Part shown: positions 1-64,000 of the stretch, in pieces
Numbering within the stretch: the stretch's first letter is position 1
Layout of the letters: the number at the start of each line of letters is the position of its first letter
Source: Nitrospirota bacterium
GTDB lineage: Bacteria; Nitrospirota; Nitrospiria; SBBL01; JAADHI01
Direction: 5' to 3'
Length of the DNA: 64,000 nucleotides
NCBI GenBank assembly: GCA_029261215.1
Contig: JAJDBT010000096.1
Location: 2,366 to 66,365 of the forward strand
Program-made: the position numbers and the translations under genes
The notes under the pieces: generated by a model
What the model saw: the letters and a program-made list of their open reading frames with translations, nothing else
What the model was told of the DNA's origin: nothing
Databases searched by the model: none

Positions 1-95
1 GCGAGAATATTTATATGATTTATTGAGTGCAATGATCGGAGGATTGTATCGTTGCACTTGTGCCCCGGCCCACCTCAGGTCAAGCTAAATACGTC

Positions 96-1292
96 TCAAC
101 GATTTAAAACCCTCAACATTTTGGAAACAAAAGGAAACGCAGCAGGACGCAATAAAAAATCAAGCACTGGCCAAACAAAAGGCGGCCCCTGTTTTAAATC
201 ACTATACTCTCCTTCTCCTCGAAGAATTTTACAAATCAAGGGCCAACGCGCCTCATCATGATGTAGTCGTTCCGCAATTTTTAGTGGCAGCAAATGAATC
301 AGCATAAAAAGCTGCAAGGACATATCCATCTCTGCCAAAACCGTCTCTGCCATTTCCCGCTGATAACCTGCCAGATTCACCTCCTCGCCTGAAATAAAAT
401 TCGACAAATGTTTTGCCGCAATTTGACCACTCCGGATGGCATTGTAAATGCCTTCTCCACTGTAAGGATCAACGAGGCCGGCGGCATCTCCCACCAGTAA
501 AACACGCCCATTGGCCAATGGTGAGCAAGGCTGACGGATCGGAAGCGAAAATCCTTTTAAATCGACAAGATCCGCCAGCCGCCATCCTTCTGCACGCATC
601 AAAATATCCAGTTTGTTTTTTAGACGACCCATCCCTAAGGAGAGCCCGCCTACACCAATATTCAGATGGTCTTTCTTTGGAAAAATCCAACCGTATCCGC
701 CCGGAATATCGCCGGTATCAAGACCAAAACAATCTTCCCATTGCTGAGGAAAACCGCCCTTGGGTTTTAAATTACCCTCTAACGCGACCCCTCGCCATCT
801 CGGCGTCGGAATCCCCGCAAGGCGGGCAGTCACGCCCGTCGCTCCGTCTGCCGCAACCACTGTTTTTCCTCGAAATGTTTCATGCCCCGCTCGAACAATC
901 ACGTGGGTTTTTTGTCCACTGCTCTTTAAGTCAAGCTGCTCAATTTTTATCCCTTCACGCACTGTTACGCCACTCTTTTTTGCCTGTTCCAGGAGAAAGT
1001 GATCCAGGTAACGCCGTTGCGTAAAATGGATTAAAGGGTCTTGTGCAGATTGAGTCAGTCGAGGTTTTCGACAGGTGCTAAATCGGATGGCATGTGTTGT
1101 CCGTTCGATGACCGGGCCAAGATCAAAAGGCAATAAAACCGCAGCCCGGATCGATACTGCCCCGCCACAGGGTTTATCCCGTGGGAAAAGGGCCTTATCA
1201 ATCAAGAGGACAGACAGGCCGCGTGCGGCGCATTCCCGGCCCGTCGTGCTACCTGCCGGACCGCCCCCCACGATAATCACATCATATTGCAT
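96..1292 (-). CDS. Geranylgeranyl reductase family FAD-dependent oxidoreductase
   Basis: With ATG 1292 as start the N-terminus is MQYDVIIVGGGPAGS, a Rossmann FAD motif. DKPCGG and LVGDAAGLVDPYSGEGI motifs also fit the family. The ORF-track start at 1415 adds 41 residues that overlap the divergent ligA leader. Confidence 0.8.
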   Translation of the reverse strand: MQYDVIIVGGGPAGSTTGRECAARGLSVLLIDKALFPRDKPCGGAVSIRAAVLLPFDLGPVIERTTHAIRFSTCRKPRLTQSAQDPLIHFTQRRYLDHFLLEQAKKSGVTVREGIKIEQLDLKSSGQKTHVIVRAGHETFRGKTVVAADGATGVTARLAGIPTPRWRGVALEGNLKPKGGFPQQWEDCFGLDTGDIPGGYGWIFPKKDHLNIGVGGLSLGMGRLKNKLDILMRAEGWRLADLVDLKGFSLPIRQPCSPLANGRVLLVGDAAGLVDPYSGEGIYNAIRSGQIAAKHLSNFISGEEVNLAGYQREMAETVLAEMDMSLQLFMLIHLLPLKIAERLHHDEARWPLICKILRGEGEYSDLKQGPPFVWPVLDFLLRPAAFPFVSKMLRVLNR

Positions 1293-1340
1293 CAGATCAC
1301 CACATCGAATTCTTAGAAAAAGGAACCTGCCAAAATGTGA

Positions 1341-3473
<2,133 letters not shown>

Positions 3474-3494
3474 AACATACAACTCTAAACCTCA

Positions 3495-3530
3495 AAGCCC
3501 ACCCTTCACTCAAGGAATGGGCTTTTTATT
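3495..3530 (+). terminator. Putative intrinsic terminator after ligA
   Basis: aaagccca (3495-3502) pairs with tgggcttt (3518-3525), there is an inner cctt/aagg pairing, and T-rich ttatttcc follows. It lies 22 nt after the ligA stop. Confidence 0.45.
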
Positions 3531-3769
3531 TCCTGCTTTTACCTCCCCAATTTATAAAAACGATGCCTCTCAATCAGGCTAAACCAGGGTTTTGCGTTTT
3601 AATCAATTTAATCCCTGGATCATATTCTTTATTGATTCTTAAGCGATCCGATCGCTTTTAAAAAAATATGGTACAGTTATTAACAACTCTTAATTTGAAT
3701 GTTTGCGGCTTCTATTTTCATAAAACGATCTTTTTCTAAAAAAGGTCCTACTTTACTTACGGATTTACA

Positions 3770-4969
3770 ATGAGCCTTAATGGGCGGCTTGAAGATTTAG
3801 ATCTATCTGACATCTTCCAAATACTCAGTTTGAGTAAACGTTCCGGAGTCTTGACCATTATTCGGAGAGATACGACGGGACGTCTTGTTTTCAAAGAAGG
3901 ACTCTTGCTGTACGGCAGTTCAGATGGGGTCAATAAGATTGGGTACAACCTTGTAAAGAAAAAAATGCTCACCAATGATGAACTGGAAAAGGCCCTAGAA
4001 TCACAAAAAACCAGCGAAAAACAAATTCCTCTGGGATCAATATTATTAAAAACGGGCGCGATTTCAAAAGAAGATTTGCAGACAGAGTTAAAAAGCCATC
4101 TGACAGATGTCGTTAAAAATTTTCTGGGTTGGGAAACAGGGTCTTTTCATTTTAACGTTCAGGAAATTGCAGACCAGGACCCTTTATTTGATAAAGGGCT
4201 CAACCTTGATTTTGTACTGATGGAAGCCACGCGCCAACGAGATGAAGACGGACGCGCTCAAATTGAAGAAGAATCTCACCAGGATAACAAGCAAGAAGAA
4301 GACGAGGAAATTCAATTTGGGGATTTCCTGGAAGGGCCTCTTTTAAGTGAAGTTTTAAGCGTGTCATCAACAAACGGGTCGAACGCTCGTTCTGAAAGAA
4401 ATGAAGCGCATCAGGAGACATTGCTGGCGCAAGCGACTTCAACAAAAGGATCCGCTTTATTAACATCCATGATTGAAGAAATTTCCAGACCAGCGACAAC
4501 CGGCGAAATCACCCTCATGGTCATTCGATATGCAGCCGAAATTATGAATCGCGTCGTCATTTTTTTAGCAAAAAAAGACACTATTATCGGATCGGGCCAA
4601 TCCGGTTTTTCATTTAAGGAAGGATCCGCTGATCAAATCATACGTCAACTAAACATTTCACGTTCAAACCCTTCCCTCTTTCAAGAAGTCATCGAAAAAA
4701 GAACCTGTTATCGAGGGGAATTGCCCGATAACGCGCAGCATCAAAACTTCATCGCACATATAGGCGGACAGTGGCCTAAAGAGGTTTTTTTAGCCCCACT
4801 CTTTAAGGGAGAACAATTAAGTGCGTTTTTATACGGCGATAATCTGCCGGAGCAATCCCTGATAGGAGATACAGACGGCCTGGAAGCTTTCCTAAAAGTC
4901 GCAGGTTTCGCATTCGGAAAAGAAGGTGCCGTAAATGGACTTGTAAAAAATAATCAGGCCATGCAATGA
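3770..4969 (+). CDS. PATAN/DUF4388 domain protein with acidic linker and C-terminal GAF-like domain
   Basis: N-terminus GRLEDLDLSDIFQILSLSKRSGVLTI...GRLVFKEGLLLYGSS matches the DUF4388 (PatA N-terminal) signature. An acidic linker (EEESHQDNKQEEDEE) follows. The ~170-aa C-terminal domain is only tentatively GAF-like. Confidence 0.7.
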   Translation: MSLNGRLEDLDLSDIFQILSLSKRSGVLTIIRRDTTGRLVFKEGLLLYGSSDGVNKIGYNLVKKKMLTNDELEKALESQKTSEKQIPLGSILLKTGAISKEDLQTELKSHLTDVVKNFLGWETGSFHFNVQEIADQDPLFDKGLNLDFVLMEATRQRDEDGRAQIEEESHQDNKQEEDEEIQFGDFLEGPLLSEVLSVSSTNGSNARSERNEAHQETLLAQATSTKGSALLTSMIEEISRPATTGEITLMVIRYAAEIMNRVVIFLAKKDTIIGSGQSGFSFKEGSADQIIRQLNISRSNPSLFQEVIEKRTCYRGELPDNAQHQNFIAHIGGQWPKEVFLAPLFKGEQLSAFLYGDNLPEQSLIGDTDGLEAFLKVAGFAFGKEGAVNGLVKNNQAMQ

Positions 4970-5221
4970 AACAAACAACACCTGATTGGAATAAGCAGAT
5001 CGGACAAAAGGATCGCTTTAAAAGCATGAATAAACAGTTTAGAAAAATAGAACAAAGGGAGAGGACGCCTTAAGAATAAAGGCATAAATTGTGATCTAAA
5101 AATGATCAGGTATACTATAAATTGTGGGGAGATGCTCTTTAAGAAGGGTTCATACAACGATAAAAAAAGTTAGCCGAATCACAATGGGCGTCGGTGTGTT
5201 TCAGTTAAGGGAGAAATATTT

Positions 5222-5590
5222 ATGGATAAAAAAAGGATTTTACTTGTGGACGATTCTGAGACAATCCTCTTGTTTGAGAAGTTGATGCTTCAAAATGAAT
5301 ATAAAATTATTACGGCAAAAAATGGGAAATTAGGTCTTGAAACAGCGATTAAGGAAATACCCGACCTGATTGTGATGGACATCATGATGCCCGAGATGAA
5401 CGGGATAGAAGCCTTGCAGGCCATGCGTGCAGCACCCGAAACAAAAAACATTCCCATTATCATGGCGACAACAAAAAGTGAAAAAGAGAGAGTCGAAAGT
5501 TGTTACCAATATGGCTGTAATGACTACATCACCAAGCCGATAGACAAGATGGAATTGTTAACAAAAGTCCAAAAATATATCAACAACTAA
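5222..5590 (+). CDS. Single-domain CheY-like response regulator
   Basis: ILLVDDSE, the phosphoacceptor context DLIVMDIMMPEMNG, and IIMATTKS plus ITKP are all present, so every receiver signature residue is intact. Confidence 0.9.
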   Translation: MDKKRILLVDDSETILLFEKLMLQNEYKIITAKNGKLGLETAIKEIPDLIVMDIMMPEMNGIEALQAMRAAPETKNIPIIMATTKSEKERVESCYQYGCNDYITKPIDKMELLTKVQKYINN

Positions 5591-5636
5591 TGCTTAAACT
5601 TTTCCCGTTTTGTTATAAGTCAGAGAGGACCCTATA

Positions 5637-6443
5637 ATGGAGCACCAAACCGCAGATAAAAGTGATGTCCTGATAAAATTATTTGAAGAGGGAAAGCAGT
5701 TTTCCATGGATCTTCTCAAGGAAAACGAAAAACTTCGGCTCGCATTAGCCAAACTAAAAACAGACTCAAACCTTCTCAAAATGTCCTCCAATGAAGAAAA
5801 GCTCCACCAGGTTGAAAGTGAGAAAAACCAATATAAAGAGGAATTGGATCAACTCCGGAAAACCTTGCTGGAAATTGAGGATGAAAACAGCGAATTCGCA
5901 GAGAACTACATCAAAGTTGAAAACCAGAACCAAAACATGGCCAGCCTTTATGTCGCCAGTTACCGGCTCCACTCAACGCTGGATTTTACTGAAGTCATCG
6001 ATATTATTGAAGAAATTATCATTAACCTCATTGGATCAGAAAAATTTGGCATCTTTTTAAAAGATGAAAGAAGTAACGAGCTCTGTGCCATCGCAGGCGA
6101 AGGCGTAGAATATCGTAAAATTGAACCCATTAAAATTGGCGAAGGCGTCGCGGGTCAGGCTGCTGAAACAGGGGAAAGTTATATTACGGATAAAATCTCA
6201 AATAACCCAAGTGAACCTTTGGCCTGCATTCCACTCAAATTAAAAGATGATCTGATCGGAATGATCGTTGTATATGAACTCCTCCAGCAAAAAGATGGAT
6301 TTGAAGTCGTCGATCAAGAACTCTTTGCGCTACTGGCCGACCATGCAGCCACTGCGATATATAGCTCTCAACTGCATACCCAGTCTGAACGAAAACTCAA
6401 CACATTACAAAACATGCTCGACCTCCTAAGGGTAGATAAATAA
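5637..6443 (+). CDS. Coiled-coil plus GAF domain protein
   Basis: The N-terminal ~100 aa are heptad-like and Glu/Lys/Gln-rich. The C-terminal GAF-like core reads IGSEKFGIFLKDE...GEGVAGQAAETGESYI...ACIPLKLKDDLIGMIVVYEL. Confidence 0.7.
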   Translation: MEHQTADKSDVLIKLFEEGKQFSMDLLKENEKLRLALAKLKTDSNLLKMSSNEEKLHQVESEKNQYKEELDQLRKTLLEIEDENSEFAENYIKVENQNQNMASLYVASYRLHSTLDFTEVIDIIEEIIINLIGSEKFGIFLKDERSNELCAIAGEGVEYRKIEPIKIGEGVAGQAAETGESYITDKISNNPSEPLACIPLKLKDDLIGMIVVYELLQQKDGFEVVDQELFALLADHAATAIYSSQLHTQSERKLNTLQNMLDLLRVDK

Positions 6444-6445
6444 AT

Positions 6446-7648
6446 ATGGAATTTTCTGGAGAAATTGAAGACCTGCCTTTAATCGACCTGCTTCAGTACC
6501 TCTATGCAGGAAAAAAAACCGGCACGCTCATTTTAGGATTCATTGAGCAAAAATGGTATATCTATTTCCAAAATGGGGAGATTGTCTGGGCAAGTTCTCA
6601 ATCAAGCAAACAGATTGAAGAACTGCTGGTCGACTACAAACAAATTGACGTAAAAACACTTCACAAAACAAAAGCCCTTAAAGCTGAACATCAGGAACAA
6701 AGATCCATCTCGCAAATGCTCGTTGAAATGAAACTTCTTTCGGAAGACAGCCTGAAAAAAATCAAACAAGCAGAAATGAAACAACGAATGACTCGGCTCT
6801 CATTAAAGAACCGAGGCGAATTTTCATTTAAAAACAATGAACTCATTAACGAAGGAGAGGTCAAAATTGATCCCCTAGACCTTCTCCAGACGGGCGATGT
6901 GAACACACAACTTCTGCTTGAACAAATTCTTTCTGGATTGAAAGCAGATGAGCAGGAAAAACCTCAAATGCCAGAAAAGCACCCAGACACCCAAAGACAA
7001 AAAGAAACAGAAGAAACAGACAAACCACAAGAAAACCTGAAAGAGACCACCACAAAGCCCTTAGAAGCCGCCCATAGCGCCGAGGGACATCACTCAGGCG
7101 CCACACGTTCTAAAACGCATACAACATCCTCCGATCAACAATCTAAACACCCCAATATCGTGATATTACTAGTAGAAGACGGTATTTTGAAAAACCTTTT
7201 GCGAGAGGCGATTCAGAGTCCCGATATTGTGCTCATCACCCCTAGAACAGTTGAAGAGTGTCTTGAAAAAGTAGAACAAGCCCTCAGACAGGGCATTACT
7301 CCCCTTCTTTTGACAGACGATCGACTACCAGAAGTAAGACGATTTGGGCCGGCACTGGGCGACATTATCCTCAGTAAAAAGAAGAAACACGCGTGGTCCT
7401 GTCCTGTGGTCATTATGACAGAATCAAGTACACCCGAAATGGTCTGGAAATTTTATCAATCAGGAGCACGTGTTGTGCTACCCAAACCGGTCAGGCAAGA
7501 AAAAAAGGACTTTCTCTCAGGGATTACACTCTTTGGAAATGTCATGCGCTCTCTCGTCGCGCAAACCGCATCAGGAGATGCTCAGAACAATCAAGGCGTG
7601 CACGAAGCTCCTCTCAAAGAACAAAGAGTCGCCAATTCATTTAAATAA
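6446..7648 (+). CDS. PatA-like protein: PATAN/DUF4388 N-terminus, charged linker, C-terminal receiver-like domain
   Basis: N-terminus GEIEDLPLIDLLQYLYAGKKTGTLIL...IYFQNGEIVWASS is DUF4388-like. The C-terminus has ILLVED...LLLTDDRLPE...VVIMTESS...LPKP, so Asp, Thr and Lys receiver positions appear retained. It starts 2 nt after the upstream stop. Confidence 0.65.
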   Translation: MEFSGEIEDLPLIDLLQYLYAGKKTGTLILGFIEQKWYIYFQNGEIVWASSQSSKQIEELLVDYKQIDVKTLHKTKALKAEHQEQRSISQMLVEMKLLSEDSLKKIKQAEMKQRMTRLSLKNRGEFSFKNNELINEGEVKIDPLDLLQTGDVNTQLLLEQILSGLKADEQEKPQMPEKHPDTQRQKETEETDKPQENLKETTTKPLEAAHSAEGHHSGATRSKTHTTSSDQQSKHPNIVILLVEDGILKNLLREAIQSPDIVLITPRTVEECLEKVEQALRQGITPLLLTDDRLPEVRRFGPALGDIILSKKKKHAWSCPVVIMTESSTPEMVWKFYQSGARVVLPKPVRQEKKDFLSGITLFGNVMRSLVAQTASGDAQNNQGVHEAPLKEQRVANSFK

Positions 7649-7719
7649 AAAAACCATCACATTTTTGATATCCCCTTCTCTCGTTCTCTTTTGAAAAACA
7701 ATGACTGCCTGATATTGTT

Positions 7720-9222
7720 TTAGAGCGCTTCGAGTTGCTTGAGTTTTTTAAGGCACGTCTGGGAGAGGAGATCTGGGGGAAATTTCTCAGAAAAATCAGT
7801 GGGACCTTCAGGAAGATGTTCTAACAACTTGAGGGTGTTTTGGTAGGTTTTTCGTGCCAATGCAATCTGGTTCATCTGTCGATACACTTCACCCAGATAA
7901 AAGGTCGCAAGAATATTGCCAGAGTTGACATACAGTGTTCTTTGGAACATTTTAAGAGCACCTTCACAATCCCCGGTTCTATTTTTTAAAATCCCCATCA
8001 GGTAGTAGGCATCTTCTAAAAGACTGTCTTTTTCGAGGATTGTCTTGAGCATGGACATCGCTTCTTCATATTTACCCTGATTTGACAAAATGCGTGCATG
8101 CGCCACTTTGGCTTGATCAAAATATGGACTTTCGGACTTAAATTGAATCAGGATTGAGATCGCTGCTTCATATTTTTTAAATTGAGACAATTCCAGAGCC
8201 TGAGCAAAAGCCAGTCGATCCTCTTCCAGTACTATAGGGGAGCCTTGAGACATTTTTCGAATTCTTTGAGTGCTCATCAATGAATGACCGTTCCCTGATT
8301 TTTGAGCAGCGGGATCAGATGCCGGTTTTTCTGAAAGAGACATCCTATCGGAAGGCAGAACAAGGCCTCCTCCCTTGCGATAAAGAAATGTATCTGAAAA
8401 CTCGAGGGTCTGAAACAAATCTGAAATCTTCCACAATGTCTCTGAATGTCCTAAAAACAGATATCCACCCTCTTTTAAAGAACGATAATATTCATTCATA
8501 ATTCTCTGCGTGGTTTCTTGATTAAAATATATCGTCACATTTTTACAAAAGATGATATCCAGGTATTTCATTTGAGAGTGGTTAAAGGAGTCTACCGCGA
8601 GATTGTGTCGCTCGACCTTGACCATTTTCCTCATTTGATCAGATATTTCAACCTCATTTCCCCGTTCCTTAAAATATTTAATGCGATAATGTTCCGGGAT
8701 GGATTGCATAAATTTCTTATGATAAATACCCCGTTTCACGGATTCCAGCGCTCTACGGCTGATATCTGTCGCAAGAAGTGAAATATTCCATGACTTGAAT
8801 TCAGGAAGTAATTCAGACAAAAAAATGGCAATGGAGTAGATTTCCTGACCTGTTGAACAACCTGCTGACCAGACTCGAATCGATTTTCCTTCAGTCTGTT
8901 GCTTTTGTATGATTTCCGGAATCACCAGGCTTTTCAGGACATCAAACTGCGGTTTATTTCTAAAAAAAGAGGTTTCCTGAATGGTGAGTTCATCAATCAG
9001 ATCTTGTATTTCATGCGGTGCTTCCGGGTGATGTTTCAGAAAATGATAATAGGCCCCAAAGGAGTCTATTTCCCGATGTGTCATTCGCTCCACAAGGCCG
9101 GAGACAACCTGGTGTTTCCTTCTTTTTTCGTAATAAAGACCTGTATGATCAAGAAGCAGTTTTTGAAAGAGGATAAAGTCAGTGTCGGACATCTGACTTT
9201 TTTCATGATCTATGTAAGGCAT
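7720..9222 (-). CDS. cheR: CheR-type chemotaxis methyltransferase with C-terminal TPR repeats (FrzF-like architecture)
   Basis: TSFFRN, the SAM-binding IRVWSAGCSTGQEIYSIA and IIFCKNVTIYF motifs mark the CheR domain. About 170 aa of TPR-like repeats follow (YEEAMSMLKTILEKD..., ALKMFQRTLYVN...). Confidence 0.9.
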   Translation of the reverse strand: MPYIDHEKSQMSDTDFILFQKLLLDHTGLYYEKRRKHQVVSGLVERMTHREIDSFGAYYHFLKHHPEAPHEIQDLIDELTIQETSFFRNKPQFDVLKSLVIPEIIQKQQTEGKSIRVWSAGCSTGQEIYSIAIFLSELLPEFKSWNISLLATDISRRALESVKRGIYHKKFMQSIPEHYRIKYFKERGNEVEISDQMRKMVKVERHNLAVDSFNHSQMKYLDIIFCKNVTIYFNQETTQRIMNEYYRSLKEGGYLFLGHSETLWKISDLFQTLEFSDTFLYRKGGGLVLPSDRMSLSEKPASDPAAQKSGNGHSLMSTQRIRKMSQGSPIVLEEDRLAFAQALELSQFKKYEAAISILIQFKSESPYFDQAKVAHARILSNQGKYEEAMSMLKTILEKDSLLEDAYYLMGILKNRTGDCEGALKMFQRTLYVNSGNILATFYLGEVYRQMNQIALARKTYQNTLKLLEHLPEGPTDFSEKFPPDLLSQTCLKKLKQLEAL

Positions 9223-9255
9223 CTAATCTCTACAGTTTTTCATGAGGTCGCTTCA

Positions 9256-9780
9256 TTAAGGTGTCTGAATTGTGTCAGGCGCCTTCGATTGTTTTTTTTC
9301 ATCCAAGGGTTTAAAAAGATCCGTTTCATTTGATGTAAACACAGTGTCCAGATTAAGGAGAAATACAACACGCTTATCCCATTGCAGCACACCAGAAATA
9401 CAACGCTGCGGCACCTGAGTGGTAACAATCGCCGGTGTTGATTGAAGCAGTTCAGTAGAAAACTTCTTTACACCAAATACGCCATCCACGATCATCCCCA
9501 CAATCATGCGCTTCACACAAACCACCATGATTTTTTCTTTGTTGCTTCGTTCACAACTCGGCAGTCGGAAACGTTTTTTAGGGTCCATCACAGCCACCAC
9601 ATGACCCCGAATATCAATCACCCCTTCAATAAAATCCGGAGATTGGGGCATAGGGGAAATTTTTGTTAATCTCATGATTTCTCGTGCAGCCTGGACATCT
9701 ATAGCGTAGAGCTCGCCTGCAAGCTCAAAAACAACGACTGCGATCGTCTTATTGTTAACTAAAACCGCTTCCTCTAACAC
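9256..9780 (-). CDS. cheW: CheW coupling protein
   Basis: A single CheW-like domain (VVFELAGELYAIDVQAAREI...GVIDIRGHVVAVMD). It overlaps the cheB stop by 7 nt. Confidence 0.9.
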   Translation of the reverse strand: MLEEAVLVNNKTIAVVVFELAGELYAIDVQAAREIMRLTKISPMPQSPDFIEGVIDIRGHVVAVMDPKKRFRLPSCERSNKEKIMVVCVKRMIVGMIVDGVFGVKKFSTELLQSTPAIVTTQVPQRCISGVLQWDKRVVFLLNLDTVFTSNETDLFKPLDEKKQSKAPDTIQTP

Positions 9781-10853
9781 GAACCACCTCTTTTGAGAAG
9801 ACGTAGAATTTCAGATGAAATAGATTCTAAAGGGAGCACTCGATCAATCCGTGAAGTTTCAATTGCGGCTTTTGGCATACCAAAAATAGCCGAAGTCTCT
9901 TCGTCCTGGGCAATGGTTTTCCCCCCAGTCGTCTTAACATGCTCTATCCCAATCGCGCCATCTCTCCCCATTCCTGTCAAAATAATACCGATACAACCCT
10001 TGCCATAGTGTCTTGCTGCAGATTCCAATAAATAATCGCCACAAGGTCTCAGGCCATTTCGGGGCGGATCATCCATTAAATCGATCGTGTGGTTTTTAGA
10101 AACCTGCATGTGCGACCCTGTCGGCGCGATATAAGCGACTCCGGGAAGAATACTCTCCCCTTGCACCCCGGCTTTCACCTGGATTTCACAACTCGCTTGA
10201 AGCCAATTGACAAAATTATTCACAAAGCCCTGGGCAAGATGAATAACAATTACAATGCCGCAGGGGAATGATTTCGGTAAAGTACTTAGAATTTTACTAA
10301 TGGCTTTTGGGGAACCTGTCGATCCCACGAAGGCCACCAAACGCTCTGGATCTTCTTGAATCTTGACCCGCTCTAGACACTCAGACCGGCCCGATTCTGT
10401 TTTCTGAGAAAGTCTTGCCAAAGGGTGAGTAATGACCTTGACATTGGCAAGAAATTTCACCTTTTTTAGAAGCTCATCCGGGCCTGAAACACCGTTTCTC
10501 GATAAAAGGTCATCTTTGCTAAACACATCAAGCGCACCGTAGGAAATCGCTTTAAAAACCTTATCGCTTTGACTTGTAAAAGCAGAACTGCTGATCACGA
10601 GAATCGGCGTCGGTTGTCTTGCCATGAGTTGTTTTGTGACTTCAAGGCCATCCATCAAAGGGAGGTAAACATCCATCGTGATCAGATCCGGCTTTAAGCG
10701 TTGCGCAAGAGTGACCGCTTCCTCGCCATCTTTCGCAATACCGATCACGGTAATCGCCGGATCAGCCTCCAGAATTTTCTTGAGGGTAAGGGATGTGGTC
10801 GTCGAATCCTCAACAATCAAGACACGAATGTTTTTTTGTACTCTCCTGATCAT
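9774..10853 (-). CDS. cheB: CheB methylesterase with N-terminal receiver
   Basis: Receiver motifs VLIVEDS...DLITMDVYLPLMDG are followed by methylesterase motifs (GSTGSPKA, ILTGMGRDGA, AQDEETSAIFGMP). Confidence 0.9.
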   Translation of the reverse strand: MIRRVQKNIRVLIVEDSTTTSLTLKKILEADPAITVIGIAKDGEEAVTLAQRLKPDLITMDVYLPLMDGLEVTKQLMARQPTPILVISSSAFTSQSDKVFKAISYGALDVFSKDDLLSRNGVSGPDELLKKVKFLANVKVITHPLARLSQKTESGRSECLERVKIQEDPERLVAFVGSTGSPKAISKILSTLPKSFPCGIVIVIHLAQGFVNNFVNWLQASCEIQVKAGVQGESILPGVAYIAPTGSHMQVSKNHTIDLMDDPPRNGLRPCGDYLLESAARHYGKGCIGIILTGMGRDGAIGIEHVKTTGGKTIAQDEETSAIFGMPKAAIETSRIDRVLPLESISSEILRLLKRGGSC

Positions 10854-10900
10854 CTACACATCCTTGAAATACAATGTCTTTTAAAGGAACACACAGATCA

Positions 10901-13177
10901 TTAGGCAATGAGTCGTCCGATTGTTTCGATCAAATTACTTTGGTCAAAACTCCCTTTCGCAATATAGGCCTGAGCCCCAACTTCAATGCCGCGACGTTTT
11001 TCTTCTTCACTGCCGCGTGCTGTTACAAAAATAAGCGGAATATCACGGTAAGATTCATTGTCTTTTAGAAAATGGCACAGCTCTAGACCATTCATGCGTG
11101 GCATTTCGATATCACTGATAATCAGGTCATATTTATAAAGAGAGACTTTTTCAATCCCGTCAATCCCGTCGATTGCCGTATCTACTTCGTATCCTTCTCC
11201 TTCAAGAATAGGACGAATCAGCTCTCGTGTGGTCATTGAATCCTCGACAACCAACAATCTTCGTTTAGCCGCCATTTTCTCAATGGATTGTCCGCCGCCA
11301 TTCATCGGAACGCTCCCTTTTGACTGCTTTGATGAAACAACCAGATCAACAGGATCTAAAATAAGGACAATCTCCCCTGTTCTCAACATCGTCGCGCCAC
11401 TAATATTACGAAGCTTGCCAAGGTGAGCGCCAAGGTTTTTCAGATAAATTTCTTCTTTACCCAGTAATTGGTCTACCGAAAACCCGACTCGGCCATACAG
11501 AGAAGTGATGATCACAATCGTGACCTCGGCATTGCCCGATTTTTTGGACTCTTGAGAAGAAGGAATCCCGACCGTTTCATCAAGTGGCACAATCGGAACC
11601 ACACGATTTCGCAACTCAAATGCCATTTTGTTTTCAACACGATAAATTTCTCTAAGGGGAATCCGCGCAATCTCATCCACTGCAGAAAGCGGGATACCAA
11701 AAGTGCGCCCTCCGGCCTTTAACATCAAGGCTTGTATGATGGCAATGGTCAGAGGAAGCTCTAATAATAGTGTCGTCCCGACGCCTTTTTCCGATGAAAT
11801 CTCAACCTGGCCTTTGAGGTGTTCTATCTGCGTTCGGACAACATCCATCCCGACGCCTCGGCCGGAAATATCGGTGATAAACTGGCTGGTCGAGAACCCG
11901 CTCATAAAAACAAAGTTGAAAATTTCCTTATCACTCATTTTTTCTAAATCTTCTGAAGTCGCCATTTGTTTTTGAAGCACAACAGATTTAATCCGTTCCT
12001 TATCAAACCCGCGCCCATCATCCTGAATTTCGATCACAACATTTTCACCTTTGTGAAAGGCCGATAAGCGAATGGTGCAGGTTTCGGATTTATTTTGAGC
12101 ACGGCGTTCTTCCGGAGTTTCAAGACCATGATCAATGGCATTTCTTAGAATATGAATCAGCGGCTCTTTAATGCCTTCAAGGACTTTTTTATCTAACTCG
12201 GTCTCCTCCCCTTCAATTTTGAGGGTGACCTGTTTTCCTTGTTTTTGCGCGACATCCCGAACCAGTCTGGGAAAACTGGAAAAAATGGTGGAACAGGGGA
12301 GCATTCGAATCTCCCGGATATGCCGTTGAAGCTGATCCATAATAGGTTCGATATGCAGGGCTTCTCCGAGAACATCCTCGGAGACTCTCTCGACTTCTTC
12401 TTTAATCTTTCCAATTTCAGAAGTACATTCTTGAAGCGCCTCAATAAGGTCAGGAGGAATCGTCAACGTGTTTTGATTCTGCAACTGATCATTCAGCAAA
12501 CCCAAGCGCTTCTCCATCTGCTGGGCCATCATGCCGACTTTTTTAAAGGACCGTAACTTTTCTACAGATTTAATTTTGTTGATCACCAAGGCACCACCCA
12601 GATTGAGAATACTATCAATTCGACTGAGCGGCACACGGACAAATTCTTCTACAGTCGGAGCTGACGCCCGTTCTCCGTCTTCTTTTGGCTCTTCCTTATT
12701 TTTTTTCTTTGCCGGCTTAACGGTGGGCTTCGTTTCAGGGCTCACTTCTTTCTGAATATTGGAAACATCGTTTTCTTTTGGCTCAGGGGATGCCTTATCT
12801 TCTTCCTTCGTTTCAGAGAGCATCGGGAAGTTTTCATTCACACCTCCCCCTTTTGCAATTTCTGCCATCAAGTCTTTGATTTTATCCAGCCCGGAGAACA
12901 TTTTATCCGCCACGGAGGCATCAAAAGTAATCCGTCGATCTCGAATATCGGCGAGGATATCCTCAATTTGATGCGACATATCCCTGATTTCTGTAAACCC
13001 GACAGTTCCAGAAGCCCCTTTGAGGCTATGCGCTTCTCGAAAAAGTTTCTCAATAATCTGAAGGTCTTTTGGATCTTTCTCAAGAACCAGCACCCCTTCA
13101 TTTAGGTTCTCAATATGCTCTTCAGCCTCAGCGATAAAAACACCCAGAATTTCGGATAAATCAAACGGAAGACTCAT
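10901..13177 (-). CDS. cheA: Hybrid CheA histidine kinase with C-terminal receiver (FrzE-like)
   Basis: Hpt domain with REAHSLKGASG, a K/E/P-rich linker, HATPase motifs (NAIDHGLE, DDGRGFD, GRGVGMDVV), a CheW-like domain, then a REC domain (LLVVEDSMTTRE...DLIISDIEMPRMNG...AKG). Confidence 0.92.
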   Translation of the reverse strand: MSLPFDLSEILGVFIAEAEEHIENLNEGVLVLEKDPKDLQIIEKLFREAHSLKGASGTVGFTEIRDMSHQIEDILADIRDRRITFDASVADKMFSGLDKIKDLMAEIAKGGGVNENFPMLSETKEEDKASPEPKENDVSNIQKEVSPETKPTVKPAKKKNKEEPKEDGERASAPTVEEFVRVPLSRIDSILNLGGALVINKIKSVEKLRSFKKVGMMAQQMEKRLGLLNDQLQNQNTLTIPPDLIEALQECTSEIGKIKEEVERVSEDVLGEALHIEPIMDQLQRHIREIRMLPCSTIFSSFPRLVRDVAQKQGKQVTLKIEGEETELDKKVLEGIKEPLIHILRNAIDHGLETPEERRAQNKSETCTIRLSAFHKGENVVIEIQDDGRGFDKERIKSVVLQKQMATSEDLEKMSDKEIFNFVFMSGFSTSQFITDISGRGVGMDVVRTQIEHLKGQVEISSEKGVGTTLLLELPLTIAIIQALMLKAGGRTFGIPLSAVDEIARIPLREIYRVENKMAFELRNRVVPIVPLDETVGIPSSQESKKSGNAEVTIVIITSLYGRVGFSVDQLLGKEEIYLKNLGAHLGKLRNISGATMLRTGEIVLILDPVDLVVSSKQSKGSVPMNGGGQSIEKMAAKRRLLVVEDSMTTRELIRPILEGEGYEVDTAIDGIDGIEKVSLYKYDLIISDIEMPRMNGLELCHFLKDNESYRDIPLIFVTARGSEEEKRRGIEVGAQAYIAKGSFDQSNLIETIGRLIA

Positions 13178-13464
13178 ATGATGCTCGTTGTTGAGGAAAT
13201 ATTATTCAAAGCGGCCCATTCCAAAATCTTCCTGCCCCAGACAAAAACCACTGATGTCGTTTTGAAGTGATCTTAAGCGCTCTTTAAATGTCACCGCGCT
13301 CGAAATGCTTAACTCAGTCCTTTTCGTAAAAGCGGTCATGCTTCTATCGATATAAAAATGGTATCAAGCCTATAGGGCCTGGCACGGATTCCGTGTAAAA
13401 CGGCATGCAGATCAATGAACGATTTATGCGAAATGCTTCAAATGAGGAGAGATTCATCTTTTTC

Positions 13465-14013
13465 TCATCTTATCGCAGATGATTTGTCCTCATGTTGATA
13501 TTTCGTTTTTGTAATAATGTTTTCGATATCTAAAATGGTCACCAGCTGGCCTTGGCGCATAAATTCCCCCTTCAAATAGTGTGCTCTTTCTGTAGAAAGT
13601 GTACTCAAGGGTGGATCAATCTGATGATTCGCGACATCAAGCACTTGAGAGACCTCATCGACCAATAAGCCGGTCTCAACTTTTTTCTCGGAAATCACAA
13701 CAATGCGCGTTTTCCCACTATGCGGAACCCACTCTAAACCAAAAAGATTTTTAGGATCCGTGACAGAAATAATTTCTCCTCGAAGGTTTGTGATCCCTGC
13801 AATATAGGCTGGTGCGCCAGGAAGGATGGTGAGTTGAGAGGCTGGAATGACTTCAATGATTTTATGAATTTCTGCGGCATACCATTCATTACTGATTCTG
13901 AAACAAACCACTTGAATACCGACCTCTTTCGTTTTGTACGCTTTTTCATAAAAATCAATATCTTCACTCAAAATGGCCGGATCATGACTTTCTGTGGTGT
14001 CTTCTATACTCAT
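13465..14013 (-). CDS. cheW: CheW coupling protein (second copy)
   Basis: CheW-like domain VVCFRISNEWYAAEIHKIIEV...GITNLRGEIISVTD. It is the first gene of the che operon on the minus strand. Confidence 0.85.
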   Translation of the reverse strand: MSIEDTTESHDPAILSEDIDFYEKAYKTKEVGIQVVCFRISNEWYAAEIHKIIEVIPASQLTILPGAPAYIAGITNLRGEIISVTDPKNLFGLEWVPHSGKTRIVVISEKKVETGLLVDEVSQVLDVANHQIDPPLSTLSTERAHYLKGEFMRQGQLVTILDIENIITKTKYQHEDKSSAIR

Positions 14014-14254
14014 CTGTTTTTAAAAACCTTTTCCCTAATCATGATCGACTTTAAATACCAGGTTTTTTAATAAATCAACCACATCCATTCCCGCGAACAA
14101 CCTGAGCAAAACGTATATTTTAACCCTGCGTCTAAAGGACGTTCCAAACTCAAATATATCAGATCCTTTTTGCTTGTCACTTATTTGCGGTCAGGTTTTT
14201 TCCAGTGTGCCATTCTGAACAATCGATTATCCAGACATCAAACAGATCGTGCTT

Positions 14255-14851
14255 TCAATCCTCAATCTCAGGTCTTTCCACTTCCTTTTCTTTTTCGTGC
14301 TGTGCGAGTAAAATCTGACGTTCCCTTTTGATCACATAACGAAAGATCGTTTCTTGGTCCAAGACTTTTACGTTCGTAAATTCAACGCCTAAGTCAAACT
14401 TTGCAGGAAGAGACTTGTGGCTCTCTTTTTGTCTTGACCGGCAAACAACTCCATCGATCACCATCTCATTAAATGGCAATACAGGCAGGAAAAATCTCAC
14501 CTGGATTTTTGAACCCAGGGCCATCTGTTCATGGCTGGAAAACCTCGCCCCGCTTGCACTCAAATCGACCACCTCAGCTTCATAAGGGAATTCCGGGGCA
14601 TCCTTATCCTTTATCAGTGTTTTAATGAGATAATTCACTTTCCAATCCAGCCAGAGCAACAGTTCCAGGTGCAGTTTGTCATTCTCATTGCCCGCCGCCC
14701 GAATTTTTGTTGCAATATCAGAGATTTCATTTGAAGAAATCGGATCATAGCGCTCTGGCATTAAGTGGGTATTCGCTGCATTATCTACGATTCTAAATGA
14801 GACCATACATTCTGCACTCACCCTTACAAACTTTCTGCGCTCTTCACTCAC
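14255..14851 (-). CDS. PilZ domain c-di-GMP receptor
   Basis: The N-terminal RRKFVR (RxxxR) motif and DLSASGARF (D/NxSxxG) motif are both present. Confidence 0.8.
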   Translation of the reverse strand: MSEERRKFVRVSAECMVSFRIVDNAANTHLMPERYDPISSNEISDIATKIRAAGNENDKLHLELLLWLDWKVNYLIKTLIKDKDAPEFPYEAEVVDLSASGARFSSHEQMALGSKIQVRFFLPVLPFNEMVIDGVVCRSRQKESHKSLPAKFDLGVEFTNVKVLDQETIFRYVIKRERQILLAQHEKEKEVERPEIED

Positions 14852-14906
14852 TTCCGCCTCCTGGTAAAAATCATTAAACCGAGAAATGCTGACTTAAACG
14901 AAACAT

Positions 14907-16430
14907 CTACCCAACCCGCCGTTCCCCTAAAATCAAAACATCAGGTTTTCTGGAAATGGATTCCTCTTCTTTGGCGCTTACAATACAGTTTCTTCCCGTT
15001 TTTTTTGCGCGATAAAGCGCTTGATCTGCTGCGTTAAAAAGGCATTCGGGGGTTTGAATATCGGATGAAGGATAATGGGCGATTCCGATGCTTACGGTTA
15101 TCGGGATCTCTAAATCGTCCGTACAGATTTTTTTTCGCTCAACTTTCTTTTTAATTCGATTTGCAACGATTAATCCTTCCTCCAGGTTTGTTCCTGGAAG
15201 AATCACGACAAATTCTTCTCCGCCATATCGTATTAAAACATCAATATCTCTAATACTTGACTTGAAGATAGAAGCCGTTTCGCAGAGAACCTGATCCCCG
15301 GTCAGATGCCCATAGGTATCATTCACTTTTTTAAAATGATCAAGGTCAATGACCATGATCGTGAGCGACGTATTGTAGCGATTTGCCCTTCTAAATTCCC
15401 TTTCCAATATTCCTGAAAATGACCTTCGATTTAAAATGTCTGTCAAAGGATCCTTAATGGATAAATCCTCCACCTGTTTGTACATTTCAGCATTTCGAAT
15501 GGAAATCGCTAAAGGCACTGAAATCATAGACAACAACTTCGCCTGGTATTCGCTAAATGATCCATAGGATTTTCTAGGGCTTACGGTGACACGGGTGATG
15601 GTATTTTCACTGTGCCGATAAGACATTCGCATCAAGCGTAACAATCCGATTTTACTTGCTCCCACCGAGAGCAAGACCATAATTTCAGAACCACCGTGGC
15701 AAACAGTCGCCTGTGGAACTGTCGAATGATTTTCAATCAATTTCAGAGCGTCTTCCCGGGTTTCATCTTTCACTTGTTCAAGAATATCTCCCCACACCTT
15801 CAGATCCGCTTCAACGCGGACCTGATCCCAGCCCTTCAGGTAAAGACAAGAAATATCGTGAGGCACCACTTTTTGAATATTTGTAAACAAGGACTTTACA
15901 ATCTCCTCAATATGAAGGGATTCACTGAGTGTCTGGTTCAGCTCGTATAAGGCACTCAAGTCCGTGTTCCATTTTTTGAGTTGATCACGCTCCCCGGAAA
16001 GGGATTGATTCGCTTCTTCCAGCTGACTTGATAGATTCAAAATATTAAGCAGGTTTTCACGATTTTTAAGACCTTTTCGCATTGTTTTTAACAAGCGATG
16101 ATACGGAAAAGGCGTCTTCAGATAATCAAAAACACCTCCTCGTAAAAGCGCACTGACTTTCCCTGAATCAAGTTCAGGCCCCATCATCAGGACACAGGCC
16201 GTCGATTGTGCTTGCTGAAGCAGTTTAAGAAATTTAAAAATTCTGAAATAAGGGAAATTGGCCTCAATTAAAACGATGTCAGACTTTTCAAAATAGATCA
16301 GTGATTGATTGATCCTGATCCGGTCTCCTCTTTTTTTAAAAAATGCCTTTAATTCATCGTGATTGTTCGGGTTCATGCTATAAAAAGCGATTTCTATTCC
16401 TTTAGGACGATTCAACTGAACCTGTTTCAT
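14907..16430 (-). CDS. Diguanylate cyclase: degenerate receiver, GAF-like region, GGDEF domain
   Basis: RYGGEEFVVILPG active site with an RDID I-site (RxxD) exactly 5 residues upstream. The N-terminal receiver-like fold has Glu at the acceptor position (DIVLIEANFP). I start at ATG 16430, preceded by GGGAG; the track's GTG 16442 lies inside that Shine-Dalgarno. Confidence 0.85.
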   Translation of the reverse strand: MKQVQLNRPKGIEIAFYSMNPNNHDELKAFFKKRGDRIRINQSLIYFEKSDIVLIEANFPYFRIFKFLKLLQQAQSTACVLMMGPELDSGKVSALLRGGVFDYLKTPFPYHRLLKTMRKGLKNRENLLNILNLSSQLEEANQSLSGERDQLKKWNTDLSALYELNQTLSESLHIEEIVKSLFTNIQKVVPHDISCLYLKGWDQVRVEADLKVWGDILEQVKDETREDALKLIENHSTVPQATVCHGGSEIMVLLSVGASKIGLLRLMRMSYRHSENTITRVTVSPRKSYGSFSEYQAKLLSMISVPLAISIRNAEMYKQVEDLSIKDPLTDILNRRSFSGILEREFRRANRYNTSLTIMVIDLDHFKKVNDTYGHLTGDQVLCETASIFKSSIRDIDVLIRYGGEEFVVILPGTNLEEGLIVANRIKKKVERKKICTDDLEIPITVSIGIAHYPSSDIQTPECLFNAADQALYRAKKTGRNCIVSAKEEESISRKPDVLILGERRVG

Positions 16431-16549
16431 AATATCTCCCACTGAATCAATGTCTGCTCACAGTCTGTTTTTTTTCGAGTGTTCATTTAAGATGAAAATG
16501 GATTGAGAAGAATATTGGAGTATAAATAGAATCATAGTTTAGTAAAGTA

Positions 16550-16564
16550 GCAATTAGTATGCCA
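16550..16564 (-). promoter_or_regulatory. Candidate sigma-54 (-24/-12) promoter upstream of the diguanylate cyclase
   Basis: The minus strand reads TGGCATACTAATTGC(T), against the consensus TGGCACG-N4-TTGCW. GG-to-GC spacing is correct and the element lies ~110-135 nt upstream of ATG 16430. Confidence 0.5.
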
Positions 16565-16613
16565 TGTTCATTCTAGTCACGGACTAAGAGCATGAACGAC
16601 GAAACGAAACATG

Positions 16614-17210
16614 CTACTCGTGCTCATAAACAGATTTTCCCGGACGACCATACACTTTAATCAGTTGCGTTCTGAGGTTTTGAATCATTTCCAGACTACG
16701 TGTATCAGGATCTGAAGTCGTTTTATTTTCTTGAGATACTAGCTCCTTTTCCTTGCAGATAATTTGAAGTTTTTCTAATAAGTCATTGTTTTCCCTTATT
16801 AGTTTTATTCTATCGACTGCATTTTTGATGACAATATACAGCTCATCTAACTGGAAAGGTTTTGTAAGGTAGTCATAGGCTCCTTCTCGTATTGCATGAA
16901 TAGCAGATTGTAAGGATGCATACCCTGTGATCAAAATGACGAGCGTTTCGGGAGATTGTATTTTTATTTTCTTTAAGAGCTTGATCCCGCTTAAACCGGG
17001 CATTTTCAAATCGCTTAATACTAATTCAAAATGTTTATTGTCAAATATTTGACAAGCTTCCTCTCCACTTTTGGCAATGGTGACCTGATAACCCTGATCC
17101 AGAAGCGCCTCTTTCAAAAGTTCTCTGGGTCCGCGTTCGTCATCGACGACAAGAATCTCAAAAATATCGCCTTTGTTAACAGGTCTTTGATTTTGTGTCA
17201 CATGACTCAT
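16614..17210 (-). CDS. Response regulator with short C-terminal coiled-coil and no recognisable output domain
   Basis: ILVVDDERG...ELVLSDLKMPGLSG...VILITGYAS...LTKPF form an intact receiver. A ~70-aa helical tail follows. Confidence 0.85.
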   Translation of the reverse strand: MSHVTQNQRPVNKGDIFEILVVDDERGPRELLKEALLDQGYQVTIAKSGEEACQIFDNKHFELVLSDLKMPGLSGIKLLKKIKIQSPETLVILITGYASLQSAIHAIREGAYDYLTKPFQLDELYIVIKNAVDRIKLIRENNDLLEKLQIICKEKELVSQENKTTSDPDTRSLEMIQNLRTQLIKVYGRPGKSVYEHE

Positions 17211-17410
17211 GATTCTAGTTGTTCCGGCTTTACATTTTGATGGAGATCGGCATGTAATCGTTTGATCGATTCTGGCGATAAGGTGACCCCGTCAGATAGG
17301 TCCTTTTTTTCTTCAACAGAATCTGTCTTCGTTTCTTCCAGGTCCAATTTTTTAATGACCTGCTTGTATGTTCTTAAAACATGATGAACCTGATTGGCTT
17401 TAATCTCCAT
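17207..17410 (-). CDS. Small hypothetical protein (67 aa) translationally coupled to the response regulator
   Basis: Its TGA stop overlaps the downstream regulator's ATG (ATGA, 17207-17210). The protein is charged and helical, with only a faint FlgM-like flavour (VTLSPESIKRL). No family assigned. Confidence 0.4.
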   Translation of the reverse strand: MEIKANQVHHVLRTYKQVIKKLDLEETKTDSVEEKKDLSDGVTLSPESIKRLHADLHQNVKPEQLES

Positions 17411-17708
17411 TCATTCCCTTTCGATAAAAAAACCTTCCTTTCTCTATCGGCAGAATTAAAGTTAAACTTAAGGCCTGAAATAAAAATTGAGACGCCTATT
17501 ACATTTTTATCAGATAGCCATTACAATACAGGCCAAGATAGATCTGCCTTCAAGGCATTCATAAGGACAGGGTATTAGACACAAAAATAAGTGCTCTGAG
17601 GAAACCATCGAACCTTCAAAGCGCCCCAAGTGTTCAGAATAAAAGCAAAAATCAGCCACGGCTTAAGCATGTCAATCGGGGGCACTCCAAGGCCACAAAG
17701 GAGAATCA

Positions 17709-18617
17709 TTGCAAAAAGCTTCTTTTAAATGTACGCCAGACTTCACCAAACAGATTCTTCAAGGTGAGATCCGCGCCACCTCCAGACTGCTTACCCTGAT
17801 AGAACAAAGAAACCCTCTCGCCCTCCCCTGTCTAAAAGACTTATATCCTCATACAGGCCATGCAAGACTCATCGGCATTACCGGGCCCGCCGGTACGGGA
17901 AAAAGCACCCTGATCAATCGCTTGATCACAAGCTTCCGAAAAAAGAGAAAAAAAATTGGCGTTCTGGCCGTGGACCCGACCAGTCCATTTTCAGGTGGCG
18001 CCATTTTGGGGGATCGACTCAGAATGCATCCTCATTTTCTAGACAGAGACGTTTTTATCCGAAGCCTCGCAACGCAAGGAAGTCTGGGAGGAATCAGCCC
18101 TGCACTTTTTGACGCCATTCATGTCCTTGATGCGATGGGGAAAGACATCATTTTCATTGAAACAATCGGTGTTGGGCAAGATGAAGTCTATATTGCCAAT
18201 CTAGCAGAAACCCTCCTGCTTGTCTTAACACCAGGCATGGGAGATATCGTTCAAACAATGAAATCGGGTTTACTTGAGATTGGCGACATCATCGTAGTCA
18301 ACAAGGGAGACCTCCTGGATGGATTTCAATTGATACAAGAGTTAGAAGAAATAAGAGGGAAGCGCCCCGTTATGCAAGTTTCAGCAGAAAAGGAAACAGG
18401 GATAAAAGATCTTATTTCTAAATTAGAAGGCAGGATGAATAAAAAGCGGGATGTTTACTCTAAAAAAGAAACCTTTGTACGAGAAGAACTGCAATGGCTC
18501 CTTTATGAAAAACGCCTTGCGGACAGAACGGGGTTTCCATTTAAAGATAGTGTTATCAAACAAATTCTACGCCGAGAAGTGACGCCCTATGACACGGTCG
18601 AAGATTGGAGTGAATAA
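17709..18617 (+). CDS. meaB: MeaB/ArgK-type G3E GTPase
   Basis: P-loop GITGPAGTGKSTLI, plus AVDPTSPFSGGAILGDRLRM, ETIGVGQDE and VVNKGD motifs. TTG start per the ORF track. Confidence 0.85.
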   Translation: MQKASFKCTPDFTKQILQGEIRATSRLLTLIEQRNPLALPCLKDLYPHTGHARLIGITGPAGTGKSTLINRLITSFRKKRKKIGVLAVDPTSPFSGGAILGDRLRMHPHFLDRDVFIRSLATQGSLGGISPALFDAIHVLDAMGKDIIFIETIGVGQDEVYIANLAETLLLVLTPGMGDIVQTMKSGLLEIGDIIVVNKGDLLDGFQLIQELEEIRGKRPVMQVSAEKETGIKDLISKLEGRMNKKRDVYSKKETFVREELQWLLYEKRLADRTGFPFKDSVIKQILRREVTPYDTVEDWSE

Positions 18618-18618
18618 A

Positions 18619-19206
18619 CTAGGCTTTTTTCTTTAGTTCCATAATGACCAGCTTGGCAACATCTTTCAGCGTTTCAAAAACGCCCTCGCCTTTTGCTGCA
18701 GATGCTTCGAAAGAAGGGACTTTTCGTGGATTTAAAGCTTCTTCCATTTCTTTTAAGGGGACAACATTGGCGAGATCCCGTTTGTTGTACTGAACAACAT
18801 AGGGCAGCTCTTCCAAATTAAAACCATGGTCGTTTAAATTTTTCACCAGGTTGTCCATACTTTCCAAATTTGCTTCCATACGCTCAACTTGAGAGTCTGC
18901 AACAAAAATAACACCATCGACACCCCTCAAGATGAGTTTTCTACTGGCATCGTAAAATATCTGGCCAGGAACAGTGTAAAGGTGAAATCGAACCTTAAAA
19001 CCTTTAATGCTACCCAATGCCAAGGGAAGAAAATCGAAAAAAAGTGTCCGCTCAGATTCCGTTGCGAGCGAGATCATTTTTCCTTTACTATCTGGATTAA
19101 TTTTTTTGTAGATATATTGCAGGTTTGAGGTTTTTCCACAAAGGCCAGGACCGTAATACACAATTTTGCAGCTAATTTCACGGGCAGAGTAATTTATAAA
19201 AGACAT
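18619..19206 (-). CDS. mglA: Ras-like GTPase MglA
   Basis: [33 protein letters not shown] and the MglA-specific switch [33 protein letters not shown], plus NKRDL. Confidence 0.92.
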
Positions 19207-19291
19207 TATTTATACCTTTAGAGAAATCGTCGATTCATTACAATGATTCAACTGGCAGGAAACAAAGCATAAAAGAAGCAAACCCCAAATT

Positions 19292-19783
19292 TCAACCAAA
19301 CAGGCTTTCAATATCTTCTTCAGTAATTTCTTTAAATGGAGATCCAGCAACCTGATTCGCATCGGTCTTTGTCATTTTTTCAGTTAACTTATCAAAAACC
19401 TCTGTCAGGGCAGCGACACTCCGTTTTACTCTTAATCGAATAAGACCCAGGGAAGAGCGATCATCAAAAACGACAACGAGAATTGCACGATGCCCCACCA
19501 AGGAGATATGAATATTGTCGCGTTCTCCCTCATGAAACAAGATCGAAAACTCTTTTTCACCCAAGAGCTGCGCCATTCCTCCCGTCGCAGCAATATTCCC
19601 GGCGGTTAAAGAGGCAAGAGAAGTCGTATCGATATCGCCGGTTTCTCCAATACTCGCAATTAATTGTCCGTCTTTATCAACCAAAAAGGATACTTTGGCT
19701 CGGGAAAGCTGATTAAGCTTAAGCAACTCTTTATCAATCAGCCTTGACTCTTCTTCAAATAACACTAAGCCGGGATTTAACAT
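19292..19783 (-). CDS. mglB: Roadblock/LC7 protein MglB (MglA GAP)
   Basis: Roadblock-fold signature VSFLVDKDGQLIASIGETGDIDTTSLASLTAGNIAATGGMA, positioned immediately upstream of mglA. Confidence 0.85.
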   Translation of the reverse strand: MLNPGLVLFEEESRLIDKELLKLNQLSRAKVSFLVDKDGQLIASIGETGDIDTTSLASLTAGNIAATGGMAQLLGEKEFSILFHEGERDNIHISLVGHRAILVVVFDDRSSLGLIRLRVKRSVAALTEVFDKLTEKMTKTDANQVAGSPFKEITEEDIESLFG

Positions 19784-19879
19784 TCCTCATCTAGCCCTAA
19801 GAAAGCTTTACGTTTGACGTTTTATTTATACCACCAGAACGGAAGTTCCGCAAATGGGCGACTGATCTGACAGAGAAAT

Positions 19880-20119
19880 CTATTCCAGCATTTCATCTAA
19901 CATTTGTGATCCATCCATCCTTTCAATAAAATGCTGCGCCCAGGTGAGGTAAAGACGGCCCGCATCTTTCATTGCAAGCACACCATGTTCCAAGCTTTTG
20001 ATATCCCCCTCATCAACACCCTCTTTAGCAAGGGAAATGAGTCTTGACTCAAAAACATGATTTAATTTTTCCATCGATTCAAGAACACCCGCCAATGATT
20101 TTTCAATATTGTCTTCCAT
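19880..20119 (-). CDS. Hypothetical 79-aa acidic helical protein, first gene of the apparent mglBA transcription unit
   Basis: The ORF lies between the oxidoreductase operon terminator (20161-20193) and mglB, on the same strand. No recognisable domain. Confidence 0.45.
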   Translation of the reverse strand: MEDNIEKSLAGVLESMEKLNHVFESRLISLAKEGVDEGDIKSLEHGVLAMKDAGRLYLTWAQHFIERMDGSQMLDEMLE

Positions 20120-20160
20120 TTTTATTTCCTCCCGAAAAATACATACAAAAACACATTATG

Positions 20161-20193
20161 AAAAAAAAATCCCATCACTCGAAAGTGATGGGA
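20161..20193 (-). terminator. Rho-independent terminator of the oxidoreductase operon
   Basis: A perfect 10-bp stem (tcccatcact / agtgatggga) with a 4-nt loop. On the minus strand a run of 9 T follows (20169-20161). Confidence 0.7.
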
Positions 20194-20219
20194 CAGAACA
20201 GTTCAAAACTACATGGGCT

Positions 20220-20432
20220 TTAGCGATGCACTAAAGTAATGGCATTATGTTTGGCAGAGCTACAGACAACGACACAGAGCTCACAGCCCTTACACCGCTG
20301 TTCCACGACCTCAGCCACCCTGTTTTCTTTATTAAACATGATTGTGTTGGCCTCAGGACAATACATAATACAAAGACGACACCCTTTGTTCGCAACACAT
20401 AGATCATCAATTACTTCTGCAACAGCATACAT
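20220..20432 (-). CDS. 2x[4Fe-4S] ferredoxin-like small subunit of 2-oxoacid:ferredoxin oxidoreductase
   Basis: Two Cys clusters, CxxCxxCxxxCP-like (CRLCIMYCP) and CKGCELCVVVC. The protein is 70 aa and is the last gene of the operon. Confidence 0.8.
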   Translation of the reverse strand: MYAVAEVIDDLCVANKGCRLCIMYCPEANTIMFNKENRVAEVVEQRCKGCELCVVVCSSAKHNAITLVHR

Positions 20433-20456
20433 TCAGATTTCTCCCTCAAGTATAGA

Positions 20457-21143
20457 TTAAACCAACATCGGCGTCTTAAGTGTTTCGGCCCACTCTGCTC
20501 CCAAGTCATAAACGCGTCTGATCGTATCCATGTTTTTCTTTAAGAGCTGCGCTTTTTTTGCAAACTTTTTCTTGATGGCTTCATCAAGCGTTGCAGTTCC
20601 ACCCGATGCAACATATTTCTTCCCAAAACGATCTTCAATTGCAAGTTCCATCGCATCAAGGCCAACAATTTTTGTCGCACCCATTAAAGCGCCCAACATC
20701 CCCATATTGGTCGCAAGTTCTGTCCCCGCAATCTCTACAGCCAATGTTGTCGCCGGAATATAAAAAATGGGAATATTTTGCTCTTCAAGAAAGCGAATAT
20801 CGTCTTTCTCAAGCGGAAGCGGCTCATCAGAGTTGATAATTAAAAGCCCACCTGGCTTGATCCCCTCATAAAAAGGCATCGTATAGCACTTCCCCATCGT
20901 AATCACTTGAGGATGAAAAACCATGATGACATCAGGATAGACCAGTTCTCCTCGGTCATAGATCTTCTCTTCGGCCATTCTCACATAACTTTCTGCGGGG
21001 GCCATCCTTTTTTCAGCTCCAAAAAAGGGATTTGAAATAGCAAACTTTCCTTCTTTAGATGCTGCTGTCGCCAAGACATGTGCAGATGTCACAACACCTT
21101 GACCTCCGAGTCCGGACATCCTCAAATTAACACGCTTCCTCAT
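20457..21143 (-). CDS. 2-oxoacid:ferredoxin oxidoreductase gamma subunit
   Basis: The N-terminal GLGGQGVVTSAHVLA motif is typical of POR/KOR gamma subunits. Confidence 0.85.
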   Translation of the reverse strand: MRKRVNLRMSGLGGQGVVTSAHVLATAASKEGKFAISNPFFGAEKRMAPAESYVRMAEEKIYDRGELVYPDVIMVFHPQVITMGKCYTMPFYEGIKPGGLLIINSDEPLPLEKDDIRFLEEQNIPIFYIPATTLAVEIAGTELATNMGMLGALMGATKIVGLDAMELAIEDRFGKKYVASGGTATLDEAIKKKFAKKAQLLKKNMDTIRRVYDLGAEWAETLKTPMLV

Positions 21144-21193
21144 TTAAAACTCCTTACGTTTAAAAGTTGACCATCCTGCCAGGATTCCAAGTT

Positions 21194-22078
21194 TCAGGCA
21201 GTAATTGCCTTTTTCTTCTTTTTCTTTGGATCTATGGTTTCAAGATACGCTTTCGCCTCTTCAGAAATGTATTCCTCAAACTCAAACCGCTTATTGGGTC
21301 CTTCTGAGTCCCTCATTTCCTGAAGCCCTTCCATCATCTGCTTTCCAATTTCCAAAATACAAGGAGTATAGAGCTGGATGTAAGTCGGGCCAACCTCTCT
21401 TGCGATCAAGATGGCCTGGCGAATCGCTTTTTCAACACGGTTCGGCTTGCTTACTGTCATTTTTGCGACATAGTGACAACCTGAAACTTTTGCAATTTCA
21501 GGAAGATTCACTTTATCAAACTTTTTACCGGCAGGTGCCATTTTGGCGACAAAGCCTTTCTGCATCAGGCCGCTTGATTGTCCTCCTGTATTGGCATAAA
21601 GCTCATTATCAAAACAGATAGTTGTGAATTTTTCTTGACGGAACCAGGATTGAAGGGTCATATCCAGACCAATATCCACTGTCGCACCATCTCCTGCCAA
21701 AACAACGACGTCTTTCACCTTATCCGGGAAACGATAAGAAAGTGCTCGCTTCAAACCAGAAGCCACGGCGTTCTGATTTCCAAAAAGCGAATGAATATTG
21801 TGGACTGCAACATGAGGAAATACAAGGCTGGTGCACCCTGTAGAGCCGACCATGATCGTATCTTCAGGTGCAGGCAGACAGGCAAGTACGTATCTGAAGG
21901 CAATTGACTCAGGGCAGCCCGCACAAAGAGAATGTTCCTCAATTAACTCCTTGGATTCTCCTACGTCCTTCCAGCCTCGATCTTCCTTACCATAAGTTCC
22001 TTCTTCAACCAGTTCTTGATACTCCACCGGCATAATATCGTAAAACTCTGGGTTGATCTTTATTTTTTCCTTACCCAT
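21194..22078 (-). CDS. 2-oxoacid:ferredoxin oxidoreductase beta (TPP-binding) subunit
   Basis: CAGCPE, GSTGC and the TPP motif LAGDGATVDIGL...NELYANTGGQ. I start at ATG 22078 (MGKEKIK), which overlaps the alpha-subunit stop by 8 nt. Confidence 0.88.
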   Translation of the reverse strand: MGKEKIKINPEFYDIMPVEYQELVEEGTYGKEDRGWKDVGESKELIEEHSLCAGCPESIAFRYVLACLPAPEDTIMVGSTGCTSLVFPHVAVHNIHSLFGNQNAVASGLKRALSYRFPDKVKDVVVLAGDGATVDIGLDMTLQSWFRQEKFTTICFDNELYANTGGQSSGLMQKGFVAKMAPAGKKFDKVNLPEIAKVSGCHYVAKMTVSKPNRVEKAIRQAILIAREVGPTYIQLYTPCILEIGKQMMEGLQEMRDSEGPNKRFEFEEYISEEAKAYLETIDPKKKKKKAITA

Positions 22079-23270
22079 GGACAGTCTCCTTTTTCTTTGC
22101 AAGTACTTTTTTAATTTCTGTGACAATCACTTCAGGAGGCATGGTCATTCCACCTGCCACATGAGGACCCGCAATCACGCGATGATTATCCGGAATTGTA
22201 GACTTGATTTCACGTGCCATCCAACCTGCAACATTAAATTCAGGCACAAAGATGATTTTTGCATTTTTTGTTGCCTGACGAACTTCCTCATATGGAAACG
22301 GTCGAATCGTCTTAATCTTCACAATGCCCACTTTAATCCCCTCTTCAGCCAGAAGACGCTTTGCTTCTCGTCCCTGGGCTACTGCTGTTCCTGAAGAAAC
22401 AATGAGTATTTCAGCATCCGAATTATCCTCTTCGATCAAGCCTCCCAAAAGCCGAATTGTGTGTTTTCTCGATCGCTCACAAGCGGCACGCGTCTCTTGC
22501 TGCCAACTCGCTTGTGTTGCATAACTAATATAGTTACTTTTCATCACAAAAGGATCCCGCATCATACGGACAGGGGGAGATTCCATATCCATGGCAGGCA
22601 TTGGGTTACGGTAAGGATTATAAGGGGGAATAACAAAGTCAGCCGATGGAATCAAGACATCATCCTTTGTGTGGCTCACAAAAAACCCGTCGATACAAAC
22701 TGCAATCGGCAGATGAACATCTGGCTCTTCAGCCACCAAAAATCCTTTGAGGAGAAAATCAAAAAATTCTTGCGCAGATTCAGCATGCCAGATCAACATC
22801 CCGGTATCAATGATCAAGCCAATTTCCAAAGTATCCGGCTGGATACTTAATGGAGAGTTCACACCCCGAACCATCATATTCAACATGATTGGAAGCCTGG
22901 AACCGACCCACATCGGAAAGTTTTCATAAGCCCTGAGTGTTCCTGGCCCTGAGGTTGTCGTAAAAACACGAGCACCCCCAAAGGAAGCGCCAGCGCACTC
23001 AGACATCACTGCGAATTCATTTTCTCCACGAAAATATTCGCCAACATAACCCTCCACATAGAGATCCCCGACCATTGCAGCGGCTTCACTCTGAGGGGTG
23101 ATCGGATATGCGATCGATACATCGACATTCGCCCGTTTAATCGCTTCACGAACAACTTCACTTCCTGTCATAAAGTGACGTTCCCTCGGCGCTTCGAAAA
23201 AAAGATAGTCCGGGTCAACAATTTTTTGACCCTTTTTATTATATGTGCCAATCAGAGATTTTGAATCCAT
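22071..23270 (-). CDS. 2-oxoacid:ferredoxin oxidoreductase alpha subunit
   Basis: MTGSEVVREAIKRANVDVSIAYPITPQSE and TTTSGPG motifs are typical of POR/KOR alpha subunits. Confidence 0.88.
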   Translation of the reverse strand: MDSKSLIGTYNKKGQKIVDPDYLFFEAPRERHFMTGSEVVREAIKRANVDVSIAYPITPQSEAAAMVGDLYVEGYVGEYFRGENEFAVMSECAGASFGGARVFTTTSGPGTLRAYENFPMWVGSRLPIMLNMMVRGVNSPLSIQPDTLEIGLIIDTGMLIWHAESAQEFFDFLLKGFLVAEEPDVHLPIAVCIDGFFVSHTKDDVLIPSADFVIPPYNPYRNPMPAMDMESPPVRMMRDPFVMKSNYISYATQASWQQETRAACERSRKHTIRLLGGLIEEDNSDAEILIVSSGTAVAQGREAKRLLAEEGIKVGIVKIKTIRPFPYEEVRQATKNAKIIFVPEFNVAGWMAREIKSTIPDNHRVIAGPHVAGGMTMPPEVIVTEIKKVLAKKKETVHG

Positions 23271-23328
23271 CTCTTACCTCCTCAGTTATCAAATAATTGA
23301 TAATACAATCAAAAAATTCTACCTTTAT

Positions 23329-23922
23329 CTAAAAATCGCCAGAAGCCTTCACCCGCCTGACTGTTTCGGTCAATCTATTAATTTTATCCGGAGAAGCATC
23401 ACGAAAAGTCAGCATCGCATCTTCGTGTCCTGCCTGAGCACACATCGCGATGGTGTAACAGTCCGTTCCCCCACGAATAATTTTCAATGAAAGGTTTGCC
23501 ATATGGCAATGCACCCCAACAAACATACAGACATCTATTTTGTTATGCCATATTGTGAGATTAGGATGGTTCGGGTTAATTTCGATCGCAGGATTAATTT
23601 TTGGGTATTTCGGGCGATAATCAGGCATAGGGATATGGAGTGCGCCGGGGTTATGGGCCTTTAAAACATCATATAATGCCTTGATTGCCACTGCCTTTTT
23701 TGCAGCATTTTCATTCCAATTCCATAAAACAAGCGGCCCTGGAAATAGTGTGGGCACCTTTGCCGTGAGAAACTGCCTCGCCGCTGCTTCCATTACGAGA
23801 TCCTCATGAACAATCTCACCATGAATCAAACCTTGGCCCGGATCAGGAAGAACAACGCCCTCACAAGCTGCAGCAGGTGGTAAAAATGCTTCCGGACCTT
23901 TCATAACACTGTATTTTGACAT
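23329..23922 (-). CDS. Probable fifth subunit of a five-subunit-type 2-oxoacid:ferredoxin oxidoreductase
   Basis: A 197-aa ORF that is first in the operon, 58 nt upstream of alpha. The assignment rests on position and size compared with my recollection of five-subunit enzymes of Hydrogenobacter. I see no catalytic motif. Confidence 0.5.
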   Translation of the reverse strand: MSKYSVMKGPEAFLPPAAACEGVVLPDPGQGLIHGEIVHEDLVMEAAARQFLTAKVPTLFPGPLVLWNWNENAAKKAVAIKALYDVLKAHNPGALHIPMPDYRPKYPKINPAIEINPNHPNLTIWHNKIDVCMFVGVHCHMANLSLKIIRGGTDCYTIAMCAQAGHEDAMLTFRDASPDKINRLTETVRRVKASGDF

Positions 23923-24265
23923 TAACCGAATCCCTTCTTTTCTTTAACTTCTACTTTTATGGTTGATGATAAAAAACATCCCTGCAAAAAAACATCACTT
24001 CATTGAATCAGGAAGCATACGCCCTGTAGAAAAATCGATCACCAGCAGGAGACTCCTGATTCAAGCAGCGTTTCACATCATAACTTTCAAATTGCGTAAT
24101 GAGGGAAATCTTGTGAAGAGCCATCACAGAAAATTCGTTCCTAAGGGGGATAATTAAAGTAGACAACATATCAGAAAAATAGCATAGCCTTTCTCGCCAA
24201 GTCAACGAGTTTTCATCTATTTTTCTGTGACCTATCATTTTGATATTTATAATAATTTTTGCCTT

Positions 24266-24802
24266 CTATTGACCCGAAATGTCCTGATTTGAGAGATCGA
24301 ATCCCTCTAAAAGCGCGACCAATTCACCCAGTTTTTCAGTGATCTCATTCTTTATTCTTAGAATATCTTGATCCTTGCCCTCAAGTTCTCTCTGAAATCT
24401 TGTAACACCTTTTTCTGTCTTTTTAAGGATTTGCGCGTATTCGCGCTCCAATTTGACAATTTCACCTTTGATAATGGCCTCAAACTGTCCTCCCATTTCT
24501 TCGGCAAGAGAAAGGGTTTCTTTCAATGACGAAGCGGAGTCTGTTAATGCGGGTTTCTTTTCTTGATGCCCTCGCCTTAAGGTGAGCAGGTCGCCTTGAA
24601 GTGACGTAAGACGACTCCTCAAATCAAAAACCTGCTTTTCAAGAATTTCCCGACGCTGCGTCTCTACCTCAAGTGCTTTAGAGAGAGATCGATTTTCTGC
24701 GACTTGCTCCTCAAATTTCTGATTGGAGACACACGCTCCTAATAAGCAGAAGATCAGTCCCACAGAGAAAACAGATATGCACCTTGATAAAATGGGCCTC
24801 AC
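24266..24802 (-). CDS. Coiled-coil lipoprotein, unknown function
   Basis: Signal peptide with lipobox LLGAC. The remainder is heptad-rich (EILEKQVFDLRSRLTSLQGDLLTL). Confidence 0.55.
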   Translation of the reverse strand: MRPILSRCISVFSVGLIFCLLGACVSNQKFEEQVAENRSLSKALEVETQRREILEKQVFDLRSRLTSLQGDLLTLRRGHQEKKPALTDSASSLKETLSLAEEMGGQFEAIIKGEIVKLEREYAQILKKTEKGVTRFQRELEGKDQDILRIKNEITEKLGELVALLEGFDLSNQDISGQ

Positions 24803-25170
24803 CTAAAATATTTACCTTGTTTTATTGAATAAAAAAACACAACATAGACAAGAACCACCGCAAAACATCAACGACAAAAGAAACCCATCATCGCCTACCG
24901 AAAAATCCCTTGTCAACTCGATACACATTTTTTATGAACTTGATGAATTGAAATGAGAAGACCTCCAATGACTGAAATCATTCTTATTTCCAATCGACTT
25001 AATTATAGCGCAAAAAAACAAAATCCGAGAAAACCTTCTGAAGCGGGGGTTGATTTAATCACAAGAAACACGAAAGGCGGCACACGAGACTGGGTTTTTA
25101 CTCCACTTAGATAAAGTGTGACTTCATTTAGTGTACAACGGCAGATATTTTATTGGAACAAAACGATCTT

Positions 25171-25259
25171 TGGTGCCGAAGGCCGGAATCGAACCGGCAC
25201 GCTCCTTGCGGTGCGAGGGATTTTAAGTCCCTTGCGTCTACCAATTCCGCCACTCCGGC
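25171..25259 (-). tRNA. tRNA-Leu (anticodon UAA)
   Basis: Folded by hand. Acceptor GCCGGAG/CTTCGGC has one G-U pair. Anticodon stem AGGGA/TCCCT with loop CTTAAAA. The variable arm is long. T-arm is GCCGG-TTCGATT-CCGGC and a CCA is encoded. Confidence 0.9.
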
Positions 25260-25404
25260 GCCCAAAAGATTACACAGACAGGGGTATTTTTTTCATCAGT
25301 AAATGAGTCCGGGCCGATGAAAGGTCAAGCTTATATCAGCTTCGAGACTTATCAGTCAAGATGACAGCACACGCTTTGTCCCCCAGAGTGATTCTATGGT
25401 GAGC

Positions 25405-25779
25405 CTATCGATTTATTTGTGGGATCAAAATCATGCCCCAAGTAAACAGGACATTCAATATCGCAAACATCACAGCCGCCGACCCAGCATCTTTTGCTTT
25501 TTTGGATAAGGGGTGCTGTTCTGTCCCGATACGATCAACTGCGGCTTCAATGGCTGTGTTGAGAAACTCGACGATTAAAACCATCAACAAGCTTCCGATC
25601 ATCAACACAATTTCAGTCGGGGTCTGTCCCAGCCAAAAAGCCAAGGGCAAACAAACCGCAAGAAGCACCAATTCCTGACGGAAAGCCGCTTCATCGCAAT
25701 ATGTTGCTTTTAATCCGGAAAGAGACCACTTGATCGCATGAATGAAATGATTTATCCCGCTTTTTTTTTGATTTTCCAT
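25405..25779 (-). CDS. dgkA: Diacylglycerol kinase (prokaryotic DgkA type)
   Basis: A 124-aa protein with three TM segments. AAFRQELV and EFLNTAIEAAVDRIG motifs. Confidence 0.88.
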   Translation of the reverse strand: MENQKKSGINHFIHAIKWSLSGLKATYCDEAAFRQELVLLAVCLPLAFWLGQTPTEIVLMIGSLLMVLIVEFLNTAIEAAVDRIGTEQHPLSKKAKDAGSAAVMFAILNVLFTWGMILIPQINR

Positions 25780-25807
25780 GCGACGCCTTACCCTGAATGA
25801 CTCGTAT

Positions 25808-28627
25808 TTACCCTAATAAAACTTCTTCAATATGGCTCGCAATGGATAAGCGGACGGCATCTCGAAGCCGGACGACTTCACGCCATTCCTTCCCCTCCGG
25901 TTGGATCGCCGCACAGTAAGTCATCGAAACGGGCGTCCGTGCAGGCAGCCATTCACCATCTCTTAGAAATTCACGTGTTCCTTTAAGCACAACCGGAACA
26001 AGCGGCCTTCCTGTTTCGACCGAAACCTTGAATGCACCCAGTTTAAAAAGTCTCAAGCCCGCTGTGGCACGAAAAGTCCCTTCCGGAAAGATCAGCACCG
26101 ACCCTCCTCCATTTAAACAGGACTCGATTTTTTCGGTCTCGGAGCGGCCCGATGCGACATTTTGACGATCTACGGTAATATGTTGCCCTTTTCTTAAAAA
26201 GGTCTTTAGAACCGGAACTTTTAACAACTCCTGCTTTGCGACAAAATGCACCCCTGCCGGAAGACTCGAAATAAGAAAAATGACATCAAGATAGCTCGCA
26301 TGGTTCGCAATCCAGATCACAGGCATTTTTTCATGAACAGGCTCAATCCCCTTGACGCCCTGAATCATCGGGGTTGCACCCGCCAAGCTCAAAAACAAGC
26401 GCGCGCCTTTTTTGAGAAAAACCCCAGTCATTTTTGAGGGGGTTATCAGCACAAAAAACCAGAGCGGAATGATGATCATAATGAGGAGGACGGCAAGATA
26501 AGCCGCGTACAACAGACGGCACGCTTTTGAAAATCCACGGGCACCCCAGAGTCTGATCCAGGTCACAAAAAGACTGAACACCTGAAACGAAACACGCTGA
26601 GGCCGTTTCAAGAGTTCCCCTTTTAAATAGGATGCCCGGCAGGCAGACCTTGCAATCTTTCCGCTTGATGTTTTTAGCACACTCCCAGGCGGAACGAGAC
26701 ATAGGAGGTCTGCCGGCAGACCAATCGTATCAACAATACGTTTATTAATGGCGGCGCTTAAAGCAGTTTTCTCCATGTCAGATGTTTTACGGGTCTCGAT
26801 CACGACCACTAATTTTTCGGTGCCAAGCCCTTCATCCGGAATACCAAATGCCGCGATACAGCCTTTTCTAACCCCCTGAACCTCTGCAACAACCCCTTCA
26901 ATTTCATGGGGATGAAGGTTTCGGCCTCCTTTAATAATCAAATCTTTCTGTCGGCCGGAAATAAACAGTTCACCATCAGCGATATAACCCAAGTCACCAG
27001 AAACAAGCCAATCTCCATGAAATAGAGAAGCGGTCATTTCCATATTTCGATAATAGCCTGAAGTACAGGAAGGACCTCTAAATTCAATATGCCCCTCCAC
27101 CCGCTCCCCCAGCACAACACCTGTTTCATCTACAATTCTGATTTCATGCTCAGGAAGCGCCATCCCGCACGAGACAAATTCCAGAGCATTTAAATCAGAC
27201 GGTTTTGCTGGAAAAGCTTCCCGTTTTTTCTGAAATCGTTCCCGCATAATTTTATCCGTTCGCGGGGGACGATCCAGCGGCGGGAAAGCAAGGCCCACCG
27301 ATGCTTCGGCCATGCCATAAACCGGGAGATGCGTCTCAGGGCGAAAACCATAAGGGGCAAAACGTTTGGTAAAGCGTCTCAGTGTTTCCGGGTTAATCGG
27401 CTCGGCCCCATTTAAGGCAATGCGCCAAGCGCTTAAATCCAGGCCTTCAAGGACATCATCACGCAGTTTTTTTGAACAGATTTCATAGGCAAAGTTGGGT
27501 GCGGCCGAGAGCGTTCCCCCATATCGATGGAGTGTCCACAACCATTTTTCAGGCCGACTGAGAAAACTCATCGGAGAAAGAATGGCGATGGGTATCCCAT
27601 GAACCATACAAAAAAGCCAGGAGCCGATTAAGCCCATATCATGATAAAGCGGAAGCCAGCTCACACCCACATCCTCGGGAGAAATACGCATCGCCTTTTT
27701 CATGCACCGGATGTTGGCCAACAGGTTTTCGTGCGTCAAATAAACGCCTTTTGGATGGCCTGTACTACCTGAAGTATATTGGATCAGGCCTCCGTCTTTT
27801 TCTCCGATTAAACCCGGCCCAGCATGTTTGTCCCGCCCCAAAGCCGCCAGGGTTTCAGGAATAAGCACAGCCCGTAAACGAGGAAGTCGAGGCCTTAATA
27901 ATTTCGCCAGTTTTTCAACTTTTTGAAAAGTGATGAGATAAACGGCTTCGGCATTTTTCAAAATATGTTCCTGCCGTTGGGCATACACTTCTATTTCATT
28001 GGGCTTGAAGGGCGGATAAACCGGAACCGGGATACCTCCGGCCAAAAGCACGCCCAAAAATGTATAGAAAAAATCTTTTCCCGTTGGGAGCATCATCGCG
28101 ACAGTCTCGCCACGCTTGAGTCCTTTTTCATGTAAACCATTTGCAATTGCGGAAGCGCCAGTGAGCAGGTTTTTATACGTCAAGACGTCTTCTGTTTCCT
28201 GATTCGAGGCCAGATAAATGTGAGCTCTGTCTGGATCCGCTTCGACATGTCTAAGCAATGCCTCGGTCAGGGTTCGCGCCGGACGAATAATCTGCGCTGC
28301 GCCGGTTTTTAAAATGGGAGTACGCGGCTCAATGCGTTTTTTTTCTGATGAACCCACACGAAGAAGAATCGCGGCCAGTTCCGCGGGTGTTTCAGCTTCT
28401 GCAATGGTTGTATCGGGAAGAACGACTGAAAAGTGTGATTCGATGCGAATTAAAAGCTCAACACGTTCAAGGCTCCCAAGCCCCAAATCGCGCTCGAATG
28501 AGGCGCTCGCGGAAAGAAGGCCGACCTCACGATGTGCGCCGTTTTCGATCAAAAGCTGCCGAACAAGCGCCAGCACCTCCTCCTCAACATGGGTTTGATC
28601 CGTTTGGGTCGCTTTTAAAACAGACAT
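25808..28627 (-). CDS. Tri-domain fusion: carrier (PP-binding) domain, fatty acyl-AMP ligase/acyl-ACP-synthetase-like domain, TM segments, lysophospholipid acyltransferase (PlsC/AGPAT)
   Basis: Carrier motif DLGLGSLERVELL. Adenylation motifs YTSGSTGHPKGV, SGDLGYIADGELFISGRQKDLIIKGGRN and KTSSGKI. Hydrophobic stretch LLYAAYLAVLLIMIIIPLWFFVLI. Acyltransferase motifs NHASYLD (HX4D), FPEGT and VPVV. Confidence 0.85.
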   Translation of the reverse strand: MSVLKATQTDQTHVEEEVLALVRQLLIENGAHREVGLLSASASFERDLGLGSLERVELLIRIESHFSVVLPDTTIAEAETPAELAAILLRVGSSEKKRIEPRTPILKTGAAQIIRPARTLTEALLRHVEADPDRAHIYLASNQETEDVLTYKNLLTGASAIANGLHEKGLKRGETVAMMLPTGKDFFYTFLGVLLAGGIPVPVYPPFKPNEIEVYAQRQEHILKNAEAVYLITFQKVEKLAKLLRPRLPRLRAVLIPETLAALGRDKHAGPGLIGEKDGGLIQYTSGSTGHPKGVYLTHENLLANIRCMKKAMRISPEDVGVSWLPLYHDMGLIGSWLFCMVHGIPIAILSPMSFLSRPEKWLWTLHRYGGTLSAAPNFAYEICSKKLRDDVLEGLDLSAWRIALNGAEPINPETLRRFTKRFAPYGFRPETHLPVYGMAEASVGLAFPPLDRPPRTDKIMRERFQKKREAFPAKPSDLNALEFVSCGMALPEHEIRIVDETGVVLGERVEGHIEFRGPSCTSGYYRNMEMTASLFHGDWLVSGDLGYIADGELFISGRQKDLIIKGGRNLHPHEIEGVVAEVQGVRKGCIAAFGIPDEGLGTEKLVVVIETRKTSDMEKTALSAAINKRIVDTIGLPADLLCLVPPGSVLKTSSGKIARSACRASYLKGELLKRPQRVSFQVFSLFVTWIRLWGARGFSKACRLLYAAYLAVLLIMIIIPLWFFVLITPSKMTGVFLKKGARLFLSLAGATPMIQGVKGIEPVHEKMPVIWIANHASYLDVIFLISSLPAGVHFVAKQELLKVPVLKTFLRKGQHITVDRQNVASGRSETEKIESCLNGGGSVLIFPEGTFRATAGLRLFKLGAFKVSVETGRPLVPVVLKGTREFLRDGEWLPARTPVSMTYCAAIQPEGKEWREVVRLRDAVRLSIASHIEEVLLG

Positions 28628-28997
28628 ACTTTCATTTCCAATTCAAAAATTCGGGTCATTCTATGCATCTCAACCGCGTATATCAAGTTCCCTCAAATGC
28701 AGGGATGTCTCCGCTTCCCCTACAATGAGATTCTCTTTAAAGATCTAGAGGAGAGTCCAGTCCTCTAAAAATTTAGTCACCCCTGTTCACGGTCATGACA
28801 CATTTGGGCATTTTCAAACTGAGGCGCGAGCAAAGCCCATCCTTTTCTAAATGACCCTAGGAAACCATATTTTATTGGATCAATTCCTGTAAAGAATACA
28901 AAGATCTCATGAAAAAGCCTCATTTTCCACGAAACCTGCATTGTTTTTGTTATACTGGGTTCACTGAACATCCCATCCTAAACTGACCGGATTCAAG

Positions 28998-30401
28998 ATG
29001 GCCTTCCTTTCAGAGTTGGTAAAGAAAAAGTGGCTATTCATCGGACTGCTTGTCGGTGCAGGCTTGCTCTCGGCTCCCACGCCCGAAGGCTTGACCCCGA
29101 TCGGTATGCGGGCACTCTCTTTAGTCGTTGTCGTTTTTATTTTTTTTGTTACAGAACCCATCCCCCTGCCCGGTGTTGCGCTTTTTATCGCCATTGCACA
29201 AGTTTTGCTCGGACTAGAGCAACCGACTATTGTGGCACAATCTTTTATGAGCGATTCAGTTTTTTTTATCATGGGCTCACTTATGATCGCCACGGCCCTG
29301 GTCAAACAAAACCTCGACAAGCGCATTGCCCTGGCGATTGTGACCGTGACGGGCCCCCGGGTTGATCGCATTATCCTTGGACTTGTGACATGCTCCGCGC
29401 TGCTTGCCTCCTTTATAGGCGAACATACCGTTGCGGCCATGTTGCTTCCCGTCGGGGCCGCCCTCATTAATTACACAAATCGAAACTGGAGAGAAATCAG
29501 AAATCTCTCAGTTTTGATTTTACTTTCAATTGCATATGGGGCGATGATTGCCGGCGCTGGCACGCCTTCCGGAGGCGCACGCAATGCCATTATGCTCGCC
29601 TACTGGAAAAAGCTTTTTGAAGTTAACATGACCTATTTCGAGTGGATGAAATTTGCCTACCCAATGCTCCTGCTTGAGATACCCATTATTTCGGCAATTC
29701 TCTACTACACATTTACACCCGAAACCAAAGATCTCTCCCATGCCGTCTCCGCACTGAAAGAAAAGGTCGCGGAATCGGGTCCCATCACTTCAAAAGAATG
29801 GCTCGCAATCGGAATTTTTATGATAACAGTGTTGATGTGGATGACAATTTCGGATACAATCGGCCTCGGCATCACTGCGTTAATTGGGGTTCTTCTTTTT
29901 TTAATCGCCGGTGTTGTCAAATGGGAAGACCTAAATAATAGTGTGAACTGGGGGACGATTTTAATTTATGGCGGGGCAATCTCACTGGGTATCATGATGA
30001 AACGAACAGGCGTGGCCGAATGGCTTTCTCATTCGTTTCTTGCGTGGGTTGCACCCTTTGGTATTCATAAAGGCCTTCCTCTTTTGGCAGCCATCAGTTT
30101 TTTAACAATGCTCATGGCCACATTTATGAGCAGCGGAGCCACTGTTGGCGTCCTGGGGCCGATCACACTCAACATTGCAAGTTTGTCCGGAACCTCGGTC
30201 ATTGCCGCTGGCTTTATCACCGTCATTTCTTCCTCTTTTTGTTTTCTGACGACCACCGCCTCTCCTGCCTGCAATATCATCTATGGCAGCGGCTACCTAA
30301 AAAAAATCGATTACCTCAAGGCTGGATGGAAACTCGCGATAATCTCCTTCATCCTCGTCCAGATCATCAGTATCGGGTATTGGCGTTTTTTAAGTATTTA
30401 G
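28998..30401 (+). CDS. SLC13/DASS-type (ArsB/NhaD superfamily) anion permease
   Basis: A 467-aa polytopic membrane protein with internally repeated hairpin-like segments (GAGTPSGGARN / SSGATVGVLGP). Substrate unknown. Confidence 0.65.
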   Translation: MAFLSELVKKKWLFIGLLVGAGLLSAPTPEGLTPIGMRALSLVVVVFIFFVTEPIPLPGVALFIAIAQVLLGLEQPTIVAQSFMSDSVFFIMGSLMIATALVKQNLDKRIALAIVTVTGPRVDRIILGLVTCSALLASFIGEHTVAAMLLPVGAALINYTNRNWREIRNLSVLILLSIAYGAMIAGAGTPSGGARNAIMLAYWKKLFEVNMTYFEWMKFAYPMLLLEIPIISAILYYTFTPETKDLSHAVSALKEKVAESGPITSKEWLAIGIFMITVLMWMTISDTIGLGITALIGVLLFLIAGVVKWEDLNNSVNWGTILIYGGAISLGIMMKRTGVAEWLSHSFLAWVAPFGIHKGLPLLAAISFLTMLMATFMSSGATVGVLGPITLNIASLSGTSVIAAGFITVISSSFCFLTTTASPACNIIYGSGYLKKIDYLKAGWKLAIISFILVQIISIGYWRFLSI

Positions 30402-30413
30402 GATGGTCCCGCG

Positions 30414-31361
30414 ATGAAAATATTAATGTGCACGGATGGTGAGGAATATGCGGAGTCAGCCATTCGATTTGGCGGGCGATTGGCGAAAGAAATGAGTGCA
30501 GAGATTAGTGTACTGCATGTTCGACCGCCTATTTCGCCAAGAAACCGTGTCCAGCTGACGACAGCCCGAAAAAAATTAGGAGAATGGAATCTGGAGATTC
30601 CAGGTGTTGATGCCCTGATTCGTGCCAAGGAGATCCTCACAGAAATTGGATTAACGAAGACAACACCCCTGGAAGAAGAGAAAGTCAGCCAGGCCTTTCG
30701 AATTGGCGTGCACGGGGCAACAGAGCTTCACTTGATCGGCCTAAAAGGGGAATTGGTTCGTCTCCGCCTGAGAGAAGGGCACCCCGTCGATGAAATCCTT
30801 GAAGAAACCGACGTAGGGGACTATGATCTGGTCATTGTCGGATCGCGAGGACATAAAGAATTTTCAACACGTTTTGTCGGCAGTACCGCACTTAGAGTCG
30901 CTGACCTTGCCGTTTGCAGTGTATTGATCGCAAAAAACATAAAAGAAGACGACGACTTTTTACTGTGTACAGACGGATCCCGACTTGCTGAAAAAGCAGA
31001 AATCACGGGTGCGGAGATGGCTCAAAAATTAAATGCAAGCATGACCATTCTGTCTATCGCCGAAGACGCAACCTTAGAAAAAGAAGAAGAAGCAAGACAG
31101 CTCACCCGGCGCGCAGAAATGATTTTGGCGCAAATGGGGATTAAGGCCAATCAAAAAGTACGTGTCGGCCGGCCTTCCGAAGAAATTATAGATGAAGCAA
31201 AGGACCACGATATTGTGGTAATGGGATCAAGCGGCAGCTCTGCCGTAAAAAAATTCTTTTTGGGAAGCACGCCACTAAGAGTGATTGAATATGGAGAATG
31301 CCCTGTGCTAATCGTTAGGGAAAAGCGCGGGAAAATATCATTACAGGAGACAACCTTATGA
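30414..31361 (+). CDS. Tandem universal stress protein (two UspA domains)
   Basis: Two repeats each end in the ATP-binding-type motif: DLVIVGSRGHKEFSTRFVGSTALRV and IVVMGSSGSSAVKKFFLGSTPLRVIEYGECPVLIV. Confidence 0.85.
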   Translation: MKILMCTDGEEYAESAIRFGGRLAKEMSAEISVLHVRPPISPRNRVQLTTARKKLGEWNLEIPGVDALIRAKEILTEIGLTKTTPLEEEKVSQAFRIGVHGATELHLIGLKGELVRLRLREGHPVDEILEETDVGDYDLVIVGSRGHKEFSTRFVGSTALRVADLAVCSVLIAKNIKEDDDFLLCTDGSRLAEKAEITGAEMAQKLNASMTILSIAEDATLEKEEEARQLTRRAEMILAQMGIKANQKVRVGRPSEEIIDEAKDHDIVVMGSSGSSAVKKFFLGSTPLRVIEYGECPVLIVREKRGKISLQETTL

Positions 31362-31379
31362 TGAAAAACAGGAGTACTT

Positions 31380-31469
31380 ATGTCAAGTGTCATTAAAAAA
31401 CGAAGAAAAAAAATGAGCAAACATAAACACAGAAAACAACTCAAAAAAATGAGACATAAACGCAAGTAA
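31380..31469 (+). CDS. 29-aa basic micro-protein, bS22-like (AURKAIP1/COX24-type) candidate ribosomal protein
   Basis: It is below the ORF-track size cutoff. ATG 31380 is preceded by AGGAG (31370-31374). The translation [29 protein letters not shown] closely resembles my recollection of the mycobacterial bS22 sequence ([21 protein letters not shown]...). Confidence 0.65.
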   Translation: [29 protein letters not shown]

Positions 31470-31596
31470 GATCTTGTTTTTATCTTGTCTTTTGTAAACG
31501 CTATTTTAAATACCTACCTGAAAGATTGGTTCTTTACAACAGATCTTGCAGCGCGATATAGTGGGAAAAATAAGTTGATTTGACCCGGAGGGAGTA

Positions 31597-32673
31597 ATGT
31601 CAGAAATAACAGAACCATTGATTCTAGAGACACTCAAACAAGTCATTGAGCCCGGCCTTTCAGACGATATCGTCTCATTGGGCCGTGTGAAAAACATAAA
31701 AATTGATGGCAAAGACATCTCATTTGAAGTCGCCCTCCCCTCTCCCGGAGCCCCATTAAAATCGGAAATCACCCGACTTTCAAAAGAAACGCTGCAAAGA
31801 CGCTTTCCGGAGATCGGTAAAATCAAGATCGATTTCCCAGTACCAAGCACGGTAGGCAACAATCCAGAACAATCGGGAGCGCTTCCCGGGGTCCAGAATA
31901 TTATTGCAATCAGCAGTGGTAAGGGCGGCGTTGGGAAATCAACCGTGAGCGTCAACCTGGCGGTGGCTCTGGCAAAAACGGGGGCAAGTGTCGGATTGCT
32001 GGATGCCGATATTTATGGGCCGAACATCCCCCTGATGATGGGGATTAAGTCACCCCCCGCCCCAAAAGGCGAAAAAATTTCCCCTGCCGAAAATCACGGA
32101 GTGCGATTTATCTCGATGGCTTTTTTTGTCCCGGAAGACACCCCGATGATCTGGCGAGGGCCGATGGTGCATGGCGCCATTCAACAACTCATTCGCGATG
32201 TTGCCTGGGGTGAGCTTGATTTTCTCCTGGTGGATCTGCCTCCCGGCACCGGAGATGCCCAGCTCTCAATCGCGCAAATTGTACCCTTAACGGGTGCTGT
32301 CATTGTGACCACTCCGCAGGAAGTCTCTCTGCTCGATTCCAAAAAAGGTTTGGCCATGTTTAAGAAGGTAAACGTTCCCATTCTCGGTATTATTGAGAAC
32401 ATGAGTTACTTCGAGTGCCCACACTGTCATGAAACCACAGAAATCTTCAGCCGCGGTGGCGGGCGACTCGCCGCAGAGAAATTAGATATCCGCTTTCTTG
32501 GAGAAGTCCCCATTGACCCTGCTATTCGAATAGGGGGAGATACGGGCAAGCCGATTGTAATGGCGGATCCAAGTTCGCCACAATCACTTGCATTTATCCA
32601 AATTGCAAAAAATCTGACGGAACAGGTCGCTTCAAAAAATTCAGAAAAAATTTCTCTGAATATCATTCAGTAA
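31597..32673 (+). CDS. apbC: Mrp/ApbC/NBP35-family Fe-S cluster carrier ATPase with N-terminal DUF59-like domain
   Basis: Deviant Walker A SGKGGVGKSTVSVNLA, plus LLVDLPPGTGD and the CxxC motif ECPHCH. Confidence 0.9.
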   Translation: MSEITEPLILETLKQVIEPGLSDDIVSLGRVKNIKIDGKDISFEVALPSPGAPLKSEITRLSKETLQRRFPEIGKIKIDFPVPSTVGNNPEQSGALPGVQNIIAISSGKGGVGKSTVSVNLAVALAKTGASVGLLDADIYGPNIPLMMGIKSPPAPKGEKISPAENHGVRFISMAFFVPEDTPMIWRGPMVHGAIQQLIRDVAWGELDFLLVDLPPGTGDAQLSIAQIVPLTGAVIVTTPQEVSLLDSKKGLAMFKKVNVPILGIIENMSYFECPHCHETTEIFSRGGGRLAAEKLDIRFLGEVPIDPAIRIGGDTGKPIVMADPSSPQSLAFIQIAKNLTEQVASKNSEKISLNIIQ

Positions 32674-32737
32674 CAACACACGATACTCAAAAAAACCAAA
32701 CGGGGCATACCCCTAAAATACGCAAACGGGTTAAAAA

Positions 32738-32772
32738 GCCTCCGGAAGATCTCCTTTCCAGCTTCCGGAGGC
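32738..32772 (+). terminator. Possible terminator after apbC
   Basis: An 11-bp perfect stem (gcctccggaag / cttccggaggc) followed by T-rich sequence. The 13-nt loop is unusually large. Confidence 0.4.
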
Positions 32773-32893
32773 GTCTATTTCTTGCCTTTTATTGAGGCGC
32801 ATAGTATCTTTAACCCCATATGCATGGTAGTTCATTCAGAGTGCAGACTACGCCACCTCTGTCTTAGATTTTAACGCACTGCTTAGGAGCATC

Positions 32894-34315
32894 ATGCTCA
32901 AACAAAAAGCCAAATTGATCGCTATTTTTCTTTATCTGACAGAAATGATCATTCTGGTTGCCGCATTTTTTCTTTCCTTTTACATTCGCGACATCTTTTT
33001 TTCGGCATATTTTGGGCCTCTGATTCCAATCGAACAGAGCCAATGGCTGATTTACATCATTCTGCCTGTTTGGTCTATTCTTCTGTTTTATTTCAGAACA
33101 TACGAATCTCAGCGCACAAAACCATTGACCGAAGAAGTCTGGAAAGTCAGCGGGGTCTCTTTTTTTGGGCCGGTCATTCTTATGTCTATTGTCTTTCTGC
33201 TGAAAGTTGAATATATCAGTCGTCTTTTTATCGGGATATTTGGAATAACAGCCTGGCTGCTTCTCATCTCAGAACGATGTCTGCTTCGATTATATGCACG
33301 CTATGTCAGACGACAAGGCTTTAATTACAGAAATATCATTATCATCGGCACGGGTCGGCGCGCCCGGGAAATGAAAGACCTGATTGATCAACACAAAGAA
33401 TGGGGACTGCGTCTCGTCGGTTTTGTCTGTGAGCTACCCGATATCCGCCTCAACCAGATTAAAGATGTCCCTGTCTTGGGAGATGTCTCAGCCTTACCTC
33501 AAATGCTGGAACAACACGTCGTCGATGAGTTAATTTTTGCGGTCTCCAGAAAAAGACTGGAAGGACTTGAAGAAATTTTCCTTTTATGTGAAGAGCAGGG
33601 GATTCGAACCCGTATTGCCGTGAACTTTTTCCCACACATGCTGGCCAAGGTTCATCTGGATGAATTTCATGGGGTCCCGCTACTCACCTTTACCACCACT
33701 CCTCACAATGAATTTCTGCTAATGTCTAAACGGCTTTTTGATATTGTCATCGCCTTGACCTTGATGCTCCTGTTTCTTCCGCTGACCATCTTGATCACAC
33801 TGGCAATCAGATCAACATCAAAAGGAGAGGTGCTTTTCAAACAAACCCGTGTCGGTCTTAACGGACGGCATTTCACCCTCTATAAATTTCGATCCATGTG
33901 TCGGGATGCGGCGGCAAGACAAAGTGAAGTCGCTCACCTGAATGCAATGGACGGCCCTGCGTTCAAGGCCTTTAACGATCCGCGTTTAACGTCCATTGGC
34001 TGCTTTCTTCGGAGAATGAGCCTGGATGAAATCCCGCAGCTTTATAATGTTTTAATGGGAGACATGAGCATTGTGGGACCTCGTCCGCCTCTTCCGGAAG
34101 AGGTCAAACAATATAAACGCTGGCACCGCCGACGTCTTTCCATGAAACCGGGCCTGACCTGCCTTTGGCAAATCGGGGGGCGCAATAACATCAGTGATTT
34201 CAAAAAATGGATGGAAATGGATCTTCGTTATATCGACAACTGGTCATTACAACTCGACCTTAAAATCTTTTTAAAAACCATTTTCGTTGTACTCGCAGGT
34301 CGAGGCGCGTCTTAA
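32894..34315 (+). CDS. Polyprenyl-phosphate hexose-1-phosphate transferase (WbaP/exopolysaccharide initiating sugar transferase)
   Basis: N-terminal TM block, a central Rossmann-like region (IIIIGTGRRA), and a C-terminal bacterial sugar transferase domain (KRLFDIV...LYKFRSM...DEIPQL...GDMSIVGPRP). Confidence 0.85.
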   Translation: MLKQKAKLIAIFLYLTEMIILVAAFFLSFYIRDIFFSAYFGPLIPIEQSQWLIYIILPVWSILLFYFRTYESQRTKPLTEEVWKVSGVSFFGPVILMSIVFLLKVEYISRLFIGIFGITAWLLLISERCLLRLYARYVRRQGFNYRNIIIIGTGRRAREMKDLIDQHKEWGLRLVGFVCELPDIRLNQIKDVPVLGDVSALPQMLEQHVVDELIFAVSRKRLEGLEEIFLLCEEQGIRTRIAVNFFPHMLAKVHLDEFHGVPLLTFTTTPHNEFLLMSKRLFDIVIALTLMLLFLPLTILITLAIRSTSKGEVLFKQTRVGLNGRHFTLYKFRSMCRDAAARQSEVAHLNAMDGPAFKAFNDPRLTSIGCFLRRMSLDEIPQLYNVLMGDMSIVGPRPPLPEEVKQYKRWHRRRLSMKPGLTCLWQIGGRNNISDFKKWMEMDLRYIDNWSLQLDLKIFLKTIFVVLAGRGAS

Positions 34316-34339
34316 GCGCGCCGTCACTTATTCACCGCT

Positions 34340-35173
34340 TTGGGCCATCCACTGACTCTGCCCCCGATCACATCCTCCGAAATACCCCTTTTAAACATAC
34401 ACTTTATCGATGTCGGTTATGGGGACGCGATACTGCTTCAAATTCCGGAAGGCCTTTCAATACTCATTGATGGAGGAAAGCCAGAAGCCGCGCCCAAGGT
34501 CATCGCGCAACTTAAAAAATGGGGCATTAAAAAACTAGACTATCTCTTTATTACACACTTTCATAAAGATCACGCAGGCGGCCTTGGCCCCATTTTAGAA
34601 ACATACATTCCAAAACCTACATCTAAGCTTGAAGATACCGAGATACTACTTCCCTTCTCCCCTTTAGAGACCGAAATTCATGAAGCAGTACAAGATGTTG
34701 TCGATGCCCTCAAACACTATTCACTCAAAATAATCCGGCGTGGAGAACAAATTACCCCCTCTCCTCACATTCAAATAAAGGTCCTTCACCCCAAAACCCT
34801 GACGGGCGATCAAAATGAAGATTCCCTCGTTTTAAAAATTATGCACGGAGCAAACTCTTTTCTGCTGGCGGCCGATGCCGGACTCAATACACAGCAAGAA
34901 CTCATTGATATTTATGGCAAACAGCTTCAAGCCGACCTCATCAAAATACCGCATCACGCCAATGAAACAAGGGCTCATCAACCTTTTATCGACGCGGTCA
35001 ATCCCACAATCGCCATCCTGAGCATCGGCCCAAATGACTATCAAGCCCCTAATCCCACAATTTTAGAGGCCTACCAAAAGACGGGAGCAGAGCTTTTCCG
35101 AAGCGACCATCATGGAAATATTCACATTAAAAGTGACGGACAAAGCCTTCAGGTCATCACGGAAAAGACATGA
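34340..35173 (+). CDS. MBL-fold metallo-hydrolase (ComEC C-terminal-domain-like)
   Basis: IHFIDVGYGDAILLQ and HFHKDHAGG motifs. The TTG start from the track is uncertain. Confidence 0.7.
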   Translation: MGHPLTLPPITSSEIPLLNIHFIDVGYGDAILLQIPEGLSILIDGGKPEAAPKVIAQLKKWGIKKLDYLFITHFHKDHAGGLGPILETYIPKPTSKLEDTEILLPFSPLETEIHEAVQDVVDALKHYSLKIIRRGEQITPSPHIQIKVLHPKTLTGDQNEDSLVLKIMHGANSFLLAADAGLNTQQELIDIYGKQLQADLIKIPHHANETRAHQPFIDAVNPTIAILSIGPNDYQAPNPTILEAYQKTGAELFRSDHHGNIHIKSDGQSLQVITEKT

Positions 35174-35661
35174 AGGGCTGGGGCATTGTTTTCCTTTATA
35201 CCCTTCTAACCTATCTCTCACTTCCTTTTACCCGTGAGTGGCTGCGATTTTTCCGGAAAACCCTGGGCTCCGGGTTTAATCTTTCAATCAATCTTTTCAT
35301 GCTTGCAGTCGGACTGCTTATCGCCATATGGGTATTCAAAATAGCGACAAAAATGGCATTCTGGGTTTTTATGGGCCTCTTTGCCCTATTACTGCTTCTC
35401 GGCTCGCAAATCCAGATTTCGGAAGAACGGATGCACCTGCTCCAATATGGCCTCCTCGGCTACTTGATCTCCTCAGCCATTGCCCCCAAAGTTTCTCTCA
35501 TCGCACGCATTGGCACCCTCTTTCTCATCGGAACAGCGGTTGCTTTGGGAGACGAGATCGTCCAATGGGCGCTTCCCAGCCGGGTTTTTGATTGGTGGGA
35601 TGTCAGTTACAACCTTGTCGGCCTTACTTTTGGGGCCAGCATTTTTCACATCCTGAAATAG
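35170..35661 (+). CDS. VanZ-like membrane protein
   Basis: Four or five TM segments and the motif GDEIVQWALPSRVFDWWDVSYNLVG. It overlaps the upstream stop by 4 nt. Confidence 0.7.
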   Translation: MKGWGIVFLYTLLTYLSLPFTREWLRFFRKTLGSGFNLSINLFMLAVGLLIAIWVFKIATKMAFWVFMGLFALLLLLGSQIQISEERMHLLQYGLLGYLISSAIAPKVSLIARIGTLFLIGTAVALGDEIVQWALPSRVFDWWDVSYNLVGLTFGASIFHILK

Positions 35662-35722
35662 AGGAATATTCCCCCATGCTTTCGATTGTCAATCTCGGAG
35701 TTCCCCTGTTATACTTAAGCCC

Positions 35723-38491
35723 ATGCCCTCCAAATTTAATCCCTTATGTGAATTGATCGGACACGAAAAGGTGCTCACCGACGCACCTTCGATTACCGCC
35801 TATTCCATTGATGCCAGTATCTATAAGGCCGTGCCCGAAGCCATTGTTTTAATTCACTCGGCCCGTGATCTCGAACAGACGCTTGAATTTGCAAAAGCAC
35901 AGCATATCCCGCTCACCGCACGAAGCGGTGGAACCAATCTCACAGGAAATGCCGTGGGAGAAGGGATCATCCTCGAATTTTCTCAGCTTCATCAAATTCT
36001 GGAAGTCAATCAACATGAAAAGTGGGCCCGCATTCAACCCGGCATCGTCTACGCCGAGCTTAACAAAACACTTGCAGAACAGACACTGCTTTTTGCGCCG
36101 GATCCTTCAAGCGGAGACATGTGTAAACTGGGCGGCATGATGGGCAATAATGCCGCCGGTCCACATACCTTAAAATATGGCGCAACAAAAGATAATGTAT
36201 TGGAAATGAAGATTCTTCTGGCCAATGGCCGCTGGATCACCGCAAAGGACTATCGACTGGATGACCCACTGCTGCAACAAGTCCTTCAGGAAAACCCGCT
36301 GCTTCAAGACTTGTACGAGCTTATTCGAGAAAACAAAGACCTGATTTTATCCCAGCGCAAAAAAATTTCAAAAAACTCTTCCGGCTACAACCTTTTTGCG
36401 CTTGCCGAAGGATTAGACGAGGGTCGCTTTCCCTTACACCAATTGTTCATTGGCAGCGAGGGCACCCTGGGGCTCACACTTGAGGCAAAGATCCGACTTG
36501 TACCCAAACCCATTGAGGTTGCAACAGGTTTAATCTATTTGAAAACGCTTTCGGATGTCGGTGCGGTTGTCGCCCGCTTATTGCCGCTTGCGCCCAGCGC
36601 ACTCGAAATGATGGACAGCAATTCCCTCGATCTGGTGGGCCGGGAAGACTTTCACATCCCAAAAGAAGCTGCGGTCATGCTCCTGCTCGAATTCGACGAA
36701 TCGGCCCGGACACAGATGCAACGCGCTCAGAACGTGATTGTCACTTTTGATCTCGCCGCGCCCATGCGTATTGCCTACGATCCTGAAGAAACCGCAGCAC
36801 TTTGGCAAATTCGAAAAGCAATGTACCCGACGCTTTATCGATTTGATGAAAAAAAGCGGCCCATCAATTTTGCTGATGATGTTGTGGTTGCCGCTGCCCG
36901 CATTCCCGAACTGGTCGATTACCTCGAAAAACTTTTTCATGAAAAAGGCGTCGCGGTCGCCATTTATGGTCATATCGGTGACGGAAACGCCCATATCAAT
37001 CCTTTGCTCAACTTGAATGATCCCGCTGACTTTAATCACATGATCGAACTTTCGCAAGAAATCCACGAAACCGTCATTGAACGATTTGGCGGCTCCCTTT
37101 GCGGAGAACATGGAGACGGCCGTGTACGGGCTGAATTTCTTAAAAAGTTATATGGGCCTGAATTGTATGACCTCTTCAAACAGGTGAAACACCTTTTTGA
37201 TCCAGAACAGATTTTAAATCCCGGTATTAAAATTTCAGAGGTGCCCTTTACCGAAAAAATCGACCTGCATCGTCTATCAAAAAAATGCGCCACCTGCGCA
37301 AAGTGTAATTCTGTTTGCCCGGTTTATGATGTCAAAAGGGAAGAATCCAATGCGGCCAGGGGATGGTTTCACATTTTGACAGACCCCCAATATAATTATG
37401 AGACCTCCGCGCGTGTGGTCGAGGCCTGTATTAATTGCAAATCCTGCCGAACAGTCTGCCCTGCGGGCATTGATGTGTCTGAATATATTTTAAAGGCACG
37501 TGAAGCGAGACCAAACAAAACCGCCGGAAAACTGTTTGCCCTGCAAGCCCATACCCGACGCTTTGAGACACTGCTTAAGATCGCAGCCTACACACAAGAC
37601 CTATGGGATACAAAGATCGTCAGGAAGGTGCTTGAGCCGCTCTCTCATGCTTTTTTAAAAGGACTTGCACCCACGGCACGGATTCCCGCAGAAATGACAC
37701 TGCCCTGTATCGCAAAAAAGACCCTGCGAACGCGATATCCTGAACACGTTCATGCACAATCAAACCTGGCCTATTTTCATGGCTGCGCCGCAAACTACCT
37801 GGATGACGGCGTGGGCGATGCCGTCATCGCACTTTTAAAACAGCACAAACTCACACCCGCGCTGCCCGCCCAGCGCTGCTCCGGCACTCCGATTCAAACT
37901 TATGGGTTTAACGACAGGGTGCGGGAAAATGCGCGTTTTAATCTCGACAGCCTCGAATCTTACGAAAAAGTGGTCACGGGCTGTGCATCCTGCACCTTTA
38001 TGCTGAAAGACTATGCACCCTTATTTGAGGATGAAAAAGATCAGGGCTATCGGCAAAAAGCTGAAAAACTGGCCTCAAAGGTTGTACATATCTCGGAATT
38101 AATCCTGGATTCCCCCAAAGAAAACGGCGAGATTGAAACAAATGAAGACACCCCCCTGCACAAAGAACGCGTGACCTATCACTCTTCCTGCCATTTGCGC
38201 GCGGCCGGAGTCAGTCAGCAGCCGAGAACCTTGCTGCGGTCTTCGCCCAAGATTTCATACATTGAAATGCCCGATGCGGATCGATGTGCTGGCGGCGCCG
38301 GTACTTTTTGTTTTAAAAACCCGGAACAGTCTGCGGAAATGTTTGAACGAAAACGACGCGGCATCGAAAAAACAGGCGCTGAAACAGTGGCCACCTCCTG
38401 CCCTGCTTGCATGATTCAACTCAACAACGGACTCAAAGGCACCGTCAAAGTAAAACATATCGCGCAAGTCCTGCTCGATCATCATCAGTAA
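35723..38491 (+). CDS. FAD-linked oxidase (GlcD-like) fused to a 2x[4Fe-4S] plus CCG-domain (GlcF-like) module
   Basis: An N-terminal FAD-binding PCMH-type domain (RSGGTNLTGNAVG), then CATCAKCNSVCP and CINCKSCRTVCP clusters, then two Cys-rich CCG-type regions (HGCAANY..., SSCHLRA...CAGGAGTF). Confidence 0.85.
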   Translation: MPSKFNPLCELIGHEKVLTDAPSITAYSIDASIYKAVPEAIVLIHSARDLEQTLEFAKAQHIPLTARSGGTNLTGNAVGEGIILEFSQLHQILEVNQHEKWARIQPGIVYAELNKTLAEQTLLFAPDPSSGDMCKLGGMMGNNAAGPHTLKYGATKDNVLEMKILLANGRWITAKDYRLDDPLLQQVLQENPLLQDLYELIRENKDLILSQRKKISKNSSGYNLFALAEGLDEGRFPLHQLFIGSEGTLGLTLEAKIRLVPKPIEVATGLIYLKTLSDVGAVVARLLPLAPSALEMMDSNSLDLVGREDFHIPKEAAVMLLLEFDESARTQMQRAQNVIVTFDLAAPMRIAYDPEETAALWQIRKAMYPTLYRFDEKKRPINFADDVVVAAARIPELVDYLEKLFHEKGVAVAIYGHIGDGNAHINPLLNLNDPADFNHMIELSQEIHETVIERFGGSLCGEHGDGRVRAEFLKKLYGPELYDLFKQVKHLFDPEQILNPGIKISEVPFTEKIDLHRLSKKCATCAKCNSVCPVYDVKREESNAARGWFHILTDPQYNYETSARVVEACINCKSCRTVCPAGIDVSEYILKAREARPNKTAGKLFALQAHTRRFETLLKIAAYTQDLWDTKIVRKVLEPLSHAFLKGLAPTARIPAEMTLPCIAKKTLRTRYPEHVHAQSNLAYFHGCAANYLDDGVGDAVIALLKQHKLTPALPAQRCSGTPIQTYGFNDRVRENARFNLDSLESYEKVVTGCASCTFMLKDYAPLFEDEKDQGYRQKAEKLASKVVHISELILDSPKENGEIETNEDTPLHKERVTYHSSCHLRAAGVSQQPRTLLRSSPKISYIEMPDADRCAGGAGTFCFKNPEQSAEMFERKRRGIEKTGAETVATSCPACMIQLNNGLKGTVKVKHIAQVLLDHHQ

Positions 38492-38560
38492 GAAATCTTA
38501 GGCTCGACAACACGTCCACACTGAACGACCGTTTCCAACAAAACCTGATTTTGCTAAAAA

Positions 38561-38923
38561 TCACTTCGCATATTTTTGAATCGTGACATACAGCGCATTC
38601 AAAGAGAAGGGTTTTAAGAGAAACGCGACAGAACCGGCCTTTCCCAAGGCTTGAATGGCTTCTTCCTGATCTAAATGACCTGACATAAAAATAAAGGGCA
38701 GTGTTACATTTTGTTTCCGGATTCTTTTATAGAGCGCAATACCGTCGATATCCGGAAGCCGAACATCTGTGACAATCACCTGAAAAAAATCAGGGTCTTT
38801 GTCAAATAGCGAAAAAGCCGCTTCCCCAGTTCGGGCGGTTTTGACCTGAAGTTCTTTTGTTCCTAAAAAATAAGCAATCATCTCAAGGATCTGCGCTTCA
38901 TCATCGATCACCAACACATTCAC
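38561..38923 (-). CDS. Single-domain response regulator
   Basis: VLVIDDE...VIVTDVRLPDIDG...FIFMSGH...LLKPF. The GTG start overlaps the kinase stop (GTGA). Confidence 0.85.
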   Translation of the reverse strand: MNVLVIDDEAQILEMIAYFLGTKELQVKTARTGEAAFSLFDKDPDFFQVIVTDVRLPDIDGIALYKRIRKQNVTLPFIFMSGHLDQEEAIQALGKAGSVAFLLKPFSLNALYVTIQKYAK

Positions 38924-40725
38924 GCCTCTTCCTCGGAATCAATCGGGAGACTGAGTGTAAAAACAGCCCCTTTTCCGTATTCACTGCGCACTGATATCGT
39001 TCCCTGATGATCTTTCAAAATGCCATAACAAATCGACAAACCAAGTCCGGTGCCTTTCCCAACGGGTTTTGTTGTAAAAAAAGGATCAAAGACCTTTTCC
39101 CGGACTGCAGTTAAAATACCGCTTCCCGAATCTTCTACTTCAAAAATAATATACTGATACTTTCGAGCCGTTCGAATAATGATTTTTTTCTCCTGACTCG
39201 ATTCAAGCGCATCCCTTGCATTTGTTATCAAATTCACAAGCACCTGTTCAATCTCAAGAGGATTTACTTCAAACAAGGGAAGATCTCCCGACAAAGCCAG
39301 TTCCAATAAAATGCCCTGGTGTTCTAATTGTCCTCTCAGCATAATTAAAGACGAATGGACGATTTGATTCGGACTCACCTTTTCCCGTTTTTGAAGACTC
39401 GCATCCCGTCCGAATATTTTCAGGTGTTGAATAATTTCTGCAGCCCGATCCACCTGAGTATTAATCTGTTGAAGATGACTTCCCGCTTTATCCAAGTCCT
39501 CTCTTTCGAGATGGATCTGCCCCAGATCAACGCACATTTTTATGATTTGCAAGGGTTGATTTAACTCATGCGCCACTCCCGTAGACAACTCCCCTAAAGA
39601 AGCGAGTTTCTCAGACTGGATCAGCTGGGCCTGTGTGTCTTTAAGTTTCTGGTTTGCTTTCAATAAACCTTGAGTCATTTGCTCAAACGAGTGTTCCAGG
39701 CTCTTTACCTCATTTTGCTCAATATCAATCGTTTTTTCAGATAAAAATTGATCTGTGATCGCACGCGCCCGATCCGTTATTTTTGAAATAGGGCTTACAA
39801 TATGTTTTGCAAAATAAGATGCAATGAAAATTACCGCCACAAGGAATATAAACATTAAACCGAATAATTCGTTTCTCAATGTATCAATTGGAGCATATGC
39901 TTCGGATTGATCCAGTTTGACCACCAAACCCCACTTTAAGGAATCGCTATATTTTATGGCGGCGAGCACCGGGGCACCACGATAATCAATCGCATCGTCA
40001 ATCAATCGCTCCTTTCTATTTAAAGCTTGAAGCATCGGAGTGAACACCGCCGCCGTTAAAGGGAGTTTTTGAAGTGCAGCGCCTGGATTAAATCTTAATG
40101 GGGCCAAAAAGATGACTTCCCCCGCTTCATCCACTTTTCCCAGAACCGTTTCGCCCGTTTTCCCGAGGCCGGAGTAATCTTGAATGGCCGAAATCAAATT
40201 ATCCACATTAGAGCTGACCAACAAGACTCCGAGGAAGACCCCGTTGAGTTGAAGAGGACCCGAAAAATAGGTTTTTAAGTTTTTTTCGTCATCCAAAAAA
40301 AAATAATCAGCTTTATTTTCGATTTGGCCCTTGATAAAAAAGGATCTTGAAACAAAGTTCTTCCCGATGAAACCTTCGTCAGTAGAAACAAGTACAATGC
40401 CCTTTGGATCGATAATAGAGATTTCTTCAAAAGAAGGGATCGACTTTTGTGCATCTCTCAGGATGATCGTCATTTTTTGTAAAGCGTCTTGGTCCGCTTC
40501 ATGATGAAATCTATTTAGGGTGATTCTTAATTGCGTTCGGCTGGAAATTAAGAGCAAACGTTCCAGATTCTGTTCAATGATGGCTTCAATACGGCTTTTT
40601 TGAATAGAAGCAACGGAGTCCAGATGCTGCAAAATTTCAGAGGTTAAGGAAGATTTGAAACTGACATAAGAGATCATACTTGTCGAAACAAGCGTAATCA
40701 AAGTAATCGAAACTAAGGAACTCAA
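38920..40725 (-). CDS. Sensor histidine kinase with periplasmic Cache-like domain, HAMP, HisKA and HATPase
   Basis: An N-terminal TM, a ~270-aa extracytoplasmic region, a second TM (LFGLMFIFLVAVIFIASYFA), the H-box GVAHELNQPL, and N/G boxes (NLITNARDA, DSGSGI, GTGLGLSI). The start is uncertain: TTG 40725 or in-frame CTG 40746. Confidence 0.85.
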   Translation of the reverse strand: MSSLVSITLITLVSTSMISYVSFKSSLTSEILQHLDSVASIQKSRIEAIIEQNLERLLLISSRTQLRITLNRFHHEADQDALQKMTIILRDAQKSIPSFEEISIIDPKGIVLVSTDEGFIGKNFVSRSFFIKGQIENKADYFFLDDEKNLKTYFSGPLQLNGVFLGVLLVSSNVDNLISAIQDYSGLGKTGETVLGKVDEAGEVIFLAPLRFNPGAALQKLPLTAAVFTPMLQALNRKERLIDDAIDYRGAPVLAAIKYSDSLKWGLVVKLDQSEAYAPIDTLRNELFGLMFIFLVAVIFIASYFAKHIVSPISKITDRARAITDQFLSEKTIDIEQNEVKSLEHSFEQMTQGLLKANQKLKDTQAQLIQSEKLASLGELSTGVAHELNQPLQIIKMCVDLGQIHLEREDLDKAGSHLQQINTQVDRAAEIIQHLKIFGRDASLQKREKVSPNQIVHSSLIMLRGQLEHQGILLELALSGDLPLFEVNPLEIEQVLVNLITNARDALESSQEKKIIIRTARKYQYIIFEVEDSGSGILTAVREKVFDPFFTTKPVGKGTGLGLSICYGILKDHQGTISVRSEYGKGAVFTLSLPIDSEEEA

Positions 40726-40813
40726 TATTTTTGTCTTTATATTCAGCGAGCACCCTCTCTATTTCAAACTACTTCAAACACATCTCCCGTTTATAGTGAT
40801 TAAATGAAATCCA

Positions 40814-40858
40814 TTCCCATAGGGTTTCTACGCGAATGAGGTAGAAACCCTATGGGAA
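40814..40858. repeat. 18-bp perfect inverted repeat with 9-nt spacer
   Basis: ttcccatagggtttctac (40814-40831) and gtagaaaccctatgggaa (40841-40858). It lies between the Gly-rich protein gene and the kinase start. It could be a terminator or an operator. Confidence 0.6.
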
Positions 40859-41051
40859 CCATATCGTTAACATAACACTAAAAAAATCATCGGGAAAGCC
40901 TTTAACGCGTTATCAGCCCCTATTTTTAGAGACATGACTGAAAGCTTCCTTTTCATTATTATCTTCTGAAAAGTATCCAGACCGATCAGATAAAGGATAT
41001 GGGAAATCATCCACAAAAAGAATGGGAAAGAAATAACAAAACATTCAGGAT

Positions 41052-42104
41052 TTATGGGCCAAACCCGCCGGCGCTGCCAAGCCCGCCACCATTTGGAAAG
41101 TTTGTGGAGATTCCGCTGCTGAAAGAATCACTGCCACTCCCGCCCCAGCGTTCCCAATTGATGGGGGTCAGCTGAAAAGCATCGCTATCGTGTGTTGGAA
41201 TTGAGGGCCTGTCCCCGCCTGAGCCACTCCCGGAACAGCCGCCGCGAGAGCCCTGATCACTGTTAAAGCCCATCCGGGCACTGGGATCACCAAAGTCGTT
41301 GCAACGGCTAAAATTAAGGAGCTGGTTGTTGCTCGGATCGATAATCTTCACGGCCTCCAGATCATTCCACCAGTCAATATTTCCGTTATTGCCGCCACCC
41401 AATGGAATGCTTGTGGCCACATCATGGGAAAGGTCCCCCGGAGACAGGGTAAAAAACTCACTGTCAGTAATATCATTCGGCATGACACCGGTAAAACTGG
41501 TCATCCACATACCAATGTCCTGACGGGTCAAGACTTTACTACTGGCCGTGTCAAAAAAAGGAACCTGGCTAAAATGCATATCCATCTGATTTAGTCCATT
41601 CGTCAAGGGTGCCACGTTTTTTTCAGTGATATCTGAATGGATACTGATGGGCTGCCTAAAGCTATCTATCATTGTCGTCTCATTTAATCCAAAAGCAGGG
41701 TCGGTAATCTCTTGACGAAAAATAATATCTCCTGTGCCGATATCTACATAACTTTCCAGAGTAAAGTCTGAAGCAGACATGAGCTGATGAAAAAAGGAGT
41801 CGCCATTGCCGTCGGTCACTTTTTGTTGTAAAAAACCCGGACTTTCAATCACATCTTCAACAATCAGCCCGGAAACGGTCGCTGGATCGATGCCCCAAGG
41901 GGCAGGCGCATCAGATGCAAGCGGCGTCACCGAAGATGAAGGAAGCGTTCTTGAAATATTTCCGCCCCCGCTGCCACCGCCAAACTGAGCCTGAACAGAA
42001 TAGGGAAATATGAACAACAAAGAGAACAACAAGAAAAAAACAATCAGAAACCTTGCCTGTTTTCCATGATATTTTGATAGATAAAACCCTTTTAGAAGAA
42101 ACAT
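41052..42104 (-). CDS. Secreted protein of unknown function with Gly-rich termini
   Basis: Signal peptide (...FIFPYSVQA/QF), then GGGSGGGN. The C-terminus carries GGCSGSGSGG and GGGLGSAGGFGP. I recognise no family. Confidence 0.6.
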   Translation of the reverse strand: MFLLKGFYLSKYHGKQARFLIVFFLLFSLLFIFPYSVQAQFGGGSGGGNISRTLPSSSVTPLASDAPAPWGIDPATVSGLIVEDVIESPGFLQQKVTDGNGDSFFHQLMSASDFTLESYVDIGTGDIIFRQEITDPAFGLNETTMIDSFRQPISIHSDITEKNVAPLTNGLNQMDMHFSQVPFFDTASSKVLTRQDIGMWMTSFTGVMPNDITDSEFFTLSPGDLSHDVATSIPLGGGNNGNIDWWNDLEAVKIIDPSNNQLLNFSRCNDFGDPSARMGFNSDQGSRGGCSGSGSGGDRPSIPTHDSDAFQLTPINWERWGGSGSDSFSSGISTNFPNGGGLGSAGGFGP

Positions 42105-42237
42105 GTCAGCCCTTTCTGATCACAGCAGATCTCTCCTCATCAATTTTCCTGCTCTTATAATATTAGCAGAAGTTCGAAAACCTGCTGTTTTCCAGAAAAA
42201 ACTAAAAGGATGTTCTCAGAAAGGGTTTTGTTCCGCT

Positions 42238-45200
42238 TCAATTTGTTAATGTCGGCGGTTCTGCTTGCACCGCCAACTCCGGCTTACTGGCAAACCACTT
42301 GTAAAGCGAAGGCACCACCAGGAGAGTCAAAATGGTCGAAGTCACCAGGCCCCCAATGACCACAGTCGCCAGCGGCCGCTGCACTTCACTGCCCGTGCCT
42401 GAAGAAAAAAGCAGGGGAATCAATCCCAAGGCCGTCGTAATGGCCGTCATCAAGACGGGCCGCAGCCTTCGGCATGCCCCTTGAATGGACGCTTTGTCGA
42501 TTGAAATCCCCTCCTGCAACAGCTCGTTTAAATAAGTCACCAGAACCATGCCGTTTTCCAGGGCGATACCAAAAAGGGCAATAAACCCGACCGAAGCCGG
42601 AACGGAGAGGTTTTGCCCGCTCAGCCAAAGACCAATGACCCCGCCGACCAGTGCCAGCGGAATATTGAGAAGGATAAGTATGGCATTTTTGAGGGAATTA
42701 AAGCTCATAAAGAGGAGAAAAAAAACAATGCCCAAGGTTACGGGCACGACGAGCATGAGACGTTTATTGGCCTCTTGCTGCAACTCAAATTGCCCGCCCC
42801 AGGTCACCAGGTAACCGGGAGGCATTTTTACTTTTTGATCAATCGCAGACTGGGCTTCAGCAACAAATGATCCCATGTCACGACCGCGCACATTGGTCTG
42901 TACGGTGATGAAACGCTGGTTGTCTTCACGTGTGATCTGTCTCGGACCCACAAGTTCATCGATCACCGCGAGGTCAGACAAGGGCACCATGACGCCTTCG
43001 GGCGAAGGGATCAGAATCTGTCGGATGGCTTCCGCCCTGTCTCGACTCTTCGCTTCGTAACGCACAAGAATATCAAAACGCGGAATCCCTTCAAAAATCT
43101 GCCCCGCTTTTTCACCGCCAACAGCCATTCGAATCATCCCTTGCACATCTTCGACATTGATGCCATAACGAGCGATGGCCTCCCGATCCACGATAATGCG
43201 CAACTGCGGCGTGCCGGTGACCTGATCTTTTTGCACATCGGCAGAACCCGGCACCGCGCGAATCACGGCTTCAATTTCAGCAGATTTTTCTTTCAAGACC
43301 TCCATGTCTTCCCCAAAAATCTTGATCGCGAGTTCCGCTTTTGTGCCGGTGAGCAACTCATCCACGGCTGCTGCAATCGGCTGCGTAAAGTTAAAACGCA
43401 CACCCGGAAAATTTTCAAAAGCCTCACTCATCAAGGCATAGAGTGCGTCAGGTGTTTTGGCACTTGTCCATTCTTCCTGAGGTTTCAGACCTACAAAGGC
43501 TTCCGCATTGTTTACCGGATCGGCATGTGCGCCGACCTCTCCGCGACCGACACGCGAGACCACGCGAATAACTTCCGGAAACTTCTCTTTTAAACGACGT
43601 TCAAATCGTGTGATGGTTTTCGCCGCCTCATCCAGAGAAATTGAAGGAGCCATTGTGGCGCGAACCAATAAATCCCCTTCGTTTAAACGCGGGACAAATT
43701 CAGATCCGAGTTGGCCAAAAATGACCACACCACTCACAAGCATCAGCATCGCCAAAACCACTGCAAACATGCGATGCTGGACAAAGAGTGTCACGAGCGG
43801 ACGATAGGGAACCAACAGCATCCTGACCACAACGCTTTCTTTTCCCTCGCCGTCTCCCTTTGGCCGCCGCATTAAAAAGCTTGAAATGACCGGCGACAAC
43901 AAAATCGCAAAAATGAGTGATCCGCCCATCGCCAGCGCCACGGTATAGGCCAGGGGTTTGAAGGTCTTGCCCTCGACCCCTTGAAGGGTAAAGAGCGGTA
44001 GAAAAACGATAATAATGATGGCAATGGCAAAAAGAATCGGACGCGCAACTTCTGCACTGGCCCGTGAGATGACATGCATACGTGATTCCGTTGGATTCGA
44101 ATCTCTCAGACGCTGATCTACATTTTCCACCATCACGATGGTGCCATCCACCATCATGCCGATGGCGATGGCCAGACCGCCCAATGACATGAGGTTGGCA
44201 GAGATATCGTAAAGATTCATCATGATGAACGCGAAAAAAATCGAAAAGGGAATCGAAAGCGCCACAACAATGCTGGGCCGAATGCCTCCCATAAAGACAA
44301 GCAATACGAGCGCAACCAGCACAATGCCTTGAAACAGAGCCTCAGTGACCGTCTGCACGCACTTCGCCACGAGGGTCGCCTGGTCATAGTACGGCACCAC
44401 TTTGATCCCCGGAGGGAGGATCTTGTTTATTTCTTCCATCCTGATTTTGGCATCACGGATCACGTTTGAGGTATTGCTGCCAATGAGTTTCAGCACCATG
44501 CCCACAACCGTTTCGCCCTGGCCATCCCGCGTCGCGAGCCCCTGTCTGGTTTCTCCGCCAATCTCGATATCCGCAATCTGCGCCAAAAAGATCGGCGTGC
44601 CATCGATGGACTTCACAATAATCCGCTGCAAATCAGGAATGGAGGTCGCCAGACCAACGGAACGGATCAGAAATTGCTCGGCGTCTTTCACGATGTACTG
44701 CGCGCCGACATTGGCATTGTTCGCCTTGACCGCCTCGACAATTTCATTCAGGGAAAGCTTGTAGCGCAGCAAATCGCTGGGGCGGACAAGGACCTGAAAC
44801 TGTTTGACCTCCCCGCCCAAAGAAAGCACTTCGGTAATACCGGGAACCGTTTGAAGATTGAATTTAATCAACCAGTCGGCGATTTTCCGCATTTCTTCGG
44901 CACTGCGGTTTCCTGTTTCATCCTCAACAAAAAAGAAAAGAATTTGACCCAGACCGGTCGAAATCGGCCCCATTTCCGGTTCTCCAAAACCCTCAGGAAT
45001 GGACTCCCGTGCAAGCTGAAGACGTTCATTCACAAGCTGACGTGCAAAGTAGATATCCGTCCCGTCTTCAAAATAGATATTCACAACAGAGAGGCCAAAA
45101 TTTGAAACAGAACGAATTTTCTTAAGATCGGGTAAACCGTTCATCGCCACCTCGACGGGATAAGTCACGTAGCGTTCCACTTCTTCAGGCGCGAGCCCCT

Positions 45201-45360
45201 CAGTTTCGGTAAAAACCTGCACCAGCGCCGGGGTCACATCCGGGAAAGCATCGACCGGAAGTTTCAAATAACTGGCATAGCCCCCGGCCAAAACAAGACA
45301 CGCTAAAACGAGCATTAACAGGCGGTTTTTCAGTGTAAAATCAATGAGTTTCTGCATCAT
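42238..45360 (-). CDS. czcA: Heavy-metal-efflux (HME) RND inner-membrane pump, CzcA/CusA family
   Basis: A 1040-aa protein with 12-TM RND topology, and N-terminal LIDFTLKNRLLMLVLACLVLAGGYASYLKLPVDAFPDVTP typical of the CzcA/CusA family. Metal specificity cannot be determined from sequence. Confidence 0.92.
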   Translation of the reverse strand: MMQKLIDFTLKNRLLMLVLACLVLAGGYASYLKLPVDAFPDVTPALVQVFTETEGLAPEEVERYVTYPVEVAMNGLPDLKKIRSVSNFGLSVVNIYFEDGTDIYFARQLVNERLQLARESIPEGFGEPEMGPISTGLGQILFFFVEDETGNRSAEEMRKIADWLIKFNLQTVPGITEVLSLGGEVKQFQVLVRPSDLLRYKLSLNEIVEAVKANNANVGAQYIVKDAEQFLIRSVGLATSIPDLQRIIVKSIDGTPIFLAQIADIEIGGETRQGLATRDGQGETVVGMVLKLIGSNTSNVIRDAKIRMEEINKILPPGIKVVPYYDQATLVAKCVQTVTEALFQGIVLVALVLLVFMGGIRPSIVVALSIPFSIFFAFIMMNLYDISANLMSLGGLAIAIGMMVDGTIVMVENVDQRLRDSNPTESRMHVISRASAEVARPILFAIAIIIIVFLPLFTLQGVEGKTFKPLAYTVALAMGGSLIFAILLSPVISSFLMRRPKGDGEGKESVVVRMLLVPYRPLVTLFVQHRMFAVVLAMLMLVSGVVIFGQLGSEFVPRLNEGDLLVRATMAPSISLDEAAKTITRFERRLKEKFPEVIRVVSRVGRGEVGAHADPVNNAEAFVGLKPQEEWTSAKTPDALYALMSEAFENFPGVRFNFTQPIAAAVDELLTGTKAELAIKIFGEDMEVLKEKSAEIEAVIRAVPGSADVQKDQVTGTPQLRIIVDREAIARYGINVEDVQGMIRMAVGGEKAGQIFEGIPRFDILVRYEAKSRDRAEAIRQILIPSPEGVMVPLSDLAVIDELVGPRQITREDNQRFITVQTNVRGRDMGSFVAEAQSAIDQKVKMPPGYLVTWGGQFELQQEANKRLMLVVPVTLGIVFFLLFMSFNSLKNAILILLNIPLALVGGVIGLWLSGQNLSVPASVGFIALFGIALENGMVLVTYLNELLQEGISIDKASIQGACRRLRPVLMTAITTALGLIPLLFSSGTGSEVQRPLATVVIGGLVTSTILTLLVVPSLYKWFASKPELAVQAEPPTLTN

Positions 45361-45394
45361 TATCGTCCTTTATCTTGGAGGGGCCTTCATCTCA

Positions 45395-45498
45395 TGTAGG
45401 GGCAGGTTTCAAACCTGCCCTGTATTTCGTTTTTTGTCTATCCCACCGTATATGTCAATACTGTCCCACGATAGGGGCGGGTTTAAAACCCGCCCATA
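45395..45498. repeat. Two REP-like GC-rich hairpin elements in the czcB-czcA spacer
   Basis: Copy 1 is gtaGGGGCAGGTTTcAAACCTGCCCtgta (45397-45424). Copy 2 is ataGGGGCGGGTTTaAAACCCGCCCatac (45471-45498). Each has a 10-bp stem. The track ORF 45375..45563 is a translation artefact of these elements. Confidence 0.7.
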
Positions 45499-45507
45499 CA
45501 AAAACAT

Positions 45508-46830
45508 TCAATGATTGTGGCCATCTCCCAAATTTCCTTTTTCAAGCTGTGCGCGGAGTGTAAATCCCCCTTCGACAACCACCTCATCTCCGAGATTAAT
45601 GCCCTCAATAATCTCAATCTGCTGATCATCGCTTCGCCCAAGCTTCACAGGCCTCGGTCTCAGCTCGCCGTCTGAAAGCACAAAGAGCACGGTGCCATCC
45701 TCCAACTTTTGAAGGCCGGACTTTGGAACGACAAGGTTCACCTCAAATTCATCCACTGCGATCTTCGCATTCACAAAAAGACCGGGACGCCACTGACCGT
45801 CTTTATTCGGAAGAACGATACGCGCCAAGGCCGTGCGGGTCGCTTCACCAATGACAGAACCAAGATATAAAACCGTACCTGTCATTTTGATATTCCCCTG
45901 TGTCGCCTCGACCACAACCGATTGGCCTTCAGCCACCAAAGGCAGGTCTTTTTGATAAACAGAAAGATCGACCCAAACGCTTGAGAGATCGGCGATGATA
46001 AAGGCATCCGCATCATCTTTTAAAAACTCGCCAAGCGTGATGTGTTTTTCGATCACGGTTCCTGAAAAAGGGGCGATAATGTGATATTGCGTGAAGGATT
46101 CTTCGGGGTGATTCGGCAGCTCATCCAGATAACGATTTGAAAACCCGAGCGCGTGCAGTTTTTGCTCGGCAGATCGACGCTCAATGCGCGTTTCGGCCAA
46201 TATCTGTTTGGCTTCAAGATATTCCTGCTCGGATGAAATTTTCTTTTGAAACAGGGCTTCTTCACGCTCAAAATTGGATTTTGCCAGAGCGACCCGTTCG
46301 CTTGCGGCCAAAAAAGTGGCCTTGCTATCGGAGAGTTCCCGGCTGTCCAAAACCGCCATCACCTCCCCCTTTTTCACCCGATGGCCCAAACCTTTTAAGA
46401 CTTTCCGTACAACCCCTGAAACACGGGGTACAAGATGCGCCAGCCGATCTCCGTTGGGCCGGACTTCTCCGGTCAAGCTGACAGAGCGGTATAGTTTGCC
46501 CGAAGAAGCCGGGGCGAGTTTTATCCCAAATTCATCCATTTCGGCTTCGGAAAGTTTGATGCCCTCCGCCTCGTCATCGTGATCATCGTGCTCGTCTTTA
46601 GCCCCATGAGTGTCTTCGTCGTCATGATCATCATGATCTGCTTCGCCCTCTCTATGATTCGCTTCCTCATTGTAGCTTTCCAAATCTCCGCCTGAAACGA
46701 GGGTCGTATTAGATGATTTTTTTCCAGACTGAAACCAAAAAATCCCTGCCATGATAAACAAAAGAACGAGAATCACCGCGAGAATACGTCGCCCTCTATT
46801 TTCATGCGTTTCTTGTTTTTTAGAATCCAT
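45508..46830 (-). CDS. czcB: RND periplasmic adaptor (CzcB/CusB family) with His/Asp-rich N-terminal extension
   Basis: TM anchor, then HREGEADHDDHDDEDTHGAKDEHDDHDDE, then lipoyl, hairpin and beta-barrel regions (GEVRPNGDRLAHLVPRVSGVV...). The C-terminal tail is GDGHNH. Confidence 0.85.
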   Translation of the reverse strand: MDSKKQETHENRGRRILAVILVLLFIMAGIFWFQSGKKSSNTTLVSGGDLESYNEEANHREGEADHDDHDDEDTHGAKDEHDDHDDEAEGIKLSEAEMDEFGIKLAPASSGKLYRSVSLTGEVRPNGDRLAHLVPRVSGVVRKVLKGLGHRVKKGEVMAVLDSRELSDSKATFLAASERVALAKSNFEREEALFQKKISSEQEYLEAKQILAETRIERRSAEQKLHALGFSNRYLDELPNHPEESFTQYHIIAPFSGTVIEKHITLGEFLKDDADAFIIADLSSVWVDLSVYQKDLPLVAEGQSVVVEATQGNIKMTGTVLYLGSVIGEATRTALARIVLPNKDGQWRPGLFVNAKIAVDEFEVNLVVPKSGLQKLEDGTVLFVLSDGELRPRPVKLGRSDDQQIEIIEGINLGDEVVVEGGFTLRAQLEKGNLGDGHNH

Positions 46831-46859
46831 CGTTCTTCTCCTTCATGAAGGGTCCCCCC

Positions 46860-47123
46860 CTACTTTAATTTTTCTGAGATGAGGCGCTCCACATCCACAA
46901 CTGCTTTGTAATAGTCTATTTGCACCTGAAGAGCCTGAAACACAGCCTCTGGCGTCTTTTTTTCTAAGGCATTCACTTGTGGTCTTGGCAGAGCCTTACC
47001 AAGCGGTCTTGGCAAAGTCATTTTTGATTTGAGTGGCGGCCCTGTGTTCAGACAGGCCGTGAGGGTGAAACCAGTTAAAAGAAGTCCTAAATTACAAACG
47101 GATATCGACATACTTTCCTCCAA
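46860..47123 (-). pseudogene. Possible truncated outer-membrane-factor (CzcC/TolC-family) remnant encoding a short lipoprotein
   Basis: It sits where czcC is expected in a czcCBA operon. It has a lipobox (LTAC) and a tail QALQVQIDYYKAVVDVERLISEKL resembling the extreme C-terminus of OMF proteins. At 87 aa it lacks the ~400-aa barrel and helix body. Confidence 0.35.
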
Positions 47124-47181
47124 AAAAGTGGGGCGCTCTCGTCATAAAAAACGAGATTAAAAACACCAAATTTTGGAAGAA

Positions 47182-47733
47182 TCAGATAATCAGGACGGTG
47201 CTGGGGATGGGGATCGAGATTCGTTTTGTGTGATTGAAAGAAATTCTATTTTGATTGACAAAAAAATCCCCCGAGATCAAGGGAGTCACACTCAACACCA
47301 TAAGCGAGGCGAGGACGGGCGGCTGAACCGTACGCACATCGATTTGCGTGCCAGGTTTTTCCTTAAATAACGGGATTTGAATCTTATGATCCGTATGGGC
47401 TGTCTCATCGGATCCATCAATGGCGTAGAGCTGATCAAACAAGTCATGGTGGTGGGCTTTGTTTGTTTTTAGATCATGCGCGTCCCGATTACCTGTATGG
47501 TGCAGGACAACTTGAATTTGGTTTTTTTCTTGATGAATGAAGAGTGGATGGCTGTCGGCAACTTTACTTAAAAGAAAAGGCAATGATTGGAAAATGCCGG
47601 AAGAGGCAATCAGAAAAAGGACAAGCAACATCTTTGTGACGGTTTTTTTCTTAGCCTGACTTATAAACATTTTCTTCAAAAACGTAATACCTTCCGGGAA
47701 AAGCGATCTAAATTCAGCATCAATATAACGCAA
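47182..47733 (-). CDS. Hypothetical membrane-anchored His-rich protein upstream of the efflux genes
   Basis: One TM (MLLVLFLIASSGIFQSLPFLL) followed by His clusters (VLHHTGNRDAHDLKTNKAHHHD, ETAHTDHK). No family recognised. Confidence 0.45.
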   Translation of the reverse strand: MRYIDAEFRSLFPEGITFLKKMFISQAKKKTVTKMLLVLFLIASSGIFQSLPFLLSKVADSHPLFIHQEKNQIQVVLHHTGNRDAHDLKTNKAHHHDLFDQLYAIDGSDETAHTDHKIQIPLFKEKPGTQIDVRTVQPPVLASLMVLSVTPLISGDFFVNQNRISFNHTKRISIPIPSTVLII

Positions 47734-47752
47734 ATTCTCCTTACCGACAAGT

Positions 47753-47923
47753 TCATCCTTCAGACTCGCTTATTCCCTCATCGGCTTCTTCAACGGGCAC
47801 ACTGTAGGCCCCTTCGGACCAAAGGCCCAGATCAGTTAATTTGCATCGCTCGGAGCAAAAAGGCCGATAGACATTTCCCTCCCAGGTTGTTTTTGTTTTA
47901 CAGATTGGACACACAATTTCCAT
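47753..47923 (-). CDS. yacG: DNA gyrase inhibitor YacG (zinc-finger protein)
   Basis: A 56-aa ORF below the track cutoff: MEIVCPICKTKTTWEGNVYRPFCSERCKLTDLGLWSEGAYSVP... carries the CPxC...PFCSxRCxxxDLGxW signature. The track shows only an opposite-strand shadow ORF (47587..47925). Confidence 0.8.
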   Translation of the reverse strand: MEIVCPICKTKTTWEGNVYRPFCSERCKLTDLGLWSEGAYSVPVEEADEGISESEG

Positions 47924-47979
47924 GATATGGGATCTCTCAAGTTAAAAAGAATAACCGGGTTAAAAAATGGGAGAAAACC

Positions 47980-48819
47980 TTATTTTGAAAAAACAGGGAC
48001 CAGACCCGCTTTGGCTTGAAAATCAGGTACCGTAGGTTCTATAGGAGATTCTGAGGACGCGAGTACCGCGGTGATTGAACCGATTTTAATCTTTGTTTTG
48101 ATTAAAACGGGAATATGCCGAACATCATCCGTCAGCCAAAGTGTGACATCTCCTTTGTCCATGAAAAGACCTTCATAATGAACCAGGGCTTTGACTTTAA
48201 GGGTGTTAAAAGTCCCCAGGGAAGTCGTTATTTTTTCTTTTTCAAGAACCTGTATTTCAAGCTCCCAGTTTTTATTACTTTCATGTACATCGATAAAAGT
48301 AGACTGACCCACCTCCAGTGAAGCCTGATTTCTAAAGTGGTACAGTGCACTCAGAGAATCCTGTACCATGGGCGGCACTAGAAAAGTTTCAACTTTATTA
48401 TTTTTAAATTGGGTCGCACGATGCCGCCGTTGATCGAAATTGATCACTTTATCTCTTTTCTTCTTGCCTTGCCGTTGTTTTATCTTGATACTATGCGAGT
48501 ACCCTTCCTTGGCATCAATGAAGGTTTCAATCCGGTCTTTCACCGGATAAAAGGCAGAAACAAATTTATTTGACTCAACGGTTGAAAGCACATGCAGGAC
48601 TTCCCTGCCTTTCATTTCGGTTTTTCCCAAAACTTCCATTACGGCATCACCCGCAGGAACCCCCAGATAACTGACTTCATACACAAGGCGTTCACCGGGT
48701 CCATAGGCGATGATTTGAGGAGAGGATGGCGACTGCTCCGAAGAAAGCGCTGTCTTCGCGTGGCTTTGTGTCGCCAAGATCAATACACTTAAGAATAAAA
48801 AGAAATGAGGTATTTTCAC
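47980..48819 (-). CDS. DUF3108-like secreted beta-rich protein
   Basis: Signal peptide (ILATQSHA) and GERLVYEVSYLGVPAGDAVMEV, typical of DUF3108 as I recall it. Confidence 0.55.
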   Translation of the reverse strand: MKIPHFFLFLSVLILATQSHAKTALSSEQSPSSPQIIAYGPGERLVYEVSYLGVPAGDAVMEVLGKTEMKGREVLHVLSTVESNKFVSAFYPVKDRIETFIDAKEGYSHSIKIKQRQGKKKRDKVINFDQRRHRATQFKNNKVETFLVPPMVQDSLSALYHFRNQASLEVGQSTFIDVHESNKNWELEIQVLEKEKITTSLGTFNTLKVKALVHYEGLFMDKGDVTLWLTDDVRHIPVLIKTKIKIGSITAVLASSESPIEPTVPDFQAKAGLVPVFSK

Positions 48820-49119
48820 GATAATGCCAAATAGCAGATTAGAAACAAAAGAACAGCCCTTGTATGATAACTATCAAAGTTTATAAACTGGGTCAAGGAA
48901 TTCGTCGTGTTTTTTTAGATAAAAATGCTTTTCATGATATCACCGTCTTTAGGCGTCATGGGACGAAATCCAGTATTTCTTATTTTACCCCATCACTCAA
49001 GTACCTTTAAGCAGTATAGAATCATCACGGTTTTAATACGTCTAAGGAGAAACCCTGAAACTTGCGGGGCAAATCGAAATCAGTTATCATCAATTCCTAA
49101 ATAGGGGTATCCGGCCTAC

Positions 49120-50538
49120 ATGAAACAGACAACAAACACGCCACTGCAAACCAGCCGGGAAGCGCTCTACGAAGGGCAGGCCTTACTGGCCGATCCGATT
49201 CACAGTTACATCCCCTTTACCGTCCCTTTCGACAATCTCGAAGAAGCCACTGAAAAAACCCTGATCGATTCAAAATGGATGCAGCGGCTTCGATATATTT
49301 TTCAACTCCAGTCCGCACGCTGGGTTTATCCCTCTGCAGAGCACACACGCTTTGTCCATTCTATCGGGGCAATGCATATTGCGGGACGATTTGCAAAACA
49401 CTTGTATCCCTCTCTTAAAGATGTTGTCCCGGACGCCCCTTCTGCGGCCTACATTGAAGCCGTGCTGCGAATTGCTGTTTTATTGCATGACGTTGGCCAC
49501 GGTCCTTTTTGCCATTTTTTTGATCACAACGTCCTTCATTCATTTCATCTCACACACGAAAAACTGGGACAAAGCATTATTCGACAGGAACTGGGTCACA
49601 TCATTCAAAAAATTAAACGTAGCCCAAGCGCCTATTTTGCCCCCGGTGAGACACTGGACCCCGAACACATTGCCTTTCTCATCCACAAAGACAGCAACTT
49701 TCAGACCCCCAGCCATTATCCCCGATGGCTGGTCATGCTGAAACCACTGTTATCCGGCATGTTTACAGCCGACAACCTCGACTATGTTTTAAGGGACTCT
49801 TTTATGTGCGGGGTTTCCATCGGCCCCATTGATTTAGACCGCCTGATTCATTACACTTTTTTTACCAAACAAGGTTTGACGCTGCACAAGGCCGGACTTC
49901 CTGCGCTGACGATGTTTTTAAACGCCCGCTCCTATCTCTATTCCAACGTCTATTACCATCGCACCACCCGGGCACTTGATCTCCACATGAAAGATCTTTT
50001 TGAGCCTACAATTCAAGAAATTTTCCCTAAAAACCCCATCGAACATCTCGATGCCTACGCAGACCTCACAGACTGGTCGCTTTTGCTTAAAGTGAAGTCA
50101 TGGAAAAATACACGATCAAACCATAAAAAAGGGCTCTATCACGAATGGGAGAAGATACTTCACCGCGACATTAAGTGGAAAATGGCTTACGATACAACAT
50201 TGCGTTCTGATGAGGATGTGTCTGTCAGTCCCCAAATACAGCCCGATCAATTGGCAGAGCGTATACGACAATTTCTCCCGAAAAATCTGAAAAATCTGGA
50301 GTTTCGGGTAGACATCGCAAGCCAGGATCCCAGGCCAAGCGATCCGGTCGGCATGGGGGAACGTCAGCTCTATGTCTACAATCCCTCAACGGGTGACATA
50401 TCGAAAGAAGGCCTCACGGAATTTGTAAATCCCTTTCCTGCGAGCCTGTCTCAATGTCGGATTTTTGCACTCAACCATGAGCACGACACTGCACTGTCAC
50501 ATGCCGCAGAAAAGTCATTGGCACACCTGCTTCAATGA
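49120..50538 (+). CDS. HD-domain phosphohydrolase, dNTP triphosphohydrolase (dGTPase/SAMHD1)-like
   Basis: HTRFVHSIGAMHIAG...LLHDVGHGPFCHFFD and DNLDYVLRDSFMCGV motifs. Confidence 0.8.
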   Translation: MKQTTNTPLQTSREALYEGQALLADPIHSYIPFTVPFDNLEEATEKTLIDSKWMQRLRYIFQLQSARWVYPSAEHTRFVHSIGAMHIAGRFAKHLYPSLKDVVPDAPSAAYIEAVLRIAVLLHDVGHGPFCHFFDHNVLHSFHLTHEKLGQSIIRQELGHIIQKIKRSPSAYFAPGETLDPEHIAFLIHKDSNFQTPSHYPRWLVMLKPLLSGMFTADNLDYVLRDSFMCGVSIGPIDLDRLIHYTFFTKQGLTLHKAGLPALTMFLNARSYLYSNVYYHRTTRALDLHMKDLFEPTIQEIFPKNPIEHLDAYADLTDWSLLLKVKSWKNTRSNHKKGLYHEWEKILHRDIKWKMAYDTTLRSDEDVSVSPQIQPDQLAERIRQFLPKNLKNLEFRVDIASQDPRPSDPVGMGERQLYVYNPSTGDISKEGLTEFVNPFPASLSQCRIFALNHEHDTALSHAAEKSLAHLLQ

Positions 50539-50600
50539 CTTTTTCTAAAGAATACGGTATTGATATCATTGACTTTTTTTTTATAAGGAGCAAAATACAT

Positions 50601-51626
50601 ATGGAAAGACCCAGCTTAAAAACAGACCGACGTTTCCTGATGAGATTGCTCTCAGGCATCCTCCTTGGGATCTTTACTCTGGTTCCGGCCTTTGCGGCTG
50701 AATTCGATAACGTTCCCTTTGGAGATCCTAAATATAAGGATCTGATTCAGGAATTGGTAAAAAAACACAAGTTCAAAGAAGAAGACCTAAGCGCTGTTTT
50801 TAAGCAAGTGGTGTTTCAAAAAGATATCATTGATAAATTTGAACGCCCAGCAGAGCATTTGCCTTTTTATAAATACCGTAAAATCTTTATTAAAAATGAC
50901 ATGATCGAGCGCGGCCGCGCCTACCTCGCTGAAAACGATAAACTGCTTTCTGAGGTCGAAGCTGCCTACGGTGTTGAAAAAGAAATTATTGCCAGCATCC
51001 TAGGCGTTGAAACCCGTTTTGGAAAACCAGGAATCGAACGCTACCGGGCCTTCGATGTTTTAAATACGGCCTATTTCCTCTACCCAAGACGTGAAAAATT
51101 TTACAGAGGAGAAATCATTGCCTTCCTCAAACTGTGCAGAAAAGAAGGCATTGATCCTTTTTCCGTAAACAGCTCATACGCCGGGGCATTTGGCGTCCCA
51201 CAATTCATTCCCTCCAGTTTTTTAAATTATGCAGTCGATTTTGATAAAGACGGCAAAACAGACCTTTGGAATTCCAAGGGAGATATCTTTGCCAGTGTGG
51301 CCAACTATCTTAAAAAGTTTGGATGGGAAAAAGGAACCTTGCTCTATTTACCGACACAGATTTATCAGGAATCACCCGACCTTCAAAAAATAATTGAAAG
51401 CGGCTACCGGAAAACAGTCCCTGTTTCAAAAGCCATCAAAATGGGTGCAGAAATCCCCTATCCTGCAAAAGGAGACGAGCTTGTCTCTTTTGCGTACTAT
51501 GAACCGAACCCCGATGAGAAAGAATTGATCGGGCTCTTTGGCAATTTCAGGGCGATTACACGCTACAATACTTCGGTTCACTACGCGCTCGTCATTGTCC
51601 ACCTTTCAAGGCGGCTCACCATGTAA
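50601..51626 (+). CDS. mltB: Lytic murein transglycosylase B family
   Basis: The catalytic region ILGVETRFG, plus SYAGAFGVPQFIPSSF and TRYNTSVHYA. I start at ATG 50601 after AAGGAG (50585-50590), which gives a signal peptide ...LVPAFA. The track start is 50535. Confidence 0.8.
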   Translation: MERPSLKTDRRFLMRLLSGILLGIFTLVPAFAAEFDNVPFGDPKYKDLIQELVKKHKFKEEDLSAVFKQVVFQKDIIDKFERPAEHLPFYKYRKIFIKNDMIERGRAYLAENDKLLSEVEAAYGVEKEIIASILGVETRFGKPGIERYRAFDVLNTAYFLYPRREKFYRGEIIAFLKLCRKEGIDPFSVNSSYAGAFGVPQFIPSSFLNYAVDFDKDGKTDLWNSKGDIFASVANYLKKFGWEKGTLLYLPTQIYQESPDLQKIIESGYRKTVPVSKAIKMGAEIPYPAKGDELVSFAYYEPNPDEKELIGLFGNFRAITRYNTSVHYALVIVHLSRRLTM

Positions 51627-51706
51627 TGACCCCTTAATTTCTGTCTTGTTTAATACCGTCTTTTTACAGGGTTATTATTTAGGGAATTTAAATACTATGG
51701 CGTGTG

Positions 51707-52174
51707 TTAAATCAGTGAGGCGGAGATGGACACAGGCCAGGCATAGGTGCCTGGGGTCGTGCCTTCGGTGATAAAAATCCGGTAGCCAATTTGAAGGGTT
51801 TCGTGCATGGCTTCCGGTGAAAGTTGATGAACCAGGCCTCCGCCCATCGGGACTCGCACTTCGCGGCCATTCACCGTCACCTGAACTTCACTCACCATTT
51901 GATCTCGCATGCCGACATGCAGAAAATAACCATTCAGGGTGTTGGTTTTAACCTGAAGCACGGTACCGCCCTGAATATCGATGTAGCCTTTCGCAATATC
52001 TTCCTTGGTGACTTTTAAAACAGATTGATGTTGAACGACGGTTTGGGAGAGTCGGCCTAGGATTTCTGCCCGAACTGTAATTTTGCCCTGATCGGCTGCA
52101 AACGCGGGCATTGCTAAAATCAACACGCTCAGGACAAATCCGATGATGCTTATTTTTTGTGTCGTTTTATTCAT
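51707..52174 (-). CDS. Secreted hypothetical protein with a pilin-like C-terminal strand motif
   Basis: Starting at ATG 52174 gives the signal peptide MNKTTQKISIIGFVLSVLILAMPAFA. The C-terminus PGTYAWPVSISASLI resembles the G-x-Y-x-D/x-x-V-x-I-x motif that ends the SCPU pilins in this window. Confidence 0.5.
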   Translation of the reverse strand: MNKTTQKISIIGFVLSVLILAMPAFAADQGKITVRAEILGRLSQTVVQHQSVLKVTKEDIAKGYIDIQGGTVLQVKTNTLNGYFLHVGMRDQMVSEVQVTVNGREVRVPMGGGLVHQLSPEAMHETLQIGYRIFITEGTTPGTYAWPVSISASLI

Positions 52175-52436
52175 GCCATTCTCATAAAGCAATGTGTGTG
52201 CCATGAATTCTTCTACCATAAACCATTGAAACTAAACAGTATTTTTTAAATTATTCATTCTACCTCAATGAAGGTGTGCGGTTTTAGCTGTTTTCTCTCG
52301 AAAAAGAGCTGTGCGATTTTAGCCAGATGTGCGGGTATGACACAGTACGAAAGGCAGGAAAAAGAAAGCAGAAATTATTTGAAGGTTTTTTTCTTTAAAA
52401 GAACGATAAATTGCACGGTATTCTGCATGTTCTGGA

Positions 52437-53741
52437 TTATAAGTTGTATTTTTCAATTTTTCGGATCAGCGCCCGGCGGCTGATTTTGAGAATAAGGGCA
52501 GACTTTGTGCGGTTTCCAGCCTGTAGAGCCAGCACATTTTGAATATGCTGTTTCTCCGCATCCGCAAGGGAGATGAGCGCTCCGACACCACCGACACCCA
52601 GACTGACATTCTCCTCATTTAAGTGAGTTGGAATATCCTCACGTCTTATAAAAGATTCTGTCGTTAATAAGGCTGCGCGTTCTATCGTGTGTTCCAATTC
52701 CCGAATATTTCCAGGCCAGTCGTAGGCCAATAGAGCCGTTTGGGCAGGCCTTGAGATGCCATTGACCCTTTTACCTGTACGTTGATTAAAGCGGTTTAAG
52801 ATGACCCGGCTCAAAAGTAACAAGTCATCTTTGCGTTCTCTAAGCGGTGGAATTTTAATAATCAAAGGCGTGATTCTAAAAAAAAGATCCTCTCGAAAAC
52901 GGCCTTCCTTCACATCCAGATCAAGAGGACGATGGGTTGCGGCAATAATGCGGCAGAGGGCCGTATCCGTCTTCTGGCTTCCAATACGACGATATTCTCC
53001 GTTTTGAAGCACCCTTAAAAGGTGAGGCTGGAAAGAAAGTGGGAGTTCTCCAATTTCATCCAGAAACAGCGTTCCTTTTCCCGCAGCTTCAAAGAGTCCC
53101 ATTTTATCTCGATCAGCCCCGGTAAATGCGCCTTTCTGATGCCCAAAAAGCTCTGATGCAATCAGGTTTTCAAGCAAGCCCCCACAGTTACAGGTTAAAA
53201 ACGGATGCGCGGAAACAGGACTTAAATCGTGCAAGGCTCTTGCGACCACTTCCTTTCCGGTCCCTGTTTCGCCCGTAACGAGTACGATTTGGTAATGGGT
53301 GGAGATATTCCTCAAAAAAGAAATCATATCGAGCATCTGGGGGTTTTTAGCCGTAATCCCATGATGGGTATAGCTGTCAACCAATTGCTGTTCAAGCTCA
53401 CCCGTCTTTCTTCGAACAGTGACACTCTCCTCTATTTTTCTGACGGCCTCCTGAATCTTCTCTTTGGAAAGTGGATGCGCAAAAAAAGTCCCCGCCCCCT
53501 CCTTAATCGCAGTAATGGCCTCATCATCCTTTTTTCCAAAATAGATGACCTCAACCCTTGGGTCGAGTTTTTTTACGGTTGAAATTAAATCAAAGGTCCC
53601 TTCGAGCATGATGATGTGGTAGTTATTTTTGGAGGCGAGCACTCTAAGCGATTCAAGATCATCAGAAAAATCAACATGATGGTCCTTCAAAAAAGGCAGG
53701 ACAGTATTAGCATCTTGAAGCGACAGGAGAATATTCAGCAT
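52437..53741 (-). CDS. Sigma-54-dependent transcriptional activator (bEBP) with degenerate N-terminal receiver
   Basis: Walker [15 protein letters not shown] loop, Walker B LFLDEIGE and a C-terminal Fis-type HTH. The receiver-like N-terminus has Glu at the acceptor position (HIIMLEG) and lacks the conserved Thr and Lys. Confidence 0.9.
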
Positions 53742-53786
53742 ATTTTGGATGTATCTATCAGGAAATCAGACTACATGAATGTTGGA

Positions 53787-54260
53787 TTACCAAACAATGG
53801 TCACCGTCAACACATCACGATAGGCCCCGATCGAAACATTTTGAAGGGGAGGCACAATACCATAAATGGTCGTGACGATGGGTTTTTCTTTCTTTTTAGA
53901 CTGCTTCACCTTTTTTAGAAACACGGTCTGGGTGCCGCCCGTACCATCTCCCCAAACTATTGTACCCGCGCTGTCAATATAAAGATTGTAGGAAAGCAAA
54001 TCAGGCAGCGATATATGTTTCATTTGTCTCGGAATGAAGCCGCCGGAATTTGAACTCGGACCAATGGAGATAGTCACATCCGGTGGCGGGGTAATCGCAC
54101 ACACGACAGTGACCGTTCCAGTCGTATTAAAGGGCAGAGGAGAAAAGGCATCATAGTTCGCAAAATTGAGACCAGTCGTTGACACATTACACGCATCCAC
54201 AGGAAGTGCGTATAAAAACAAGAATAAAAATGGCACCACATATTTATTGAGGCGTTTCAC
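53787..54260 (-). CDS. SCPU (spore coat protein U / Csu-type) pilus subunit, distal gene
   Basis: Signal peptide. The motifs C...GTVTVVC (disulfide pair), YNLY...WG and GAYRDVLTVTIVW fit the SCPU domain pattern. Confidence 0.8.
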   Translation of the reverse strand: MKRLNKYVVPFLFLFLYALPVDACNVSTTGLNFANYDAFSPLPFNTTGTVTVVCAITPPPDVTISIGPSSNSGGFIPRQMKHISLPDLLSYNLYIDSAGTIVWGDGTGGTQTVFLKKVKQSKKKEKPIVTTIYGIVPPLQNVSIGAYRDVLTVTIVW

Positions 54261-56586
54261 AAAAAACCTCTCCTAAATCCGTAAAAGTTTCCTGAGTCAG
54301 CGGAATGCGCAACGAAAAATCGCATCGAAGCTCCCCAAACTGAATGCCACCGAGATATTCGCCCGGCGGAATATTTTCGACATAAAACTCCCCACCGTAC
54401 CCTGTTTGAAACTCAAATCGATTGCTTTCATCATGAATGTGCGCCAAAACAAGTTCCGCTGCTTTCTTTTTTTCCTCAGATTCCGGGGAATCATAGAAAA
54501 TACGGCCGCTAAACGCCCTGAATTGACTGACGTCAAACGGAATCACCAGACCACTTAAAAAATAAGGCGATATGGTTTCGCTTAATCGCGTGATGGCAAA
54601 ATTAAGCGGGATGTCCCGATCGTCTATTACGATTTTATTTTCGTAATATGAAGAAAGGTTTGGGATCAGGAGTTTCCCTTCGTCATTTGTTTTTCCGACC
54701 TCATGCCCATTATGATACACACGTACACCTTCCAAGCCATCCGCTTGAATCAAGGCAAAACCTTCCGTAATGGGACGACTCAGCGACAGGGTCTTTCCCA
54801 CATAACTCAAGCCGCCAGCTGCTGAAATTCCCCCGATATCCACGCCATCCGAATGCCTGTAAGCCCCTTCCAGAATGACCTGTTCCGTATTCAACTGCAT
54901 ATTGGAATCGAATGTCTGAATCGTCGTCCCTTCAAAAGTCGATCGATCATAAATCGCCCGGCCACCAAACCCTTCTCCGACCGGTGGGTTTTTCTGGACT
55001 TGCAGGGTCTCCATATGGACATTTTTACTCTTTTGGGTCTGCGCGGATAAAGTGGTTCGGTTCCCCGGATAGAATTGGAACCCCATAAAAAAGGTCGTGT
55101 CTTTTTGCTCATCCTTGCTTCGCCGGATCGTCGCAAAGAAACTCGTTTGGGAAGTAAGCGACCTTGTGTAGGAACCGGAGACACTCCAGGCATCTGTCCC
55201 GACATATTTTTTTATCGTTCTGTAATCAATATTAAAATACCCAAGTAATCTTGACCCTGAACCTAGACCCGCACCACTTTCATATTTTATTTTCTCGATC
55301 TCGGCAAAGTCCTGGAGGATCGTAAAATCACGATGCCGCCAGGTAAAGTCAAGGCGGCCGCTCACGGATTTCCCTTGATAACCATAACGAAGTCGTTTTG
55401 CACTCCCTATTTTTCCAGAATGATCCCTGCTGACTGCAAGCAAGAGTGTGATGCTGCCTTTGTTTTGTACCAGTCCTGAAATAGAGGAAGTCAGGAGTCC
55501 GCGATGCCTGGTGAATTCGAGTGAACCTTCTGCATTAAATGAATCGGTGAAGCCATATTTATGAAATCCAGAAAAAGCGAGCGTTCCGTAGTCATTATTT
55601 TTTTCCCCAAAGCGCTCTCTTAAAAACCCAAGGTTGTAGCTATAATCGTGCAGACCTTCTTTTAAGAGGTTCGCCGAGAGATAAAACGGATAAAAAAGAT
55701 GCTCTTCTTTTCCAAATGGATCTCTTAAAACCACTTCAAGGATGCCCGCCCCCGATCGCGTTGAAATATTTTCAAGCCGAAATTCTCCGGGCGAAAGAGA
55801 GGTCTGGCGGATCGGAACCCCGTCCAGTCGGACTTCCAATTCGGTCGGCAGCGCAGTGGCCCCGGTGAAAGAAATCAGTGGATTTCGAATAAAATACGGA
55901 TCAAGCGCATAATATTTCGAGTAGCTGATCCCTGCCATATTTAAACTGGAGCCTATTTCACCGGATCGGGAAAAAAAATCACCCGCAATGAGGCGCGTGT
56001 AGTCCAAAGGCCGATCCCGTGTTACACTGCTCATGAGGCGCGTCCATCGTCTTCTTTGGTCCGTTTGACTATATATTCCATCATTTAAAAAAGACCAGCC
56101 ATGCACATGAGCGCCCAAACGCTGCGTCAAATCGATCTCACCCGAACCAGGAAGGTTTGAAACGGTATAATCCAGTTTATAGTTTAGAAATGCACTTGTT
56201 TCACTTGTAAAAAAAGGAATTTGTGACGGATTCTGCTCGAAGTCGATCACCTGCATACCGAGAAGACTTGGATCTGCTGTAATATCCAAAACCAGCAAAG
56301 TATCTTTAAATTCAAAGGTGACATCCCTCATTCCCTGAAGCGAATAGAATGTTTCCCCATTCACCTGGATTTTATCGCCCAAGGAACCATGAATACCCAT
56401 CTGATCAAAATCGTCCTTTCTAAGCAATACATCCTGCGTATCAGTGAGATACAAAAAAAAATCACCCTTGGATTCAGTATTTACAGTCACATTGAGGATA
56501 ACCATCTGTGGATTCCCCGCATATAAATTTGTCACTGACACCATCACACATAAAATGCTATTGAGAACATGAAGTTTTATCCACAT
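54244..56586 (-). CDS. Fimbrial outer-membrane usher
   Basis: A 780-aa beta-rich protein lying between the chaperone and pilin genes. Its length and the Gly/Tyr/Ser-rich barrel pattern are typical of ushers. It overlaps both neighbours (29 nt and 17 nt). Confidence 0.85.
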   Translation of the reverse strand: MWIKLHVLNSILCVMVSVTNLYAGNPQMVILNVTVNTESKGDFFLYLTDTQDVLLRKDDFDQMGIHGSLGDKIQVNGETFYSLQGMRDVTFEFKDTLLVLDITADPSLLGMQVIDFEQNPSQIPFFTSETSAFLNYKLDYTVSNLPGSGEIDLTQRLGAHVHGWSFLNDGIYSQTDQRRRWTRLMSSVTRDRPLDYTRLIAGDFFSRSGEIGSSLNMAGISYSKYYALDPYFIRNPLISFTGATALPTELEVRLDGVPIRQTSLSPGEFRLENISTRSGAGILEVVLRDPFGKEEHLFYPFYLSANLLKEGLHDYSYNLGFLRERFGEKNNDYGTLAFSGFHKYGFTDSFNAEGSLEFTRHRGLLTSSISGLVQNKGSITLLLAVSRDHSGKIGSAKRLRYGYQGKSVSGRLDFTWRHRDFTILQDFAEIEKIKYESGAGLGSGSRLLGYFNIDYRTIKKYVGTDAWSVSGSYTRSLTSQTSFFATIRRSKDEQKDTTFFMGFQFYPGNRTTLSAQTQKSKNVHMETLQVQKNPPVGEGFGGRAIYDRSTFEGTTIQTFDSNMQLNTEQVILEGAYRHSDGVDIGGISAAGGLSYVGKTLSLSRPITEGFALIQADGLEGVRVYHNGHEVGKTNDEGKLLIPNLSSYYENKIVIDDRDIPLNFAITRLSETISPYFLSGLVIPFDVSQFRAFSGRIFYDSPESEEKKKAAELVLAHIHDESNRFEFQTGYGGEFYVENIPPGEYLGGIQFGELRCDFSLRIPLTQETFTDLGEVFCETPQ

Positions 56587-57355
56587 TGAAATTCTCTTGC
56601 CGGGTAAATTCTATTGTTTTTACTTCAACATTAAAGATCGCCGCCTCCTGGCAAATTGCAATAGGGATATCAGTACTGTAACGACGCGTTGACCCAGATA
56701 AAAGGTACCATCCGCTCAATTCGCGTGAGAAAAGTTCCTGACCCGACTGATCAGCGCCTCGAATCATGAGAGACTGAATCACAAAGTGCGCGTTTCCGGT
56801 ATTTCGAACCAACACGCTGAGTTTTCCTTGACCAAGAGCCATTTCCTCAATGGCACCTTCTTTCGTATTTTTGGGAGGATGAACAAATATCGGGACGCCA
56901 AAGCGGACAGCCACCTGTACCTGGGAATCCGTCACATCTCTAATCCGTAAGGGAATTTCCTCAACAAAAAGCCGATACGTTTTTTCTCTGTCCTTTGGGA
57001 AGTTTTGCATTCCTAGTCGAATAATGCGTTCCGTATTGGGCATCACAGTGATCATTTTTGGAAAAAACAGGATATCGCTTGTTTCAGTATATTGATCTTT
57101 TCCCTCTTTATCCTGTGTCCATAAAAATGCCTTCATCTGAACCTGTAAAGGGGATTGCTCCTCATTAAAGACATGAATCACACCACTGCGGTTCCCTTGA
57201 TCCAGGGTAACCTTGATCGGACTCACTGAAAATTGTCCCGCAAGCGAAATTTGAGGAAAAATCAAGATAAGCGCAAAAAAGACAAACATGACTTTTAATA
57301 GTAAACATGAGCTTTTCTGAAATAGACTCACTTCATTTAAAACATGGGACCTCAA
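56558..57355 (-). CDS. Periplasmic pilus chaperone (PapD-like fold)
   Basis: FSVSPIKVTL...GVIHVFN...PLQVQM and FFPKMITVMPNTERIIRL match the chaperone N-domain pattern. The start codon is uncertain (TTG 57355 or ATG 57289). Confidence 0.8.
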   Translation of the reverse strand: MRSHVLNEVSLFQKSSCLLLKVMFVFFALILIFPQISLAGQFSVSPIKVTLDQGNRSGVIHVFNEEQSPLQVQMKAFLWTQDKEGKDQYTETSDILFFPKMITVMPNTERIIRLGMQNFPKDREKTYRLFVEEIPLRIRDVTDSQVQVAVRFGVPIFVHPPKNTKEGAIEEMALGQGKLSVLVRNTGNAHFVIQSLMIRGADQSGQELFSRELSGWYLLSGSTRRYSTDIPIAICQEAAIFNVEVKTIEFTRQENFNVDKTSCSQ

Positions 57356-57462
57356 GGTGGTTTCCTCCGTATTGATTATTTACAACAGCAGAGTCTGAGA
57401 AAAAGACTCTCATAGTAAATATAGATCAAAATTCATTGGTGTCCAGTTGAAGCGCGTCTGAG

Positions 57463-57957
57463 CTAGGGAGTGATGGTGATGACCACGGTGTCGGAATAAC
57501 TCCCAAACGTGGCACTTTGATAATCGACAAAATTCACTGTGCCCGTCACCGTTAAGGTTTGGGTCAGACCTTTTGGGACCGTTGCGGAAGAAGGTGACAA
57601 AGCCAAAGAATAAGGCAAAAACTCTGTCAGGATGCTGGTATGCTGCATTCGGTTATTGCCTGGTCCTGTAGCGTTTAATCCATTGTCTTGTGTCATCAGA
57701 AAAGTTGCACTGGGTGTACTGCCGTTACATACAAAACCGAGAGTCGTGACCGCAGTCACATCTACACTGCTAGCTGGATCCAAATTGCCATAGTCCAAAG
57801 CAGAAGCTTTGGTTTGAAATTTACATTTATTTTTGGATAAAACACTTCCACTGACAGAAAGCGCTGATGGATCAGCGCTTATTCCCTCTTTTGCAGTTAT
57901 GAATAAAGTTGCGATGGAGAAACAAAGAATAAGTCCCTTTATTTGAGTTTTCATCAT
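57463..57957 (-). CDS. SCPU-domain pilin
   Basis: Signal peptide, Cys pair (NKCKF...GFVCNG), MQH and YSL motifs, and C-terminal GSYSDTVVITITP. Start taken at ATG 57957. Confidence 0.8.
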   Translation of the reverse strand: MMKTQIKGLILCFSIATLFITAKEGISADPSALSVSGSVLSKNKCKFQTKASALDYGNLDPASSVDVTAVTTLGFVCNGSTPSATFLMTQDNGLNATGPGNNRMQHTSILTEFLPYSLALSPSSATVPKGLTQTLTVTGTVNFVDYQSATFGSYSDTVVITITP

Positions 57958-58021
57958 CAAACCTTCAGCGCAAAGCGGGACGGAATCCACCGCCCCGCCT
58001 TGTACCGCTTCATCATGGTCT

Positions 58022-58498
58022 TTATGGGTTTACCGTTATTACGACGGTATCGGAATAGGCACCCGCAAGTGCATTGGAATAGTCTGCAAATGCGATATTT
58101 CCGGTAATATTAAGCGTAACCGGAGTTGCTGGACCTGACCCGGTTCCAGAAAGTGGCGCAAGCGTAAGACCATAAGGAATAAATTCTGTGACATCAGTCC
58201 CATGCTGCATCCTGGGGCCGCCTGAATTAAATAAACCACCATCATCAGAGATGGTATAAGCGACTCCTTTTGTGCACCAAAATGTTGAGCTTCCTGCTCC
58301 GGCAACCGCTGCTCCACTAGATGGATCAAGCGCACCAAAGGCTAAACTTGAGGTAGCGGAGGAAAATTTACACGTTCCAACGACATTACCACTCACTGTG
58401 AGCGTGTTTGTATCCGCCGCCATGACTACTCCAGACACCATAGAAACCATTGAGAGAATCGCAATAATAACGCCGCCTTTACGAAATAATTGATTCAT
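58022..58498 (-). CDS. SCPU-domain pilin (probable major subunit)
   Basis: I start at ATG 58498 (MNQLFRKGGVIIAILSMVSMVSGVVMA). Cys pair (GTCKF...FWCTKG) and C-terminal GAYSDTVVITVNP. It is a paralogue of the adjacent pilin. Confidence 0.8.
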   Translation of the reverse strand: MNQLFRKGGVIIAILSMVSMVSGVVMAADTNTLTVSGNVVGTCKFSSATSSLAFGALDPSSGAAVAGAGSSTFWCTKGVAYTISDDGGLFNSGGPRMQHGTDVTEFIPYGLTLAPLSGTGSGPATPVTLNITGNIAFADYSNALAGAYSDTVVITVNP

Positions 58499-58595
58499 TT
58501 CTTCCTCCTCCTCAGATAATATGTTTAGTGCCGCACAAAAAAAATACCCATGCCGACTTAGCATAGGTAGGTATGTATGTGCGTAAGCCGATTCG

Positions 58596-58610
58596 GCAAT
58601 TCTCCAACCA
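58596..58610 (-). promoter_or_regulatory. Candidate sigma-54 (-24/-12) promoter upstream of the pilin operon
   Basis: The minus strand reads TGGTTGGAGAATTGC(C). TGG and TTGC are at the canonical spacing, ~98-112 nt upstream of ATG 58498. The match to TGGCAC in the -24 box is weaker. Confidence 0.4.
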
Positions 58611-58879
58611 TATCCAAATAGGACTTAGGTCAAGGACTTTGCGACCCTTTTCTTTCAAAAAGGTTAGCCATTATCGTTGGCGTTGCGTTCTTGAGTTCTC
58701 ACAAATAAATATAGCGCTTATTTATAAATTGTCAAGATTATCAAAAATAAAGTAACTAAAATGAAGTTTTATAGAAATGAATGGGAAGCCAGAAAAAAAT
58801 CTAAAAATAAATCTTTTTAAATTCAAGTAGTTAGAAGAGCATATTCAGAAATGAACACAGAAGAAGATATTGAGTGGCA

Positions 58880-58923
58880 GATATAAAAAAAGGGAAACCG
58901 TTTGGTTTCCCTTTTTTTATATC
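58880..58923. terminator. Bidirectional intrinsic terminator
   Basis: Perfect 20-bp arms (gatataaaaaaagggaaacc / ggtttccctttttttatatc) with loop gttt. The GC core is flanked by A/T runs on both strands. It lies 21 nt downstream of the cytochrome c gene stop. Confidence 0.75.
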
Positions 58924-58943
58924 TTTATGTTGATATGAAGCGA

Positions 58944-59393
58944 CTATCTTTTCCCCAGACTTCGTTCATACAACAGAACCAACCATGCCTCATCGTCAGT
59001 AATAACGCTTCCAACCATCGGCATCATCGCGGTACCCGGGATTCCTTTTTTGATCACCCAAAATAACTCGCCATCAGTCCTCATTGTATGAAATCCGGCA
59101 TTTGTAAAATTCCGAGGAGAAGGATCAAGCCCTGGTGCGGCTAAGCCATCCCCTCTTCCTTCTTTGCCGTGACAGGTAAAACAAGTGGCCTTTGTTTGAT
59201 AAAGCTCTTTGCCCTTTTCAATGTTCTCTGAAGACGGGCTAAAGGGATTCTTTAAGGCCTGGATCTCATTCAACCTCTCTGCAGGTACCCGCTTCTTTGC
59301 CAAATCCGACTCAGCAGCAAAAGCCAAGGTGGAAACTGCTAAAATAAGCATCACCTGAGAGATCTGTCTTAAGAAAATCAACACAATAAACAA
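58944..59393 (-). CDS. Monohaem c-type cytochrome
   Basis: Signal peptide, a CFTCHG haem-binding site, and a distal Met region GTAMMPM. It is a paralogue of the upstream gene. The start is uncertain (TTG 59393 or ATG 59351). Confidence 0.8.
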   Translation of the reverse strand: MFIVLIFLRQISQVMLILAVSTLAFAAESDLAKKRVPAERLNEIQALKNPFSPSSENIEKGKELYQTKATCFTCHGKEGRGDGLAAPGLDPSPRNFTNAGFHTMRTDGELFWVIKKGIPGTAMMPMVGSVITDDEAWLVLLYERSLGKR

Positions 59394-59396
59394 TAC

Positions 59397-59840
59397 TTAT
59401 TTTACGTCGTGAAGGCTTCTTTCATAAACGATAATCAATGCGGCTTCTTCACTGGTAATGATTCCAGGTGCATAGGAGATCATTCCTGTCCCTTCAATAC
59501 CGTTGTGAATCACATAGTTAAATTCACCATCGGACTTTTTCTTTAAACCAGGATTGTGAAAATTTCTTGGTGCGGGATCCAGTGCGGCACCGGCAACACC
59601 ATCTCCACGTCCTTCATTGCCGTGACAGGTAAAACAAGTGGCTTTTCCTGTGAAAAGCTCTTTTCCTTTGGCAATGTTGGCAGGGGTCGATTTAACTGGG
59701 TTTACCCATTCTTTAGCTTCTTCCATATCGTCAGCAGGAACGCGGGGTGCTAATGGATCTTTCTCCGCTGCCATACCAACAACACTCATTCCAAATACTG
59801 ATGCAGCTACAAATGTTAAAATAAGCTTACCAAATTTCAT
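59397..59840 (-). CDS. Monohaem c-type cytochrome
   Basis: Signal peptide MKFGKLILTFVAASVFGMSVVGMA, a CFTCHG motif, and GTGMISY. Confidence 0.85.
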   Translation of the reverse strand: MKFGKLILTFVAASVFGMSVVGMAAEKDPLAPRVPADDMEEAKEWVNPVKSTPANIAKGKELFTGKATCFTCHGNEGRGDGVAGAALDPAPRNFHNPGLKKKSDGEFNYVIHNGIEGTGMISYAPGIITSEEAALIIVYERSLHDVK

Positions 59841-60089
59841 TTATACCTCCGCCTTTTCTAAATAATCTCGTTTAAGATGCGCTTATTGTAGTTAAATTCG
59901 GCTATCCTTCTGGAGTGAATCCTCTTCCCAAAAGAAACCTAATATTAGACTCAATCTAACCGCTACAGTTCCCAGGTTAATCATCCAGACTTTCCTTCAG
60001 CTCCGTTTGAGTTGAAAGAATAAGTCTATCCGGGATAGCGACGGACACTATATATAGAGATTTACAAAACTGTCAAGTCTTTTTTTAAG

Positions 60090-60119
60090 TTGACACCCCA
60101 ATTACACCTTCAGTAATAT
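60090..60119 (+). promoter_or_regulatory. Sigma-70-like promoter candidate for the FGE-family gene
   Basis: TTGACA (60090-60095), an 18-nt spacer, then TAATAT (60114-60119). It lies 33 nt upstream of ATG 60152. Confidence 0.35.
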
Positions 60120-60151
60120 AAGCCCACTTTTGACTGAGATATCCATAACTT

Positions 60152-60967
60152 ATGAAAAAAACGATATTATTTCTATTTATCCTTTTTATTCCCTTGATCT
60201 CAGGATGTTTTCGACGAACGCCAGCGCCAGAAGGAATGGTTGCAATTCCCGCAGGAGAATTCATGATGGGAACCGATGCCGTTGATGAAAAAAATCTCGC
60301 CGCAGAACATGGCATTGTAAAACCCTGGTTTGTCGATGAAAACCCCGCACACAAAGTATATCTCCCTCTCTACTATATTGATCAGTACGAAGTCTCGAAC
60401 ACACAATATGCCAAGTTCATTCTCGCGACAAAACAGGCGCCGCCCCCATATTGGGAAAAAGGCTCATATGCGAGTGGCACAGCATCCTACCCAGTAGTCA
60501 TGGTTCAATGGGGAGAAGCCCAAGCCTATTGCCAGTTTAAAGGGGGGCGACTCCCCAGCGAAGCCGAATGGGAGAAAGCCGCTAAAGGAACGGACAACCT
60601 GCCCTACCCTTGGGGGATGGATTTTGATCAAAAAAAAGCAAATGTTGGCGGTTTTGCAGGGGACTTGACATTGCCCGGGACATACCCGAACGGGAAAAGT
60701 CCTTATGGCGTCTATGATCTGATTGGAAATGTCTGGGAATGGACTTCAGACTGGTATCAAGCCTACCCAGGGAATACCTATCAAAGTGACCGTTTTGGTA
60801 AAAAGCTCAAAGTGATCAGAGGAAATTCATGGTCTTCCATCGGCCATTACCCTGAAGAAATACAACACGAACTACTCAAATATCACTCCACAACAACCTT
60901 TCGACTCTTTGCCCCGCCTGACGCCAACATCAGCGATGTCGGCTTTCGTTGCATGCGGCCCGCTTGA
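60152..60967 (+). CDS. Formylglycine-generating-enzyme (SUMF1/EgtB/PvdO) family lipoprotein
   Basis: Lipobox LISGC, plus the motifs GGRLPSEAEWEKAAKG, GNVWEWTSDWY and RGNSW. Confidence 0.85.
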   Translation: MKKTILFLFILFIPLISGCFRRTPAPEGMVAIPAGEFMMGTDAVDEKNLAAEHGIVKPWFVDENPAHKVYLPLYYIDQYEVSNTQYAKFILATKQAPPPYWEKGSYASGTASYPVVMVQWGEAQAYCQFKGGRLPSEAEWEKAAKGTDNLPYPWGMDFDQKKANVGGFAGDLTLPGTYPNGKSPYGVYDLIGNVWEWTSDWYQAYPGNTYQSDRFGKKLKVIRGNSWSSIGHYPEEIQHELLKYHSTTTFRLFAPPDANISDVGFRCMRPA

Positions 60968-60979
60968 AAGACTTTGTGA

Positions 60980-62476
60980 ATGGTTCCACTTAAGACCGGA
61001 CCATGTCTCATCAAAAGCATTCCCGCAAACACGGTCTCACCCATTGCCCTGGCAAAAAAAATAGATTGGCCTGAGTTATCCTTTCTTTTTAGTGGATCAA
61101 CAGGCGGATGGTTCGATGGGGATTATTCCCTCTTGGGCGGTCTGCCCTTTGGCCGCTTTCAGAGCAAAGGGACCCATAGTCGTTTTGATCATCTGAGCTC
61201 CCGGGAAGCACACCCCACACATGACACAGGAAACCCTTTGGATTCATTACAAAGCTGGCTCAATCTATTTAAAATACCAGAATCAGCCGTGCTGAACCCT
61301 TTAAAGAATCTTCCCTTTCCCCTTGGTGGCGCTGTCGGATATTTCAGCTATGAACTGGCGCATCAGCTTGAGAACATTCCAGAGACACAGAATGACTTCA
61401 ATTTTCCTGACATTGATCTGCTATTCATCAATTTTTATATCATCATGGATCACAAAAAAAACCTCATTCATCTCATCTACAATCCTTTCCCAGAGATTCA
61501 AATGGGAAACACACAGGCACACGCTTTTCTAAAGGGACACAAATTGCTCGCCCAAACAGAAGAAAAAATAAAAGCGGCGCAAGAAACTCAAACGGCTCTG
61601 CACGAAGGACCTAATGAGGATTGGGAGGTTCGCGCAACGACAGCGTGTTCCAGCGAAACATACCAAAACATGGTAAGACGGGCTAAAGGCTACATTGCAG
61701 AGGGAGATATTTTTCAGGCCAACCTCTCACATCAATTCAGCGCCCCCTGCCCCTTTAAGTCCCTTTTTGAACTTTACAGCCGTTTGTATCAAATCAATCC
61801 TTCTCCCTTCTCATGTTATCTTGACTTTGGTGAAGTCCAAATTGCCTCGGCTTCCCCCGAACGGCTTGTGCGCATTCAAAACAAGCAGGGCAAGAGAATC
61901 GTCGATACCCGGCCCATTGCAGGCACCCGGCCACGTGGAAGCGACCCATCTCAAGACAATGACCTTGTCACTTCACTGTATGAAAGTGAAAAAGAGCGGG
62001 CGGAACATTTAATGCTCGTTGACCTGGAACGAAACGACCTCGGAAAAGTCTGCAAATACGGATCGATCTCCGTAAATGCCCTGATGGCCCTGGAGAAATA
62101 CTCCCACGTTTCTCACCTCGTCTCCGATATTCAGGGAGAACTCGCCGATGGGGTGACCCCGCTTCAAGTCCTCAAAGCCCTGTTTCCCGGCGGAACCATC
62201 ACCGGGGTACCCAAAGTACGCTGCATGGAGATCATCTCGGAGCTCGAACAAAAAGCCCGGGGCATATACACCGGGGCCATTGGATACATTGGGTTTGATG
62301 GAGAAATGGATTTAAATATTGCCATTCGCACTTGGGTACGAAAAAAGGATAAAATGATGTTTCAGGTGGGTGCCGGGATCGTCGCGGATTCCGATCCGAA
62401 AAAGGAATATCAGGAAACCCTTCAGAAAGCCGCTGCCCTGATGGAAGCGTTAAAGCCTGTTCAACAAAAAGGATAA
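60980..62476 (+). CDS. pabB: Aminodeoxychorismate synthase component I (chorismate-utilising enzyme family)
   Basis: GDIFQANLS, SPERL, PGGTITGVPK and GIYTGAIGY motifs. The PabB call rather than TrpE rests on the adjacent pabC-like gene. Confidence 0.8.
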   Translation: MVPLKTGPCLIKSIPANTVSPIALAKKIDWPELSFLFSGSTGGWFDGDYSLLGGLPFGRFQSKGTHSRFDHLSSREAHPTHDTGNPLDSLQSWLNLFKIPESAVLNPLKNLPFPLGGAVGYFSYELAHQLENIPETQNDFNFPDIDLLFINFYIIMDHKKNLIHLIYNPFPEIQMGNTQAHAFLKGHKLLAQTEEKIKAAQETQTALHEGPNEDWEVRATTACSSETYQNMVRRAKGYIAEGDIFQANLSHQFSAPCPFKSLFELYSRLYQINPSPFSCYLDFGEVQIASASPERLVRIQNKQGKRIVDTRPIAGTRPRGSDPSQDNDLVTSLYESEKERAEHLMLVDLERNDLGKVCKYGSISVNALMALEKYSHVSHLVSDIQGELADGVTPLQVLKALFPGGTITGVPKVRCMEIISELEQKARGIYTGAIGYIGFDGEMDLNIAIRTWVRKKDKMMFQVGAGIVADSDPKKEYQETLQKAAALMEALKPVQQKG

Positions 62477-62484
62477 TTACTCCG

Positions 62485-63360
62485 ATGTGGGTTTTTCTCA
62501 ATGATCGATTTGTGCCGGAAGAAGACGCCAAGATCTCCGTTTTTGATCATGGGTTTCTTTACGGGGACGGACTTTTTGAAACTTTTCGGGCCTACAAAGG
62601 GCGAATATTCGCCCTTTCACAACATCTAAACCGTTTTTCAAGGTCGGCAGAACAACTTCACTTGGCGATTCCCCCCTTCTCCTTACTTGAGGCACGCCTC
62701 AAAGAAACCCTTGAACGGAATCAACTGAAAGATGCCGTATTACGCCTCACTTTTACACGTGGTGAAAACCGGCATCCTCTCCGTCCCGACCTGTGCACCC
62801 AGGGCACCTGGGTGATTACTGCACGGCCTTTTTCGGGACTTGACCCAGAACTATACAAACACGGTGTTTCAGCCAACATCGTCACCACACGGCGTGCAAC
62901 TCCGACCGGCACCGGCCCCTTCATTAAATCCCTTAATTTCCTAAATAATGTTTTGGCAAAACTTGAAATCGATCCGGAGCAGATCTTTGAAGGCCTATTT
63001 CTCAATCAGCAAGGTTATCTCTCGGAAGGCGCGAGCAGTAATCTGTTCTGGATAAAAAACAACATCCTTTTTACCCCGTCTATCGAGGCGACCATTCTGG
63101 AGGGGGTGACACGCGATGCCATTTGTACCTTGGCTAAAACAAACGGACTGATTGTTGAGGAGGGCCTGTATCTGCCCGAAGCACTGTTGTTTTCAGATGA
63201 AGCCTTTCTGAGCAATACAGGTATTGAAATCATGCCCCTCATTCAGATTTCGGGTCAAAAGATCGGTTCTGGCAAACCAGGGCGCACCACACAGATCCTT
63301 CATCAGGCTTTTCAAAAATGGGTCGCAGACAAAACAGAACCCGAAACAATCCCGTTTTAA
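62485..63360 (+). CDS. pabC: Aminodeoxychorismate lyase / class IV aminotransferase
   Basis: FDHGFLYGDGLFETFRAY, IKSLNFL and ILEGVTR motifs of the fold-type IV PLP family. Confidence 0.75.
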   Translation: MWVFLNDRFVPEEDAKISVFDHGFLYGDGLFETFRAYKGRIFALSQHLNRFSRSAEQLHLAIPPFSLLEARLKETLERNQLKDAVLRLTFTRGENRHPLRPDLCTQGTWVITARPFSGLDPELYKHGVSANIVTTRRATPTGTGPFIKSLNFLNNVLAKLEIDPEQIFEGLFLNQQGYLSEGASSNLFWIKNNILFTPSIEATILEGVTRDAICTLAKTNGLIVEEGLYLPEALLFSDEAFLSNTGIEIMPLIQISGQKIGSGKPGRTTQILHQAFQKWVADKTEPETIPF

Positions 63361-63410
63361 ATAGAAGCACCATAATGAACAACACTTAAACAACACAGAG
63401 GAAATACACC

Positions 63411-64000
63411 ATGCCTTTCGGATGCCTTCCACTGATTCTATTTCTTGGCTTTCTTTTTTTATTGCCGATGTTTTTTGCGGACATGATGATGCTGGCGATG
63501 AGCAAACTCGGCTTTACGCCGGGCGCATCCTTGTTGCTCGTCGTCGGAATCTTTATCGGCGGCATGATCAACATTCCTGTCAAACAAATCAAGCGGAGGG
63601 AAACGATAGAAACTGATTCTTCGATGTACCTGGGCCTCGAGCGGTTATTTCCAAAAAAATCACGTCCTTTCGATACTGTGATTGCCCTGAATCTCGGCGG
63701 TTGTATTATTCCTTGCATTATCGTGATTTATGAAATGAGGCTTCTGGGCCGTATAGGATTTGAAGCGCTCGGACTCACCCTGCTTTCTGTTGTAATCAAC
63801 ATCTACCTCTGTTATCGATTCGCCCGCCCCACACCCGGCAGGGGAATCACCCTGCCCGCCCTCGTACCGGCCCTGGCAGCCGTCTTCTGTGCATGGATTT
63901 TTCTGCCTGCCAGCGCACCCCCTGCAGCCTTTGTCGCCGGGGTGTTAGGGCCTCTCATTGGCGCAGATCTTTTGCATTTAAAGAAAATGACCCAAATCAC
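63411..64000 (+). CDS. Polytopic membrane protein, possibly DUF1614-like (3' partial, runs off the window)
   Basis: I translated from ATG 63411 and the frame stays open to the window end. It is absent from the ORF track because no stop lies in the window. Hydrophobic segments (LILFLGFLFLLPMFF, LLLVVGIFIGGMINIP, LNLGGCIIPCIIVIYE) are present. The family call is tentative. Confidence 0.6.
   Translation, partial: MPFGCLPLILFLGFLFLLPMFFADMMMLAMSKLGFTPGASLLLVVGIFIGGMINIPVKQIKRRETIETDSSMYLGLERLFPKKSRPFDTVIALNLGGCIIPCIIVIYEMRLLGRIGFEALGLTLLSVVINIYLCYRFARPTPGRGITLPALVPALAAVFCAWIFLPASAPPAAFVAGVLGPLIGADLLHLKKMTQI

Follow-up and report, generated by a model that had tools for sequence, protein, structure and literature searches.

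Genes of the locus

The 64-kb stretch of DNA analysed here (the window) comes from an uncultured bacterium, probably of Nitrospirota type, and contains a che operon on the minus strand. The operon starts with a first copy of cheW (13465..14013; PF01584, 113 bits) and continues with a gene for a hybrid CheA bearing Hpt, dimerisation, HATPase, CheW and REC domains (10901..13177; Pfam; H50 within HSLKG), cheB, coding for REC and methylesterase domains (9774..10853; Pfam; GSTG serine motif), a second copy of cheW (9256..9780; PF01584, 107 bits) and cheR, whose methyltransferase product has a C-terminal TPR (7720..9222; CheR 196 bits, CheR_N and several TPR families in Pfam). A convergent cassette on the plus strand encodes a 399-aa PATAN (DUF4388) protein (3770..4969; PF14332, 90 bits), a single-domain CheY-like receiver (5222..5590; PF00072, 92 bits), a coiled-coil-GAF protein, hereafter ccGAF (5637..6443; GAF_2, GAF_3 and GAF matches), and a PATAN-REC response regulator of PatA-type architecture (6446..7648; PF14332, 66 bits), the receiver of which was divergent (PF00072, 28.4 bits, below the 30.2 cutoff). 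All nine ORFs of this che/PATAN block were complete, and their catalytic or key motifs were present according to Pfam and motif reading. In locus L002, from one of the closest relatives, the CheY was 88% identical and the ortholog of the first PATAN protein 64-66% identical. The latter protein has an alpha-helical insert with a tandem MshEN-like motif (NCBIfam NF053729, 37 bits, cutoff 38), in which the lead Arg residues are replaced by Lys and Pro. The AF2 model of ccGAF consisted of one long helix and a GAF domain (pLDDT 81), and its top Foldseek match was the Lcd1 cAMP-GAF.

The block is flanked on one side by ligA, the backbone gene for an NAD-dependent DNA ligase (1347..3473, plus strand; Pfam; syntenic in L089 and L092), and on the other by a four-gene operon on the minus strand. 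This operon is headed by a conserved 67-aa ORF (17207..17410; also a gene call in L001), whose N-terminal pattern M.I.A.Q...VLRT is kept in L089, L092 and L093, followed by the gene for a 198-aa response regulator made up of REC and a C-terminal helical tail (16614..17210; PF00072, 103 bits), a predicted diguanylate cyclase gene (14907..16442; PF00990, 169 bits) and the gene for a predicted PilZ c-di-GMP receptor (14255..14851; PF07238; RRKFVR and DLSASG motifs). The cyclase consists of a degenerate receiver (REC, 15.6 bits; Glu at the acceptor position, read by eye), a middle region and a GGDEF domain with a GGEEF A-site and an RDID I-site; some of its homologs are annotated as REC and/or GAF plus GGDEF. 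A metabolic gene for a MeaB/ArgK-type GTPase (17709..18617, plus strand; PF03308, 229 bits) sits between this operon and mglA. The MglA-type Ras-like GTPase (18619..19206, minus strand; Arf and Ras matches; GPGLCGKT and TVPGQ motifs) is preceded by the Roadblock/LC7 protein MglB (19292..19783, minus strand; PF03259; NCBIfam MglB 83 bits, below the 200 cutoff) and by a conserved 79-aa helical ORF (19880..20119, minus strand) that had orthologs in the same position (49-72% identical) and no family match in Pfam or NCBIfam. A terminator-like hairpin, identified by consensus match only (20169..20194, minus strand), separates this unit from the POR (pyruvate:ferredoxin oxidoreductase)/ferredoxin genes. 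Pfam scans that also covered the other large ORFs of the window turned up no type IV pilus or flagellar genes that could anchor an output.

All genes listed in an earlier note on this DNA were thus recovered in position and in domain content according to Pfam, with one exception: the C-terminal half of the first PATAN protein, which it had called GAF-like, gave no Pfam match at E<=1 and an hhalign probability of 0.19% against the ccGAF profile, so that this label was dropped. The gene inventory of the note is real; its division into four blocks had left out the MeaB gene.

The receptor gene of the che operon

The earlier statement that the window encodes no methyl-accepting chemoreceptor (MCP) was borne out. 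Six-frame searches of all 64 kb for an MCP signalling domain gave nothing, whether the query was Tsr, the MCPs of two relatives or an 8-sequence MCP profile that did pick up the 57-aa MCP tail of L006 (E=4.7e-14), and Pfam scans of the remaining large ORFs gave none. In the closest relatives, the same synteny was observed together with a receptor. In L002 and L003 (CheA 78% identical), which share the order ligA-PATAN-CheY-GAF-PATAN/cheR-cheW-cheB-cheA, the space separating cheW from cheA is occupied by the gene for a 638-aa dCache_1-HAMP-MCPsignal protein, and in L006 (CheA 68%) an MCP C-terminus lies immediately upstream of cheA. The cheW-cheA slot of the more distant operons L004 (CheA 56%; 55-58% across other alignments) and L008 (45%) also held an MCP.

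The corresponding gap of the window (288 nt; 13178-13464) is not empty. It contains, on the minus strand, a degenerate 3' remnant of 53 codons plus a stop (13202..13363), which scored 59, 50 and 56 when aligned locally with the MCP ends of L002, L004 and L006, respectively, compared with about 20 +/- 4 for shuffles, none of which reached the observed score in 2000 trials. Its DNA was colinear with the 3' end of the relatives' MCP genes (44-51% identity), and its stop codon lies 24 nt before cheA, against 23 nt in L002 and L006. An eye count gave 13 matches among 42 aligned residues of the remnant, or about 31% amino-acid identity. It was weak in a blind database-style profile search (E=1.3), and the case for it depends on the targeted shuffle test, colinearity and position. 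The MCP in the cheW-cheA slot of the relatives and the decayed, colinear remnant in the gap together indicate that the receptor gene was deleted. In the ancestral unit, as still in the closest relatives, cheW and cheA would have been separated by a dCache_1-HAMP-MCP gene, of which about 1.75 kb would have been lost in this lineage, leaving some 53 decayed 3' codons. For a base rate, 24 fully sampled che loci carrying both CheR and CheB were examined; for 8 of them, no MCP lay within 10 kb.

The state of the remnant, together with the greater divergence of CheR (54-56%) and PATAN-REC (48-49%) from L002 than of the other genes, would be expected if the operon had been non-functional since the MCP was lost and were simply not yet degraded. 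We consider this unlikely, because the nine ORFs are intact, with catalytic motifs, and the window lineage was not accelerated in a relative-rate comparison, where window-L006 identities were at least as high as L002-L006 identities for LigA, CheA, CheB and CheR. CheR itself showed 52.2% identity between the window and L006 and was just as divergent between the two MCP-bearing relatives (48.3%). With the remaining che genes complete and their rate of change no higher than in a relative that has the MCP, the pathway most likely stays in use in this lineage. Its input would then come from one or more MCPs encoded elsewhere in the genome, and phosphoryl groups would pass from CheA to CheB, CheY and the PATAN-REC regulator. 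A component of motility or polarity is the probable target of the PATAN proteins, by analogy with cyanobacterial Tax systems, in which PatA-type PATAN-REC regulators encoded beside CheY bind PilB1 (bioRxiv 10.1101/2021.06.11.447907).

Module organisation of the region

The che/PATAN block, of about 10.8 kb, was separable from its neighbours in the synteny of related genomes. The order in L092 is POR-79aa-mglB-mglA, then MeaB-ACAD-OB (the MeaB gene being followed in relatives by acyl-CoA dehydrogenase and OB_ChsH2 genes), then 68aa-RR-GGDEF-PilZ and ligA, with pilZ abutting ligA and nothing between them. L089 has the identical RR-GGDEF-PilZ/ligA junction and lacks mglBA at that place, and the backbone is kept in L090 and L093. 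The concatenated RR, GGDEF and PilZ proteins were 54-63% identical across related uncultured genomes, and in the LigA tree one split set the genomes with the block apart from those without it. As related genomes keep the module order without che/PATAN genes between pilZ and ligA, the proximity of the che genes to mglBA and to the c-di-GMP operon appears to be a juxtaposition. The neighbourhood, whose lack of conservation in related genomes the earlier note had named as counting against its reading, is kept there except for this block.

We thus regard the region as probably a mosaic of four independent modules, one of them with its own MCP gene deleted, and not as a single integrated system. 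Module A (~3474-14254) would be a chemosensory unit of the "alternative-function" (ACF) type, made up of the operon cheW-[mcp deleted]-cheA(REC)-cheB-cheW-cheR(TPR) and the convergent accessory cassette of PATAN, CheY, ccGAF and PATAN-REC. Module B would correspond to 67aa-RR-GGDEF-PilZ, module C to MeaB and module D to 79aa-mglB-mglA, these three forming a conserved backbone that occurs without module A in related genomes.

Coupling of the modules in a Frz- or Wsp-like way, with Che output modulating c-di-GMP through the response regulator and GGDEF protein and polarity through MglA/MglB, seems quite unlikely. MglA and MglB have been reported regularly near PATAN genes (bioRxiv 10.1101/2021.06.11.447907), the Verrucomicrobiota locus L047 combines mglBA, an MCP-bearing che operon and a PATAN gene within 20 kb, the terminal output of Wsp is a REC-GGDEF protein (PMC3447774), and the first PATAN protein has an MshEN-like c-di-GMP motif, which narrowly misses the family cutoff, next to the GGDEF/PilZ operon. 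However, the backbone synteny survives without the che/PATAN genes, a metabolic operon on the opposite strand divides mglBA from the c-di-GMP operon, the receiver of the cyclase is degenerate, and the MshEN-like motifs have lost their lead Arg.

A kinase array free of MCPs, with ccGAF and/or PATAN proteins as input and MglA/MglB polarity and c-di-GMP as output, which the earlier note had put forward as an undescribed architecture, is very improbable. The window does lack an MCP while its che genes are still complete and similarly constrained, and certain che clusters with ccGAF have no MCP within 10 kb (L095, and 8 of 18 well-flanked metagenome loci). The other 10 of those 18 clusters contain one, however, and the nearest relatives combine the same cassette with an in-operon dCache_1-HAMP-MCP; the note had looked to a cognate MCP encoded elsewhere as the finding that would count against it, and in the relatives an MCP sits within the operon. 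The ccGAF protein showed no homology to MCPs (hhalign probability 0.15%), and its model is a single long helix with a canonical GAF domain and not a hairpin bundle. The ccGAF family is widespread and che-operon-associated, with CheY adjacent and usually following CheB; it adjoins CheY in 43/48 loci and CheB in 39/48, so its gene position is on the output/adaptation side. Since the relatives carry the cassette plus an MCP and the window keeps an MCP remnant, the PATAN and GAF proteins coexist with the receptor and do not replace it. The mglBA and RR-GGDEF-PilZ genes, for their part, are conserved without che genes.

An assembly artefact or a minority strain variant is hardly credible as the reason for the absence of the MCP: the sequence is metagenome-derived and the contigs of relatives break near this region, but a Logan assembly and a 102-kb MAG contig from NCBI showed the same protein set and arrangement, and the gap holds diverged remnant sequence instead of a clean junction of intact MCP ends.

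With the receptor deleted and the block adjacent by chance to separately conserved c-di-GMP and MglA/MglB modules, the locus is not a new receptor-free signalling design; the che cluster is likely to be an ordinary one of the ACF type whose own receptor gene has gone by deletion. A fresh lead is the ccGAF-CheY accessory pair, which is widespread and apparently undescribed.

Comparison with known systems

The operon shares with the ACF pathways Wsp of Pseudomonas and Frz of Myxococcus a C-terminal receiver in CheA, CheR-TPR, two cheW genes and CheB, CheR-TPR having been assigned to ACF-type pathways (PMC3447774). The operon order with an MCP immediately before cheA, likewise shared (PMC3447774), is conserved in the relatives and deleted in the window. 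The likeness to Frz drawn by the earlier note therefore holds for features common to Frz and Wsp; in contrast to Frz, a FrzZ-type dual receiver is absent from the cluster, and the MCP of the relatives combines a dCache_1 sensor with HAMP, unlike the cytoplasmic FrzCD. Unlike in Wsp, there is no WspR-type REC-GGDEF gene inside the operon, the adjacent GGDEF gene belonging to a separately conserved operon. Judged by domain content and CheR-TPR, the operon matches ACF pathways in general and not Frz in particular.

In cyanobacterial Tax/Pix systems, too, PATAN-REC and a single-domain CheY are encoded together next to che genes that include one for a hybrid CheA (bioRxiv 10.1101/2021.06.11.447907). 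The organism of the window, however, lies outside the cyanobacteria and its CheR-TPR is of ACF type, not of the Tfp class; it has an extra stand-alone PATAN protein, a ccGAF between CheY and PATAN-REC, a PATAN-REC receiver below the Pfam threshold and no pilB or pilus genes nearby.

As in the MglA/MglB modules of Myxococcus, Thermus and Bdellovibrio, MglA has TVPGQ, the Roadblock MglB lies just upstream and both proteins are highly conserved among the window and its relatives (83-94% for MglA). Here, in contrast, the module comes after the POR operon, is preceded by the 79-aa ORF and keeps its position with or without che genes. Finally, the GGEEF active site, the RxxD I-site and the RxxxR and DxSxxG motifs of PilZ are those of known GGDEF/PilZ writer-reader pairs, whereas the pair of the window forms part of a fixed four-gene operon of a small ORF, a response regulator, a pseudo-receiver cyclase and PilZ.

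Gene content and the missing receptor gene

The region is an ACF-type che unit with a PATAN/CheY/coiled-coil-GAF cassette, and its neighbours are c-di-GMP and MglA/MglB modules that are conserved independently of it. The earlier note had described a receptor-less Frz-like che operon within a PATAN/GAF, c-di-GMP and MglA/MglB supercluster, and its gene inventory was confirmed by listing the ORFs and scanning them against Pfam. The plus strand carries genes for a PATAN/DUF4388 protein (3770-4969), a CheY (5222-5590), a coiled-coil-GAF protein (ccGAF, 5637-6443) and PATAN-REC, a second PATAN protein whose receiver is weak (6446-7648). The che operon converges on them from the minus strand, with cheR-TPR (7720-9222), the second cheW (9256-9780), cheB (9774-10853), a hybrid cheA-REC (10901-13177) and the first cheW (13465-14013). 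Also on the minus strand are the genes for a PilZ protein (14255-14851), a GGDEF cyclase (14907-16442) and a response regulator of 198 aa (16614-17210), as well as mglA (18619-19206) and mglB (19292-19783). A MeaB GTPase gene (17709-18617, plus strand) had been left out of the earlier four-block description, and the 'GAF-like' C-terminal half ascribed to the first PATAN protein found no support in Pfam or profile comparison. Motif reading identified H50 in the Hpt domain of CheA, a cyclase with GGEEF and an RxxD I-site, and a PilZ protein with RxxxR and DxSxxG. Promoter and terminator scans of the region gave results at chance level, with the exception of one good hairpin upstream of a 79-aa ORF that precedes mglB.

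Elsewhere in the window, the large ORFs encoded metabolic and transport functions, a histidine kinase with a dCache domain, and a pilus cluster of the chaperone-usher type (52437-59840, minus strand). The last comprises an usher, a PapD-like chaperone and small subunit-sized ORFs, adjoins a sigma-54 activator and has no visible connection to the che genes.

The absence of a methyl-accepting chemoreceptor (MCP) was borne out, as the MCP signalling domain was missing from all six frames of the 64 kb. Searches with a Tsr query and the MCPs of two relatives found nothing intact, and an 8-sequence MCP profile found no MCP signalling domain in the same 64 kb; the sensitivity of this profile was such that a 57-aa MCP tail in the relative whose CheA is 68% identical scored E=4.7e-14. 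A weak similarity of the window to the N-terminus of the relatives' dCache MCP was due to the sensor region of a dCache_1-HisKA-HATPase kinase (38920-40725, minus strand).

The window sequence was assembled from a metagenome (Logan SRR15505519), and a 102-kb contig of an NCBI MAG contains it as well. The closest CheA homolog, 78% identical, was found in assemblies GCA_945787655.1 and GCA_945786955.1, where the synteny was that of the window, ligA, PATAN, CheY, GAF and PATAN being convergent on cheR, cheW, cheB and cheA, and where a 638-aa dCache_1-HAMP-MCPsignal gene separates cheA from the first cheW. In the 68% relative (GCA_029261135.1) the contig reaches only 199 nt beyond the cheA start, and these nucleotides, upstream of cheA, encode an intact MCP C-terminus. 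An MCP gene was also located directly upstream of cheA, in the same gene order, in a more distant operon (L004; CheA 56% identical, 55-58% in other alignments) and in an Omnitrophota homolog (CheA 45%).

The corresponding cheW-cheA interval of the window measures 288 nt and contains an open frame of 53 codons (13205-13363, minus strand) that aligned to the final ~45 residues of the relatives' MCPs. Local BLOSUM62 scores against three MCP tails were 59, 50 and 56, compared with about 20 +/- 4 for shuffled sequences; the observed score was reached by 0 of 2000 shuffles for each of the three tails and, when the full-length L004 MCP was used, by 1 of 2000. The colinear DNA alignment showed 44-51% identity (58-60% among the intact MCP tails themselves), the amino acid identity was about 31% (13 of 42 aligned residues, counted by eye; 48-88% for the intact neighbours), and the stop codon lies 24 nt from the cheA start, compared with 23 nt in both relatives. 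Because the blind MCP-profile search scored this frame at only E=1.3, which is not significant, the case for a remnant is made by the targeted shuffle test together with position and colinearity. From these comparisons we conclude that the che unit most probably lost its in-operon dCache MCP through deletion, with approximately 1.75 kb of the MCP gene removed in the window lineage and the leftover since decayed. The loss of one receptor gene is a routine evolutionary event and, together with the chance adjacency of modules described below, takes away most of the surprise.

The frequency of che clusters without an MCP was taken from 80 diverse CheA loci listed by a profile search of genome contigs with a CheA alignment; all of the matches listed were at most 46% identical and most full-length ones at most 37%, close relatives not being among them. 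Among these 80 loci, no MCP lay within 10 kb in 8 of the 24 that spanned at least 20 kb and had CheR and CheB, and counting all loci with CheR and CheB the figure was 13 of 39. At about one third, the base rate of che loci with no MCP within 10 kb is high.

All nine genes of the che/PATAN block (the PATAN cassette plus the convergent che operon) were intact. In a relative-rate comparison of three taxa, the identities of the window and of the 78% relative to the 68% relative were, respectively, 71.0 and 68.2 for LigA, 71.0 and 69.3 for CheA, 62.6 and 62.6 for CheB, and 52.2 and 48.3 for CheR. CheW was slightly lower in the window (57.1 vs 59.5), that is, within 2.4 points. Since the window identities equalled or exceeded those of the relative for LigA, CheA, CheB and CheR, there was no acceleration in the window lineage after the receptor was lost, which favours a che pathway that still functions. 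Its input would come from MCPs encoded elsewhere in the genome, the window being the sequence searched here. As a natural example of a che operon staying intact after the loss of its in-operon receptor, the locus is clean and remains of use. In the 68% relative (L006, 5785-7736), the ccGAF and PATAN-REC genes were each broken into two ORFs, reflecting either pseudogenisation or frameshift errors in the MAG.

The ccGAF and PATAN proteins

The ccGAF protein is one of a very large family, uniform in length (~270 aa) and highly conserved: a threshold of E<=1e-5 gave 4860 matches with about 50% identity, and the names of their sources range over Nitrospirota, Thermoanaerobaculia and 'Deltaproteobacteria'. 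Its AlphaFold model (pLDDT 81) consisted of one helix of ~105 residues running into a canonical GAF domain; the top structural matches were cyclic-nucleotide-type GAF domains, and solved structures were also matched by sequence. Among the metagenome loci with sequence on both sides, ccGAF was immediately beside CheY in 43 of 48 and beside CheB in 39 of 48. Where both flanks reached 8 kb or more (18 loci), the usual order was (CheA-CheW-MCP-CheW-)CheR-CheB-ccGAF-CheY, and MCPs were detected in 10 of them. Individually inspected ccGAF gene contexts agreed with this pattern; the loci covered for the family were L094, L095, L096, L051 and L097-L176. Given the constant adjacency to CheY and CheB and the co-presence of MCPs, ccGAF looks like an accessory partner of CheY, acting on the output/adaptation side of che operons, and not like an MCP replacement. 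The Thermoanaerobaculia locus L095 (1-12672) reads PATAN-CheY-CheA-AAA22-CheW-REC-HEAT repeat-CheR-CheB-ccGAF-CheY-487aa, and neither Pfam annotation nor the MCP profile found an MCP within 10 kb of its ccGAF gene.

The PATAN-REC protein matched PF14332 with 66 bits, and its receiver scored 28.4 bits, just under the cutoff of 30.2. It has the PatA-type layout, with an N-terminal PATAN domain, a C-terminal receiver and CheY two genes upstream, and this pairing matches the PatA-type/CheY pairs of the cyanobacterial Tax/Pix systems. In those systems PilB1, the motor ATPase of the pilus, is the protein to which the PATAN regulators bind (bioRxiv 10.1101/2021.06.11.447907). For the first PATAN protein, AlphaFold run on the single sequence gave a model with a pLDDT of 35, too low to be of use. 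This protein scored 37 bits against NF053729, an NCBIfam c-di-GMP motif model with a cutoff of 38, and its alpha-helical insert (residues 56-110) contained two MshEN-like motifs, KIGYNLVKKKMLTNDELEKALESQ and LGSILLKTGAISKEDLQTELKSH. The MshEN consensus is a tandem RLGxx(L/V/I)(L/V/I)xxG(L/V/I)(L/V/I)xxxxLxxxLxxQ. In the window the lead Arg is replaced by Lys in one motif and by Pro in the other, so that c-di-GMP binding by this putative motif is uncertain; a near-threshold motif of this kind in a PATAN protein is, with the ccGAF-CheY pair, the most useful by-product of the analysis.

These proteins bear on a different reading, according to which the CheA/CheW core was kept under selection after the MCP loss by non-MCP input from its cassette partners. 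The candidate inputs would be ccGAF, sensing a small ligand, and the first PATAN protein, sensing c-di-GMP by its MshEN-like insert, and the result would be a receptor-independent kinase array. We consider this very improbable. A weaker version is more likely, in which the ccGAF-CheY pair serves the chemosensory pathways of several phyla as an accessory module that is as yet undescribed, and the family offers a concrete candidate for such a new component. No description of the family, nor any relevant one of a GAF accessory protein in che clusters, was found in the literature; the search was small and not aimed squarely at the family, which makes 'undescribed' provisional. That ccGAF is itself a cryptic MCP was ruled out, as alignment of the family to MCPs with hhalign gave a probability of 0.15%, the Pfam scan found no MCPsignal domain and the model showed a single helix with a GAF domain.

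Arrangement of the neighbouring modules

GGDEF-protein orthologs, 50-70% identical and some source-named Nitrospiria or Nitrospirota, were traced to contigs in order to compare their neighbourhoods. In L092 the order was POR-ferredoxin-79aa-mglB-mglA, then MeaB-acyl-CoA dehydrogenase-OB_ChsH2 on the opposite strand, 68aa-RR-GGDEF-PilZ and a convergent ligA, with no other genes at the pilZ-ligA junction. L089 had the same RR-GGDEF-PilZ/ligA junction, and mglBA was absent from that place. This backbone was kept up to PilZ, where the contigs stop, in L090 and L091 (the latter from the assembly that also holds the 78% relative). L093 kept the backbone as well. In the window the che/PATAN block, of ~10.8 kb (~3474-14254), occupies the space between ligA and pilZ that is devoid of it in L089 and L092. 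These block-less junctions imply that the block is present or absent as a unit, and the retention of the backbone without che genes implies that mglBA and RR-GGDEF-PilZ are conserved independently of it. The juxtaposition thus appears, from the gene orders compared, to be a chance adjacency. This comparison speaks against an integrated supercluster, the che/PATAN block being absent where related genomes keep the other modules, and the new architecture proposed in the earlier note, which if true would have been a chemoreceptor-free kinase array hard-wired to a polarity GTPase and c-di-GMP, was not upheld, given the deleted in-operon MCP and the separate conservation of the modules.

The LigA tree gave a single unrooted split between block-bearing and block-less genomes, which one gain or one loss of the block would explain; for this reason a reading of the block as an insertion was dropped. 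No repeats, tRNA or mobile-element genes were found at its flanks. In the 78% relative, contigs from two independent assemblies are interrupted in the stretch from pilZ to the first cheW (starts of L002/L003, ends of L090/L091), which may point to a junction at the block edge that is variable or hard to assemble.

An opposite-strand metabolic operon splits mglBA from the c-di-GMP operon, and only MeaB is left of it in the window; beside MeaB there is a gap of ~300 nt (17411-17708) where relatives have acyl-CoA dehydrogenase and OB_ChsH2 genes, which marks a second local gene loss. The c-di-GMP operon comprises four genes and is headed by a 67-aa ORF (17207-17410, minus strand) that overlaps the response-regulator start, has no family match and shares its N-terminus, M.I.A.Q...VLRT, with three relatives. 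MglA presented the motifs GPGLCGKT (P-loop) and TVPGQ (TxPGQ switch-2). MglB, its adjacent Roadblock partner, scored 58.6 bits for Robl_LC7 and 83 bits for the NCBIfam MglB model, under the 200-bit equivalog cutoff. The helical 79-aa ORF upstream of mglB (19880-20119, minus strand), next to which come the pyruvate:ferredoxin oxidoreductase genes, had no family match; it occurs at the same position in relatives with 49-72% identity and could be an uncharacterised MglA/MglB partner.

In a Verrucomicrobiota MAG (L047, 1-14820), mglB-mglA, CheY-MCP-CheR-CheA-CheB and PATAN follow each other within 15 kb, so that the co-location of che, PATAN and mglBA recurs in another phylum, there with an MCP. 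It has been noted that mglA and mglB regularly occur close to PATAN genes (bioRxiv 10.1101/2021.06.11.447907).

Comparison with ACF, Frz and Wsp pathways

The fusion of CheR to TPR typifies ACF-type pathways, Wsp and Frz among them (PMC3447774), and the window CheR scored 196 bits, with several TPR families at residues 333-470. CheA showed the domains Hpt, H-kinase_dim, HATPase_c, CheW and Response_reg, an architecture compatible with ACF and not diagnostic alone, since a CheA core with a C-terminal receiver is also found in classes F3, F5 and Tfp (PMC10782961). The che operon is therefore best called ACF-type, an assignment judged from CheR-TPR and domain architecture. The cognate MCP of a canonical pathway is represented within the 64 kb by the 53-codon remnant only.

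The unit has the general ACF features CheR-TPR and CheA-REC and is not Frz-like in particular: an FrzCD-type receptor, FrzZ and a che-specific linkage to mglBA are lacking. FrzCD is cytoplasmic, whereas the receptor in the orthologous slot of the relatives combines a dCache_1 sensor with HAMP and MCPsignal. FrzZ is a dual receiver, but the window has no tandem-REC protein, its receivers according to Pfam being the single CheY, PATAN-REC, the 198-aa response regulator, CheB and CheA-REC. Nor is the location of mglBA peculiar to genomes with che genes: L092, with its empty pilZ-ligA junction, has it too, and L093 keeps the backbone.

In Wsp the REC-GGDEF protein WspR is encoded inside the operon, whereas the cyclase of the window lies ~0.9 kb from cheW in the separately conserved four-gene operon. 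Its N-terminal ~130 aa form a degenerate receiver (15.6 bits) which, read by eye, has Glu at the acceptor position (DIVLIE) and lacks the N-terminal acidic pair, suggesting a pseudo-receiver. With such a cyclase nearby, in an operon of its own, the che unit does not seem clearly Wsp-like.

Follow-up and report, generated by a model that had tools for sequence, protein, structure and literature searches.

The locus examined here raises the question of what enzyme is encoded beside a dgkA-family gene in a Nitrospirota bacterium, and what that enzyme might do to membrane lipids. The window, a 64,000-nucleotide stretch of DNA (GCA_029261215.1 JAJDBT010000096.1:2366-66365), contains at positions 25405-28627 what the preliminary description had taken for a single polypeptide; a 939-aa ORF is indeed present, but the span takes in two genes rather than one. 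According to the ORF list and its translation, the larger gene occupies 25808..28627 (minus strand, as are all features given below) from its ATG start through the stop codon, and encodes, in order, a carrier domain, a fatty-acyl-AMP ligase (FAAL) domain, a membrane motif and an acyltransferase domain. It adjoins, as had been noticed, a dgkA-family gene of 124 aa at 25405..25779, from which it is separated by 28 nt. The 124-aa ORF matches Pfam DAGK_prokar over the whole profile (PF01219; 117.8 bits), a search with NCBIfam models gave no match to it, and its product is predicted to be a dgkA-family diacylglycerol (DAG) kinase or undecaprenol kinase. No terminator-like site was found in the 28-nt gap, and the two genes are probably co-transcribed; the limit of the two-gene unit is marked by a tRNA-Leu(UAA) directly 3' of dgkA (25171..25259; ARAGORN, Rfam tRNA 58.9 bits). 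A consensus scan of the region 5' of the start codon gave a sigma-70-like promoter candidate, TTGATA-17-TAGAAT (28658..28686; 10 of 12 matches), which is weak evidence because such sites are no more numerous in the region than shuffled expectation.

The N-terminal portion of the 939-aa protein (residues ~12-92; 28352..28594) was assigned as an acyl-carrier domain by Pfam, by solved ACP structures and by its AF2 model. Whether a segment with Gly rather than Asp ahead of the Ser would score as a PP-binding domain had been questioned at the outset; Pfam PP-binding (PF00550) matches residues 38-87 at 31.1 bits against a gathering cutoff of 20.8, solved ACP structures match the domain with a best E-value of 8.5e-8, and the AF2 model is a helical bundle (helices at residues 2-28, 52-66 and 81-90). 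The carrier motif DLGLGSLERVELL lies at residues 47-59. Within it, in the stretch LGLGSLERVEL, lies Ser52 (28472..28474, as confirmed by a codon check), the predicted site of 4'-phosphopantetheine attachment; in alignments to solved ACPs it coincides with the Ser of DLGLDSL that bears the phosphopantetheine, at the start of helix II. When 118 homologues of 47-76% identity were aligned, Ser52 was invariant (118/118), as was the SLERVEL helix. The acidic residue (Asp) or His that usually precedes the carrier Ser is absent, and Gly51 stands in this position in 113 of the 118; the conservation of this Gly suggests a trait of the family and not a sign of degeneration. Carrier-acyltransferase proteins that lack a FAAL domain retain an LGIGSLER motif, an argument for a carrier that works with the acyltransferase. 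We predict that the domain is functional and that Ser52 is phosphopantetheinylated; the scanned ORFs of the window included no identifiable phosphopantetheinyl transferase gene. The placement of a carrier N-terminal to a FAAL is an unusual order.

The adenylation domain (residues ~115-675, comprising N- and C-terminal subdomains; 26603..28285) was delimited by PDB matches, NCBIfam models and motifs, with Pfam AMP-binding matching residues 126-526 at 215 bits. The top PDB matches, by sequence and by fold, are all FAALs (3pbk, with a target TM-score of 0.91; 7r7e-g; 3kxw; FadD32). The best NCBIfam matches are likewise FAAL subfamilies, of which the top model, NF006624, gives 421.9 bits, under its cutoff of 600, these models describing particular stand-alone FAAL subfamilies. 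In 78 aligned homologues the core motifs of the ANL superfamily are invariant, namely A3 (T/SGSTGxPKG; T285-G294), A5 (YGxAE; G438/A440/E441), A7 (GD; D545), A8 (GRxKD; R559/K561/D562) and A10 (the catalytic Lys, K657).

Domain parsing bore out the FAAL-type assignment that had been made from motifs, since the protein has the insertion and the helix specific to FAALs as well as the residues that block CoA. The insertion region (residues ~443-490, following the YGMAE motif; 27158..27301) shows a gap-free alignment to its counterparts in the FAALs of E. coli and Legionella; with acyl-CoA ligases, by comparison, the HMMER alignments are interrupted between query residues 423 and 487, and alignment to 4CL in a single stretch requires ~36 extra query residues. 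Alignment to 3pbk with index mapping placed the FAAL-specific helix at residues 351-359 (SPMSFLSRP; 27551..27577), equivalent to R251-P259 of EcFAAL, and residues 352-357 are helical in the AF2 model. W324, M331, F379 and P326, which align to the pocket-blocking W224, M231, F279 and P226 of EcFAAL, are invariant. This helix and bulky residues that block the CoA pocket are among the FAAL criteria given in one survey (PMC8460268). On these sequence features the predicted assignment as a FAAL rather than an acyl-CoA ligase holds. The domain shares ~33% identity and target TM-scores of 0.90-0.91 with FAALs such as E. coli 3PBK, Legionella 3KXW, Synechococcus Ols 7R7E and mycobacterial FadD32, and has in common with stand-alone and didomain FAALs the insertion, the helix and the blocked CoA pocket. 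Known FAALs, however, feed PKS/NRPS carriers and usually stand in FAAL-ACP order, whereas here the carrier lies upstream and the recipient is of PlsC type.

Of the four parts first proposed for the polypeptide, the carrier, adenylation and acyltransferase domains were borne out, but the two hydrophobic segments did not stand as a separate part. The sole strongly hydrophobic segment lies at residues ~705-729, with a Kyte-Doolittle peak of 2.95 at 711-729, and it follows an amphipathic helix; together they form a two-helix membrane-association motif (residues ~679-748; 26384..26593) supported by hydropathy, by AF2 helices at 679-728 and 731-748 and by a fold match. When the model of residues 676-939 (pLDDT 94) was compared with the Thermotoga maritima PlsC structure (TmPlsC, 5kym), the target TM-score was 0.78, with 244 aligned columns for a target of 241 residues. 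Because the model spans the whole of T. maritima PlsC, the hydrophobic segment and the amphipathic helix before it correspond to the N-terminal motif of the PlsC fold, and therefore do not constitute a fourth independent module.

The catalytic domain proper (residues ~749-939; 25811..26383) was recognized as a PlsC/AGPAT fold by Pfam Acyltransferase (PF01553; residues 758-881, 99 bits) and by TmPlsC, the only PDB sequence match to this part of the protein (E 2e-17). The PlsC-type motifs on which the first assignment had relied are present, with NHASYLD at residues 775-781 (NH776xxxxD781) and FPEGT at 847-851 (FPE849GTF852), and FVAK798 lies between them. N775, H776, D781 and E849 are invariant in the 118 homologues, and K798, the equivalent of K105, is conserved. 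The likeness to T. maritima PlsC, an LPA acyltransferase, thus extends from the fold and its two-helix motif to HX4D, the K105 equivalent and the motif IV Pro. The two differ in motif III, where F852 aligns to TmPlsC R159, so that EGTR reads EGTF, and probably also in the acyl donor, which would here be supplied in cis. From sequence and model, the acyltransferase is predicted to be competent and membrane-bound.

The full-length AF2 model has a mean pLDDT of 87.5 and a pTM of 0.80. The invariance of Ser52, H776, D781 and E849 across the 118 homologues, and of the adenylation core motifs across 78, shows that the domain features are not due to chance. The architecture had been thought unusual; it belongs instead to a large family spread over several phyla. 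Among the best 150 of the 50%-identity representatives, 111 have the carrier-FAAL-acyltransferase order, and cultured Proteobacteria also carry full-length members of 40-44% identity (in Methylobacterium, Cupriavidus, Paraburkholderia, Sinorhizobium and Photobacterium), annotated only as 'AMP-binding protein'. Fusions of a FAAL with a lysophospholipid acyltransferase are mentioned in two surveys of FAALs (Patil et al. 2021, PMC8460268; FAALPred 2026, PMC12820801), which describe the same pairing of a FAAL with an LPLAT/AGPAT-like domain, fused or in context, with no assigned function. The fusions listed there are very probably members of the same family as the window protein; the passages concerned give no account of the N-terminal carrier, EGTF, the membrane motif, the genomic context or experiments. 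Our literature search on the carrier-FAAL-acyltransferase family found no biochemical characterisation. The concern that this might be a common, already characterised Aas subfamily was thus justified as to its being common, but not as to its being Aas or characterised.

In order to place the protein among known systems, it was compared with Aas and LplT-Aas fusions. It shares with them an ATP-dependent, fatty-acid-activating ANL domain and an HX4D acyltransferase on one membrane polypeptide and, in its predicted mechanism and role, passage of the acyl group through a phosphopantetheine thioester and the return of salvaged fatty acid to a lysolipid. E. coli Aas, a 2-acyl-GPE acyltransferase/acyl-ACP synthetase, relies on free ACP. 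The window protein, in contrast, has a fused carrier, and its adenylation domain is of the FAAL type, with insertion and helix, rather than the Aas type. The opposite domain order attributed to Aas was confirmed by profile positions, Aas profiles matching the acyltransferase N-terminally and the adenylation domain C-terminally, whereas the acyltransferase of the window protein is C-terminal. Scores to the Aas equivalogs are far below cutoff (NF006386, 179.8 bits against 1221; NF005959, 19.6 against 886), and an identification as Aas was rejected on both grounds, order and score.

Together these features point to what is probably a self-contained, membrane-anchored enzyme, independent of CoA, that would activate a fatty acid, tether it and transfer it in the re-acylation or remodelling of lipids. 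In such a mechanism, a free long-chain fatty acid would be adenylated by the FAAL domain with ATP and, as in other FAALs, would not be passed to CoA; the acyl group would then be loaded onto the phosphopantetheine borne by Ser52 in the protein's own N-terminal carrier, which would present it as a thioester to the PlsC-fold acyltransferase at the C-terminus. This last domain would be kept at the cytoplasmic side of the membrane by the two-helix motif, and there the HX4D dyad may O-acylate a membrane-embedded acceptor. The sequence of activation, tethering in cis and transfer, as originally suggested, explains the domains most economically, but its last part, transfer to a lysolipid, is unproven in a family that lacks the EGTR Arg. 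A lyso-glycerolipid, though perhaps not LPA, is the most probable acceptor. By analogy with Aas, the physiological role is most likely membrane-lipid re-acylation or remodelling, in which fatty acids released by turnover would be returned to membrane lipids by a single polypeptide that uses neither free ACP nor CoA.

The genomic context of relatives was consistent with self-sufficiency. No partner gene was conserved across 20 other loci, which argues that the fusion protein suffices by itself. A dgkA gene lies beside the family gene in four close Nitrospirota relatives (at least 59% identity) and is absent at 16 more distant loci; it is downstream only in the window and at loci L001, L006 and L007. 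The linkage is lineage-specific synteny, and the proposal that dgkA and the fusion form a self-contained lipid module does not extend to the family, although within this Nitrospirota lineage the paired dgkA would recycle diacylglycerol. Because dgkA is absent from distant members and no LplT-like flippase gene lies near the 939-aa gene, the salvage role rests on analogy. The context of the family gene is variable, and often accessory or plasmid-borne.

If the product were not a phospholipid, the enzyme might instead make a specialised acyl lipid in the manner of OlsA and SalA, two enzymes of the PlsC family, and the target of its O-acylation could be a lyso-aminolipid, a glycolipid or an intermediate of secondary metabolism. 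Several members have neighbours that would suit such a pathway: one distant member (L014) lies within an NRPS cluster, and the Burkholderiaceae members have a second AMP-binding (adenylating) gene directly upstream, so parts of the family may make specialised lipids. At another locus (L010), carrier-acyltransferase variants adjoin genes for ATP-grasp, aminotransferase and PLP enzymes. EGTF would suit an acceptor without a phosphomonoester, and FAALs typically channel fatty acids to dedicated pathways (PMC8460268). Most members, however, the window gene included, have no biosynthetic neighbours; lyso-ornithine-lipid O-acyltransferase models match the acyltransferase weakly, at 53 bits, far under the OlsA cutoff of 300; and the dgkA linkage in this Nitrospirota lineage points to glycerolipid metabolism. 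We regard a specialised product as rather unlikely for the enzyme.

A role as an alternative LPA acyltransferase that serves the de novo synthesis of phosphatidic acid is also unlikely; on that view the protein would be a PlsC paralogue that draws on ATP-activated free fatty acid rather than acyl-ACP or acyl-CoA. Its nearest structure and profile are those of LPA acyltransferases (5kym, and TIGR00530, AGP_acyltrn, at 98.9 bits), the K105 equivalent is conserved, and phosphatidic acid is also the product of dgkA. The EGTR Arg, however, has been proposed to bind the LPA phosphate (TmPlsC R159; PMC6688108), and at this position the 118 close homologues almost always have Phe. In 102 of the 104 50%-identity representatives with a detectable motif III, the residue is F, L, I, C, M or Y, and in none is it Arg. 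The replacement suggests that the acceptor may not be LPA; the TIGR00530 score, moreover, falls just under the cutoff of 102.95, and for these two reasons the acceptor is uncertain. A variable, often accessory or plasmid-borne context is also unlike that of an essential housekeeping gene.

Myxococcus xanthus ElbD (Q1DC43) likewise fuses adenylation, carrier and AGPAT-like domains; its adenylation and carrier domains are active in vitro, where loading of the carrier in cis was demonstrated, and this provides a precedent (PMC9131029, citing Lorenzen 2014). That the window protein is such an ether-lipid enzyme after loss of its reductase is very improbable. In favour of it, non-myxobacterial ElbD-like homologues mostly lack the FAR domain (PMC9131029), and DAG kinase genes lie beside some elbD homologues of sponge symbionts (preprint 10.64898/2026.06.23.733905). 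Against it, the literature bears out that ElbD carries a reductase, its order being reductase-A-T-AT and the protein soluble (PMC9426513, PMC9131029). Pfam detects no reductase in the window protein, which thus has no route to an alkyl chain; its carrier precedes the A domain, and a membrane motif lies between A and AT and would anchor it. No elbB/elbE-like HAD or epimerase genes of an elb operon were present among the scanned window ORFs, and no protein of ElbD length with an AGPAT domain occurred among the best 150 representatives. Judged by its sequence, the carrier-FAAL-acyltransferase protein is neither Aas nor ElbD, the latter being compared by published description.

A purely structural or regulatory carrier-like domain devoid of phosphopantetheine, with the FAAL loading free AcpP or passing acyl-AMP straight to the acyltransferase, would fit Gly51 in place of the canonical Asp, the modest PP-binding score, the atypical position ahead of the FAAL and the use of free ACP by E. 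coli Aas, but is highly unlikely, as the invariance of Ser52 and helix II at 47-76% identity would be hard to explain and the motif is retained in carrier-acyltransferase proteins that lack the FAAL.

Tentatively, the salvage enzyme favoured here may represent a distinct bacterial route from free fatty acids to membrane lipids that would bypass CoA, free AcpP and acyl-phosphate, in which the EGTF enzyme would act on a non-LPA acceptor (lyso-PE, lyso-PG, a lyso-cardiolipin-type lipid or a phosphate-free lipid) and might serve under stress or low oxygen. If this were true, many 'ElbD homologue' matches in metagenomes that are read as ether-lipid capacity could be carrier-FAAL-acyltransferase enzymes. 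In several lineages, Usp, Hsp20 and BON genes neighbour family members, a hint of deployment under stress or low oxygen.

The ORF list and its translation place the fusion gene at 25808..28627 on the minus strand (939 codons), and every motif quoted for it in the preliminary description is present in the product. Pfam assigned a PP-binding domain to residues 38-87 (31.1 bits, against a gathering cutoff of 20.8), an AMP-binding domain to residues 126-526 (215 bits) and an acyltransferase domain, PF01553, to residues 758-881 (99 bits). A dgkA-family ORF of 124 codons lies 28 nt downstream (25405..25779, minus strand; full-length DAGK_prokar match, 118 bits) and is directly followed by a tRNA-Leu(UAA) gene (25171..25259, minus strand; ARAGORN, and 58.9 bits in Rfam), which closes the two-gene unit. 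The earlier observation was confirmed in its ORFs, domains and motifs; the interpretation placed on it was supported in part only. A promoter scan returned a sigma-70-like site about 30 nt upstream of the fusion start codon, with promoter-like sites around the gene no more numerous than expected from shuffled sequence; terminator-like sites fell mostly within coding sequence, and an Rfam search for a riboswitch or leader RNA upstream of the gene gave none, the tRNA being the sole match.

The adenylation domain is of the fatty-acyl-AMP ligase (FAAL) type. Its best NCBIfam matches were FAAL subfamilies, all under the family-specific cutoffs, and its top sequence matches in the PDB were the Synechococcus olefin-synthase FAAL, the E. 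coli and Legionella FAALs, FadD23 and FadD32. An AF2 model of the whole protein (pLDDT 87.5, pTM 0.80) superimposed on the E. coli FAAL 3PBK with a target TM-score of 0.91, and the 26 best fold matches were FAALs without exception. The domain was judged by the criteria set out in Patil et al. 2021 (PMC8460268), with a residue-level alignment to 3PBK; the four residues which block the CoA pocket in that structure, W224, M231, F279 and P226, correspond to W324, M331, F379 and P326, all invariant in the family, and the FAAL-specific helix RTQDFAMRP has its counterpart in SPMSFLSRP (residues 351-359), modelled as a helix. The FAAL-specific insertion, whose presence the preliminary description had left open, was found; the region at about 443-490 aligned to FAALs free of gaps, whereas alignments to acyl-CoA ligases were interrupted in the stretch from residue 423 to residue 487. 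The core motifs of adenylation, the A10 lysine K657 among them, were likewise invariant in the family alignment.

At the N-terminus, residues 1-114 matched solved acyl carrier proteins (best E-value 8.5e-8), and Ser52 lined up with the Ser of their DLGLDSL motif; NCBIfam ACP models matched weakly, under their cutoffs. The Gly preceding this Ser had been regarded as a possible objection to a PP-binding domain, but the assignment stands given these structural matches and the family alignment: in 118 full-length homologues (47-76% identity), Ser52, Leu53, Glu57 and Leu58 were invariant and Gly51 was kept in 113. Ser52 is the predicted site of phosphopantetheinylation. Two shorter relatives, P0122 and P0145 (371-380 aa), consist of an LGIGSLER(V/A)EL carrier and an acyltransferase without an adenylation domain, which argues that the carrier serves the acyltransferase. 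Both also possess the membrane helix. The P0122 gene (6001-7143 of locus L010) lies beside alpha/beta-hydrolase, PALP, aminotransferase and ATP-grasp genes, a neighbourhood which may represent an amino-lipid-type pathway; the contig ends just past the gene.

In both fold and catalysis the acyltransferase resembles PlsC. The sole solved structure matched by sequence was T. maritima PlsC (5KYM, E 2e-17), and a separate model of residues 676-939 (pLDDT 94.1) spanned the entire PlsC chain (244 columns over the 241-residue target, target TM-score 0.78). Because the alignment covers the whole of PlsC, helices 679-728 and 731-748 are identified as its N-terminal two-helix membrane motif; the two hydrophobic segments noted earlier are this motif, part of the PlsC fold rather than an independent module, and only residues 705-729, approximately, are strongly hydrophobic. 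N775, H776, D781, E849 and K798, the equivalent of TmPlsC K105, are conserved. The Arg of the EGTR motif (TmPlsC R159) has been proposed to bind LPA's 3-phosphate (PMC6688108). The aligned residue here is F852; Phe occupies this position in nearly all close homologues, and among 50%-identity representatives with a detectable motif it was nearly always hydrophobic and never Arg. The TIGR00530 score, 98.9 bits, fell slightly below the cutoff of 102.95. The acceptor may therefore be one other than LPA.

The most economical reading of this architecture comprises three steps: the FAAL domain would adenylate a free fatty acid and be unable to use CoA; the acyl group would pass in cis to phosphopantetheine on Ser52 of the fused carrier; and the carrier would present it to the membrane-docked HX4D site for O-acylation of a lipid acceptor. 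We consider it reasonably probable that the enzyme works in this general manner, in glycerolipid salvage or remodelling.

Alternatively, the protein might serve a specialised pathway for a non-phospholipid lipid. The EGTF signature is in keeping with such a role, as are the few family loci with a biosynthetic context; in one of these (L014 6001-8826), the gene for the family member P0376 (36% identity) has an 8925-aa megasynthase on one side and a FAAL-ACP-C-A-PCP-TE NRPS on the other, and some branches of the family may thus work in secondary-metabolite lipidation. The gene context in the window itself lends the idea no support, and for the protein studied here we regard it as unlikely; a Pfam scan of about 30 of the larger ORFs in the 64-kb window detected no further lipid-synthesis genes. 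That the protein is simply a paralogue of the LPA acyltransferase of de novo synthesis is weakened by EGTF, and seems rather unlikely too. An ether-lipid role of the ElbD type is highly improbable, since the reductase is missing and the domain order differs, and a non-functional carrier domain, contradicted by the residue conservation, is scarcely credible.

The fusion is a distinct variant of the Aas/ElbD theme of activating a fatty acid and acylating a lipid; an N-terminal carrier in cis, a FAAL domain in the true sense and an acyltransferase with EGTF define it. Aas works with free ACP. Profile positions bore out its reverse order, with the synthetase C-terminal to the acyltransferase, and the fusion protein scored far below the equivalog cutoffs; the suspicion that it might belong to a common, already characterised Aas subfamily held as regards commonness, but the family is not Aas and no characterisation of it was found. 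ElbD, compared here by its published architecture only, is a soluble protein of the order reductase-A-T-AT (PMC9426513, PMC9131029). In the fusion the carrier precedes the A domain instead of following it, and there is a membrane motif as well, so that the protein is not simply an ElbD lacking the reductase. No ElbD-like protein occurred among the best 150 representatives of 50%-identity clusters; the acyltransferase region, used as a query by itself, yielded nothing but short proteins and fragments, and a contig scan gave only two close loci.

A search of 5.8 billion proteins yielded over 120 clusters that combine the three Pfam domains of the fusion, from Nitrospiria, Ca. Manganitrophaceae, Rokubacteria/Methylomirabilis and Myxococcota, named in the database just 'AMP-binding protein' or '1-acylglycerol-3-phosphate O-acyltransferase'. 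The carrier-FAAL-acyltransferase order was present in 108 of the best 150 50%-identity representatives, and in three more with a split FAAL hit; longer members differed solely in linker length. A tblastn comparison with plasmids recovered ten copies of full length, 37-44% identical at 95-99% coverage. Their hosts are cultured bacteria, which carry them on megaplasmids or chromids: Methylobacterium nodulans (WP_012631269.1), Cupriavidus, Burkholderia, Paraburkholderia, Sinorhizobium sojae and Photobacterium. Six relatives of 865-927 aa with an apparently novel C-terminal domain after carrier and FAAL (P0319, P0339, P0292, P0359, P0366 and P0386) were rejected as frameshift artefacts, because their tails are Arg/Pro/Gly/Ala-rich out-of-frame translations; such frameshifted calls come from high-GC assemblies and might be misread as a new domain.

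The protein is therefore a typical member of a large family which has been noted before and, as far as we could find, apparently never characterised; the fusion as such will not surprise specialists. Patil et al. 2021 (PMC8460268) list FAAL-like domains fused with lysophospholipid acyltransferases among unexplained architectures, and FAALPred 2026 (PMC12820801) places FAALs in the context of an LPLAT/AGPAT-like domain. A 2025 FAAL review makes no mention of FAAL-acyltransferase fusions, and full-text literature searches found no biochemical study of the family. 'ElbD homologue' hits occur in organisms without ether lipids (PMC11868695), and the fusion family may confound ElbD-based inference of ether-lipid capacity.

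Were the proposed mechanism correct, it would bear on how such BLAST hits are read as markers of ether-lipid potential in geolipid studies. Bacteria have three well-established routes for taking exogenous or recycled fatty acids into use: FadD (acyl-CoA), Aas/AasS (acyl-ACP) and FakAB-PlsX (acyl-phosphate). A widespread fusion with its own carrier would add one that bypasses both the CoA and AcpP pools, with consequences for membrane remodelling in slow-growing chemolithotrophs (Nitrospirota, Methylomirabilota ('Rokubacteria') and Ca. Manganitrophaceae) and for the efficacy of FASII inhibitors where fatty acids can be salvaged. Function is directly testable, because Cupriavidus, Paraburkholderia, Methylobacterium and Sinorhizobium, which can be cultured and manipulated genetically, have members of the family.

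The preliminary description had suggested that the fusion and dgkA form one module for lipid recycling or remodelling. The gene dgkA is the next one downstream of the fusion in loci L003 and L004, which are the window's own contigs, and in L001 (70% identity) and L006 (67%); in L007 (59%) the pair is separated by an ammonium-transporter gene. It was absent from all 16 more distant family loci, and universal linkage was rejected, dgkA adjoining only relatives of at least 59% identity. The pairing is thus a lineage-specific arrangement, which fits a lipid-recycling role without establishing one. Divergent from the fusion gene, on the plus strand (28998-31361), a DASS-family (Na_sulph_symp/CitMHS) transporter is encoded together with a tandem-domain universal stress protein (Usp). 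Both genes are syntenic with the fusion gene in each of the close relatives (L001, L003, L006, L007), and family members on Paraburkholderia and Cupriavidus plasmids have Usp genes nearby as well. No partner gene conserved across the family was found in the loci examined. Linkage to LplT was rejected, as the MFS genes near the family member in L012 and L015 match metabolite symporters instead.

Four of the five Burkholderiaceae loci examined have, directly upstream of the fusion gene, another AMP-binding gene that is separate from it (~550-700 aa; L018 5098-6756; L019 6197-7972; L021 ~5591-7735; L022 ~6058-7914), and in Cupriavidus sp. USMAHM13 this gene overlaps the fusion gene. Genes for Usp, Hsp20, BON, nitroreductase, FtsH and P-type ATPase proteins are nearby in the annotated loci; L017 (Burkholderia sp. 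JP2-270 plasmid p2) and L019 (the USMAHM13 plasmid) also contain acsA, PDH-like genes and an ACP. The L017-L019 neighbourhoods resemble the low-oxygen lxa locus of Burkholderia cenocepacia; membership of that locus was rejected, its published gene table including no such gene, and the resemblance is a lead only. Genes downstream of the copy on Methylobacterium nodulans pMNOD02 (L016 9827-11754) encode a hypothetical protein of 100 aa, a metallophosphoesterase and, annotated as 'CDP-archaeol synthase', a small protein which could be lipid-related; a 3-hydroxybutyrate dehydrogenase is also near this copy. In a gammaproteobacterial MAG (L012 8970-13253) PHA-related genes come after the family member; their products are a PhaR-like PHB_acc protein, a MaoC dehydratase and a PhaC synthase.

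Elsewhere in the window, a four-gene 2-oxoacid:ferredoxin oxidoreductase cluster (20457-23922, minus strand), encoding POR gamma, TPP-binding beta, POR_N alpha and an extra CO_dh/ACS-epsilon-like subunit, fits a Nitrospirota-type reductive TCA enzyme. This Nitrospira-type cluster and the nearest homologues that bear organism names both indicate that the window comes from a relative of the Nitrospirota. Adjacent genes at 17709-19783 encode a MeaB-like GTPase, a Ras/Arf-like small GTPase and a Roadblock/LC7 protein, the latter two forming an MglA/MglB-like pair. A chemotaxis-type signalling cluster (3770-16442) comprises a CheA-like hybrid kinase, CheB, CheW and CheR-TPR, with two DUF4388 proteins, a GAF protein and a GGDEF diguanylate cyclase, and an NAD-dependent DNA ligase is encoded at 1347-3473. 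An RND efflux pump (AcrB-like, 1040 aa) with its membrane-fusion protein (42238-46830) and an outer-membrane protein of the usher family with small ORFs next to it (54244-56586), both on the minus strand, are unrelated to the fusion.
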